Shown piece by piece: positions 1-35,862 of a stretch of DNA of 35,862 nt. The translations under genes were made by a program, and so were the position numbers. Source of the stretch: a virus (taxonomy: Duplodnaviria > Heunggongvirae > Uroviricota > Caudoviricetes); the IMG/VR virus record IMGVR_UViG_3300023213_000338; one strand, given 5' to 3'. Position 1 is the first letter of the stretch; the number at the start of each line of letters is the position of its first letter. The notes beneath the pieces were generated by a model. It was not told the origin of the DNA. It ran no database searches and worked only from the letters and a program-made list of their open reading frames with translations.

Positions 1-75
1 GGAGCGCATGGAGTGCAGGGGGCGCAGGGAGCGCAAGGAACGCAGGGAGCGCATGGAGCGCATGGAGCGCAGGGG
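1..75 (+). repeat. Tandem 9-nt repeat (consensus GGAGCGCAN), 8 units, 5'-truncated by window edge
   Basis: Units ggagcgcat/ggagtgcag/ggggcgcag/ggagcgcaa/ggaacgcag/ggagcgcat/ggagcgcat/ggagcgcag at 1-72. They encode S-A-[W/G/R] repeats in frame 3. Confidence 0.9.
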
Positions 76-734
76 ATACATGTGTAGATTGGACTGCCCT
101 AGACGAAGATTTCTATTATTATATTTTTGAATTTGAGTATTGTAAAAATCCAGATAAAGAATATCCAATAAATAAAAATGATAAAAAATATCTTGAATAC
201 TCAGAACTTTTACTTAAGGCTTTAGAATATGGTTTAGGTTATCGAGTGGAATGGAAAAATACTTTATACTTAGTTTCAACTCCAATAATAAAAATAGATG
301 AACAAAATAGATTTCATTCATTAACAGAATCTGCTATTAGATGGAAAAGGGGAGCAGAGTTTTATTTTATTCATGGAGTAAATGTTAAAAACAAAAATAT
401 TGTTTTAAATCCTGAAAAACTTACAAAAGAAGATTGGGTAGGAGAAAAAAATGTAGAAGTAAGGCGTATAATCCAAGAACAAATGAAAGAAAGATTTGTT
501 ACAGAAATAGGAGGTAAAGTTTTAGGAAAACATAAAGATAAAAGAATTGGAGAGGTTATTGAGATAAACATCAGTCCAGATCCTGAAAAAATTGCTCACT
601 ATTTACACGCTCAAGATTGGTCAACTGAAAGAATGTATTTTTTAAGAATACCACCTACGATAACAGATCCTTTAGAGGCACAAAAATGGACTTACGATTG
701 GAGCGATTTTAATGATAAAATATTAAGAAGTTAA
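3..734 (+). CDS. Phage protein with SAW-type repeats and DUF6745-like C-terminal domain (5'-partial)
   Basis: Frame 3 is open from position 3 to TAA 734, so the ORF-track start at 246 is internal. Motifs RFHS..ESAIRW..G..YFIHGV, EKNVEVRR and YFLRIPP resemble DUF6745 phage proteins. Confidence 0.65.
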   Translation, partial: SAWSAGGAGSARNAGSAWSAWSAGDTCVDWTALDEDFYYYIFEFEYCKNPDKEYPINKNDKKYLEYSELLLKALEYGLGYRVEWKNTLYLVSTPIIKIDEQNRFHSLTESAIRWKRGAEFYFIHGVNVKNKNIVLNPEKLTKEDWVGEKNVEVRRIIQEQMKERFVTEIGGKVLGKHKDKRIGEVIEINISPDPEKIAHYLHAQDWSTERMYFLRIPPTITDPLEAQKWTYDWSDFNDKILRS

Positions 735-746
735 GGAGGTGAAAAC

Positions 747-1061
747 ATGTCAATTAATTTAGATAAGACCATTGGAATTCAGGGTGACATTAGAATAGTT
801 AAAATAGATAAATTGCCAGAAGGTTTAAAAAAGCGTAAAGATGGCACTTTAGTATATGGCGAAGCTACTGGACATAAACATTATTTAAAGGATGGCGATG
901 TTTATGAGTTAGGTTCACAATTATTTTTTCAAACTTATATTCCAACTTCAATTATTCATGAAGAACATAATCCAATACCAATTAGTGAGCCAGGGCTTTA
1001 TGAGATAAAAAGACAAAGGGAATATAAAAGCAAAGACATGATAGCATTGGTTATAGATTAA
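747..1061 (+). CDS. Conserved phage hypothetical protein (QGD...GEATGHKH type), usual partner of DUF6745 genes
   Basis: SD aaggaggtg upstream. Motifs IQGDI, YGEATGHKH, HEEH and YEIKRQREY. Confidence 0.7.
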   Translation: MSINLDKTIGIQGDIRIVKIDKLPEGLKKRKDGTLVYGEATGHKHYLKDGDVYELGSQLFFQTYIPTSIIHEEHNPIPISEPGLYEIKRQREYKSKDMIALVID

Positions 1062-1101
1062 TGATAAGTGGAAAGAAATAAAAAGAGAAAGGAGGTTTGT
1101 T

Positions 1102-1371
1102 ATGAAATATAAAATCGGGCAAACGGTTTACCAACCTTATTGGCGTGGAGAATCTCCTGAGATTGATGAAATTGTTATTAAGGAAATCAAAATAGACGAG
1201 AATGGAGTTTCTTACAACGATGGGAATAGTAATGAATTTATAGATGAGCAAAAACTTTTTTTTTCAAAAGATGAAGCTGTAAATTCTCTTCTCGTGCAAC
1301 AAGATAAAGTTAATAAAGAAACTATAGAAGGAATAAAAGCATTAAGCAAAAAAAGAGAAGAAGAAAAATAA
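1102..1371 (+). CDS. Hypothetical protein
   Basis: SD aaaggaggt upstream. 89-aa ORF beginning MKYKIGQTVY, typical of small phage proteins. Confidence 0.7.
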   Translation: MKYKIGQTVYQPYWRGESPEIDEIVIKEIKIDENGVSYNDGNSNEFIDEQKLFFSKDEAVNSLLVQQDKVNKETIEGIKALSKKREEEK

Positions 1372-1376
1372 AGATA

Positions 1377-1478
1377 GGGGGAGTGGCGAAATAGGTAGGG
1401 GCAGTTTTTCATAAGACTCTGGTGGCTTACAAGGGAGGGGCTTTGTAAGCATGTAAGGTGCAAATCCTTACCTCCCAA
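1377..1478 (+). ncRNA. Degenerate tRNA-like element with long variable arm
   Basis: 5' GGGGGAG-TG-GCGAAATAGGTAG (D-arm-like). T-arm GTAAGG-TGCAAAT-CCTTAC (1453-1471). 3' CTCCCA can pair with the 5' GGGAG. 8-bp arm GCTTACAA/TTGTAAGC. Imperfect anticodon arm around TTTTTCATAA. The cloverleaf is non-canonical. Confidence 0.5.
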
Positions 1479-1488
1479 AAAAAATATT

Positions 1489-2574
1489 GTGTCTAAAATA
1501 TTATTAAGTAAACTTAGATATATTGATCTGTTTGCGGGAATAGGTGGTTTTAGTTTAGCTCTAAATAGATTGGGACATGAGTGCGTTTATGCAAATGAGT
1601 GGGATAAATATGCGACACAAACCTATGAAAAAAACTTTGGACACAAACCAGATACAAGAGATATCCGAACAGTTGATGCTTCCGAAATTCCAGACCACGA
1701 TCTCTTATGCGGAGGTTTCCCATGCCAATCTTTCTCGATTGCTGGAAAGCGTAAAGGATTTGACGATACAAGAGGTACACTTTTTTTTGATATCGCAAGG
1801 ATTGTTAAAGAAAAGAAACCACGATATATTCTACTTGAAAATGTCAAGGGATTGTTATCTCACGACAAAGGACGAACTTTTAAAATCATATTGTCCACCT
1901 TTACAGAACTTGGTTATGACTTGCAAACAATGGTACTTAACAGCAAGAATTTCGGAGTTCCCCAGAATAGGGAAAGAGTGTTCATTGTCGGACATATTAG
2001 AGGAACAAGTCGACCCAAAGTATTTCCTATCATCCCAAGCAGTCAAGGTTATCTTAAATACTCAGGGGCAGTTATTTCAGCTAGACAAAAATGGCTTGAA
2101 GATGGAAAAAATAATTCAAGAAACTTTAGCCAAGGGCAACGAATCTACGCAGTAAGCGGAATTAGCCAAACCCTTGCTGGAAACGCGGGAGGACAAGGCG
2201 GAAAGACAGGATTATATGAAATAAAACAACCATTTGTAGCTATGCAATGGAGGAGGACTGAAAAAGGCAAAGCATTTAGAAGAGAGGCTCAAAAAAAAGG
2301 AAGGGATTTAACTCCATTTAATGATGGGCATAGAGAGTTAGTTCCAAATCCTACAAAGCCAGTTATAGGCACAATTACAAGTCAGGCTATAGCAAAAGAC
2401 TCATTATTGGGGGATGGATTTAGAATCAGGCGACTTACACCAATAGAATGTGAAAGATTACAAGGCTTTCCAGACAATTTTACGCAAGGAGTTTCTGATA
2501 CACAAAGATATAGACAACTTGGAAATGCTGTAACTGTTTCAGTGGTATATGAAATCGCCAAAAGATTGAAATGA
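1489..2574 (+). CDS. dcm: DNA (cytosine-5)-methyltransferase, orphan
   Basis: GTG start. Motif I DLFAGIGG, catalytic GFPCQSFS, ENV, QNRERVF, and C-terminal RLQGFPD / YRQLGNAV. No adjacent restriction endonuclease. Confidence 0.95.
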   Translation: MSKILLSKLRYIDLFAGIGGFSLALNRLGHECVYANEWDKYATQTYEKNFGHKPDTRDIRTVDASEIPDHDLLCGGFPCQSFSIAGKRKGFDDTRGTLFFDIARIVKEKKPRYILLENVKGLLSHDKGRTFKIILSTFTELGYDLQTMVLNSKNFGVPQNRERVFIVGHIRGTSRPKVFPIIPSSQGYLKYSGAVISARQKWLEDGKNNSRNFSQGQRIYAVSGISQTLAGNAGGQGGKTGLYEIKQPFVAMQWRRTEKGKAFRREAQKKGRDLTPFNDGHRELVPNPTKPVIGTITSQAIAKDSLLGDGFRIRRLTPIECERLQGFPDNFTQGVSDTQRYRQLGNAVTVSVVYEIAKRLK

Positions 2575-2867
2575 GAACCAGAAGCTTTAAGATTCGTATC
2601 CCCTTTGTCAAAGTTAAAGGGAATCGTTTTGGGAAAAAGTATCCTTTACAAATAGTTATTAAGTTGGAAGATGCAGAACACGATGAAGTCTGGGAAGAAA
2701 TTAATAAAATTAGAGCAGAGAAAGAAGCTGTGTAACTGGAAGTAAAAGAGAAGATTTTAAGGAAGAAGATCCAATCAGGATTGCGTAGGTGTTCAGGGCA
2801 TAAAAAAGGATATCCGATATATTCCAGCGATGGTCAATGCAGTATTTGTAAAGGATTTAGGTATTGA
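2571..2867 (+). pseudogene. Small ORF (54 aa) whose frame continues past TAA 2733-2735 for 43 codons into a Cys/His motif
   Basis: ATG 2571 overlaps the dcm stop. Reads ...IRAEKEAV*LEVKEKILRKKIQSGLRRCSGHK...CSICKGFRY* with no start or SD for the second half. Confidence 0.4.
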
Positions 2868-2891
2868 CATTATATATATCAGATATATAAT
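2864..2891 (+). promoter_or_regulatory. sigma70-type promoter
   Basis: TTGACA (2864-2869), 16 nt, TATAAT (2886-2891). ATG at 2901 with no SD. Confidence 0.7.
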
Positions 2892-2900
2892 GGAATAAAT

Positions 2901-3398
2901 ATGATGTCTGGATCGATTGGAAGCTCAGGAGCTTATAGTAGCGAATATCCGCCTTCAAATTTTATACCCCCACCTGATTATATTTCTTCTTCTCCCTTAA
3001 CCGATGCCCAAATTTATGAAAGAATAATTAAAAAGGCTGTTTCGTTAGGGTGGGATAATAAAACTTTTGAGTGGGAGAAATTAAAGCCAGAAGATTTTGA
3101 ATACCAAGTTAGTTCTAAAATTGCATATCGCTTTATTTACGATCATGATTTTGCTAAGGCGATTTGGCTAGAAGAAGCTTCTTCAAAACGACCATTAGCA
3201 GGCCATATTCCTGCTCCAATGATTTCAGTTCCTCATGCAATTTTCTCACCTGTTGCTCCATTTTCGACAGCAATGCCTATTACTCCTGTTCCTTATACTT
3301 CTACTCCAAGCGGATCGCCTATGCCTGAATATAAAATTAATCTTTCCCAAATGGTTGCGCTAGAAAATCCATATTTATTTTTACAAGACTACATATGA
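2901..3398 (+). CDS. Conserved phage hypothetical protein with Ser/Pro-rich insertions
   Basis: 165-aa ORF. The motifs IYDHDFAKAIW and LSQMVALENPYLFL recur in small phage proteins. Confidence 0.6.
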   Translation: MMSGSIGSSGAYSSEYPPSNFIPPPDYISSSPLTDAQIYERIIKKAVSLGWDNKTFEWEKLKPEDFEYQVSSKIAYRFIYDHDFAKAIWLEEASSKRPLAGHIPAPMISVPHAIFSPVAPFSTAMPITPVPYTSTPSGSPMPEYKINLSQMVALENPYLFLQDYI

Positions 3399-3658
3399 AA
3401 AAAAGAGATATATCAAATGATAATGAAATTAAAATGTATTTACATTGCGTTTTATGTTTAAAGGAGCTTGAAAAAGGCGATGTAGAATCTTCTCCTTCTT
3501 TTTATCAGGAGATTGAGGTCGGATGGACAAGATGGGGAATTCAAATATGGTGCAAAAGGCATAATGTTAATATAATTCATATTGATTTTGAGGAGAAGAA
3601 ACATCCTGCAAATGTTACTAGAAAAGCTTTCCAAAAGAAAGGAAAATTAACTAACTAA
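3395..3658 (+). CDS. Hypothetical Cys/His-containing phage protein
   Basis: ATGA overlap with upstream gene. Motifs HCVLC and WCKRH. Confidence 0.7.
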   Translation: MKKRDISNDNEIKMYLHCVLCLKELEKGDVESSPSFYQEIEVGWTRWGIQIWCKRHNVNIIHIDFEEKKHPANVTRKAFQKKGKLTN

Positions 3659-3662
3659 TTTT

Positions 3663-4280
3663 ATGAAAACTATTGTAAATTTACCCGATAAATATTATCA
3701 AAAGATTTTAGCCTATGCCGAGGAAGAGGGTTATGGAAGCGTAGAAGAATTTATTGCAGAACTGGCACGTCAATATATAAGGTCTGCCCCAGTGCAAAAG
3801 GCATCTATTTCTCCAGTTACTCAACAATCAATTGTTAGTACTCCTGATCCAAATCTCATTCCTTTAACTCCAGAACTTGAAACATTACTTAATAAAGCAA
3901 AACAGGAGTATCAATCGATTACTCCTTCTAAATCAGAACCTCCTTTAGAATTTCCAACCGATAACCCTCATGAACACGAAGAAGTTGAAACCGAACCCTC
4001 AGTTTCTCTTCCTTCCGTAACTCCTCCTCTGATTCGGAAAAAAAAAGGAGGAAAAGATTTACAGGCTGATGAAGATAGTATATATAAAAATCTCGGAGGT
4101 AAATGTCAAATTGCACAAATTTTTAATGGAGTTATTCCGTGTTTGTCGGTGGCTTCGAAATCATATAGTATTGCAAATGCAACTGTTAAAAACCCAAGCC
4201 CTAATGATTTTAAAAGAGTACATTTATGCGAGATTCATTCACAAGGTTTACTCCAAAGTCAGGCATACTTAATTAAATGA
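3663..4280 (+). CDS. Protein with N-terminal ribbon-helix-helix-like domain, Pro/Ser-rich linker and C-terminal Cys motif
   Basis: N-terminal beta strand KTIVNLP followed by two predicted helices (SVEEFIAELARQYI). C-terminal C..C / LCEIH. Confidence 0.5.
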   Translation: MKTIVNLPDKYYQKILAYAEEEGYGSVEEFIAELARQYIRSAPVQKASISPVTQQSIVSTPDPNLIPLTPELETLLNKAKQEYQSITPSKSEPPLEFPTDNPHEHEEVETEPSVSLPSVTPPLIRKKKGGKDLQADEDSIYKNLGGKCQIAQIFNGVIPCLSVASKSYSIANATVKNPSPNDFKRVHLCEIHSQGLLQSQAYLIK

Positions 4281-4855
4281 AACGATTCGTCTTTACTCCC
4301 ACTATTCAACATGCAATAACTTTTGCAGCTCTTGCCCATGGAGATCAAGAAAGAAAACAAGGAGATATACCATATATAACACATCCCCTAGCTGTTGCTA
4401 TGATACTTGCTACTATAACAGAAGATCAGGATATTATAGTTGCGGGCATACTTCATGATGTCTTAGAAGATACTCCTTATCTACCAGAGAGTATAGAGGA
4501 TTCGTTTGGAATTAGGGTGCTTAGATTTGTAGAGGCTGTGACGGACGAAAAGAGGGGAATAAATACTTGGATAGAGAGAAAAAGAAATTCTATCAAAAAA
4601 ATTCTCGAATCGGGACACGAAGCAATTCTTATTAAGTCGGCTGATTGTATTCATAATATGACGGATACTATTATATATTTAAACGGAACAATCCCTACTC
4701 CTTTATTTAAGTTTCCAAGGTTTACAAAAAATGGAGAGGATCGGTTGGTGAGGTATAAAGAAATAATAGTATCTTTTGAAAATTCTTGGCCACAGAATCC
4801 TCTTAAGTCTCAGCTCGAAAGAGCATATACAGATCTCTCTCGTGTATGGAGTTAG
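4277..4855 (+). CDS. HD-domain protein of the RelA/SpoT hydrolase family (small alarmone hydrolase / Mesh1-like)
   Basis: AH..Q.RK....PYITHP, AGILHDVLEDT (HDxxEDT signature), VTDEK and IKSADCIHN. No synthetase domain. Confidence 0.85.
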   Translation: MKRFVFTPTIQHAITFAALAHGDQERKQGDIPYITHPLAVAMILATITEDQDIIVAGILHDVLEDTPYLPESIEDSFGIRVLRFVEAVTDEKRGINTWIERKRNSIKKILESGHEAILIKSADCIHNMTDTIIYLNGTIPTPLFKFPRFTKNGEDRLVRYKEIIVSFENSWPQNPLKSQLERAYTDLSRVWS

Positions 4856-4857
4856 GA

Positions 4858-4887
4858 TTGACAAAATATATATAGGAGGTCTACACT
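4858..4887 (+). promoter_or_regulatory. sigma70-type promoter
   Basis: TTGACA (4858-4863), 18 nt, TACACT (4882-4887). ATG at 4901. Confidence 0.55.
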
Positions 4888-4900
4888 ACGATTATATAAT

Positions 4901-5071
4901 ATGTCAAAAATAATTTTTACCCTCCCAAAGGATTTACATGAAGACTTAGATAAATACTGCAAAACTCACAGCTACAATCGCTCCGAATTTATCCGCTATG
5001 CAATAAGACAATTTATTTATTCCATAGAGGAGAGAAACAAACAAAACATTCAGCAACAAACACAATCTTAA
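4901..5071 (+). CDS. Ribbon-helix-helix (CopG/Arc/MetJ-like) DNA-binding protein, 56 aa; absent from ORF track
   Basis: MSKIIFTLPKDLHEDLDKYCKTHSYNRSEFIRYAIRQFIY matches the RHH pattern (strand, helix, xRSExIRxAI helix). Confidence 0.8.
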   Translation: MSKIIFTLPKDLHEDLDKYCKTHSYNRSEFIRYAIRQFIYSIEERNKQNIQQQTQS

Positions 5072-5072
5072 T

Positions 5073-5462
5073 ATGAAATGGTCTTTATTTAAAGAAACTC
5101 CTCAACCAGAAGATGAGGAGATTAAAGATATTGATATAGTAAAGGAGGAGACTCATGTGCACGATTGGAGACTTATTGCAAAAACTTACGGAGTTCCTAG
5201 GCGTGATATCGGTTATACTAATAATCATTCTTTTAGCGAGGGAATAATCCAAAGAACACTATTTGGAGTTACAACTTTGGTTTGGGAGTGCGTTATTTGT
5301 AGAATAATTAGAAAAGAAGAGCTATTAGGGAGCGAAGGGAATAGGTTAGACGATATTTTAGATCAAGTGGAATCTAGGGGAGTTCCTCAATATGTTCAAA
5401 GGTCAGGAATAACTTTTGTTATAGGTAGATATCAACAGCAAGACATGATACCTTTAAAATAA
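5073..5462 (+). CDS. Hypothetical protein
   Basis: 129-aa ORF with HVHDW and CVIC motifs. Stop overlaps the next start. Confidence 0.65.
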   Translation: MKWSLFKETPQPEDEEIKDIDIVKEETHVHDWRLIAKTYGVPRRDIGYTNNHSFSEGIIQRTLFGVTTLVWECVICRIIRKEELLGSEGNRLDDILDQVESRGVPQYVQRSGITFVIGRYQQQDMIPLK

Positions 5463-6058
5463 TGGCAGACGAACTCGTATCAATACCCTCTATTTCTATA
5501 GAACCACAGACTAAAAATAAGCCGAAAATTGAGGCTAAAAAGAGAAGGCGTTATGGAAAATTAAGACTAACTTCTAGTGGGGCAATTAAACAAACAACTC
5601 GTTTGGATTTATTTTTAGAAGAGTTTTTGAAAAATGGAGGAAACGGAACAAAAGCTGCAATGACAGTATTTGGTTATACAAATAAAATGACAGCGGCAAC
5701 TGTCTCGGCTAAATATTTGAAAAAAGCTAGAAGTATTTCTCGTTTATATATGGAGCAAAAGGGTTATACATGGGGAAGGCTTCTTGAAATTATTGTCCAT
5801 AAGATTGAAGAGAGTAAGACTCCAGAATTTTTAGATCGCTTCTTAAGAATTGTTGGATATGGGGAAATGATAGAGGAGAATAAAAAGGCATCTCCTACTA
5901 GCGGAAATATTATCAACATAATTCAAACAGAGAAAGGAATTTTAAGTAAATATACGGACGAGGAGATCGAGGACGTAGAACCGTTGCCTCTAGATGTAAT
6001 TGCCGAAAATAACAAAGAGGAGGAAAACAAGAAACAGGGAAAGGCTGAGAGTGATTGA
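5462..6058 (+). CDS. terS: Terminase small subunit
   Basis: HTH-like FLEEFLKNGGNGTKAAMTVFGY...AATVSAKYL. Lies immediately upstream of and overlaps terL. Confidence 0.75.
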   Translation: MADELVSIPSISIEPQTKNKPKIEAKKRRRYGKLRLTSSGAIKQTTRLDLFLEEFLKNGGNGTKAAMTVFGYTNKMTAATVSAKYLKKARSISRLYMEQKGYTWGRLLEIIVHKIEESKTPEFLDRFLRIVGYGEMIEENKKASPTSGNIINIIQTEKGILSKYTDEEIEDVEPLPLDVIAENNKEEENKKQGKAESD

Positions 6059-8057
6059 TTATAAGGGTTTTATTGAAGACAACTTTTTAATACTTGATTA
6101 TCAAAGTCAGCAACCAGTTCCTTTTAAATTTAAACCAGTTCAAGAAAAATATTATAAAGTTCTTAAAAATGAGTATGGAGACTTAAATGGAACAAGAGAA
6201 ATTTTATTAAAAGCACGTCAAGAAGGATTCTCTTCTTTTATTCTTGCTTTATTTACAGTTGATTTTATTTTTATTCCTTACTCCGTTTCGATTTGTATAT
6301 CTCATAGAAAAGACGCTACGGAATTGCTTTTTAAAAAAGTTAAGTTTTATTTAGAGTCTTATTGTCAGAAGAATGGTATGGATATTAAAGATTATCTTAT
6401 TACAGATAATAAAGGGATTATAGAAAGTCGGCATAAGCATTCTATCTTTTATATTGCAACTGCTGGAGCTAAGGTTGGGGGTAGAGGAGCGAGCGTGCGT
6501 AACATTCATTTTTCGGAATGTTTCGCAGGAGATCAATTAGTTATATTGCAAGATGGATTTATTAAAAAAATAAAAGATTTAAAGGAAGGAGATCCTATTG
6601 TTTTGGGTAATGGAAAGGTGGGTAATATTATCCAATTGCAAAAGAAAAAATCTTCTTCACCGATGAAACGAATCTCCTGTTATGGAAATACTCATTTCCC
6701 AATTGAATGCACAAACGATCATTTAATTTTATGTAGTGACAAAGAAGAAAAAATGCAAATTGGATCTGATGGAAAAATTAAACACAGAAGTTCTACTTTT
6801 GCAAAACCAATTTGGAAAAAGGCAGGCGAGGTTGAAGTAGGAGATTACGTTGCTTTTCCTTCAAATTTAATTAGATCTGATGTTAGGAAAAAATACATTG
6901 ATGGAATTTTAATAACGCCAGAATTATCCGAATTAATTGGATGGTATTTAGCAGAAGGATCATTAAATAAGGGAAGAATTGATTTGTCAATTCATCAAAA
7001 TGAGTTTCCTTTACTTAAAAATTTAATAGAGAAATTAAAATTTTCTTATTCTATTTATCATAGAAAAAGTGATGGGAAAGGATTAGTAATAGCTATATTT
7101 AGTTCAAAATTAGCCTTAATAATTGAAAAATATTTTGGTAGAGTTGACTTTAAAAAAATTCCTGAATTTTTTAGAGATACAAATAAAGAGAATGTTCAGT
7201 CTTTAATAAGAGGGTTAGTTAAAGGGGATGGTGCTTTTTATCCTGATAAAATTGTATATGTTAGCAGTCGGCCTCAATTAGCAATTCAATTGAAACGATT
7301 ACTAATTGATTTAAAAATTGCATATCCTACTATTGAAAAGCATAAACCTCTTCGGGGTAGTATTAATTATTTTGGTAATCCAATTATAGGTAAAAAAGAT
7401 ATATGGCATCTTATTATTTCTGGAGATTCAGTTAGGAAATTTCATAATGAGATTTTAGGAGAAAATATTAAGAAGAAAGCTCACAAATTAAATAGACGAT
7501 GGAAAGCTTCGTCAAATTATTATTGGATGCGAGTAGCTTCTGTAAAAGATATTCCAAAAGAAGAATTTGTTTATGATGTTGTTCTTGATCAAGAGCCTCA
7601 CTCATTTTGTGTTATTTCAGGAATAGTACATAATTGTGCTTTTTATATGGATACCGAAATTATTACAGCTTCAGAAATTGTAGAAGCTACTGCTCAGCAA
7701 GTTCCTCCAAGTAAAGGTATGATTTTCATCGAGTCCACCGCGAATGGGGTCGACAATTTTTATCAAAAGGAATGGGAGCGTGCTCAGAATTTTGATAAAA
7801 ATGGGAAACGATTAAGTACATATCATCCTCGTTTTTTTGGCTGGCAAGAATTCTATTCCAAAGAATGGGTAGAGAAGAAAAGAGGCGATTTTTCGAGCGA
7901 GGCGAAGTGGTTACAAGAATATCCTGGCGATCCAAATCAAGCCTTTATAGCTTCTGGTACTCCTTTCTTTGACAACCTTATTTTGGAAGAGATGAAAAAA
8001 AATGCACCTGAGATTTTACAATCTGGGAGATTAGCTCCCGATGGAAATTGGATTTAA
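6051..8057 (+). CDS. terL: Terminase large subunit, ATPase part (intein-containing)
   Basis: Probable GTG start at 6051 overlapping the terS stop. Q-motif FKPVQ, Walker A LKARQEGFSS, GRG motif, Walker B IHFSE-CAF after intein removal, coupling motif IESTANG, QEYP...AFIASG. Ends before the nuclease domain. Confidence 0.9.
   Translation: MIDYKGFIEDNFLILDYQSQQPVPFKFKPVQEKYYKVLKNEYGDLNGTREILLKARQEGFSSFILALFTVDFIFIPYSVSICISHRKDATELLFKKVKFYLESYCQKNGMDIKDYLITDNKGIIESRHKHSIFYIATAGAKVGGRGASVRNIHFSECFAGDQLVILQDGFIKKIKDLKEGDPIVLGNGKVGNIIQLQKKKSSSPMKRISCYGNTHFPIECTNDHLILCSDKEEKMQIGSDGKIKHRSSTFAKPIWKKAGEVEVGDYVAFPSNLIRSDVRKKYIDGILITPELSELIGWYLAEGSLNKGRIDLSIHQNEFPLLKNLIEKLKFSYSIYHRKSDGKGLVIAIFSSKLALIIEKYFGRVDFKKIPEFFRDTNKENVQSLIRGLVKGDGAFYPDKIVYVSSRPQLAIQLKRLLIDLKIAYPTIEKHKPLRGSINYFGNPIIGKKDIWHLIISGDSVRKFHNEILGENIKKKAHKLNRRWKASSNYYWMRVASVKDIPKEEFVYDVVLDQEPHSFCVISGIVHNCAFYMDTEIITASEIVEATAQQVPPSKGMIFIESTANGVDNFYQKEWERAQNFDKNGKRLSTYHPRFFGWQEFYSKEWVEKKRGDFSSEAKWLQEYPGDPNQAFIASGTPFFDNLILEEMKKNAPEILQSGRLAPDGNWI
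6519..7634 (+). mobile_element. Intein (372 aa) with LAGLIDADG homing endonuclease
   Basis: Begins CFAGDQLV (block A) and contains ECTNDH (block B). LAGLIDADG-like LIGWYLAEGS and LIRGLVKGDG. Ends VYDVVL...HSF...IVHN, followed by +1 Cys (TGT 7635-7637). Confidence 0.95.
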
Positions 8058-8058
8058 T

Positions 8059-8870
8059 ATGAAAAAAATATGTTCTTATTTTGATTGTAAAAAAGAATTT
8101 AAGTTGCAAAAAATAACTCAATTATATTATATTGTAGTAAATCATGTGTTATGAGAGATAAATATAAAAATAAAAGTTATCTAAATTGTTTTATTTGTAA
8201 TAAAAAATTTCACCTAAAGTTTTCTGCAATTAAAAAGGGTAGAGGTAAATGTTGTTCTAAAAAATGTTTAAACTTATATCAATTCAAAAAGCAACTAAAG
8301 AATTGTTTAATTTGTGAAAAAGATTTTTTTATCATTCCCTCTAGAATAAAAAATGGATGGAGTGGTGCATGTTCTCGTAGGTGTTATAATATTTTTAGGC
8401 AAAATAGTAGGCAAAAAATACAATGTATAAATTGTAAAAAATTATTTTTTACTTCTATTGCTTTAATAAAAAGAGGCCAAGGAAAATTTTGCTCTGAAAT
8501 ATGTCAATATCAAGCTTATAGATCTGATGAATGGCGCAATAAAACTAACATGACTCGCTCAGGAGAGTTGTGTCCTGCATGGAAGGGTGGAGTAACTCCT
8601 TTGCATAAATTAATAAGACATTCAAAAGAATATTTAAGATGGCGTAAATATGTTTTTGAAAGAGATAATTATACATGTCAAATATGTAATAAAAGAGGTG
8701 GAAAATTACACGCTGATCATATTTTGCCATTTGCTTTTTTCCCATTATTAAGATTTAAGATTTCTAATGGACGGACTTTATGTATAAATTGTCATAGGTT
8801 AACTTCAACCTATGGAGGTAAAGTTTATGCTTATATGAAGGAGGTGATTGGTAATGGCATACCAAAATGA
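8059..8870 (+). mobile_element. Free-standing HNH homing endonuclease with tandem Zn-finger repeats; frameshift near the 5' end
   Basis: Repeated CxxCxKxF...CSxxC modules, then WKGG...WRKYVFERDNYTCQIC...HADHI...NGRTLCINCH. ATG 8059 is out of frame with the 8151 ORF because of a tandem ATTAT duplication (8121-8130). Confidence 0.85.
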
Positions 8871-9531
8871 ACCGCTCCCCCCACTTCGACTCTATCGAGA
8901 GTTGGATCATGGGGAGCAATGACAACTTGTTATATTCGGAGATCCTGCTGAATCAAGCGATTATTGTGCAGCCGTAGCATTTAGCAAAAAGTATTTTGAT
9001 TATCCTTTAGTTTTTAATCAAGTTATCGATTCAGCTCAATTTGGATATGAGCTTTTTAATATGGCAAAGTATATCCATAATAAAACGGAAATGTGGCCTA
9101 AGCTTGCAGTAGAAAGAAATACAGGACAAGCCACAATTTTTGTTTTAAAGAATCTAAATTATCCAGACCTTTTTCGCATGATAGATTTTACTTCTATGGA
9201 TTCTCATGAAGGAGGGGGAATTGGATGGGTTACTACTGGATGGATGCGTGGAGGAGAACTCCAAGGAACTAGAAAAAAAATGCTTGATGATCTTGCTCTT
9301 GCTATTAAACAAAAACAAGTTAAAATTTACGATCGGGATCAAATAAATCAATTGCAATCTTTTATACTTGCAAGGGGAGGAAGAGCTCAAGCTAAAGCAA
9401 ATAAGCATGACGATTTGGTTATAAGCACAGCTGGAGCATGGCAAATTCATCTTGTAACACCTTCTATGTTTCTTGATGATTATGATGAGTTTGCAGCTTA
9501 TGAACTGAGACAAAAGTGGAGGTTTAAATAA
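8854..9531 (+). CDS. terL: Terminase large subunit, RNase H-like nuclease part; separate cistron with an in-frame TGA at 8920-8922
   Basis: SD aaggaggtg then ATG 8854. Reads MAYQNEPLPPLRLYRELDHGEQ*QLVIFGDPAESSDYCAAVAF...LAVERNTGQATI...GW.T...HDDLVISTA. The acidic residues D, E and DD fit a terminase nuclease. The ORF track shows only the part from 9061. Confidence 0.75.
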
Positions 9532-9669
9532 ATGGATATTATTGAAGTTCACAAAGATGTAATTACAAGAGTTCTTAACGATCTTTTAGATAAGGCTAAA
9601 AAAGTTTATGGCAAAAGCCCAAAACGAACAGGCAAAAAAAGACCTGTATCAAAAAGAAAAAGAGCATAA
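9532..9669 (+). CDS. Small ORF (45 aa) with basic C-terminus
   Basis: ATG directly after the TAA of the nuclease gene: MDIIEVHKDVITRVLNDLLDKAKKVYGKSPKRTGKKRPVSKRKRA. Overlaps the next ORF by 62 nt. Confidence 0.4.
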   Translation: MDIIEVHKDVITRVLNDLLDKAKKVYGKSPKRTGKKRPVSKRKRA

Positions 9670-9934
9670 CGAATTCGAATACACAGAATTGATTAAGCGA
9701 GTTGAGCCTTGGCTTTGGTCGCTTCGTCATGCAATTATAACAACAGGAGTTGATTATACGGTTATTATGCAAATAGTTCGTGCTATGGTGATGATTGGAC
9801 TAGGAAGCAAGTATGGAGAAATTACTGTTAAGATTGAAAATAATGTGGTAACTTTTATCTATGGTAACGAAGCGACTCGAATCAATTGCAATATCTTTAT
9901 TAAAGATACAGGGCTAGATAAGTTTGGTAATTAA
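9608..9934 (+). CDS. Hypothetical protein (C-terminus resembles small DUF2292/YezD-like fold)
   Basis: 108-aa ORF with KYGEITVKIENNVVTFI. Confidence 0.55.
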   Translation: MAKAQNEQAKKDLYQKEKEHNEFEYTELIKRVEPWLWSLRHAIITTGVDYTVIMQIVRAMVMIGLGSKYGEITVKIENNVVTFIYGNEATRINCNIFIKDTGLDKFGN

Positions 9935-9944
9935 AGGATAACTA

Positions 9945-9973
9945 TTGACAATTTTCTAGGACTCTGATATTAG
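9945..9973 (+). promoter_or_regulatory. sigma70-type promoter upstream of portal
   Basis: TTGACA (9945-9950), 17 nt, TG-a-TATTAG (imperfect extended -10). Confidence 0.5.
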
Positions 9974-10012
9974 TTAAGCGATAAAAGAAAAATAGGAGAA
10001 CAACTCCATTTT

Positions 10013-10066
10013 CCATTTACAAATTTCAAGACCTCTCTGAGGTCTTATTTTTGTGAATGGTTTTTT
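10013..10066 (+). terminator. Long hairpin plus U-tract in the portal leader
   Basis: CCATTTACAAA...AAGACCTC-TCT-GAGGTCTT...TTTGTGAATGG then TTTTTT, 5 nt before the portal ATG. Confidence 0.6.
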
Positions 10067-10071
10067 AATAT

Positions 10072-12240
10072 ATGCCAAGTACAATCGATCCTAGTGCAAA
10101 TGTTAGTGGAGCTCCGATGGAGCGTGATGAACTTGCAGTTTTTACAGAAGTTAGACGACACGCAGACATAGGCTTCAACGAAACTCAGAGACGTGCTATT
10201 GGTAAAAACAGGGTTGGTTCAATTTCTTTTAACGAAGCGGATGAATTATTCAGAGGATGGATCGATGAGAATTCGTGGCCCTATGACGCTTTGCTTTTTG
10301 ATCCCCGTGTCTTCACTTTTATATTTGAAAAGACTTCAAGATTAATTGCTTCAAAGCCACGTGGGCATTTAGTTCCTCGTCAAAGCTCAGATATTATCGC
10401 AGCCAAGATTAATAATGCTATTTTAGAAACCCAATGGGATACCGCAAACTATGGAGGAACAATGATTTCCAAGTGGGCAATGATGGATATGAATACCAGA
10501 AAATATGGAGCAGCTTTTGGAATGAGTAAGTGGAGGTATGAGCAAGGAAATAAAGGACAAATCCTATACGATGGGCCAGAGTTTAGAGTTCTTAATAACA
10601 GAGATTGTGCTCATGATATGACCGCAACAGCTATTGAGAATTGTAATTGGTTTCAGGTTCGCGAATATCCTACTTTCCAGCAATTGGAAGCGGTAAATGA
10701 TAAATCAAAGGGTAAACCTTTTTATAAAAATCTTGATAGGCTAAGAGAAGCCATTCTTAAAGGCAGTTTGGCGGGAGGAGATACAAGGGGATCAAATTGG
10801 TTATCCAGAAACAGGCAAATTTCAAGATTAGATCCTGATCCAACTGGAAAAGATTATGTTTATAAAACAGTTGAAATAGTTACAGAGTATAGAAGAGACC
10901 GTTGGATAACTTTTGCTCCACGACATGGAGTTGTGCTTAGAGATATTGATAATCCTTATAAGAACAACGAGCTTCCAATCGTTATGCTTAGATATTATGC
11001 TATTGATGATGACTTATATGGTTTAAGCGAAATTGAATCTATTAAATCCTTACAAAAAGCTATTAATGCTCTTCTTTGTCAATATGTAGATGAGATAAAT
11101 CAAAAGCTTTATACCCCAATTGCGGTTGGGCCAGGCGTTAGGCAACATACGTTAGAATGGGGGAAAGGAGCTCGTTGGATGATGAATAATCCTATGACAG
11201 ATTTCAGATTGGTAGAACCCAATTCTAATGCTGCTCAACTTTTTCAAGGTACTTATTCTACTCTAGTTTCTGCCATGATGAATGCTCTTGGAGAAAGTTC
11301 GTTGGGAGTTTCTAACCTTGGGCCGATGCAAAGAGATAAAACCGCAACTGAAGTTAGATCTCTTATGACTCAAAGTAATGCTCGTGATAACTTTAACCAG
11401 ATTTTTCTTTCCGAAGCATTAGAAAGACAAATGAAACTTTGGTATTCCATGAATCAAACCCTTCTTTTTACAGATCCAGAAAAAAAGTTTTATGTTCTTA
11501 GAGTTGTAGGACAAGAATTGATTCGCGATTTTCAAGAGGAAGAGCTTGACCAAATGACTGTTCCAGATGTTGCTTATCAGCTTCTCATGGAACAACCTTC
11601 AGATACGTCTGCTCCACAACCAGCTAATATGGAAATACTTCAACAAGAGATCGATAAAATGAAAATACCTAAATTCCCTATTAATAGAGGGACAAAAACT
11701 AAACCTAAGTTTGAACCCAAGATGAAACTTTATCCCAATGGAAAACTGGCAGAGATTCAAGTTGAACCAGCAGATTTAGAGGGTCAATTTGATTTTGTTA
11801 TTGATGTTAAAAGCATGATGGATAATGCAGATGATCTTCGTAAACAAGCTCGTCAATCAGCAATCAGTTTGTTGGTATCTAACCCAAATGTTATAGCTTT
11901 GTTACAGCAGGAAGGATATCAACCTAAGTTTAAAGAGCTTTTTGTGAATTGGCTTGAAGATATGGGCTTTACTGATGCAGACAAATATTTTGCTCAAGTT
12001 ACGCAAGAAAACCAATTACAAATGCCAGGAGGTCAGCCGACCCAAGGACAAACTTCTCCTCAACCAAATCAGCCTCCAGAAACTGGAGCTCCAGAAATAG
12101 CATCTCAGATAGCAGGAATGCAAAAGATTTTCCCATTAGATAGAAATGCTAATGTTTACAGTCCGTTCAGTCAATTTGGACAATTTGCTCCTCCGACTGG
12201 AGGAGTCAATCCAAATGCTAATGGGATGGGAGCTCAATAA
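10072..12240 (+). CDS. Portal protein (P22/podovirus-like)
   Basis: 722 aa, after terL. Motifs YGLSEIE...LQKAINAL...DEIN, TATEV and Q/P-rich tail are typical of P22-like portals. Confidence 0.85.
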   Translation: MPSTIDPSANVSGAPMERDELAVFTEVRRHADIGFNETQRRAIGKNRVGSISFNEADELFRGWIDENSWPYDALLFDPRVFTFIFEKTSRLIASKPRGHLVPRQSSDIIAAKINNAILETQWDTANYGGTMISKWAMMDMNTRKYGAAFGMSKWRYEQGNKGQILYDGPEFRVLNNRDCAHDMTATAIENCNWFQVREYPTFQQLEAVNDKSKGKPFYKNLDRLREAILKGSLAGGDTRGSNWLSRNRQISRLDPDPTGKDYVYKTVEIVTEYRRDRWITFAPRHGVVLRDIDNPYKNNELPIVMLRYYAIDDDLYGLSEIESIKSLQKAINALLCQYVDEINQKLYTPIAVGPGVRQHTLEWGKGARWMMNNPMTDFRLVEPNSNAAQLFQGTYSTLVSAMMNALGESSLGVSNLGPMQRDKTATEVRSLMTQSNARDNFNQIFLSEALERQMKLWYSMNQTLLFTDPEKKFYVLRVVGQELIRDFQEEELDQMTVPDVAYQLLMEQPSDTSAPQPANMEILQQEIDKMKIPKFPINRGTKTKPKFEPKMKLYPNGKLAEIQVEPADLEGQFDFVIDVKSMMDNADDLRKQARQSAISLLVSNPNVIALLQQEGYQPKFKELFVNWLEDMGFTDADKYFAQVTQENQLQMPGGQPTQGQTSPQPNQPPETGAPEIASQIAGMQKIFPLDRNANVYSPFSQFGQFAPPTGGVNPNANGMGAQ

Positions 12241-12244
12241 ATAG

Positions 12245-12628
12245 ATGATTGAAGATCAACTACCAGATTTCGAAAGACCAGATAATGGCAAGTTGGAAAC
12301 TGGACAAGAAGCATATTCAAAAGGGAAGCAACTCAACGATATCGAAGAAAAAGAATATCGAGAGGGAGAAGCTCTTAGAACGATGATTGAAACCAGCGAA
12401 GGGTGGAGATTGGTAAAAGAGATGCTTGAAGATTTAGCTTATCATTCTTGGGTTGATCCAAGAGGAACTAAAGCTAAGGACGAATGGGTTTGGGCAGAAA
12501 TGAATGCATTTCATGCAGCTAATAACGCTAAGGAGTTGCTAGTTCGCATTCAAGAGAAAATCGATCGTGCAGATTATTTAGGAAAAGTTCGAGCAGGAGA
12601 AATTGTAGTTAAACAAATGAAAATATGA
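12245..12628 (+). CDS. Small helical protein following portal (head-assembly associated)
   Basis: ALRTMIETSEGWRLVKEMLE resembles the small conserved post-portal proteins of podovirus-like phages. Confidence 0.55.
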   Translation: MIEDQLPDFERPDNGKLETGQEAYSKGKQLNDIEEKEYREGEALRTMIETSEGWRLVKEMLEDLAYHSWVDPRGTKAKDEWVWAEMNAFHAANNAKELLVRIQEKIDRADYLGKVRAGEIVVKQMKI

Positions 12629-12756
12629 CAGTAGGTTTAATAACTTATCAAGACAATGCGAGGAGAGAAACATTTGCTAAAGTAAATACTACTCAGCGAT
12701 TATTTAAAAGACTTCCTAAAAAGAAGAATAAAAAGATGAAAGGAGGTGGAAAATAA
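12625..12756 (+). CDS. 43-aa ORF whose N-terminus copies the major capsid N-terminus, with Lys-rich tail; absent from ORF track
   Basis: ATGA overlap with upstream stop. MTVGLITYQDNARRETFAKVNTTQRLFKRLPKKKNKKMKGGGK versus capsid MAWGLITYQDAARRED: 12/16 identical. Confidence 0.75.
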   Translation: MTVGLITYQDNARRETFAKVNTTQRLFKRLPKKKNKKMKGGGK

Positions 12757-12758
12757 AC

Positions 12759-12956
12759 ATGGCATTCGGTTCAAGTTCAAACAACAGTGGAGTACCTAAT
12801 CCCTCAATGATTCTTGGTAAAGATAATGCAGCGTGGGTTAAAGTTTTCACGGTTGGACAAAGAGCAGCTGTTAAAACAGGGAATCAGGAAGTAAGTACAG
12901 ATATTCCTGGTCAAAGAGTAGGTGATAAGGATACCAGCCAACCAGCTGAAGGATAA
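12759..12956 (+). CDS. Small hypothetical protein in head module
   Basis: Strong SD aaaggaggtg. 65 aa. Confidence 0.7.
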   Translation: MAFGSSSNNSGVPNPSMILGKDNAAWVKVFTVGQRAAVKTGNQEVSTDIPGQRVGDKDTSQPAEG

Positions 12957-12971
12957 TACCATGTTTCGCTA

Positions 12972-13157
12972 ATGCCTTACGTTGGTAAACAAGTTGCTAA
13001 CTTTAAGAAAGAGTATGGAAAGAATTGGAAAAAACGATTCTTTGCATGGAAAGGAGCAAACCCTGATTCGTACCAAAAAGGAGTTGCTACCGCTCGGAAA
13101 AAGGGAGACACAATTATACGAAGCTTAGCGAAAAAAGGAAAACGTGGCAGAGAATAA
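12972..13157 (+). CDS. Small highly basic protein
   Basis: 61 aa, Lys/Arg-rich. Stop overlaps next gene. Confidence 0.6.
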   Translation: MPYVGKQVANFKKEYGKNWKKRFFAWKGANPDSYQKGVATARKKGDTIIRSLAKKGKRGRE

Positions 13158-13416
13158 ACCTTTACCACCGTTACCTCCAAGCGACGCATCTAGCTTGCAG
13201 AGGAATCATTACGATAATTATTATGGAATAGGTGCGAGAACATTTTGGTCGAAAAGCGAATTAAGTAGTAATGAGATAAAACCATTCGAGAAATGCGAAC
13301 ACTATCTTATTAATGTAGAGGATGGTGTTGAATGTAAAAAATGTCATCTTGGATGGACGGGATCATTACAAGCAAGAGATGGAAAACTTTATATCAATGG
13401 TAAGCCTATTGAATAA
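13144..13416 (+). CDS. Small Zn-ribbon protein
   Basis: CEHY...ECKKCHLGW motif. Confidence 0.6.
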   Translation: MAENKPLPPLPPSDASSLQRNHYDNYYGIGARTFWSKSELSSNEIKPFEKCEHYLINVEDGVECKKCHLGWTGSLQARDGKLYINGKPIE

Positions 13417-13526
13417 TGTTTGCTCTTTTAAAAATTTTGAGTTGAGGGCAAATTGAACATATTTACGCTTGTGGAGGTGCTCGAGCCACTATTTCAACAG
13501 AGCATGATAGAAAGGAGGTGATAGAT

Positions 13527-14429
13527 ATGGACAATAATCAACAAGCAGGAGTAGTAACTCCAGCTCAACAACCAGCAATAGCACCTGTGCCTACACCAAC
13601 GCCAGTACCGAGTGTTCCTCAACAAACGCCAGTACAGCAAGTGCCACAGCCTGTTGCTCAACAAACAGTTTCGGACGCAGGAGATAGGACGAGACAAGAA
13701 TTCGAGAAGCTTCTCGAAAGTAATCGAAAATTGCATCAAGCAAATACATTACTTCAAGAAGAAATCGCTCGTCGTGCTAATGTGCAACAACAATTTGCAC
13801 CTATGCAACAACAAGCTGTCGCTCCGCAAACTCCGAATATTCAGGACTTTGTAGAAATTGATCCTGAATCGGGAACAAAATATATTAATGAGCGGAAATT
13901 GCAGTCGGCAATTGCAGAAGCTAATACAAGAGCTACTCAAGCAGTTTCCCAAATGCAAAACTATATCCAAGCTAACGAGCAAAGAGAGATTGAAAAACAA
14001 AATAGAGAAGCGTTTGCAACTTATCCCGAATTGAATCCAAACGATGCGAGTTTCGATCGGAATTTTAGCAATACAACATCTGCGCTTATTTTGCATTCAT
14101 ATATGAATCCTCGTAATTATTCAGACGGCAGACCTCTTACATTTAAAGAGGCAGCCGATATGTTAAAGAAAGGACAAGGAATTTCAACACAACAAGTCGT
14201 TCAGACAACAACTCCAGTTGCTCAACCGTCAGGACAGCCAACAGCTCAAGATTTGAAAGCACAAGCAGCAGTCTCAGTACAGAGTATGCCTCAGCAAGTC
14301 ATTGCTACGCCAGAAGTGGTAGCAGAGATGCAAGCATTGAGGAGTAAGACTCGATTAGGAGACGATCAAGCACTTGCAGAGCGGTTGAAATATACCGAAC
14401 ATATAATTCCTAAAGAAGGGACTTCCTAG
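13527..14429 (+). CDS. Capsid scaffolding protein
   Basis: SD aaaggaggtg, ATG 13527. Q/P/V-rich termini and coiled-coil core. Lies directly upstream of the major capsid gene. Confidence 0.75.
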   Translation: MDNNQQAGVVTPAQQPAIAPVPTPTPVPSVPQQTPVQQVPQPVAQQTVSDAGDRTRQEFEKLLESNRKLHQANTLLQEEIARRANVQQQFAPMQQQAVAPQTPNIQDFVEIDPESGTKYINERKLQSAIAEANTRATQAVSQMQNYIQANEQREIEKQNREAFATYPELNPNDASFDRNFSNTTSALILHSYMNPRNYSDGRPLTFKEAADMLKKGQGISTQQVVQTTTPVAQPSGQPTAQDLKAQAAVSVQSMPQQVIATPEVVAEMQALRSKTRLGDDQALAERLKYTEHIIPKEGTS

Positions 14430-14441
14430 GTGGATCAGCCA

Positions 14442-14477
14442 CACGCCACCTTGAGGAATAGACGCTCGGGTGGCGTG
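14442..14477 (+). promoter_or_regulatory. GC-rich hairpin immediately 5' of the capsid SD (possible mRNA stabiliser or processing site)
   Basis: CACGCCACC (14442-14450) / GGTGGCGTG (14469-14477) perfect stem plus inner TGAG/CTCG. SD aaggaggtg follows at 14479. Confidence 0.55.
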
Positions 14478-14497
14478 AAAGGAGGTGATTGAAAAAT

Positions 14498-16288
14498 ATG
14501 GCTTGGGGTTTAATTACTTACCAAGACGCAGCAAGAAGAGAGGATTAATCAAGATATTTGCACATTGACAACTTAAGTAAACTTGGGTATAATATTATAT
14601 ATATGAATTTTGTATGTATAGTTTGTAATACCAATTTTTTTTCTTATAAAAAAGGCAGAAAAACTTGTTCAAAAATATGTTCTGCAATAAATCAACAAGA
14701 ACGAGTTGTAGGATATTGTGATTTTTGTGGTGAGCTTATTAAAAGAGTTGTAACAAGAATGAGGGGTAAACATATATTTTGTACACATGCGTGTCATCAT
14801 AAATGGGAGAAAAGTAAAGGAGCAAAATTTCCTCAATTGAGAGATAAAAAATGGTGTCAAGATCAATATAAAACTAAATCCCTTGCTAAAATAGCAAAAG
14901 AAATTGAGTGTGGAGAAACAACTGTTTTTAAATATTTTAAAATTCATAATATAAAGCTCGATAGAAATAAATGGATTTCTGGAGAAAAACATTATTTATG
15001 GAAAAACGGAATAACTCCATTTTATAAAGCGATTCGCAATCGAAGGAAATATTTTCATTGGAGAAAAGAGATTTTAAAAATCAATCCTCGAAAATGCGTA
15101 TTATGTGGATCAACAAAAAATTTAGAGGTTGATCACATTAAAAAATTAAAATTTATTATTTCCGACAATAATATTAAAACCATAGATGATGCAATGCAGT
15201 GTAAAGAATTATGGGAAGCGAAGAATGGTAGAATTCTTTGTAGAACATGCAATCTTCTGCGAGAAAAAATACATCCAACTAATGGTCCTCTATAAAGCAG
15301 GCTAAACGGCGAACGGAAGAACTCCTAACGTCGTACCAAATAAAAAAGGTCTAGAGACTATACACCTGCTACTAAATAAAGTAATGAAATAGTCCGACAC
15401 TCTTAGGAATAAGAGATTAACAATTTGCTTATGGATGTTCTTGCAGATGTGTCGCCTGATGAAACACCATTGCTCACCCTATTTGCTGTTTCAACAGCAA
15501 GAGGAACGCTTCATGAGTGGTTGAAATACAATATCGCACGACCGACTACCGTTCAAGCGGATGTCGAAGGAGCGGATATTACCTTCACAGATTTGACACA
15601 ACCATCGAGAACAAACAACATTACTCAAATTATTAACCAACCAGTTCAAGTTTCGAGAACTGAGAGAAAAGTTAATGTTGCTGCTATGGGAGATCCATAT
15701 GCGTTCCAAAAAGCGGATGCTTTAAGACAGCTCAAAATGAAAATGGAGTATGCTATCTTAAACGCAGCCAAAGCTTCTGGAGCTTCTGGATCAGGTAGGC
15801 AGATGAACGGTATTGATGCTTTCATTGCTACTTTAAATACAGCTCGTTCTTCAGGACAATCGTTCCTAGAACAAGAGCTTAATGATATGGCAGCTGATTC
15901 ATACAATACAGTACGTGCAGACAAAGTATTCGATATGTTACTTTGTACCGTTAAAATCAAACAAGCGATTGCTGGATTTGCGGGTAATTCAACACGTTAT
16001 ATTGATGCAGCAGATCGAAGACTTACAAAAGATATTCTTGTCTATGACTCAGCCGTTGGCTCACACAGAATTATGCACCACAGAGATGTGCGTAATAATG
16101 CAGGATCAACAACAGTCTATGGTTTGAGAGAAGACATGCACAGAGTTGCATATCTTGACAAACCAATGTTTGACGAACTTGCGAAAGTCGGAGACGCTGA
16201 TAGAGGCCGATGGGTAACTGAGTTTACTCTTGAGGTTCTTGAAGAAAGATCAGATCAAAAGAGAACAGGATACAACCAAAGCGGATAG
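14498..16288 (+). CDS. Major capsid protein (SU10/DUF5309-like HK97 fold), spliced: exon1 14498-14545 + exon2 15428-16288
   Basis: Joined exons read MAWGLITYQDAARRED|LMDVLADVSPDETPLL...HEW...NITQI...KMEYAIL...EFTLEV in frame, 302 aa. Strong SD before 14498. Confidence 0.85.
14565..14593 (+). promoter_or_regulatory. Consensus sigma70 promoter inside the intron, driving the HNH
   Basis: TTGACA (14565-14570), 17 nt, TATAAT (14588-14593). ATG 14603 with no SD. Confidence 0.85.
14603..15295 (+). CDS. Intron-encoded HNH homing endonuclease with Zn-finger repeats
   Basis: CIVC..F...CSKIC and CDFC...CTHAC repeats, an HTH-like segment, and WKNG...KCVLC...LEVDHI...NGRILCRTC. Likely start is ATG 14603 rather than 14558. 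Confidence 0.9.
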   Translation: MNFVCIVCNTNFFSYKKGRKTCSKICSAINQQERVVGYCDFCGELIKRVVTRMRGKHIFCTHACHHKWEKSKGAKFPQLRDKKWCQDQYKTKSLAKIAKEIECGETTVFKYFKIHNIKLDRNKWISGEKHYLWKNGITPFYKAIRNRRKYFHWRKEILKINPRKCVLCGSTKNLEVDHIKKLKFIISDNNIKTIDDAMQCKELWEAKNGRILCRTCNLLREKIHPTNGPL

Positions 16289-16413
16289 TAAGAATTGTTC
16301 TCATTGGCTAATGGAGTGGATAAAACGCAGTAGCTCTCTTATACTGCTTCTCCTAATAGAAAAGAGACATGGGTTTAGGAACAGCCAATCGTTAGCTGAA
16401 CCCACTTAAAAAT

Positions 16414-16740
16414 ATGGCTGGTTTTAAAAGGGATTTGCAATATATATTTTATGCTACGCGATCTGGTCTTTCTAACCAGAAGTATTATAATGTTCGTGAT
16501 CATATGAGAGCATATTACATCTTGCGACTTGGATCTTCTCCAGTCCCACCTCGTCTTACTGAACTTGAAAGAAGGTGGTTACGATTGGTTATTACAACCA
16601 ATGGCGGAACTCCGAGTGGAAACTATTTATCTGATTTGTGGAAACAAGCCTGTATGATAAAAGGAATAACCCCTAATAATATGGTCGAGCAAAATCAAAT
16701 TAATTATTGGACTATGGTAACTTCAGCAAATGGCATGTAA
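16414..16740 (+). CDS. Hypothetical virion-associated protein (paralog A)
   Basis: Directly after the capsid gene. Shares FY..., ELERRW and LWK patterns with the next ORF. Confidence 0.6.
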   Translation: MAGFKRDLQYIFYATRSGLSNQKYYNVRDHMRAYYILRLGSSPVPPRLTELERRWLRLVITTNGGTPSGNYLSDLWKQACMIKGITPNNMVEQNQINYWTMVTSANGM

Positions 16741-16743
16741 CTT

Positions 16744-17064
16744 ATGGTAGCATCTTTTATTAGGCAAGCACAACGTAATTTTTATCTTCGACATACAATA
16801 GGAGTAACGCAACAGACTCCTTTTGGGGAATTGCAACGTCGTTATTGGATGCAATATTTAGGAGATGCTTCGATTACAAACCAAACTTCATATAGGGATT
16901 TAGAGATACGTTGGATGAAGAAATGGATGAACGATAATGGAGTTACTCCTCCCAATACTAAATATATGGCTACTCTTTGGAAATACTTAGTTACAGCAGC
17001 TGGGAAAATACCAAGTACATATATTGCTGACAATGAACTTGCCTTTTACTTAAATGCTCCATAA
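16744..17064 (+). CDS. Hypothetical virion-associated protein (paralog B)
   Basis: 106 aa, similar to 16414-16740. Confidence 0.6.
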   Translation: MVASFIRQAQRNFYLRHTIGVTQQTPFGELQRRYWMQYLGDASITNQTSYRDLEIRWMKKWMNDNGVTPPNTKYMATLWKYLVTAAGKIPSTYIADNELAFYLNAP

Positions 17065-17068
17065 GCTA

Positions 17069-17097
17069 TTGACAAAATATATAATGCTAACTACAAT
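17069..17097 (+). promoter_or_regulatory. sigma70-type promoter upstream of the glycosylation island
   Basis: TTGACA (17069-17074), 17 nt, TACAAT (17092-17097). Confidence 0.75.
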
Positions 17098-17131
17098 GAG
17101 GAAAAGGTTGCCTATCAGAACACCTGAAGAA

Positions 17132-17176
17132 AACCGACAAGCCAACTAAGCGATTAGTTCTTTTGTCGGTTATTTT
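17132..17176 (+). terminator. Long leader hairpin with GNRA loop
   Basis: AACCGACAA...AACTAA-GCGA-TTAGTT...TTGTCGGTT then ATTTT. Confidence 0.55.
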
Positions 17177-17198
17177 GTGTAAAAGGTGGTGATACTTA

Positions 17199-17510
17199 AT
17201 GTATAACGAAAGTAAAATTAATAGCATGAGCAAAAAGAATCCAATGGGTAAAATAGGAAAGAAAGCTTTTAAGGGACAGGTAAAGGCTATTAAAAAGGGA
17301 ACGAAAATTCAAAATGTTAAAAGTCCAGCAGGAAAAGCAAAAGCCAATAAAGCCAAGTCGGTTAACGGTTCGTCTAATAAAAACGCTTTACAAAAACCAA
17401 AAGCTCCTACATCAAAATTTCCAAATAAAATAGACTACAAATCTTTTTTTGAAAATGATGCTAATCCCTTTGGGGGATTTAAAGGTGTAACCGATACTAA
17501 AAAATATTAG
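17199..17510 (+). CDS. Lys-rich basic protein
   Basis: SD aaaggtggtg. Histone-like low-complexity K/A/G/P composition. Confidence 0.65.
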   Translation: MYNESKINSMSKKNPMGKIGKKAFKGQVKAIKKGTKIQNVKSPAGKAKANKAKSVNGSSNKNALQKPKAPTSKFPNKIDYKSFFENDANPFGGFKGVTDTKKY

Positions 17511-17570
17511 GTGTTTTACCAATTGATCATTTTACTTACGAGGTAATGAATTAAAGCTCGTAATGATACT

Positions 17571-20075
17571 ATGGCAGAAATTGAAATCACGAAAACTACT
17601 CATCCTTATAAAATTTTTTTCAACATGATTGTTAAGGATGACGAACCTCTGGAAATGGTTGAGAGATCAATAGACTCCATTAAAAAATACGTTGATGATA
17701 TTTATATAACAGTTACTTATGATAAGGATAAACCTTACAATTCTTCTTTAGTAAAGTATTTAAAAGATCAAAAATATCATGTTTCCTTTTTTAAGTGGGT
17801 TGATGATTTTTCTGTTGCCAGAAATTATGCAATGGAGCAAGTTCCTAAAGATCCAAGTCATTTTATTTATTGGCATGATGCTGATGATGTTTTAATGAAT
17901 CCAGATAAATTACATCTTATAGCAACCGATATGTATAATCAGAAACAAGCATCAGCCTTTTTTACTTATTTATATCTTGTTGAATTAGATGAAGAAAACA
18001 ATATCCGTGAAGTATTGGTAGAACATAAAAGAGAAAGGTTAATTCGCCATGACGATACATTTAAATGGATAGGGATGTTACATGAAGTTTTAATTGAGCA
18101 ACGTCAGGAAAATGTTACAAAATACTTCCGTCCAGAGTGTACGGTTCTTCATCTTTCTACGGAAACAAGGACAGACATTAATATTTTAAGAAATGTTCGT
18201 ATTCTAGAAGTTGCAATTAAGAAACAGGAACGAAAAGATCCTCGTACGATTATATATCTTGCAAAAGCATATTTTGATTTAGCTAAAGATGTGAGAAAGA
18301 AAGATAAGCACAAAATATATAGAGAACTTGCGATGATATTATTTAAGGAATATTTAGAAGGAGACGCAAATCCTGGAGATCCAAGTTATAGAGAAGGGTC
18401 AGGATGGAGAGAAGAACGTTCAACGGCATGGGAATATGTTTCAGAACTTCTAAGATGGAGTGGTAATATTAATGAAGCAATTGAAGCCATTGACCATGCT
18501 TTAAACGAAGCTCCCCAGTTTCCTATGTATTATATAGACAAAGCTGCTTTATATGTTCTAAAAAAAGATATTGCCAAAGCCAAAATTTGGCTAATGCTTG
18601 CAACGAACATCCCAGAGCCAGAGACAACAATTATTTCTACTCCTCGTGATCTTAAGTCTAAAGCCCTTGAAGTTGATTACCATATTTCTCTTATAGAGAT
18701 GAATCTTGCTAAGACCAAACAGGATTTACAATTGCTTTTAAAAATGTTCCCCAAGCAACCAGATTATGAACATAGGTTAAAAGTAATTGAAAATATGGAG
18801 AAATTGAATAAAACCTCACAATCGATTATTTATCTTGGTAAATATTTAGAAGATCAAAAAGAAGATTTAAAGCTTCCCTATCTTGTGAAAGCTATCCCTA
18901 AAGAATTGCAGGTAGAAAAATTTGCCTCTGAGATGAGACATAGATTTTTACCTGCTAAGATTTGGGAGAAGAATGAAGTTGCAATTCTTTGTGGCCCAGG
19001 ATGGGAAACTTGGACACCAGATAGTATGAAAACAGGACTTGGTGGGTCAGAAGAGGCAGTTGTTCATATGGGAGAACAACTGACAAAGTTTGGGTATAAA
19101 GTTACTGTTTACGCAAACCCCATGGAAAAAGAAGGACTATATAATGGAGTTGAATATAAGCAATGGTATGATATGAATCCTAAAGATGTTTTTAATATTC
19201 TTATTTTATGGAGATCAATAGGTTTTGTAGATGTTTCCCCTAAAGCAAAATTTATTATGCTTTGGATGCATGATATTCCTAATAATCCAGATTTTACAGA
19301 AGAAAGAGTAGGAAGACTTAATAAAATCGCTGTTTTATCAGAATACCATAAGAGTTTACTTCGCATGCAATTGGATAATGGGACATTTATTCCAATTCCA
19401 GAAAATAAGATTTTTTTAACAGCAAATGGAATTGATTTAATTCCTCCTATTAATAAATGGAAAGGAGATACTAAAAAGATGATTTATTGCTCCAGTCCTG
19501 ATAGAGGTCTTGTTTATCTTTTACGCAATTGGCCAATTATAAAAGAGAAAGTTCCTGATGCTACATTAGATATCTATTATGGGTTTGATATATTTGATAG
19601 AATCTTTGCCAATAATCCAGGTAGACAGGAGTGGAAGCATAAGGTTTTGGCTATGACAAAACAATCTGGAATTACATATCATGGAAGAGTAGGACATAAG
19701 GAGCTTCAGGATGCATTCGGCAAATCTGGGGCTTGGGCTTATCCGACAGATTTTGGAGAAATTTCTTGCATAAATGCGATGAAGGCTCAGGCACTTGGAG
19801 CAATTCCTGTGGTTACAAATTTCGCTGCTTTACAAGAAACAGTAAGAAATGGTATGAAGGTAGATGTGGATATTACAACTGAAGAAGGACAAAAAGAATA
19901 TGTTACAGCATTAGTTAAAATGCTTAAGCACCCAAAACATCAACAAGAAATTCGAGCATCTATGATGCCTTGGGCAAGAGAAAAATTTCAGTGGGAAGAT
20001 ATAGCTAAAGATTGGGATGATTTATTTAAAAATCATACGTCTCACTTACAGGAGGTGAAAAATAATGGATTATAA
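17571..20075 (+). CDS. Three-domain glycosyltransferase: GT2 (SunS/GmaR-like) - TPR - GT4
   Basis: N-terminal W.DDFS.ARN, WHDADD (DxD), RERL and W.G.LHE. Central TPR helices (YLAKAY, AIEAIDHAL..AP). C-terminal GLGGSEE...SSPDRGL...HGRV...EISCINAMKAQALGAIPV (GT-B). Confidence 0.85.
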   Translation: MAEIEITKTTHPYKIFFNMIVKDDEPLEMVERSIDSIKKYVDDIYITVTYDKDKPYNSSLVKYLKDQKYHVSFFKWVDDFSVARNYAMEQVPKDPSHFIYWHDADDVLMNPDKLHLIATDMYNQKQASAFFTYLYLVELDEENNIREVLVEHKRERLIRHDDTFKWIGMLHEVLIEQRQENVTKYFRPECTVLHLSTETRTDINILRNVRILEVAIKKQERKDPRTIIYLAKAYFDLAKDVRKKDKHKIYRELAMILFKEYLEGDANPGDPSYREGSGWREERSTAWEYVSELLRWSGNINEAIEAIDHALNEAPQFPMYYIDKAALYVLKKDIAKAKIWLMLATNIPEPETTIISTPRDLKSKALEVDYHISLIEMNLAKTKQDLQLLLKMFPKQPDYEHRLKVIENMEKLNKTSQSIIYLGKYLEDQKEDLKLPYLVKAIPKELQVEKFASEMRHRFLPAKIWEKNEVAILCGPGWETWTPDSMKTGLGGSEEAVVHMGEQLTKFGYKVTVYANPMEKEGLYNGVEYKQWYDMNPKDVFNILILWRSIGFVDVSPKAKFIMLWMHDIPNNPDFTEERVGRLNKIAVLSEYHKSLLRMQLDNGTFIPIPENKIFLTANGIDLIPPINKWKGDTKKMIYCSSPDRGLVYLLRNWPIIKEKVPDATLDIYYGFDIFDRIFANNPGRQEWKHKVLAMTKQSGITYHGRVGHKELQDAFGKSGAWAYPTDFGEISCINAMKAQALGAIPVVTNFAALQETVRNGMKVDVDITTEEGQKEYVTALVKMLKHPKHQQEIRASMMPWAREKFQWEDIAKDWDDLFKNHTSHLQEVKNNGL

Positions 20076-20265
20076 TAATTTGCCACGAGGAAAATGTAGT
20101 TACTGCGGTAAAGAAATTCCTATTCGAGATATTCGCGATACAAAACCTAGATATTGTAATAGAGCTCACGCTTCAATGGCACGATTTAGCACAAGATATC
20201 AAGGAACAATGGCAGGACCAGCAGATAGACCTAAGAATTTAGACGAAAAATTAAAAAAATTATAA
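20065..20265 (+). CDS. Small Zn-finger-like protein
   Basis: SD aggaggtg. CSYCGKEI...YCNRAH. Confidence 0.6.
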   Translation: MDYNNLPRGKCSYCGKEIPIRDIRDTKPRYCNRAHASMARFSTRYQGTMAGPADRPKNLDEKLKKL

Positions 20266-20286
20266 AGAAAGAAAGGAGGTAAAATT

Positions 20287-20505
20287 ATGACAGTAAAAGC
20301 AACTAATGCGAATGATTTACTTTGTTTATCTCAAGCATTATCTTTAGCGGTTTCTAACTTTGAGTTTGGGAGACCATATGCGAAAGCAATCTTTACCGAA
20401 TACTTAAGAGTATCTGGTTTTGATGTTTCTAAAAAGCTCATCACTGGTTCTACCTCTGTTTCAACAATACCATTGGAAAATATTAAAGTGGAAAAAACAA
20501 AATAA
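20287..20505 (+). CDS. Small hypothetical protein
   Basis: Strong SD aaaggaggt. 72 aa. Confidence 0.7.
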   Translation: MTVKATNANDLLCLSQALSLAVSNFEFGRPYAKAIFTEYLRVSGFDVSKKLITGSTSVSTIPLENIKVEKTK

Positions 20506-20517
20506 GGAGGTGAGATT

Positions 20518-20958
20518 ATGAAATTAAAAAAAGTTGCAGATGATTGGTATCCAAGCGAAAATCCTTATCTAAAAATAGGAGAAGTAGTTGAAATCAGTGA
20601 CTATACTAAATTAGTTAAAACTCAAAAAGCAGTTTTGGTTGATGAAATGGGGAATGAAATCCCATTACCAGGCGAAGAGTATCAATGTGGAGTTTGCTTT
20701 AAGAAAATTTCTGGGAGTTTATTGAATTACACTAACCATGTGCTTACAGCACATGCACCAACTAAAAAAGAAGAAGTGGCCTCTGAAGTTCCTGCACCTG
20801 TAGCACAAGCTACACTGGATGAAATTCCAAAGCCATCTATGTCAGTAGTTCCTGAAGTTACAATTCCAACACAAACACCAGCAGATATATTAAAGGCAAA
20901 AAGATTGGCAGCGTTGGAAAAAGCTAGAGCGGTAAGACAAACTCTTTTAAATAAATGA
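20518..20958 (+). CDS. Hypothetical protein with C2H2-like motif and basic tail
   Basis: SD aaggaggtg. CGVC...HVLTAH, and LEKARAVR at the C-terminus. Confidence 0.7.
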   Translation: MKLKKVADDWYPSENPYLKIGEVVEISDYTKLVKTQKAVLVDEMGNEIPLPGEEYQCGVCFKKISGSLLNYTNHVLTAHAPTKKEEVASEVPAPVAQATLDEIPKPSMSVVPEVTIPTQTPADILKAKRLAALEKARAVRQTLLNK

Positions 20959-20962
20959 GTAT

Positions 20963-21757
20963 ATGAGTAAACCAAAGATATTATTTGTGTTTGATCACAA
21001 ATATGAAACCTTTTGGGCTGATGGTCTATGGGCAGCTGTTGAAATTCTTAGGCAAGATTTTGTTATTGAAAAAATTAATCTTTTTAACACAAAGCCCTAC
21101 GAAACAACCGCAGACTTCATTTTAGGTTGGGGTGGTTGGAATAGTCGAGTAGACAAGATGCTTCAAGGCTTAGATATTGATGTTCCAAAGGGATTATGTA
21201 TAGCTGGGAATAGTTTTCCTCCTGACGGAAAAGAGAAATATAATGTTCTTTTTTATGAAACGGAGTGGTATAAGCCACAGATAGAAGGTCATTCTAATAT
21301 TTTTCATGCATTTGGAGTAAATACAGATATTTATTGGCATTCCAAAAATGCTTCTAAGATTTGGGACTGGTTAACCGTTGGAGCATTTGCTTTATGGAAA
21401 CGACAACCAAAAATCCAAGATAAAAAGGGTACAAAACTTGCTATTGGAGAAATACAAAAAGAAAATTATGGAGAATCATTGGATATAATTGCCAACCTAA
21501 TTTTAAAAGGAGTTGCAATATCTGATATGGTTGAACCCACAACTCTTGCTAAAATTTATAATGCAAGCAGAAATGTTTATATACCTGCTGATATAAATGG
21601 AGGAGGAGAGCGGGCGGTAATGGAAGCTAAAGCTTGCGGAATTCCTGTCATTGTAGAATCAGATAACCCAAAGTTAATGTCTCTTTTACAAGAAGATGTT
21701 CCTACGCATCATTATTATGCCGATCAATTGAGGAAAGGAGTGATGACTTGTTTATGA
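20963..21757 (+). CDS. Glycosyltransferase, GT-B/GT4-like
   Basis: LAKIYNAS..VYIP...GERAVMEAKACGIPV (E-x7-E-like motif). Confidence 0.7.
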   Translation: MSKPKILFVFDHKYETFWADGLWAAVEILRQDFVIEKINLFNTKPYETTADFILGWGGWNSRVDKMLQGLDIDVPKGLCIAGNSFPPDGKEKYNVLFYETEWYKPQIEGHSNIFHAFGVNTDIYWHSKNASKIWDWLTVGAFALWKRQPKIQDKKGTKLAIGEIQKENYGESLDIIANLILKGVAISDMVEPTTLAKIYNASRNVYIPADINGGGERAVMEAKACGIPVIVESDNPKLMSLLQEDVPTHHYYADQLRKGVMTCL

Positions 21758-22068
21758 AAATATTAGCTGTTTGTTCTCAGGGAGAGGATAGAAGCGTTGC
21801 TTTTGCATATATTTTAAAAGCAGACAAGGGAATGAAAGATGTTTTGGATTGCGGGATTGATGTAACTACTAAAAATACATTTGATATGCTAGCTGATTGG
21901 GCAGATCGGATATTTGTTGTAGGAGAAGATACTTTATATAGAAAAGTTCCTCAAAAATATTTATATAAAACAACACACGTGGATGTTGGTAAAGATATTT
22001 GGCATGATTCTAGACATCCAGACTTGCTTCGAACTTTAAGAGTAATTATTAACAAATTAGGATTATGA
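21754..22068 (+). CDS. Low-molecular-weight phosphatase/ArsC-fold-like protein
   Basis: SD aaaggag, ATG 21754. KILAVCSQGEDRS (Cx5R-like P-loop), WADRIFVV and D.W. Confidence 0.6.
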   Translation: MKILAVCSQGEDRSVAFAYILKADKGMKDVLDCGIDVTTKNTFDMLADWADRIFVVGEDTLYRKVPQKYLYKTTHVDVGKDIWHDSRHPDLLRTLRVIINKLGL

Positions 22069-23183
22069 AAAATATACCTGTTTTACGACCTTCTTATGAT
22101 GAACAGACAAAAAAGGAATTGCTTGAAGTTCTTGATTCTGGATGGACGGGTTTTGGTTCAAAGACAATAGAGTTTGAGAAAAAGTTTGCAGAATATGTGG
22201 GAGCAAAATATTGTGTAATGACCAATTCTGGAACATCCGCTCTCGACCTCTGTCTAAAAGCATATGATATTAAAGGAGGGGAGCTTATTACTACCCCAAT
22301 GACATTTGTTTCAGATGCTATCGTTGGAGAATGGAACGATATGGATGTTACTTTTGCCGATATCAAAGAAGATTCCTTATGCTTAGATCCAGAAACCATT
22401 AAATTTACCCAGCAAACAAAAGCTATTATAGTTGTTGATTCTCATGGGAGGTTGGCAGATATTGATGGAATTCATAAGCGAATGAATAACGAATATGATT
22501 CGTTAGGATATATGGGATCAAACCCAGTTATTATAGAAGATGCAGCTCATGCGCTTTTAACTCCAGGAGCAGGTAAAAAAGGAGATATTACGATGTGGTC
22601 TTTTCAAGCAGTTAAAACCCTTCCTATATTTGATGGAGGAGCAATTACAACCAATGATGAGAGAATTTATAGCAAGTTAAGGACTTTAACTTGGCTAGGA
22701 GTAGAAAAGTCTACATATGAAAGAGCAGAAGGCAAGCGTTATACTTGGGATTATGATATTACTCAAGCTGATGGAATTAAAGCATATATGACAGACGTAC
22801 AAGCTGTTATTGGGCTTGGGCAATTACGAAGATTAGAAGAAATGACTGCTAAAAGAAGAGCAATTCAATCTGCATATAACGAAGCCTTTGTTTCCATTCC
22901 TCAAATTAAAATTCCCATGTATTCCCATACGGTGCAGTATTATACTCCTCAAGTTGAAAAGAGAGATGAATTGAGTGACTTTTTGGCATCTCAAGGAATT
23001 ACCACTTCCGTACATTTTAAGCCACTTTCGGAATTCTCCTACTGGAAAAAAGCCAAGAAAGATCCTCTGCCAGTAACCGATAAAGTTTGGCCTAAACTTC
23101 TTACTTTACCAGTATTCTACGACATGAAATGGGAAGAAGTTGAATATGTAATTCAAAAGGTAAAGGAGTTTTATTCCAAGTGA
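22065..23183 (+). CDS. DegT/DnrJ/EryC1/StrS-family NDP-sugar aminotransferase
   Basis: GWTGFG...FE..FA, NSGTSAL, TPMTF, IIEDAAHA, SFQAVKTL (PLP Lys), GGAITT and LTLP. Confidence 0.95.
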   Translation: MKNIPVLRPSYDEQTKKELLEVLDSGWTGFGSKTIEFEKKFAEYVGAKYCVMTNSGTSALDLCLKAYDIKGGELITTPMTFVSDAIVGEWNDMDVTFADIKEDSLCLDPETIKFTQQTKAIIVVDSHGRLADIDGIHKRMNNEYDSLGYMGSNPVIIEDAAHALLTPGAGKKGDITMWSFQAVKTLPIFDGGAITTNDERIYSKLRTLTWLGVEKSTYERAEGKRYTWDYDITQADGIKAYMTDVQAVIGLGQLRRLEEMTAKRRAIQSAYNEAFVSIPQIKIPMYSHTVQYYTPQVEKRDELSDFLASQGITTSVHFKPLSEFSYWKKAKKDPLPVTDKVWPKLLTLPVFYDMKWEEVEYVIQKVKEFYSK

Positions 23184-23791
23184 AAATATTATTAACAGGA
23201 GGTTCAGGACTCTTAGGAACGGAACTTCAGAAATATATAGAGTGCGATGCTCCGCCCCACAAAGAATTGGACATAACAAAACCTATCGAAGTCACAAAAG
23301 CTTATGATGTTATTATTCATGCAGCCGCCTATACTGATGTAGTAAAAGCAGAAAAAGAAAGAGAAAAATGTGCATTGGTTAATATTCAAGGTACGCTTAA
23401 TTTACTAAGAGCTTATTCTAAAACAAAGTTTGTATATATTTCTACAGAGTATGTTTATGAACCAGTTAACTTTTATACTCAAACTAAGTTTATTGCAGAA
23501 AAATTGGTTAGAAATCATTCCTCTTATTTAATTATTCGAACTCTTTTTAAAGCGACTCCATTCCCTTACAGCGTAGCTTTCTTTGACCAATGGACAAAAG
23601 GAGATTATGTTGATGTAATTGCTCCACTGATCGTGGCAGAGATTTTGCAAGGAAATTGGAATAATACGATAAATATTGGGACAGGTAAAAAAACAATATT
23701 AGATTTAGCACGACGTACTAAGCCAGATATTCTAGCTAAATCTATTCATGATATTAAAGATATAAAGTTGCCAACAGGAGAAACTTTATGA
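23180..23791 (+). CDS. RmlD-like NDP-4-keto-sugar reductase (short SDR)
   Basis: ILLTGGSGLLG, IIHAAAYTDV..AE, YISTEYV and YTQTK (YxxxK). Confidence 0.85.
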   Translation: MKILLTGGSGLLGTELQKYIECDAPPHKELDITKPIEVTKAYDVIIHAAAYTDVVKAEKEREKCALVNIQGTLNLLRAYSKTKFVYISTEYVYEPVNFYTQTKFIAEKLVRNHSSYLIIRTLFKATPFPYSVAFFDQWTKGDYVDVIAPLIVAEILQGNWNNTINIGTGKKTILDLARRTKPDILAKSIHDIKDIKLPTGETL

Positions 23792-24345
23792 ATAAACCAA
23801 AAATAACCGTTGTTCAATGTCATGTCCCAATTTCGCCAGAATTTGATGAGATGCTTGAAGCTTCCTATAAGTCTCTTATGGGTATGTATGATGAGTATGT
23901 TCTAGTTGTTAACGATGGCATAGGTTATGCAAAAGCTCATAATTGGGGAATGAAACATGCCAAGGGGGATTTTATTATTTGCGTTTCAAATGACGCTTTA
24001 TTAATAGATGGTGTATTAGAAAGCATGTGTGATTTAAAAGCTGTCACTTATTCTTCCAACAATCAATTTGGATGTTTTTTTTGTTTGCCCCGATGGGTAT
24101 ATGAAGCTACACAAGGTTTTGATGAAAGTTTTGGAATGGCTTATTTTGAAGATAATGATTTTCTGCTTAGATTAAAAGATCTAAAAATTCCAATAAAACG
24201 TGTGTCGTCCATTGTAATTGAGCATTTAGGAGGAGTTACAGTTAGAGCTCTTAATAAGGAAAGTGAGGCATCTCAATTTGGTGAAAAACGATTTAAAGAG
24301 AAATGGGGAGATCGAGATCCCAATAGTTGGGAACAAAATTCATAA
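23788..24345 (+). CDS. GT2-family glycosyltransferase
   Basis: GYAKAHNWG...GDFIICVSND, GFDE.F...YFEDND and IEHLGG.T. Confidence 0.85.
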   Translation: MNKPKITVVQCHVPISPEFDEMLEASYKSLMGMYDEYVLVVNDGIGYAKAHNWGMKHAKGDFIICVSNDALLIDGVLESMCDLKAVTYSSNNQFGCFFCLPRWVYEATQGFDESFGMAYFEDNDFLLRLKDLKIPIKRVSSIVIEHLGGVTVRALNKESEASQFGEKRFKEKWGDRDPNSWEQNS

Positions 24346-24346
24346 T

Positions 24347-26083
24347 ATGCCAACTTCTCTCCATTCTCAAATATCTCCTATCCTTTTAGTTTTTGAACAA
24401 GAAAAACCAAAATCTGTTTTGGATATTGGATGTGGTAAGGGTAAGTATGGGGTTTTAATTAAAGAATATATTCCTTCTGTAAAAAGATTAGATGCTCTGG
24501 AAATTTTTGAACCATATATTACTAATTTACACCGAAGCGTTTATGATCATATCTATATTGATGATATTTTAACCGCAGACATAGAGCCTTATGATATTTA
24601 TCTATTAATTGATGTAATCGAACATATGACTATTGAAGAAGGAATTGAATTACTAACAAGGCTTCCAGGTAAAAAGATTGTTGGTACTCCAAGAGAATTT
24701 AAAGAACAAGGAGCAGAATGTGGCAATGAATATGAAAGACATAAATGCGTATGGACAGAGCAGATGTTTGCAAAATTTTTTCCAGGAGTGGCAGTGGCAG
24801 AAGTTGGATCATCTTGGCTTGTAGCTATTCCAAATTATGTAGAGCCAAAAAAAGAAAAAGAAAAGGAAAAGACAATTCATAATTGTAGATCTTGTGGGTC
24901 GGAGGATTTAGTAAATATTTTATCTTTAGGCAATCAATATCTTTCTGAATTTTCTGTAACTTCTCAAAAACCATTCCAATATCCTCTTACCCTTATTTTG
25001 TGTAAAAAATGTTCATTAGTACAACTTAGAGATACAATTCCTCAACGAGTTCTTTATACTGAAAATTATGGGTACAAGTCTGGTGTCAATAACACTATTC
25101 GAGAAGATTTAAAAGAAATTGTTAAAAAGGCGATGAAAGAAGTCAAATTAGATGAAGGAGATTTTGTATTGGATATTGGAGCTAATGATGGAACTCTTCT
25201 ATCAAATTATCCTTTTGAAATAGAAAGAATTGGGTGTGAACCGATCAAAAAATTTGCTTTAGAATGTAAAAAGAAAGCAGATTTTGTTATCCATGATTTC
25301 TTTAATTATGATTCTTTTACTTTGGGTACTCCTAATGACACTAAATGTAAAATTATAACTACAATTTCGTGTTTTTATGACTTAGACGATCCAAATGCTT
25401 TTATAGAAGATGTTAAAAAAATACTTTTGCCCAACGGAATATTTATCGTGCAACAGAATTATCTTGGCACAATGATTTCTCAGAATGCGTTTGATAACAT
25501 AGTTCATGAGCATATCGAATTTTATTCTTTATTAGCTTTAGAGAATCTTTTAAAATCTCATAATCTTGAAGTCTATAAAGTTGAACAGAATAATATTAAT
25601 GGAGGCAGTTTTAGAACATATATTCAACATAAAGGTAAAAGACCTATCGATAAATCCGTAAATAAAATGAGAATGGAAGAACAAAAGATGAAGCTTGATG
25701 ATATCAATACTTATGATGCTTTTGCTAAAAGAGTTAGAAAATTAGTTGACGAGCTACACACTTTTGTAAAAGATAGAGTATTGGAAGGTAAAAAGATTTA
25801 TTTATATGGAGCTTCGACAAGGGGGAACACGCTTCTTCAATATGCGAACCTTAATAATCGATTAGTGGTAGCAGCAGTTGAAAGAAATCCAGAGAAGTGG
25901 GGGAAGAAAATTGCTTCAATGCAAATACCTATAATTTCAGAAGAACAAGCACGTAAAGATAAACCAGATTTTATGATTGTTTTACCTTATTTTTTTAAGA
26001 AAGAATTTTTGGAAAGAGAAAAAGAATATCTTAAGAACGGAGGTCATTTCATTTTTCCATTGCCTAAATTGGAAATTGTATGA
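24347..26083 (+). CDS. Fusion: class I SAM methyltransferase + NDP-hexose 3-C-methyltransferase
   Basis: Likely start ATG 24347 (MPTS). First domain VLDIGCGKG...DVIEH. Second domain CRSC...C..C.LVQL, YGYKSG, VLDIGANDG.LL, HEH..FYS, GGS.R and KIYLYGASTRGNTLL. Confidence 0.85.
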   Translation: MPTSLHSQISPILLVFEQEKPKSVLDIGCGKGKYGVLIKEYIPSVKRLDALEIFEPYITNLHRSVYDHIYIDDILTADIEPYDIYLLIDVIEHMTIEEGIELLTRLPGKKIVGTPREFKEQGAECGNEYERHKCVWTEQMFAKFFPGVAVAEVGSSWLVAIPNYVEPKKEKEKEKTIHNCRSCGSEDLVNILSLGNQYLSEFSVTSQKPFQYPLTLILCKKCSLVQLRDTIPQRVLYTENYGYKSGVNNTIREDLKEIVKKAMKEVKLDEGDFVLDIGANDGTLLSNYPFEIERIGCEPIKKFALECKKKADFVIHDFFNYDSFTLGTPNDTKCKIITTISCFYDLDDPNAFIEDVKKILLPNGIFIVQQNYLGTMISQNAFDNIVHEHIEFYSLLALENLLKSHNLEVYKVEQNNINGGSFRTYIQHKGKRPIDKSVNKMRMEEQKMKLDDINTYDAFAKRVRKLVDELHTFVKDRVLEGKKIYLYGASTRGNTLLQYANLNNRLVVAAVERNPEKWGKKIASMQIPIISEEQARKDKPDFMIVLPYFFKKEFLEREKEYLKNGGHFIFPLPKLEIV

Positions 26084-26814
26084 AAGTGAGCATAATTACT
26101 CCCACAATCCGTCTCAAAGGATTGAATATTCTTAAAGAATGTTTGAGTAAACAAACATTTAAGGATGCGGAATGGTTAATCGGATCTCCATTCGATCCTA
26201 AGATAAAAAGGGCGATATGGGTGAAAGATGATTTCAAGGAAGGACTGTGGCATCTCAACCGTATTTACAATAAATTGATCCAGACGGCAAAAGGAGAACT
26301 TATTATAAGTTTGCAGGATTTTGTTTGGATATCTCCAACAGGGCTTGAACAATTCTGGAATGATTATCAAAAAACAAAAGGAGTAATTAGTGGGGTTGGA
26401 GATCAATACGAGCGTCTTAATAAATGGGGTAAACCTGAAATTAAGATTTGGGCAGATCCTAGAAAGCGTAGCGATGAAGGGAGTTTCTACGAGTGCGAAT
26501 GGGTAGATGGAGAATGGAATTGGTGTGCAGTTTCTCATGAAGCATTAGTTAAAATTGGCGGATTCGATGAGGAAATGGATTTTAGGTGTAGGGGAGTAGA
26601 TGCTTTTGAAACAAATGAACGGCTACAAGAAATTGGCTATAAATTCTATTTGGATCAGCATAATGAATCGTTTACTCTTCGTCATGGGAGAGAAAATTAT
26701 GGAGGAGAAGAAGCGTGGCAAAAATCGCACGGGCTTTTTAATGGAGAATATCAGAAGAGAAAAAAAGAATTAAAATCTCAAAGTAAGTGGCCTTATCTTG
26801 ACTACTTGCGATAA
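26080..26814 (+). CDS. GT2-family glycosyltransferase
   Basis: VSIITPT, N..I..AKGELIISLQD and IGGFDEEMD. Confidence 0.8.
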   Translation: MKVSIITPTIRLKGLNILKECLSKQTFKDAEWLIGSPFDPKIKRAIWVKDDFKEGLWHLNRIYNKLIQTAKGELIISLQDFVWISPTGLEQFWNDYQKTKGVISGVGDQYERLNKWGKPEIKIWADPRKRSDEGSFYECEWVDGEWNWCAVSHEALVKIGGFDEEMDFRCRGVDAFETNERLQEIGYKFYLDQHNESFTLRHGRENYGGEEAWQKSHGLFNGEYQKRKKELKSQSKWPYLDYLR

Positions 26815-26825
26815 ATTTGTATAAT
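26798..26825 (+). promoter_or_regulatory. sigma70-type promoter
   Basis: TTGACT (26798-26803), 16 nt, TATAAT (26820-26825). Confidence 0.6.
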
Positions 26826-26852
26826 GAAGAGGGCTTTTAACGAAGCACTCGT

Positions 26853-26894
26853 AAGAGACCGACATTACTGCTTTATTAATGTTGGTCTTTTTTT
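26853..26894 (+). terminator. 15-bp leader hairpin plus U-tract abutting an ATG
   Basis: AAGAGACCGACATTA / TAATGTTGGTCTTTT (with G-U pairs), then TTT and ATG 26895. Confidence 0.65.
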
Positions 26895-27368
26895 ATGGCA
26901 GAAGAAATTGTTAAACCATTAACAGGAAATCCTCCACCGCCTCCGCCTGCGAAGAATACTTCTAGTGAAACACCAGTAGATGTAAAAACAGAAGCTGTAA
27001 AAGAAGAAAAGCCTAAAATAGAACCCGATGATAAAGACGATATTGATGCTAAGCTTCTTATTCCAATGGAACCTTATACAACCTCTCCTCTTTTTTACGA
27101 GATTGCCAATTATTTTGGGATAGAACAAGGCGATTATGACAATGCTAAAAACGAACTATCTGTAATTGTAGATTGGGCTATACAAAAGGCTAGTTCAAAT
27201 AAGCTAGAAGATGTTTTGGTTACGATTCGACAGTTGGAAGATAATATCATGATGCCAGGGTGGGGAGAAAAAAGACACAGCAATATGTATAGATATTTAC
27301 GCCTACAAGCTAAGGCTGATGCTTTTAATAAAGCTTTATCTGCCTATAAAAGAGGAGAAATAACATAA
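26895..27368 (+). CDS. Hypothetical protein with Pro/acidic N-terminus
   Basis: 157-aa ORF, stop overlapping the next start. Confidence 0.7.
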   Translation: MAEEIVKPLTGNPPPPPPAKNTSSETPVDVKTEAVKEEKPKIEPDDKDDIDAKLLIPMEPYTTSPLFYEIANYFGIEQGDYDNAKNELSVIVDWAIQKASSNKLEDVLVTIRQLEDNIMMPGWGEKRHSNMYRYLRLQAKADAFNKALSAYKRGEIT

Positions 27369-27703
27369 TGGGAATGGCTACTCAAAGAATACCTACAAAA
27401 ATACAACGTCAAAAGATTGATGATTATTTTGATGGAATAACAGTTTCTTATGAACAAACCATTACAAGTGGACAACAAGTGCTTAATTTTGCAGTTGATT
27501 CAGGTCGTGCTCAAGCCCATGGGGGTTATTTTATTAACGATGGCCCAGGCGACTTACAATTTGAAATCTCTTCAAGTGGAGATGTATATGGAGGCATTCA
27601 TACCATGAAACCAGCAGAGCAATTAGATTTAGGAAGATTTTCAATCGCAAAGATGAGAATTACTTGGGTTGAGAATACCAGCTATAGAGCATTAATGATT
27701 TAA
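27368..27703 (+). CDS. Small beta-rich protein, possibly virion decoration
   Basis: FINDGPGDLQFEIS...LDL.RF.I.KMRI pattern of small beta-sandwich phage proteins. Confidence 0.45.
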   Translation: MGMATQRIPTKIQRQKIDDYFDGITVSYEQTITSGQQVLNFAVDSGRAQAHGGYFINDGPGDLQFEISSSGDVYGGIHTMKPAEQLDLGRFSIAKMRITWVENTSYRALMI

Positions 27704-27707
27704 GTAT

Positions 27708-27944
27708 ATGGCATCAATGAAAACTCCAATTGCAAAAGCTCAGGATTTAACAGTCATTATAGATGATACGGATGCAAATAATGTTTATATTGGTAAAGCT
27801 ACAATCGGGTCGACTCAAAGTGCGTCTGTGTGGTCTATTAGGAAGATTATTACGAACGGAGGGATTATTACAATTGCGTGGGCTCAAGGAACAAATGCTG
27901 CAAATAATGTATGGAATAGTCGTACTGGATATGCATATTCGTAG
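27708..27944 (+). CDS. Small Thr/Ser/Gly/Asn-rich virion-like protein
   Basis: YIGKA..G...SASVWSIRKI...ITIAWA.G...NNVW.SR..Y.YS. Confidence 0.55.
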   Translation: MASMKTPIAKAQDLTVIIDDTDANNVYIGKATIGSTQSASVWSIRKIITNGGIITIAWAQGTNAANNVWNSRTGYAYS

Positions 27945-27946
27945 TA

Positions 27947-27977
27947 TTGACTTCATTAATTAAACCTGATATACAAT
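27947..27977 (+). promoter_or_regulatory. Possible sigma70-type promoter
   Basis: TTGACT (27947-27952) and TACAAT (27972-27977). The 19-nt spacer is atypical. Confidence 0.4.
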
Positions 27978-28011
27978 AAGCAAGTTTTAATAGAGGCACA
28001 ACCTCGTTATG

Positions 28012-28041
28012 ACCCATTATAAAAATATAATGGGTTTTTTT
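28012..28041 (+). terminator. Hairpin plus U-tract
   Basis: ACCCATTATA-AAAA-TATAATGGGT then TTTTTT. Confidence 0.65.
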
Positions 28042-28052
28042 ATTGATAAATT

Positions 28053-28208
28053 ATGCAAAAGGGTCAGAAAATGTCTTTAGAACAACGCTTAAAAATAAGT
28101 AAGGTTAATACGAACAAGAAACCTATTCCAAATGCTAACTTGGCATGGGGACATAATTTTAAGCAGAAAGGTGGTGATTACTATAGCACTTGGTGGAAGA
28201 CGTTATAA
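28053..28208 (+). pseudogene. 51-aa ORF with NUMOD3-like motif; probable homing-endonuclease remnant
   Basis: MQKGQKMSLEQRLKISKVNTNKKP matches the KG.kmS.E.r.KIS pattern. No nuclease domain. Confidence 0.5.
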
Positions 28209-28653
28209 TACTAATGCATCGCTTACTGCTCCAAACAGCAGTACAGCACCCATAATGTTTTTAGTCGGAGGGACAGCAGTTCGCCCAGCGATTTATGATA
28301 TTGTTACAGGAAATGGAGTTGCTTCTCCAGCAGATAATTCAGTTAAATTACAAATAGTTAGAACAACTGGAGTTAGTTCTGGAGGCACAGCTATTACACC
28401 CAATCCTCTTGATTCACAAGATCCAGCATCAACGACAACAGCCGCAGGAGGAAGTTTCCAATCTGGAAATCCTACTATTGGAGTTACGTTGTTACAGTGG
28501 GCACAAAACATGCGTGCAACATTTAGATGGGTTGCAGCACCTAATTCAGAGCTATTAGTTCCAGCAACAGCATCCAATGGAATTGGAATGTTAAACCCCG
28601 CTATAGGAGGGTCTGCATTCGCAGTTGATTGGACTGTGTTATTCTACGAATAG
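28183..28653 (+). CDS. Thr/Ser/Ala/Gly-rich virion-like protein with apparent ATA start
   Basis: SD aaaggtggtgat (same as before 17199) is followed 4 nt later by ATA GCA CTT GGT. Beta-rich composition, ending DWTVLFYE. Confidence 0.55.
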   Translation: MALGGRRYNTNASLTAPNSSTAPIMFLVGGTAVRPAIYDIVTGNGVASPADNSVKLQIVRTTGVSSGGTAITPNPLDSQDPASTTTAAGGSFQSGNPTIGVTLLQWAQNMRATFRWVAAPNSELLVPATASNGIGMLNPAIGGSAFAVDWTVLFYE

Positions 28654-28675
28654 ATTGTCAAGACAAGCTAATCGA

Positions 28676-28710
28676 TTTGCTTCTGTCTCAAATTTTGAGG
28701 CAGATGTAAA
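28676..28710 (+). terminator. Intergenic hairpin
   Basis: TCTGTCTCAA-ATT-TTGAGGCAGA, flanked by TTTGC/GTAAA. Confidence 0.5.
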
Positions 28711-28753
28711 TCTTGCATTAGTACAAACAAAATGATATATATGAGTTATATAT

Positions 28754-29377
28754 ATGCAAAAATATCCCAAGGTAATGGTCGGACATGCAGTCAATAGGCC
28801 AGAGTTCACAAGAAGTTGTTACCAAGGGATGCTCCAAACCCTCATGTCTTATCCAGGACAATTATCCGTAAGAGTTGCAGAAGGATTATTGCCTGCTTGG
28901 GCAAGAAATTCCTTAGCCAATGACTTTCTTAAGAGCGACGCTGATTATCTTTTCTTTGTTGATAATGATACGGGAGTACCGATAGAGGGATTGAAAAGAT
29001 TGATTGACCGCAAGAAAGATATTATCTCTGGTTTATACTTTCAACGTTTTCCCCCTTATAATCCCACAATGAAAAAAGTTCAAATGAATGAGTTTAAGAA
29101 TCCGCAGTATTTACCTATTACAGATTATCCTGAAGGAGTAATTGAAGCGGATATTGTTGGAGCTGGTTGCCTTCTTATTTCAAGAAGAGTATTTGACTCT
29201 ATGCCTGAACCATATTTTTTTTCTCCTGAGCATGATTATTCAGAGGATACTTATTTCTGTTTTGAAGCAAAAAAAGCTGGGTTTACAATCTATGTAGATA
29301 CGACAGTTAAATGCAAACATGATACGATGACAACGATTGATGAAACCGCTTTTGTTCTTAACAAACTAAAAAAATGA
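28754..29377 (+). CDS. GT-A fold glycosyltransferase (paralog A)
   Basis: ARN.L...FL.SD.DYLFFVDND (DxD), G.G.LLI.R.VF, PYF and SED.YFC. Confidence 0.85.
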   Translation: MQKYPKVMVGHAVNRPEFTRSCYQGMLQTLMSYPGQLSVRVAEGLLPAWARNSLANDFLKSDADYLFFVDNDTGVPIEGLKRLIDRKKDIISGLYFQRFPPYNPTMKKVQMNEFKNPQYLPITDYPEGVIEADIVGAGCLLISRRVFDSMPEPYFFSPEHDYSEDTYFCFEAKKAGFTIYVDTTVKCKHDTMTTIDETAFVLNKLKK

Positions 29378-30003
29378 AACAGCTTCCTAAGATAATGGTT
29401 GGCCATTGTTATTATCGAACTAACCCCACGATTAATTTCTATCTTGGAATGGTCAATACCATCACCTCTTATTTTGGGCATTTAGATATTCGTTGGGGAG
29501 CTGGTTATTCTGTTGTTAAGGCACGCAATAACCTTATTAAAGAATTTCTTCAAAGTGATTGTCAATATCTTTTCTTTGTTGATATCGATATGGGGCTTCC
29601 AATAAATGGACTTAAGCAACTTATCGAAGACGATAAAGATGTTATTGGAGGCTTATACTTTGAGAGGATTCCTCCTCACAACCCAATAATGATGGAAAAA
29701 GGAACATTTACCAAAAAAGAACATAGATATATTTTCCAAAGAAATTATACGGAAGGAGTAGTTGAGGTAGATGCTACAGGTGCAGGAGCTTTGCTAATTA
29801 AAAAAGAAGTTCTTAAAAAAATTCCTTATCCATGGTTTGCAGAGCCACCAGAGTATAGTATCTCCGAAGATTTTTATTTCTGTGAACAATTAAAAAAGGC
29901 AGGGTATAAAATATATGTTGATACGAGAGTTAAGATTACTCATTTTGCAGAAACTATTGTAAGCGAAACAACCAAGCGGTTTTATGATAAAGGATTCGTA
30001 TGA
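29374..30003 (+). CDS. GT-A fold glycosyltransferase (paralog B)
   Basis: Same motifs: ARNNLI, YLFFVDID, GAGALLIK and SEDFYFC. N-terminus MKQLPKIMVGH versus MQKYPKVMVGH. Confidence 0.85.
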   Translation: MKQLPKIMVGHCYYRTNPTINFYLGMVNTITSYFGHLDIRWGAGYSVVKARNNLIKEFLQSDCQYLFFVDIDMGLPINGLKQLIEDDKDVIGGLYFERIPPHNPIMMEKGTFTKKEHRYIFQRNYTEGVVEVDATGAGALLIKKEVLKKIPYPWFAEPPEYSISEDFYFCEQLKKAGYKIYVDTRVKITHFAETIVSETTKRFYDKGFV

Positions 30004-30335
30004 GTAAAGATTTCACTTTCATAAAAGATTTCTTAAAGGACAATGGAACTTTTGAATTTTATACGGAGGAAGGTACGAAAAGCTTCAAGTCTATTCAATG
30101 CTTGCATTGTGGTTCTCACTATCAAGTTATTCCAGGGTCAGGTAAACAACGAGGTTATTGTTTAAAATGTAAAGGGTTTTTATGTGGCAAAGAAGATTGT
30201 TTAAAAGACTGTGTTCCTTATGAGGCTCGAATCGAAATTGAAGAGGGAAATAAAAAGACAACTCAACGATATTTAAATACTCAATGGGTACAGAAATATT
30301 TAGCATTACAAAAACAAAATAAGGAGGTGAGATGA
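30000..30335 (+). CDS. Cys-rich Zn-binding protein
   Basis: CLHC, CLKC, LCG...C...CVP. Confidence 0.65.
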   Translation: MSKDFTFIKDFLKDNGTFEFYTEEGTKSFKSIQCLHCGSHYQVIPGSGKQRGYCLKCKGFLCGKEDCLKDCVPYEARIEIEEGNKKTTQRYLNTQWVQKYLALQKQNKEVR

Positions 30336-30554
30336 ATGGAATTAGATAAATATTTAACATATAAAAATGAAGGGTCGGTTAAACTTACTAAGAATGAAGA
30401 CGGAACATATGATGTCACTTATTTAAAGGATGGTACAGCCAAGGCTAAAATTGATGTCGTTAAATTAGAAGATTTGCGTACACAAAAGGCAGGATTGGTA
30501 TCTCTTTTAGATAATGTTAATACCTTGATTAAGGATTTGGAGGAATTAGGTTAA
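30336..30554 (+). CDS. Small hypothetical protein with coiled-coil C-terminus
   Basis: SD aaggaggtg. 72 aa. Confidence 0.7.
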
Positions 30555-31192
30555 TGAAATTTTTTGAGATTAGAAGATCGTCTATTTTTTATTTGTTGAG
30601 AATGAGTTGCCCAACGACAATTTTCAGGAGAATAATTGCCATTGTTATTTATTCTATCAATAGAATATTTACCTTTTGGTCTTTTTCCCATGTCAAAATA
30701 AAAATTATCAAAAGACCTACTCCATCTTTCGCATATCTTAATTCCTCTACCTCCATAATAAGAATATTTTTTATTGTTTTTATTATTACATCTTTGACGC
30801 ATATCTATCCATACTTTATATTCGGGTGTATGGCGATTGGGTTTTCTACGTTTTTCATTAGCCTTTTTATGTCCACACCCACAAGATCTAGTCTTTCCAT
30901 ATATGAGACTACTTTGATATATTTGCAAAATTTTTCCACAATCGCAAATACATTTCCAATAGGATCTAGCAGCTTGCGTTTTCTTGTCTCCTCTTTTTAT
31001 AACAGTCAAGATTCCAAATCTTTTGCCTACAAGATTTTTTTGTCGAGCTTTATATCCAAGAACACTCGCGCATTTGTGGGAACAACAAATCGCTTTGTCA
31101 TAGCGCAGTCTCCAGCTAGGAAGTTTAAATTCCTTATTGCATACTACACATATTCGAGAAACATCTTTGGTATGATCAATTTTGCGGGGCAT
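30551..31192 (-). mobile_element. Free-standing HNH homing endonuclease, antisense to the operon
   Basis: Zn finger CVVC...CSHKC; L.GKRFG.LTV...WKC.CDCG...SCGC; W..M.QRC...[12 protein letters not shown]...F..DMG.RP...[25 protein letters not shown]. Confidence 0.9.
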
Positions 31193-31199
31193 AAAAATA

Positions 31200-31228
31200 A
31201 TTATATGTTAAAAAGTATAGGAGATCAA
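31200..31228 (-). promoter_or_regulatory. sigma70-type promoter for the antisense HNH (leaderless)
   Basis: On the minus strand: TTGATC, 17 nt, TATAAT, 7 nt, ATG. Confidence 0.75.
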
Positions 31229-31233
31229 GAGAA

Positions 31234-32352
31234 ATGAGATTTATACTATTTAATCCGATTGCCTTTGAAAAATGGGATTTTCGTAATTCTTTAGAGAAAG
31301 GAATTGGAGGTTCTGAGACTTCTGCTGTTATGATGTCTATTGGACTTGCAAAAAAAGGACATGAAGTTGTGAACTATATTCCTGTTAGAAAAGATACTCC
31401 TCGAGAATTTGAAAAGGTTAAATGGTTGCCTTTAAAAGAAGTCGATTGGAAGCAAAAAGGAGTTTGGATTTTATATCGTTGTCCTCAAGAAATAGATAAA
31501 TTTCCGCCTATTGAAAAAAGAAAAGATCAAAAAGTTTACTTATTATGTCAAGATTGGGATTATGCATTTACAGAAAAACAAATCCATAATTTTGATAAAA
31601 TTGTTGTTTTATGCAAATCTCATGCAAAATATCTTATTGGTAGACATCCTACTGTTAAAGATAAAATTTGGATTAGTAGTAATGGAGTGAGGCTTGATCT
31701 TGTTGAAGAAATTGAAAAAGAGAACATCAAGCGTAATCCTTTTAGGATTATGCATGCCTCAAGTCCTGATAGAGGACTTAAACAAGCACTTATTTCTTTT
31801 AAGAAAGCTAAGGAATATGTTCCAGAGCTTGAATTTCATGTATTTTATGGATTCAATAACCTTAAAAAGCTTGCAAAAAACAGTAAACATTTTCAAAAGA
31901 TCATCGAAGACTTGGAGCGTCTTTTGGATCAGCCAGGGGTAACATTCCACGGTAGAGTTTCTCAACCAGATTTATATAGAGAATGGTTTAAGTCGGGAAT
32001 GTATATTTATGAGACTAATTTTTTTGAAACAAGTAATATTTCGAGCCAAGAAGCTCAGAGTATGGGAGCTGTACCTGTTTTTTCTCCAATTTATGCACAA
32101 GGAGAGAATATTAAATATGGAATTGCAATAGAAGGTGATTCGTATGAATCTCTAACTCAGGCAAGATTTGCAGCAGAACTTGTTAGGCTTGCTACAAGAC
32201 CACAGCTTCAAGAGCAAATTCGTCCAGAAATGATGGCTTGGGCTAGGAAAAGATTTACATGGGAACGAATGGTGTCTCAGTGGATATATGAAGCAGAGGG
32301 GAAAAGAAAACAATTTGAAAAAGAATTTGATTTTCCAGAACAATTAAAATGA
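31234..32352 (+). CDS. GT4 (GT-B) glycosyltransferase, paralog of the C-terminal domain of 17571-20075
   Basis: GIGGSET, HASSPDRGL, FHGRV, FETSNISSQEAQSMGAVPV. Confidence 0.85.
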   Translation: MRFILFNPIAFEKWDFRNSLEKGIGGSETSAVMMSIGLAKKGHEVVNYIPVRKDTPREFEKVKWLPLKEVDWKQKGVWILYRCPQEIDKFPPIEKRKDQKVYLLCQDWDYAFTEKQIHNFDKIVVLCKSHAKYLIGRHPTVKDKIWISSNGVRLDLVEEIEKENIKRNPFRIMHASSPDRGLKQALISFKKAKEYVPELEFHVFYGFNNLKKLAKNSKHFQKIIEDLERLLDQPGVTFHGRVSQPDLYREWFKSGMYIYETNFFETSNISSQEAQSMGAVPVFSPIYAQGENIKYGIAIEGDSYESLTQARFAAELVRLATRPQLQEQIRPEMMAWARKRFTWERMVSQWIYEAEGKRKQFEKEFDFPEQLK

Positions 32353-32912
32353 CTATAGACGAAGCAGTTAAAGAACAAATTAATAAATTAGCTAAGGGTA
32401 AAACTATCCTAGATCTAGGAGGATATAACGGAGCTTCTTGTAACGATGCGATGCAAGCAGGAGCTACGAAAGCCATATGTGTTGATGATGGATCTTGGAG
32501 AACATATGATCGTTGGGCTGAATTTGTTCCTTTTAAGGATGTAGCCTATGTTAAGGATAATTTTATGAATTATAAGGAGTCAGCAGATATTGTGATTCTT
32601 AAGAACGTTATTTATCACCAACGTAATCCTTGGAGAACATTGGAACACGTGCGAACCCTTACTAAAGAAACACTTCTCCTAACAACTTCTTACGTTGAAG
32701 GAGAAGAATCGATGTGGAGGGTTTATAGACCCTATGAAGGCCATCCTATGTCTTTTACCGTTGCTTGGAGGCCGACTCTCAATGGGCTTATTACGCTTTT
32801 AGAAGCTACAGGATTTAAGAACATTGAGATATTGGTAGAGAATGATTATTTACATGTTGCATTAAAAGCTGAAATTGGAGATTTACCAAAAGGATTTGGA
32901 GAAAGGAACTAA
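32349..32912 (+). CDS. Class I SAM-dependent methyltransferase
   Basis: GKTILDLGGYNG and DIVILKNVIYH..NP. Confidence 0.8.
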   Translation: MTIDEAVKEQINKLAKGKTILDLGGYNGASCNDAMQAGATKAICVDDGSWRTYDRWAEFVPFKDVAYVKDNFMNYKESADIVILKNVIYHQRNPWRTLEHVRTLTKETLLLTTSYVEGEESMWRVYRPYEGHPMSFTVAWRPTLNGLITLLEATGFKNIEILVENDYLHVALKAEIGDLPKGFGERN

Positions 32913-33964
32913 TGAGAATACTTGTAACTGGTGGTGTAGGATTTTTAGGAACTAATATTTGTTTAGAAGCTGTGGTTCGGGGACACGAAGCGATAGCTTT
33001 TGATAATTTGGTTAGAAATAATACAGAAGAGAATATCTCCGTTCTTGAAAAAGTCGGAGTTAAGTTAATTAGAGGAGACATTAGGAATAAAATTGATTTT
33101 GACAAGTTGCCTTTTTACCCAGATGCAATCATACATTTGGCAGCTCAACCAGGAATTCCTTATTCTATAGAATCTCCATTCTATGACTTCCAAGTAAATG
33201 TCTTAGGAACATTAAACGTTTTGGAGTACGCTCGTTTACATGGGAAAATTCCAGTAATTTTTGCCTCTAGTAATAAGGTTTATACGGACATTGTTAATGA
33301 TTTGACTCTGATGGAAACAGATACGAGATATGTTTGGGCTTTTGGAGAATATGTAGATGCTTCTCCTACTCCAGAACTGTTTTTTGGAGTTTCAAAAAAG
33401 GGGTTAAATGAAAATATACCTTTAGATGCTTTTGGTAAATATAGTAGGTCGCCCTATGGAGCTGCAAAGATTAGTATGGATCTTTATTGTCAAGAATATT
33501 ATCAATGTTTTCAGCTTCCTACGGTTATTAATAGAATGGGTGCTGTTTATGGTTATTATCAAAAAGGAGTAGAAGAACAAGCTTGGACTTCTTTTTTTAT
33601 CAATCAAATTGCATATGGAGATGGTAGGCTTAATATTTTTGGAAATGGGAAGCAAGTAAGAGATATGCTTTGGGGAGAAGATTGTGCCAAGTTGTATCTT
33701 GATGAATTAGAAAATATAGATAAGGTTAAAGGACAGGTTTATAATATTGGAGGAGGAGAAAATAATACCATGTCCCTTCTTGAAGCTGTTGCTTTTATTG
33801 AAAAAGAAACTGGAAAGAAAGCAAGTTTGACTTTTCATTCAGAAAGACATGCCGATCAAAGAATTTGGATTACAGATTGCACAAAAATCAAAAATGAATT
33901 AGGTTGGAAGCCAAAAGTTTCGCCTGAAGAAGGAATTAAATTGATATTAGAAAATAAGCGATGA
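32912..33964 (+). CDS. NAD-dependent NDP-sugar epimerase, CDP-paratose 2-epimerase (tyvelose epimerase)-like
   Basis: ILVTGGVGFLG, DNL.R, HLAAQ, SSNKVY, SPYGAAK, NRM...YG, GNGKQVRD and NIGGG..NT.SLLE. Confidence 0.85.
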   Translation: MRILVTGGVGFLGTNICLEAVVRGHEAIAFDNLVRNNTEENISVLEKVGVKLIRGDIRNKIDFDKLPFYPDAIIHLAAQPGIPYSIESPFYDFQVNVLGTLNVLEYARLHGKIPVIFASSNKVYTDIVNDLTLMETDTRYVWAFGEYVDASPTPELFFGVSKKGLNENIPLDAFGKYSRSPYGAAKISMDLYCQEYYQCFQLPTVINRMGAVYGYYQKGVEEQAWTSFFINQIAYGDGRLNIFGNGKQVRDMLWGEDCAKLYLDELENIDKVKGQVYNIGGGENNTMSLLEAVAFIEKETGKKASLTFHSERHADQRIWITDCTKIKNELGWKPKVSPEEGIKLILENKR

Positions 33965-34686
33965 TTTTAGCGATTTTGACTAACTATCGAGAACCTCAAT
34001 ATATACATCGTTGTATAAAATCTATTCGTAAGGAATACAATGGAGACATACACCTTATGATTAGTGGCAAAAGAGACGATTATTTAGAGTCTTATAAAAA
34101 AGGTTTTATTAGACATTATGTTAAAGAGGAAGGATTAATTAAGAATTGGCAAAAAGCTTGCAAGGGATACGCTTCTTGTATCGCTTTAGGCAAAAAGGAG
34201 GGAGTGTTGGTGATTGAAGATGATACGGCTTTAGTTACAGGATGGTATCAATTATTTACAGATTATTTGGTTACAATAAAAGATCAAAAGTTTGTTTTAA
34301 GCTTAGGAGATCCAGTTAAAGGAAGCGTTATTGAGCCTAGCGTAACGATTCCTTCTCTGCAAATGTTCTTATACAGAGTAAACTTAATGCCGCCCACTAT
34401 TCCTGGACATTTACCTGATGCTTTAGTTATTTGTTGGCATGATTCCCATGCTGTTTATTTCCCCCCAAGCTTGGATATAAAAGATTTATCAAATTTTGTA
34501 GAGTATTTTGGAACTAAAAAAACTTCTATGCATGACCTTATCGTTGGATATTATCTATACAGAAAACTTATTCCTATTTGGATAACAGTTCCAAAGCTTG
34601 CCATTAATATCGGAGCGTATCATACTTCTGTTGGCCCAATACCAAATGTTAATAAAGATTATTCAGATTGGGATTACGCGAAATGA
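33961..34686 (+). CDS. Putative GT-A glycosyltransferase (paralog A)
   Basis: LT..R.P.YIHRCI..I and GVLVIEDD (acidic metal-binding-like motif). Near-duplicate of the next ORF. Confidence 0.5.
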   Translation: MILAILTNYREPQYIHRCIKSIRKEYNGDIHLMISGKRDDYLESYKKGFIRHYVKEEGLIKNWQKACKGYASCIALGKKEGVLVIEDDTALVTGWYQLFTDYLVTIKDQKFVLSLGDPVKGSVIEPSVTIPSLQMFLYRVNLMPPTIPGHLPDALVICWHDSHAVYFPPSLDIKDLSNFVEYFGTKKTSMHDLIVGYYLYRKLIPIWITVPKLAINIGAYHTSVGPIPNVNKDYSDWDYAK

Positions 34687-35432
34687 TTATAGTCGTGCTT
34701 ACTAATAATAGAAAACCAAATTATATCCACCGTTGCATTAGGGATATAAGACGAGACTATAAAGGAACAATTCACTTAATGATTTCAGGCAAAGAAGATT
34801 CCTATCTTAAAAAATATACCAAAGGATTTATGAAGCATTATAGTAATGAGGAAGGACTTACTAAGTCTTGGAATAAGGCATGTAGGGGTTATGCAAATTG
34901 TCTTGCCTTGGGTAAGGATGAAGGAGTTCTTGTAATAGAAGACGACACAGGATTTAAAGAAGGTTGGTATAAGCAGTTTCTAAAAGATAAAGAGGTTATT
35001 GACACTGAAATTAAACAGAAACGCTACATTCTAAGCCTTGGTAAAGCTTTAGATGGAAGTATCGTAAACCCTGGAGAGCAAACGCCTCAAGTACAAGTAT
35101 TTCTCTATAGAGTTAATCTAATGCAAAATCCTAAAGGTTTAAATGAGCCTCCAATCGCTTTTATTATTTGCTGGTTTGATTCCCATGCTGTTTATTTCCC
35201 TCCTGATATTCCTTTTGACGATCTTGTAGCCTTTATAAACAAATATGGAGTAGAGTTTAATTCCATGCATGATATACTAATCGGTTATTATATGTTTAGA
35301 AAATTCATTCCAATCTATATTGCTCAACCATATCTTGCTTTAAACATTGGAGCACATAATACTTCAGTTGGAGAGATTACTGACAGAAATGATACCGAAA
35401 TGACAAAGTGGAATTTTGAGAAAGAAATATGA
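34683..35432 (+). CDS. Putative GT-A glycosyltransferase (paralog B)
   Basis: ATG 34683 overlaps the upstream stop. Shares YIHRCI, IHLMISG, EGVLVIEDD, SHAVYFPP, MHD and NIGA.HTSVG with the upstream ORF. Confidence 0.5.
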   Translation: MIIVVLTNNRKPNYIHRCIRDIRRDYKGTIHLMISGKEDSYLKKYTKGFMKHYSNEEGLTKSWNKACRGYANCLALGKDEGVLVIEDDTGFKEGWYKQFLKDKEVIDTEIKQKRYILSLGKALDGSIVNPGEQTPQVQVFLYRVNLMQNPKGLNEPPIAFIICWFDSHAVYFPPDIPFDDLVAFINKYGVEFNSMHDILIGYYMFRKFIPIYIAQPYLALNIGAHNTSVGEITDRNDTEMTKWNFEKEI

Positions 35433-35862
35433 ATCTTGAAGAATTAGTGCGAATTGTTCTTGAAAATAGAGAGAAAATAGATTTTAATAAAATTTATCCT
35501 TATTTATCTCTTGTTCCAGAAGATATCAAATCCTATGTATTTGATTTATCTCAAGTTGGAAAAGCTGGCTATTATCTGTTTTTAGCTTCCCTTATGCAAA
35601 TAATAAAACCTAAACAGGTAGTTGAACTTGGAGGATCAAATGGATTGTCCGCTCTTTTTATGCTTTCTATGCTTGAAAAAGATTCAAGATTGTATAGCAT
35701 TTCCTTGCCTGACCCTGGGCAAGATTTTGCTTGGATTCAGCCGAGAGGATATGTTAATTTAAATATTGTTAGAGGAGATGACTTAAATTTAAATAATTGG
35801 CCTGAAGGATTGGATTTATCAGCAACTGATTTTTGGTTTATAGATACCAGTCATACGAAAGA
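35429..35862 (+). CDS. Class I SAM-dependent methyltransferase (3'-partial); absent from ORF track
   Basis: ATG 35429 overlaps the upstream stop and the frame is open to the window end: ...IKPKQVVELGGSNGLSALFM...VRGDDL...DFWFIDTSH. Confidence 0.75.
   Translation, partial: MNLEELVRIVLENREKIDFNKIYPYLSLVPEDIKSYVFDLSQVGKAGYYLFLASLMQIIKPKQVVELGGSNGLSALFMLSMLEKDSRLYSISLPDPGQDFAWIQPRGYVNLNIVRGDDLNLNNWPEGLDLSATDFWFIDTSHTK

Follow-up and report, generated by a model that had tools for sequence, protein, structure and literature searches.

The entry of small internal proteins into the heads of tailed phages is understood in few systems, of which the targeting sequence of phage T4 is one. In T4, a 10-residue tag loads divergent, dispensable basic proteins into the prohead core (PMC9026906). 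The J protein of microviruses is a basic peptide of 26-38 aa anchored in a groove of the capsid (PMC12328618). In the P22 procapsid, the N-terminal arm of the coat protein binds the C-terminal helix-turn-helix of the scaffold through acidic residues, and after maturation the arm reaches into the adjacent coat subunit (PMC9965877). The N-arm of Pa223, the closest solved relative of the phage described here, comprises capsid residues 1-33 (10.1101/2025.06.11.659172).

The window, a stretch of 35,862 nt, is part of a 99.8-kb IMG/VR virus record, the genome of a tailed dsDNA phage with an HK97 capsid. Between the portal and scaffold genes lies a gene for a 43-aa peptide of net charge +11 (12625-12756, + strand) that consists of two parts: a tag (12634-12675, +) that copies residues 4-17 of the capsid N-arm, with the family consensus G-L-T-T-Y-Q-D-x-x-R-R-E-[D/T]-[I/L/F], and a variable Lys/Arg-rich body (12676-12753, +), in which these two residues make up 42% here and 33-82% across the family. 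The family is unnamed; it is real and has a clear tag-plus-cargo design. It comprises at least 41 distinct members (33 tabulated sequences and 8 more from later profile searches) of 32-103 aa. All are strongly basic and come from uncultured phages whose capsids are of the SU10 type. The net charge of the 33 tabulated members ranges from +9 to +27.

This family shares the design of the T4 internal proteins, namely small basic accessory proteins with a conserved N-terminal tag and divergent bodies. Like IPI, IPII and IPIII, its members are small, basic, dispensable and variable among relatives, with a short conserved N-terminal peptide. In contrast, the T4 tag (CTS) is a propeptide removed by the gp21 protease, whereas the tag here copies the capsid N-arm; an anti-restriction protein is among the T4 cargo, whereas every body found here is basic. 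A protease search of the head module gave no S78 match, with a positive control, and no match to the S77, S80 or Mu-type families, whose controls were silent; no protease-sized gene lies between the portal and capsid genes. A ClpP-like protease gene (79047-79694, - strand; PF00574, E = 1.3e-31) is located outside the window, ∼55 kb from the head module and on the opposite strand. Protein J is likewise strongly basic, with one conserved end that docks in the capsid groove and a remainder that contacts DNA and varies in length; the peptide may dock in a similar way. J differs in that it belongs to an ssDNA jelly-roll virus, has a C-terminal anchor that is not coat-derived and is present in one copy per coat subunit, as opposed to the product of an accessory gene. 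Neither homology to J nor a Microviridae genome was found: the phage is a tailed dsDNA phage, and the peptide has no Pfam or PHROG match. By analogy, the peptide would work like the T4 internal proteins or microvirus J while probably being a member of neither. Its tag is homologous to residues ∼4-17 of the SU10_MCP N-arm (PF17236; Pa223 gp65, 9NY2; SU10 gp9, 7Z45), but, unlike that arm, it is not attached to an HK97 core and leads into a basic body.

The retention of the arm residues, the basic body and the place in the head operon make the loading of a DNA-binding peptide into the head the likeliest role. The arm copy would be a docking tag for the coat lattice or the scaffold that brings such a peptide into the prohead, a reading to which a probability of about 0.5 is assigned.

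The head module in the window is ordered as terminase, portal, a 127-aa gene, small genes, a 90-aa Cys/His-rich gene, a probable scaffold and an intron-split capsid gene. The portal protein (10072-12240, +) matches PF23899 at E = 4.1e-6, under the curated cut-off. The conserved 127-aa post-portal gene (12245-12628, +), found in both the close and the distant clade, precedes the tagged peptide in every context read; Phage_Bbp19 (Atlas 0.87, in 21% of the members of the cluster) and phrog_528 (E = 0.027) are weak leads to its identity. Downstream of the peptide gene, the remaining variable cassette (12759-13157, +) holds a 65-aa non-basic ORF (12759-12956) and an untagged 61-aa basic ORF (12972-13157), and the conserved 90-aa Cys/His-rich gene (13144-13416, +) marks its end. 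The probable scaffold protein (13527-14429, +) is assigned by position and composition, carries a conserved C-terminal motif and may be the partner of the arm. Around the peptide gene, no promoter or terminator is conspicuous.

Exon 1 of the major capsid gene (14498-14545, +) encodes residues 1-16, the sequence copied by the tag, and exon 2 (15428-16288, +) encodes residues 17-302. They are separated by a probable group I intron (14546-15427, +) with an HNH-type ORF (14558/14603-15295), a U before the 5' site and a G at the 3' end, whose removal restores the frame. The 3' part of the intron folds at z = -3.0, and Rfam gives no match at the intron or at the peptide. Joined, the exons encode a 302-aa SU10_MCP protein of the HK97 fold (PF17236, E = 3.7e-59). 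An intron-less ortholog from the relative L116 has 96% identity to exon 2 and the expected N-terminus. Its model, based on a 101-sequence alignment, adopts the HK97 fold (pLDDT 78) with the Pa223 capsid 9NY2 as best match (TM 0.74); residues 1-26 fall under pLDDT 50, and the model gives no information on arm placement. The nearest capsid of a cultured phage is at most 32% identical.

A first-pass annotation of the window had reported the 43-aa ORF at 12625-12756, the capsid start at 14498, the overlap of the ORF start codon with the stop codon of 12245-12628 (ATGA) and 12 of 16 residues identical between the peptide and the capsid N-terminus, all of which are borne out. The runner-up ungapped match in the six frames of the window reaches 6 of 16, and a tag profile matches the 99.8-kb genome at exactly two places, the ORF itself (E = 1.3e-10) and the capsid start (E = 2.2e-9); the resemblance is therefore not due to chance. 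Comparison of the peptide N-terminus with the capsid N-arm by hhalign gives a probability of 96% (E = 3.3e-9). Set against capsid residues 1-20 of the SU10_MCP N-arm, the peptide is homologous with the same invariant positions, residues ∼4-17 being those copied, and the segment falls within the arm as delimited in Pa223. The copy had been described as almost exactly exon 1. The homology to the N-arm stands and extends one residue into exon 2: capsid Leu17, the first residue of exon 2, corresponds to Phe in the peptide, and this position is hydrophobic in 33 of 33 tabulated members. The basic tail after the copied part is present as described, except that 8 residues between the two had been skipped. 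The label 'unannotated' is accurate for Pfam and PHROG families and inaccurate for public collections, in which the peptide is already called as a hypothetical gene (P0003; ESM Atlas). The peptide has no usable match in the ESM Atlas, and a search for related loci from a 5-row peptide alignment confirmed no locus.

The residues retained in the tag of the 33 tabulated members are G4 (27), L5 (31), T7 (32), Y8 (32), D10 (33), R13 (33), R14 (32) and E15 (32). The positions kept in the peptides are those invariant in 39 close-clade capsids, while positions 11-12 vary in both sets. Since all arm-invariant residues are kept, the peptide would most simply bind the partner of the arm. The near-invariance of T7 and Y8 may also be read as a sign that the motif is an enzyme-docking site common to capsid and peptide, the peptide being a recognition leader or acceptor for the GT2-TPR-GT4 glycosyltransferase of the phage, encoded downstream of the capsid gene (17571-20075). 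A conserved leader ahead of a variable cationic body resembles the precursors of modified peptides, and the enzyme gene follows the capsid gene in 23 of 23 close-clade loci. However, the enzyme also occurs in 29 of 39 distant-clade loci, where tagged peptides are absent, and the capsid structure already explains the motif, which aligns with the N-arms of Pa223 and SU10. A role as a glycosyltransferase leader is thus considered improbable.

The similarity among family members ends after residue 17, with a mean pairwise identity of 0.72 in the tag and 0.22 in the following 14 residues. The bodies behind the tag range from simple Lys/Arg runs to distinct modules, several of them unrelated, and can be as long as 85 residues. 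For at least three bodies, a version with the tag and one without it are both present (P0001 vs L015; P0002 vs P0019/P0020; P0011 vs L099), and two of the untagged bodies sit in the same slot of relatives. As untagged basic peptides persist in this slot, the tag is not required for their role. A single fixed 'poly-Lys' tail is ruled out, as the bodies differ between members. A basic module of ∼45 aa with the core G-A-L-A-A-Y-I-G-R-K-K-Y-G-K (L015:6294-6452; P0001, P0062, P0100, P0124-P0149) is widespread alone, also occurs behind the tag and is embedded in HK97-type prohead proteases (PF04586), which ties it to heads, as well as in further long proteins, and no Pfam or PHROG model covers it. 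Among long proteins, the tag was found only on capsids; other long matches correspond to the basic body. Short tags score low in such a search, which makes this weak evidence. The arm copy thus behaves as a portable tag ahead of exchangeable basic cargo, and the presence of one tag on several unrelated basic bodies favours an address tag with cargo over a single-purpose mimic.

The slot itself (12629-13143) is hypervariable: between two conserved genes of the head module it holds a cassette of 0-4 tiny genes, most of them Lys/Arg-rich, and it is seen in further relatives (L003, L004, L015, L017, L018, L032, L099, L105, L121 and L153). One type of cassette gene matches phrog_1375, and the remaining types have no family. 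In every context read, the tagged gene is the first after the ∼110-aa post-portal gene and lies upstream of the 90-aa gene and the scaffold. The gene is conserved in relatives, which carry it in the same slot between portal and scaffold and always with a basic tail. Host labels conflict: the close relatives L179 and L180 were assigned to a Gammaproteobacteria MAG and a Woesearchaeota MAG, and the label of P0002 is Porphyromonadaceae. This suggests mis-binning and indicates no host.

The prevalence of the gene varies among close relatives. Of 44 non-redundant close-clade loci retrieved by way of their capsid, 8 carry the tagged gene; the slot is empty in 19 and contains other small genes, mostly basic, in 17. 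Tagged ORFs in capsid-found loci are those of L002, L005, L019, L020, L040, L114 and L140, with L185 recognised by DNA pattern. No second arm copy was detected in the distant clade, whose capsids are 41-54% identical, among 50 loci that include 2.5 kb or more of sequence before the capsid gene. The absence of the gene from 36 of 44 close relatives and from all scanned distant-clade loci implies that heads assemble without the peptide, and the tagged gene is accessory, not core. In L145, a deletion that shifts the frame has removed most of the tag relative to the sister locus L198, and in L041 the stretch of the peptide gene between its start codon and the next gene is deleted. Absence or frame disruption in relatives had been named beforehand among the findings that would refute the proposed role. 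This holds only in part: ∼80% of close relatives lack the gene and at least one (L145) has a broken copy, yet it is conserved in others. On a FastTree of 55 loci, which includes loci chosen for carrying the gene, presence needs 13 changes against a shuffled mean of 14.6, with no clustering. Such patchy gain and loss is typical of arms-race genes, and capsid-sensing host defences such as CapRel and Lit exist, so that the arm copy might be a decoy that titrates a host sensor or protease recognising the capsid N-terminus. A faithful copy of the trigger would nevertheless tend to activate the sensor, and neither the obligatory basic tail nor the fixed position in the late head module is expected of a decoy, which leaves this explanation with little probability.

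The age of the gene is apparent from its codons. Over the 12 core codons (12634-12669 vs 14507-14542) there are, as first reported, 5 synonymous differences and 1 amino-acid change. The proportions of differing synonymous and nonsynonymous sites (pS and pN) are 0.72 and 0.09 for this pair, 0.76 and 0.18 for peptides against their own capsids, and 0.89 and 0.23 between peptides. The window pair shares 6 identical codons where 5.3 are expected from codon usage. With pN well under pS, the tag is under purifying selection at the protein level, and the selection originally proposed for the peptide is confirmed: it is a real, selected gene. Thr6 is a signature of the family, being present in 26 of 33 peptides and in none of the 39 close-clade capsids. 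With its synonymous sites saturated and a signature of its own, the gene is an old paralog of the capsid-gene 5' end that protein-level selection maintains, and not a fresh duplication. A recent duplication is ruled out by the saturation, as is a DNA- or RNA-level function of the repeat, given that the codons are free to vary.

Some exchange between the two genes may have taken place since. In L005, the peptide gene (8447-8490) and the capsid gene (9962-10005) share an identical run of 17 nt, whereas none of 210 non-cognate pairs exceeds 12 nt. Cognate pairs also show a slight excess of identical codons at four invariant residues (30 vs 23.4, P = 0.02). These observations make occasional gene conversion between peptide and capsid genes possible, perhaps recently in L005. 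The run in L005, the frequent loss of the gene and the abundance of introns at the capsid 5' end could instead indicate a functionless duplication remnant or a by-product of intron homing in this region. This explanation is largely refuted by pN/pS, as the motif is kept while synonymous sites are saturated, and at least 41 intact members, many carriers with intron-less capsids and the Thr6 signature further oppose it; it is considered very improbable.

Co-variation of the tag with the capsid arm of the same phage, the check originally put forward, is suggestive only. Peptide and own capsid have the same residue 12 in 9 of 15 pairs, with 3.9 expected (P = 0.002), and the codons differ in 7 of the 9. 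This residue was chosen after inspection, and the raw signal weakens to a median P of 0.065 (range 0.01-0.25) with one member per clade.

In the proposed role as a docking tag with cargo, the peptide would be made together with the head genes, and the tag would bind the partner of the capsid's own N-arm. So bound, the peptide would be built into the prohead, where the basic body may bind packaged DNA, partly neutralising or tethering it. The peptide would be a dispensable booster rather than a core head protein. The analysis establishes the homology, the selection, the modular build, the position and the dispensability of the peptide; its expression, binding partner, encapsidation and DNA binding are what we infer.

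Two sites may receive the tag. An unoccupied arm site of the coat lattice is a tentative candidate. The C-terminal helix-turn-helix of the scaffold is a doubtful one. The C-terminal motif of the probable scaffold, L-x-x-x-T-R-x-G-D-x-x-A-L-A-x-R (14337-14400), is kept across 72 loci with its Ala and Arg invariant, and resembles the P22-type coat-binding helix-turn-helix by position and charge only. The acidic arm residues D19 and D23 are absent from the tag copy and D16 is kept in only 21 of 33 members, which weakens the scaffold version. The same motif, with its conserved Arg, may also serve a modulator of assembly: a free arm copy, retaining the invariant residues of the arm, may compete with the coat, either for the scaffold or for the arm sites of shells still growing, and tune nucleation, head size or timing, its basic tail holding it on DNA or membrane and the peptide not being retained in the virion. 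Translational coupling to a head gene would set the dose of such a peptide. Modulation leaves unexplained, however, why the tag is joined to several distinct folded basic modules, as long as 85 residues, which also exist alone, and it is regarded as rather unlikely.

Phage T4 harbors an unrelated counterpart. Its gp61.1 (NP_049649.1, hypothetical protein; L199:1467-1631) is identical to gp23 residues 57-93 at 17 of 37 positions (E = 6e-9). Like the peptide, gp61.1 is a free-standing copy of the N-terminal region of the major capsid protein, of 54 aa and with a Lys-containing tail; it differs in that it includes the protease site, has a mixed Lys/Glu tail and adjoins the primase gene. Comparison of the tag with gp61.1, which starts with a CTS-like leader, and with PHROG families revealed no similarity, and hhalign gives a probability of 0.5% for gp61.1 and the tag, i.e. 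no homology. As gp61.1 matches gp23 and not the tag, the design of a capsid-arm copy arose at least twice. The open-access literature yielded no description of a capsid N-arm mimic, of a truncated capsid copy or of a gp61.1 function. N-arm copying could conceivably be a general, independently re-invented addressing system of HK97-fold phages, in which a 14-residue tag seated in vacant arm sites, for example beside the portal, or on the scaffold would suffice to load any fused cargo, with this family and gp61.1 as two unrelated instances; we hold this wider proposal to be speculative. A capsid arm recycled as a tag, basic cargoes that are swapped and an unrelated counterpart in T4 suggest a simple, repeatable route into the head. 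For the many tiny Lys/Arg-rich genes in phage head modules, the family is a first clue to function. If the tag works, it could serve to load capsid nanoparticles, and gene 61.1 of T4 is a test case in a cultured phage.

A link of the peptide to exon 1 or the intron does not survive the comparison with relatives. Most carriers do not have that intron; eight have intron-less capsid genes (L005, L019, L114, L140, L189, L190, L193 and L197), and in other carriers introns lie elsewhere in the same capsid 5' region while the tag homology still ends at residue 17. Intron-less carriers and introns at three other positions rule out a tie, and the fit to the exon is coincidental. The first 27 codons of the capsid gene are a hot spot for introns, which sit near codons 5-8 or follow codon 16 or codon 27 (window 14546-15427, L002, L010, L016, L017, L020, L040, L191, L192 and L194), and the capsid gene of L020 appears to carry two. 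A LAGLIDADG-domain intein lies in the terminase (6000-9531 in the window), which an HNH gene splits and which relatives likewise encode as two ORFs.

Follow-up and report, generated by a model that had tools for sequence, protein, structure and literature searches.

A glycosyltransferase-rich enzyme island behind the capsid gene of an uncultured phage points to a probable glycosylation of virion proteins

Gene content of the island

The window analysed here is a stretch of 35,862 nucleotides from IMG/VR record IMGVR_UViG_3300023213_000338 (Caudoviricetes), and its source contig is a complete phage genome of 99,766 b with a terminal repeat of ~106 b. The virus is uncultured, no cultured relative was found, and its ~100-kb genome is known from sequence alone. 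The gene order is portal, scaffold and capsid, then an enzyme island, then fibre-like and conserved late genes. Three genes outside the island are referred to below:

1489-2574: C5-cytosine DNA methyltransferase (PF00145, E 1e-97)
10072-12240: portal, opening an operon with a leader at 9936
15425-16288: major head (capsid) protein (phrog_1328, E 5e-54)

Relatives of the capsid protein include LUZ24/Bruynoghevirus-type and SU10-type capsids. A first-pass annotation had considered a chimeric assembly at about 17.5 kb, or flanks belonging to a host LPS or S-layer locus with exporters. Base composition is uniform across that position and the capsid-island junction is common to 73/73 related loci, which rules out a chimeric assembly; the flanks, seen in the complete genome, are phage sequence without exporters.

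The first part of the island comprises the following features:

17066..17198, + strand: leader belonging to the first island operon (TTGACA-17-TACAAT followed by a short hairpin and a second, terminator-like one with a T run)
17199..17510, + strand: lysine-rich protein of 103 aa, first gene of the operon, without a family; a homologue holds the equivalent position in the closest relative, L040
17571..20075, + strand: anchor enzyme of 834 aa, a GT-A/TPR/GT-B fusion (GmaR/SunS-like) and candidate priming protein glycosyltransferase
20065..20265, + strand: zinc-ribbon-like protein of 66 aa, overlapping the end of the anchor gene and kept in relatives; no Pfam family
20518..20958, + strand: conserved protein of 146 aa with a Cys/His motif and a Pro/Thr/Val-rich stretch
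20963..21757, + strand: compact GT-B-like glycosyltransferase of 264 aa (weak PF00534; family profile matches WbaZ and Tll1590), with a paralogue at genome 44035-44862
21748..22068, + strand: protein of 106 aa with a CX5R(S) motif and a homologue in the related genome G002
22065..23183, + strand: DegT/PseC-type PLP sugar aminotransferase (PF01041, E 1.5e-77; NCBIfam PseC-like, below cut-off)
23180..23791, + strand: short RmlD-like SDR of 203 aa, candidate NDP-ketosugar reductase (PF04321, E 1.9e-21; TIGR01214-like, below cut-off)
23788..24345, + strand: GT-A (GT2-like) of 185 aa (weak PF10111/PF02709/PF00535)
24347..26083, + strand: bifunctional methyltransferase, an N-terminal SAM-methyltransferase domain joined to an NDP-sugar C-methyltransferase (PF08484, E 1.9e-45; PF13489; PF08421)
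26080..26814, + strand: GT-A of 244 aa, with a paralogue at genome 44850-45560 that is itself a weak PF00535 match

The CX5R(S) protein has no significant family match, and a phosphatase-like identity is a lead only. The C-methyltransferase part of the bifunctional enzyme consists of a zinc-binding domain, a methyltransferase and a C-terminal domain (Methyltransf_13/23/14), and it is the only part present in the G002 homologue. The reading frame is open from GTG 24263, but the start is likely ATG 24347.

A middle operon and a second sub-island follow:

26796..26894, + strand: leader of a three-gene small-protein operon (TTGACT-16-TATAAT, a hairpin and a terminator-like hairpin)
26895..27944, + strand: three small genes of 157, 111 and 78 aa, the first kept in relatives and the second in virus-only jelly-roll-like clusters
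27944..28053, + strand: leader of the second island operon (TTGACT-17-TACAAT, a hairpin and a terminator-like hairpin with a T run)
28132..28653, + strand: beta-sandwich protein of 173 aa in virus-only clusters, a candidate small virion protein, with no homologue among the relatives examined
28754..30003, + strand: two tandem GT-A paralogues of 207 and 209 aa, 48% identical (phrog_12406 glycosyltransferase; weak Anp1)
30000..30554, + strand: Cys-rich protein of 111 aa and protein of 72 aa
30551..31192, - strand: Cys-rich basic ORF of 213 aa, endonuclease-like by eye, no family match
31234..32352, + strand: GT4-type GT-B of 372 aa (PF13439), a paralogue of the anchor C-terminal domain (31% identity)
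32349..32912, + strand: SAM methyltransferase of 187 aa (Methyltransf_23; PF13489, E 5e-9)
32912..33964, + strand: NDP-sugar epimerase of 350 aa, CDP-tyvelose 2-epimerase-like (PF01370, E 1.5e-43), matching 9rl0_E (E 8.9e-64) and 1orr_A (E 3e-60) over its full length
33961..35432, + strand: two tandem GT-A paralogues of 241 and 254 aa, 54% identical, in viral GT2/GT25/GNT-I-like GT-A clusters (Atlas), with no Pfam match
35429..35862, + strand: Methyltransf_24/O-methyltransferase-like gene, cut by the window end (full gene 205 aa)

The minus-strand ORF is an insertion outside the pathway; a plus-strand ORF at 30554-31237, which it overlaps, looks spurious as a gene.

Within 17571-35862 there are thus nine glycosyltransferase ORFs carrying ten glycosyltransferase domains: the anchor (GT-A and GT-B), the 264-aa compact GT-B-like enzyme, the 185- and 244-aa GT-A enzymes, the 207-/209-aa and 241-/254-aa paralogue pairs and the 372-aa GT4 enzyme. 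Several of these calls are weak Pfam matches backed by paralogy, profile or fold evidence. The tailoring enzymes are the aminotransferase, the RmlD-like SDR, the C-methyltransferase, the tyvelose-epimerase-like SDR and three further SAM-methyltransferase domains. The first-pass inventory was exact in these counts. It was also right that the genes are mostly stop/start-coupled, most junctions overlapping by 1-19 nt or lying <25 nt apart, and that the island is still running at the window end. It continues for ~2.4 kb, to genome 46251 (window-equivalent 38259), with the remainder of the O-methyltransferase gene and three further glycosyltransferase genes, one for a 275-aa enzyme and two for GT-A enzymes. 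The whole island, about 20.7 kb, holds 12 glycosyltransferase genes with 13 domains. Its small genes had been described as virion-like; none has a family match, two fall in virus-only beta-sandwich/jelly-roll clusters, and others are zinc-ribbon-like.

The anchor enzyme and its linkage to the capsid gene

An AF2 model of the anchor enzyme (pLDDT 87.6) comprises a GT-A domain (residues 14-196), a helical/TPR region (198-460) and a GT4-type GT-B domain (469-831). Its family profile matched the GmaR glycosyltransferase domain at E 5.4e-12, as well as SunS and the OGT TPRs. The top Foldseek matches were SPINDLY/OGT and SunS/ThuS, with low whole-chain TM-scores against OGT/SPINDLY (0.25-0.3) and low fold-alignment identity to GmaR, SunS and ThuS (12-17%). 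For the GT-B domain, the matches are to PimA, MshA and tll1591 and to GT1/GT4 Pfam families, not GT41. Across 40 homologues, neither the DxDD motif nor the GT-B motifs vary.

The first-pass annotation had proposed a survey of capsid-glycosyltransferase linkage, and the linkage proved constant: among IMG/VR loci whose upstream sequence extends for 2.5 kb or more (n=73), a capsid gene lies upstream of the anchor on the same strand in 73/73, at a median gap of 712 nt and over capsid identities of 27 to 94%. G001 and G002 share this layout, as do GenBank MW202524 and two Logan contigs. Across 185k species genomes, matches over the full length were confined to short MAG contigs, seven of which carry a capsid gene upstream of the anchor, and cellular genomes matched only its GT-B or TPR+GT-B parts. 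The three-domain anchor thus appears exclusive to phage contexts. Its resemblance to protein- and peptide-glycosylating enzymes suggests that the phage probably covers its own particle with sugars.

Host surface, secreted product or DNA as alternative targets

No multi-pass membrane protein is encoded anywhere in the complete genome, every protein of which has at most two hydrophobic segments, and the exporters and Gtr-type membrane proteins of which the first-pass annotation saw none in the window are absent from the whole. All island enzymes are soluble, and the island forms part of the late/virion gene block. Even without membrane proteins, host envelope glycan pathways might be hijacked, since soluble glycosyltransferases also work at the inner membrane face on undecaprenyl-linked intermediates, and TPR-glycosyltransferases could equally target a host protein. 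The enzymes might then remodel host molecules (flagellin, pilin, S-layer protein or lipid-linked envelope glycan intermediates), using the host initiating transferase and flippase, for instance to block superinfection or change the surface before lysis. GmaR, which among characterised enzymes is nearest to the GT-A domain, glycosylates flagellin, a protein on the host surface; the DegT, RmlD-like, tyvelose-epimerase-like and C-methyltransferase enzymes are typical of O-antigen and S-layer glycan loci, and the cytoplasmic glycosyltransferases of O-antigen and capsule pathways are soluble as well. We nevertheless consider host remodelling unlikely, given the anchor's fixed place beside the capsid gene, never in a cellular context, and the lack of any integral-membrane or export component. 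Moreover, the leaders of the island operons share their promoter-hairpin-terminator build with those of the portal operon and of the fibre operons beyond the window, which implies late expression and hence little time for a surface change.

The invariant position beside the capsid gene, across deep divergence, also bears on whether the island's product is a glycoconjugate, free or secreted, such as a glycocin-type peptide or a small-molecule glycoside, instead of a virion coat. The anchor N-terminal half has SunS and ThuS, enzymes that glycosylate small peptides, among its best matches in structure, the island has several small Cys-containing ORFs, and C-methyl and amino deoxysugars are typical of natural-product glycosides. 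With no recognisable leader-bearing precursor peptide, transporter or immunity gene, and no membrane protein in the genome, we give a secreted product very little credence.

Phage glycosyltransferase clusters that glycosylate DNA exist, and the known routes need a hydroxyl handle from a thymidylate-synthase homologue or from MT+TET (bioRxiv 10.1101/2023.12.21.572611; PMC13326640). The C5-cytosine DNA methyltransferase could favour hypermodification of the phage DNA, as in T-even, RB69/DLP3 or MT-TET-GT systems. It lies 15 kb from the island, however, beyond the terminase, portal and capsid genes, and its adjoining ORFs have no family match. The genome gave no PF00303 (thymidylate-synthase) match, with controls positive in 10/14 genomes, and no Tet_JBP match, the control for which was silent too. 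The anchor, furthermore, bears a TPR protein-binding array, and 12 glycosyltransferase genes with amino and C-methyl tailoring far exceed known DNA glycans. The earlier ranking of DNA hypermodification as less likely therefore holds for want of a thymidylate-synthase homologue, and we regard it as most improbable.

Proposed function and comparison with known systems

A late-expressed, cytoplasmic protein-glycosylation system for one or more virion proteins is the best reading of the island, and we hold it with moderate confidence. That the acceptor is a virion protein is our inference, as are the reaction order and the chemistry of the sugars. The TPR array of the anchor would hold a phage structural protein, most likely the capsid protein or an adjoining head-associated protein; its GmaR/SunS-like GT-A domain, and perhaps the GT4 domain, would add the first sugars, and lengthening and branching of the chain would fall to the other 11 soluble glycosyltransferases. 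Starting from NDP-sugar intermediates of the host, probably an NDP-4-keto-6-deoxyhexose, the aminotransferase, C-methyltransferase, reductase and 2-epimerase would produce amino, C-methyl and epimerised donors. O- or N-methylation of the glycan would be the task of the SAM methyltransferases. The earlier wording that the phage uses its own rare sugars was too strong: the genome encodes no sugar nucleotidyltransferase and no recognisable 4,6-dehydratase, its sole full-length SDR being the epimerase, so the phage only tailors host intermediates. The proposal of a methylated glycan coat on the virion draws support from the soluble, phage-encoded island and its GmaR/SunS-like anchor, but no acceptor emerged among the virion proteins, none of which contains a Ser/Thr/Pro-rich (mucin-like) tract; Ser/Thr in a C-terminal motif of the capsid protein is not kept across relatives.

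Mycobacteriophages (Che8, Corndog and others) carry glycans on capsid and tail-tube subunits (Freeman et al. 2023, Cell Host Microbe, as summarised in PMC12619734). Like the phage described here, they encode soluble glycosyltransferases, some with a methyltransferase, in the structural gene block, and no export machinery takes part. Their cassettes comprise a few genes, against 12 glycosyltransferase genes and sugar tailoring over about 21 kb here. The GT-A/TPR/GT-B anchor is unlike mycobacteriophage systems and has no sequence relative in mycobacteriophage records, and the particle is here known from genes alone.

GmaR, the Listeria flagellin O-GlcNAc transferase (PDB 22ao), is built of a glycosyltransferase and TPRs (PMC9638930). 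It shares with the anchor an N-terminal GT2-type GT-A domain with a DxD-type motif, followed by a TPR/helical region, an order also seen in the glycocin S-glycosyltransferases SunS/ThuS (PDB 7msn, 7msp, 7msk); the anchor has a complete GT4-type GT-B domain in place of the GmaR antirepressor domain. A TPR array N-terminal to a GT-B domain, a build for protein-substrate recognition, recalls OGT/SPINDLY (GT41) and FlmG (PMC7591256), although the anchor's GT-B domain, as known from model and sequence, is of GT1/GT4 type.

Giant viruses (Mimivirus fibril glycans, chlorovirus Vp54) likewise encode many glycosyltransferases, an aminotransferase, methyltransferases and sugar-modifying enzymes, sets thought to decorate the particle independently of the host glycosylation machinery (PMC9614988). 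They encode complete nucleotide-sugar pathways, whereas the present virus, a bacteriophage with a podovirus-type capsid, is without the activation and dehydration steps. Serotype-converting phages (GtrABC) also bear glycosyltransferases acting on sugars, but their loci need integral-membrane GtrA/GtrB/GtrC or Wzx/Wzy-type proteins and occupy lysogeny or moron positions, unlike this island, which has no such protein and lies in late operons.

Variation among relatives

Island length ranges from 2.9 kb to >10 kb in relatives, against about 25 kb here, which places this island at the top of the measurable range. Calling the scale unusual, as the first-pass annotation did, was nevertheless too strong: of the 39 related loci that could be resolved, at least 21 have more than 10 kb separating the anchor from the next conserved tail gene. 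The 264-aa glycosyltransferase belongs to the core and is kept even in minimal islands, and the 244-aa GT-A is the last core gene in relatives, directly ahead of the tail genes. Of the two sub-islands, the first (17571-26814) represents the ancestral, variable cassette of the lineage. The second (28132 to window-equivalent 38259), found in this genome only, may serve a second acceptor, as suggested by its core-glycosyltransferase paralogues and the extra fibre-like genes that it adjoins. Overall, island content is hypervariable around a fixed core, as expected of a surface glycan under diversifying selection.

Genome and gene order around the capsid gene

The virus record is 99,766 b long with a CheckV completeness of 100%, and its ends share a direct repeat of ~106 b with one mismatch (genome 1-106 versus 99661-99766). 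It is therefore a complete phage genome, of which bases 7993-43854 make up the window. The repeat suggests circular closure or terminal redundancy, although the IMG/VR entry gives a linear topology. When 20 kb of the window was compared by megablast with the phage collection, no match was returned. Coordinates refer to the window unless marked otherwise. The following genes precede the island, that is, the run of glycosyltransferase (GT), sugar-tailoring and methyltransferase genes between the capsid gene and the tail genes.

Genes upstream of the island
1489-2574: C5 DNA methyltransferase
HD phosphohydrolase gene
Small-terminase-like gene
6000-9531: large-terminase gene, interrupted by an intein, then an HNH gene
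10072-12240: portal gene
Scaffold-like gene
15425-16288: major head protein (phrog_1328, E 5e-54)

The capsid protein shares 28-32% identity with capsids of the LUZ24/Bruynoghevirus type and of pelagiphages. Among solved structures it matched 9ny2, a 'capsid and scaffold protein' (E 7.5e-23), and there was a weak match to the SU10 head protein; the Pfam family SU10_MCP was found on the capsids of relatives.

Two of these genes are interrupted. Just 5' of the main capsid ORF, within the interrupted capsid gene (14507-16288), there is an HNH endonuclease ORF (14558-15295), and the main ORF lacks ~16 N-terminal residues, relatives having a single 302-aa ORF. This insertion, which looks like an intron with a homing endonuclease, is common to the longer relative G001 and the closest relative L040 and is missing from two other related loci (L024 and L025). 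The large-terminase gene, whose intein carries LAGLIDADG_3, Intein_splicing and Hint matches, seems to be split: the HNH gene (8151-8870) is followed by a separate 156-aa ORF (9061-9531), 59-69% identical in relatives. Upstream of the window's first genes, a 379-aa Cys-rich protein (6454-7593 of L001, a separately numbered stretch of the same genome) has a signal-peptide-like start and a Thr/Pro-rich linker, and a 343-aa DUF6745 protein (genome 7695-8726; window 3-734) carries a long S-A-W-S-A-G repeat tract.

Gene content of the island

The first-pass annotation had counted nine GT ORFs with ten GT domains in the window. This count was borne out by Pfam, NCBIfam, PHROGs, paralogy, profile-versus-PDB and Atlas searches, and the same searches recovered the tailoring and methyltransferase genes it had listed. 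Most gene junctions are overlapping or nearly so, in keeping with the stop/start coupling described earlier. The cluster does continue past the window end, where the rest of an O-methyltransferase gene and three further GT genes follow, to genome 46251. The whole island covers ~20.7 kb, with 12 GT genes and 13 GT domains.

Glycosyltransferase and tailoring genes of the island in the window
17571-20075: 834-aa GT with two GT domains (the anchor, the first GT gene after the capsid gene)
GTs of 264, 185 and 244 aa
GT pair of 207/209 aa
GT4 of 372 aa
GT pair of 241/254 aa
DegT aminotransferase (E 1.5e-77)
RmlD-like SDR, 203 aa
C-methyltransferase with zinc-binding, methyltransferase and C-terminal domains and an extra N-terminal SAM-methyltransferase domain; probable start at ATG 24347
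Methyltransf_23 protein
Methyltransf_24/O-methyltransferase-like protein, cut by the window end
SDR of 350 aa, related over its full length to CDP-tyvelose 2-epimerase (E 8.9e-64)

Several of the window GTs are only weak Pfam matches. Pfam gave nothing for the 241/254-aa pair, which the Atlas placed among viral GT-A clusters (features 0.98; structure TM 0.65-0.77). The 264-aa family, a compact GT-B, matched WbaZ and Tll1590.

As previously proposed, no exporter or Gtr-type protein is visible: in a hydropathy scan of the 154 ORFs of the genome, none had more than two hydrophobic segments. Wzx, Wzy, an ABC permease, GtrA/B/C and a polyprenyl-phosphate transferase are therefore considered absent, which sets the island apart from O-antigen and serotype-conversion loci, with their integral-membrane flippase, polymerase, GtrA/B/C and polyprenyl-phosphate transferase. 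Two artefacts considered at the outset can be dismissed. A chimeric assembly at 17.5 kb is contradicted by the even GC content across this junction and by its conservation in relatives, and the completeness of the phage genome, with no export proteins, rules out flanks that belong to a host LPS locus.

Searches of Pfam, PHROGs and NCBIfam returned nothing for most small ORFs or for a 1909-aa ORF. A 103-aa protein (17199-17510) that opens the island operon is extremely lysine-rich, with many K-x-K runs; the closest relative encodes a homologue. Binding to DNA or a place inside the head would be possible roles. A 106-aa protein (21748-22068), with a homologue in the island of G002, another longer relative, has a CX5R(S) motif near its N-terminus, as in low-molecular-weight/Ssu72-type phosphatases. 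Since it showed no significant match among families or solved structures, 'phosphatase' is a lead only. The sole minus-strand gene of the block (30551-31192) encodes a 213-aa Cys-rich basic protein without a family match, which looks homing-endonuclease/DNA-binding-like. It seems to be the real gene at this site, the low-complexity plus-strand ORF at 30554-31237 being probably spurious.

A two-headed glycosyltransferase at the head of the island

The AF2 model of the anchor (mean pLDDT 87.6) consists of a GT-A domain (14-196), a helical/TPR array (198-460) and a GT-B domain (469-831). More than 218 full-length homologues with 50-70% identity were found, on contigs of up to ~100 kb, and many of them show Pfam TPR families between the GT2 and GT1 domains. 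Across 40 homologues, residues W101, D103, D105 and D106 (DxDD motif) show no variation, nor do the signature residues of the GT-B domain, which suggests that selection acts on both catalytic domains.

The anchor as a single sequence matched Listeria GmaR (22ao_A) with an E value of 5.6e-4. A profile of 40 homologues matched the GmaR GT domain (22ao) at 5.4e-12 over positions 11-214 and SunS at 1.6e-3, as well as OGT and consensus TPRs (TPR positions 255-345). In Foldseek searches, the first rank was shared by SPINDLY/OGT (TPR + GT-B) and SunS/ThuS (GT-A + helical domain), the latter with E ~1e-15. On its own, the GT-B domain superposes best on PimA, MshA and tll1591, which are GT4 enzymes, and it matches PF00534/PF13692. 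All the GmaR/SunS-type features, namely N-terminal GT-A homology, a DxD-type motif and a TPR/helical domain right after the GT-A, are present in the anchor. The GT41-type GT-B of OGT/SPINDLY is not: here the C-terminal domain is GT4-like.

TPR-coupled GTs act on proteins. GmaR, built from a GT and TPRs (plus an antirepressor), transfers GlcNAc to flagellin (PMC9638930), and FlmG and OGT recognise their protein substrates via TPRs (PMC7591256). By analogy, we infer that the anchor may likewise act on a protein. A literature search found no publication describing the clade or this enzyme. As a compact, soluble, two-headed predicted protein GT with no characterised relative of the same build, the anchor is of interest for glycoengineering.

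Conserved position and variable content

Scanning IMG/VR retrieved 420 stretches encoding anchor relatives, of which the best 80 loci were kept. Among these best 80 of 420, 73 loci extend at least 2.5 kb upstream of the anchor, and every one of them has the capsid gene on that side and on the anchor's strand, at a median distance of 712 nt (range 321-5091). The capsid-anchor order is kept while capsid identity to this phage drops from 94% to 27%. The same gene order was found in G001 and G002, in a pair of Logan contigs and in MW202524, a complete circular GenBank entry of 42.6 kb.

In 185,579 species-representative genomes, the three-domain anchor was confined to some ten short MAG contigs whose taxonomy is inconsistent, and seven of these contigs have the capsid gene upstream; cellular genomes otherwise matched only the GT-B or TPR+GT-B parts. 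A tblastn search with the anchor against 50,697 phage records matched 11 records, none a mycobacteriophage; no cultured phage carries the anchor. The MAG contigs (L107-L115) come from bins assigned to Woesearchaeota, Saccharibacteria, Peribacteria, Taylorbacteria, Levyibacteriota, Clostridia and others, a mixed and mutually inconsistent taxonomy that probably reflects mis-binning. The excess of CPR/DPANN bins might nevertheless hint at hosts.

The content behind the anchor is variable. The minimal island, of 2.9 kb, consists of the anchor, a member of the 264-aa GT family, two variable genes and a member of the 244-aa GT-A family, directly after which come two conserved late genes encoding proteins of 233 and 650 aa. 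This pair serves only as a conserved downstream marker; a 'tail tubular' name for it was dropped, as it has no Pfam, PHROGs or NCBIfam match. Measured from the anchor end to the next conserved gene, island length is 2.9-9.7 kb in 18 loci and exceeds 10 kb in at least 21; it is 12.1 kb in G002, 15.5 kb in G001 and 25.2 kb in this genome. In L040, whose capsid is 94% identical, the island is 8.9 kb long and lacks the C-methyltransferase, the 106-aa gene and the entire second half.

Sugar supply and the DNA-modification alternative

The first-pass annotation had the phage coating its virion with a glycan made from its own rare sugars. The tailoring enzymes are encoded, but no sugar nucleotidyltransferase (PF00483) was matched in the genome, the control being found in 14/14 genomes, and the only full-length SDR is tyvelose-epimerase-like rather than a dehydratase. 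For this 350-aa protein, a role as dTDP-glucose 4,6-dehydratase, drawn from Pfam/NCBIfam lists, was discarded in view of its full-length matches to CDP-tyvelose 2-epimerase. In DegT- and TylC3-type enzymology, the aminotransferase and the C-methyltransferase each require an NDP-ketosugar. Taken together, these points make it most likely that a host NDP-4-keto-6-deoxyhexose is drawn on, which would yield amino, C-methyl, reduced and epimerised products. The coat interpretation is partly supported, and its claim of the phage's own rare sugars holds only in part, as the sugars would not be fully phage-made. Giant-virus autonomous glycosylation differs in the same respect, as its complete nucleotide-sugar synthesis (activation and dehydration) is not matched here.

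The GTs could instead serve DNA hypermodification, in a genome that does encode a C5 DNA methyltransferase. All glycosyl-DNA pathways described so far begin with 5hmC, 5hmU or 5hoC, which is supplied by a thymidylate-synthase homologue or by MT+TET (bioRxiv 10.1101/2023.12.21.572611). Thymidylate synthase (PF00303) had no match in the complete genome, the control being found in 10/14 genomes. No TET was recognisable (PF12851 gave no match, its control being silent too), and the ORFs beside the C5-methyltransferase have no family. That gene also lies 15 kb off, among unrelated genes. We consider this explanation very improbable, in line with its earlier ranking as the less likely one.

Shared operon leaders and candidate acceptors

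Upstream of 17199, 26895 and 28132, a near-consensus promoter is followed by two hairpins, the first short and the second terminator-like with a T run. These leaders align with those of the portal operon and of four fibre/tail operons, so the island is organised like the other virion operons. Shared leaders are the best available sign of late co-expression of the island with virion genes. The unit, present in eight copies with a mean column identity of 51%, couples a TTGAC-type promoter to a conserved short hairpin and then to a terminator-like hairpin whose T run abuts the start codon.

Copies of the leader unit (L002 is another separately numbered stretch of the same genome)
9936-10071 (window)
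17066-17198 (window)
26796-26894 (window)
27944-28053 (window)
3254-3361 (L002)
8914-9020 (L002)
13809-13914 (L002)
15914-16020 (L002)

The late-type leaders, together with the capsid linkage and the virus-only distribution, fit poorly with modification of the host surface or of host proteins, which is a less likely but possible alternative. A glycocin-like product, as the resemblance to SunS/ThuS could suggest, is highly unlikely, with no precursor, transporter or immunity gene found. We regard glycosylation of a virion protein of the phage itself as reasonably probable. Ser/Thr/Pro-rich (mucin-like) tracts were sought in the virion proteins and none was found, and the Ser/Thr of a C-terminal K-R-T/S-G-Y motif in the capsid protein is not kept across the clade. 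Anchor residues 1-465 and the capsid protein, each supplied as an alignment, reached 0.19 in a complex prediction whose mark is 0.32, a score that speaks neither for nor against binding.

Tandem paralogues of 108 and 106 aa (16414-17064) lie between the capsid and anchor genes, and their family is present in at least 22 related loci. The ~106-aa protein was modelled by AF2 as a five-helix repeat (pLDDT 87.6), for which no natural structural relative was found, the best match being a repeat protein of designed origin (E 0.07). Its inter-helix loops all show a conserved G-x-T-P-like motif, possibly an acceptor motif or merely a set of helix caps.

To our knowledge, experimental proof of virion glycosylation is limited to a few mycobacteriophages and the giant viruses of eukaryotes. 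As in the mycobacteriophage cassettes, soluble phage GTs lie here inside the structural gene block; the tblastn search with the anchor matched no mycobacteriophage record. Virus-encoded virion glycosylation, as the kind of system the island would represent, is already known. What is distinctive is the anchor architecture, the clade-wide capsid linkage and the unusually large, two-module island.

A second module and the genes downstream

In the first sub-island (17571-26814), the 244-aa GT-A comes last, a feature shared with the islands of relatives. Three core components have paralogues in a second part, which runs from 28132 to window-equivalent 38259: the 372-aa GT4 is 31% identical to the anchor GT-B domain, the 275-aa protein 42% identical to the 264-aa one, and the 236-aa protein 29% identical to the 244-aa one. 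Fibre-like genes absent from relatives come next. These features are weakly suggestive of a recently acquired glycosylation module, possibly for the extra fibres.

A far-reaching and rather doubtful extension is that a very large uncultured podovirus-like clade (hundreds of contigs, genomes of ~40-100 kb) routinely glycosylates its own head proteins by means of a clade-defining, two-headed, TPR-guided GT at the capsid gene. The downstream cassette would then be a rapidly exchanged 'glycan-type' locus, and here a second GT module, acquired recently, would travel with extra fibre genes, so that cassette and fibre are exchanged as a unit and the surface of the particle changes; the coat would consist of a methylated amino-/C-methyl-sugar glycan unlike any described on a bacteriophage. 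If so, glycan coats would be a core, fast-evolving trait of a widespread environmental phage clade, with a bearing on adsorption, on resistance to proteases, grazers and immune recognition, and on virion-protein identification in metaproteomes. The findings themselves replace a vague annotation as 'auxiliary GT genes' with a testable hypothesis.

Genes past the island
Gly_rich_2 fibre-like protein, 549 aa
Laminin_G_3 protein, 301 aa
697-aa protein
Further on: homing-endonuclease-like genes, the conserved 233-aa and 650-aa late genes, and tail-fibre/minor-tail matches

The homing-endonuclease-like genes include two NUMOD3/HNH-type paralogues, 55% identical over 116 aa, which lie on either side of the 233-aa late gene (L002 9039-10097 and 11036-11809; genome 52038-53096 and 54035-54808).
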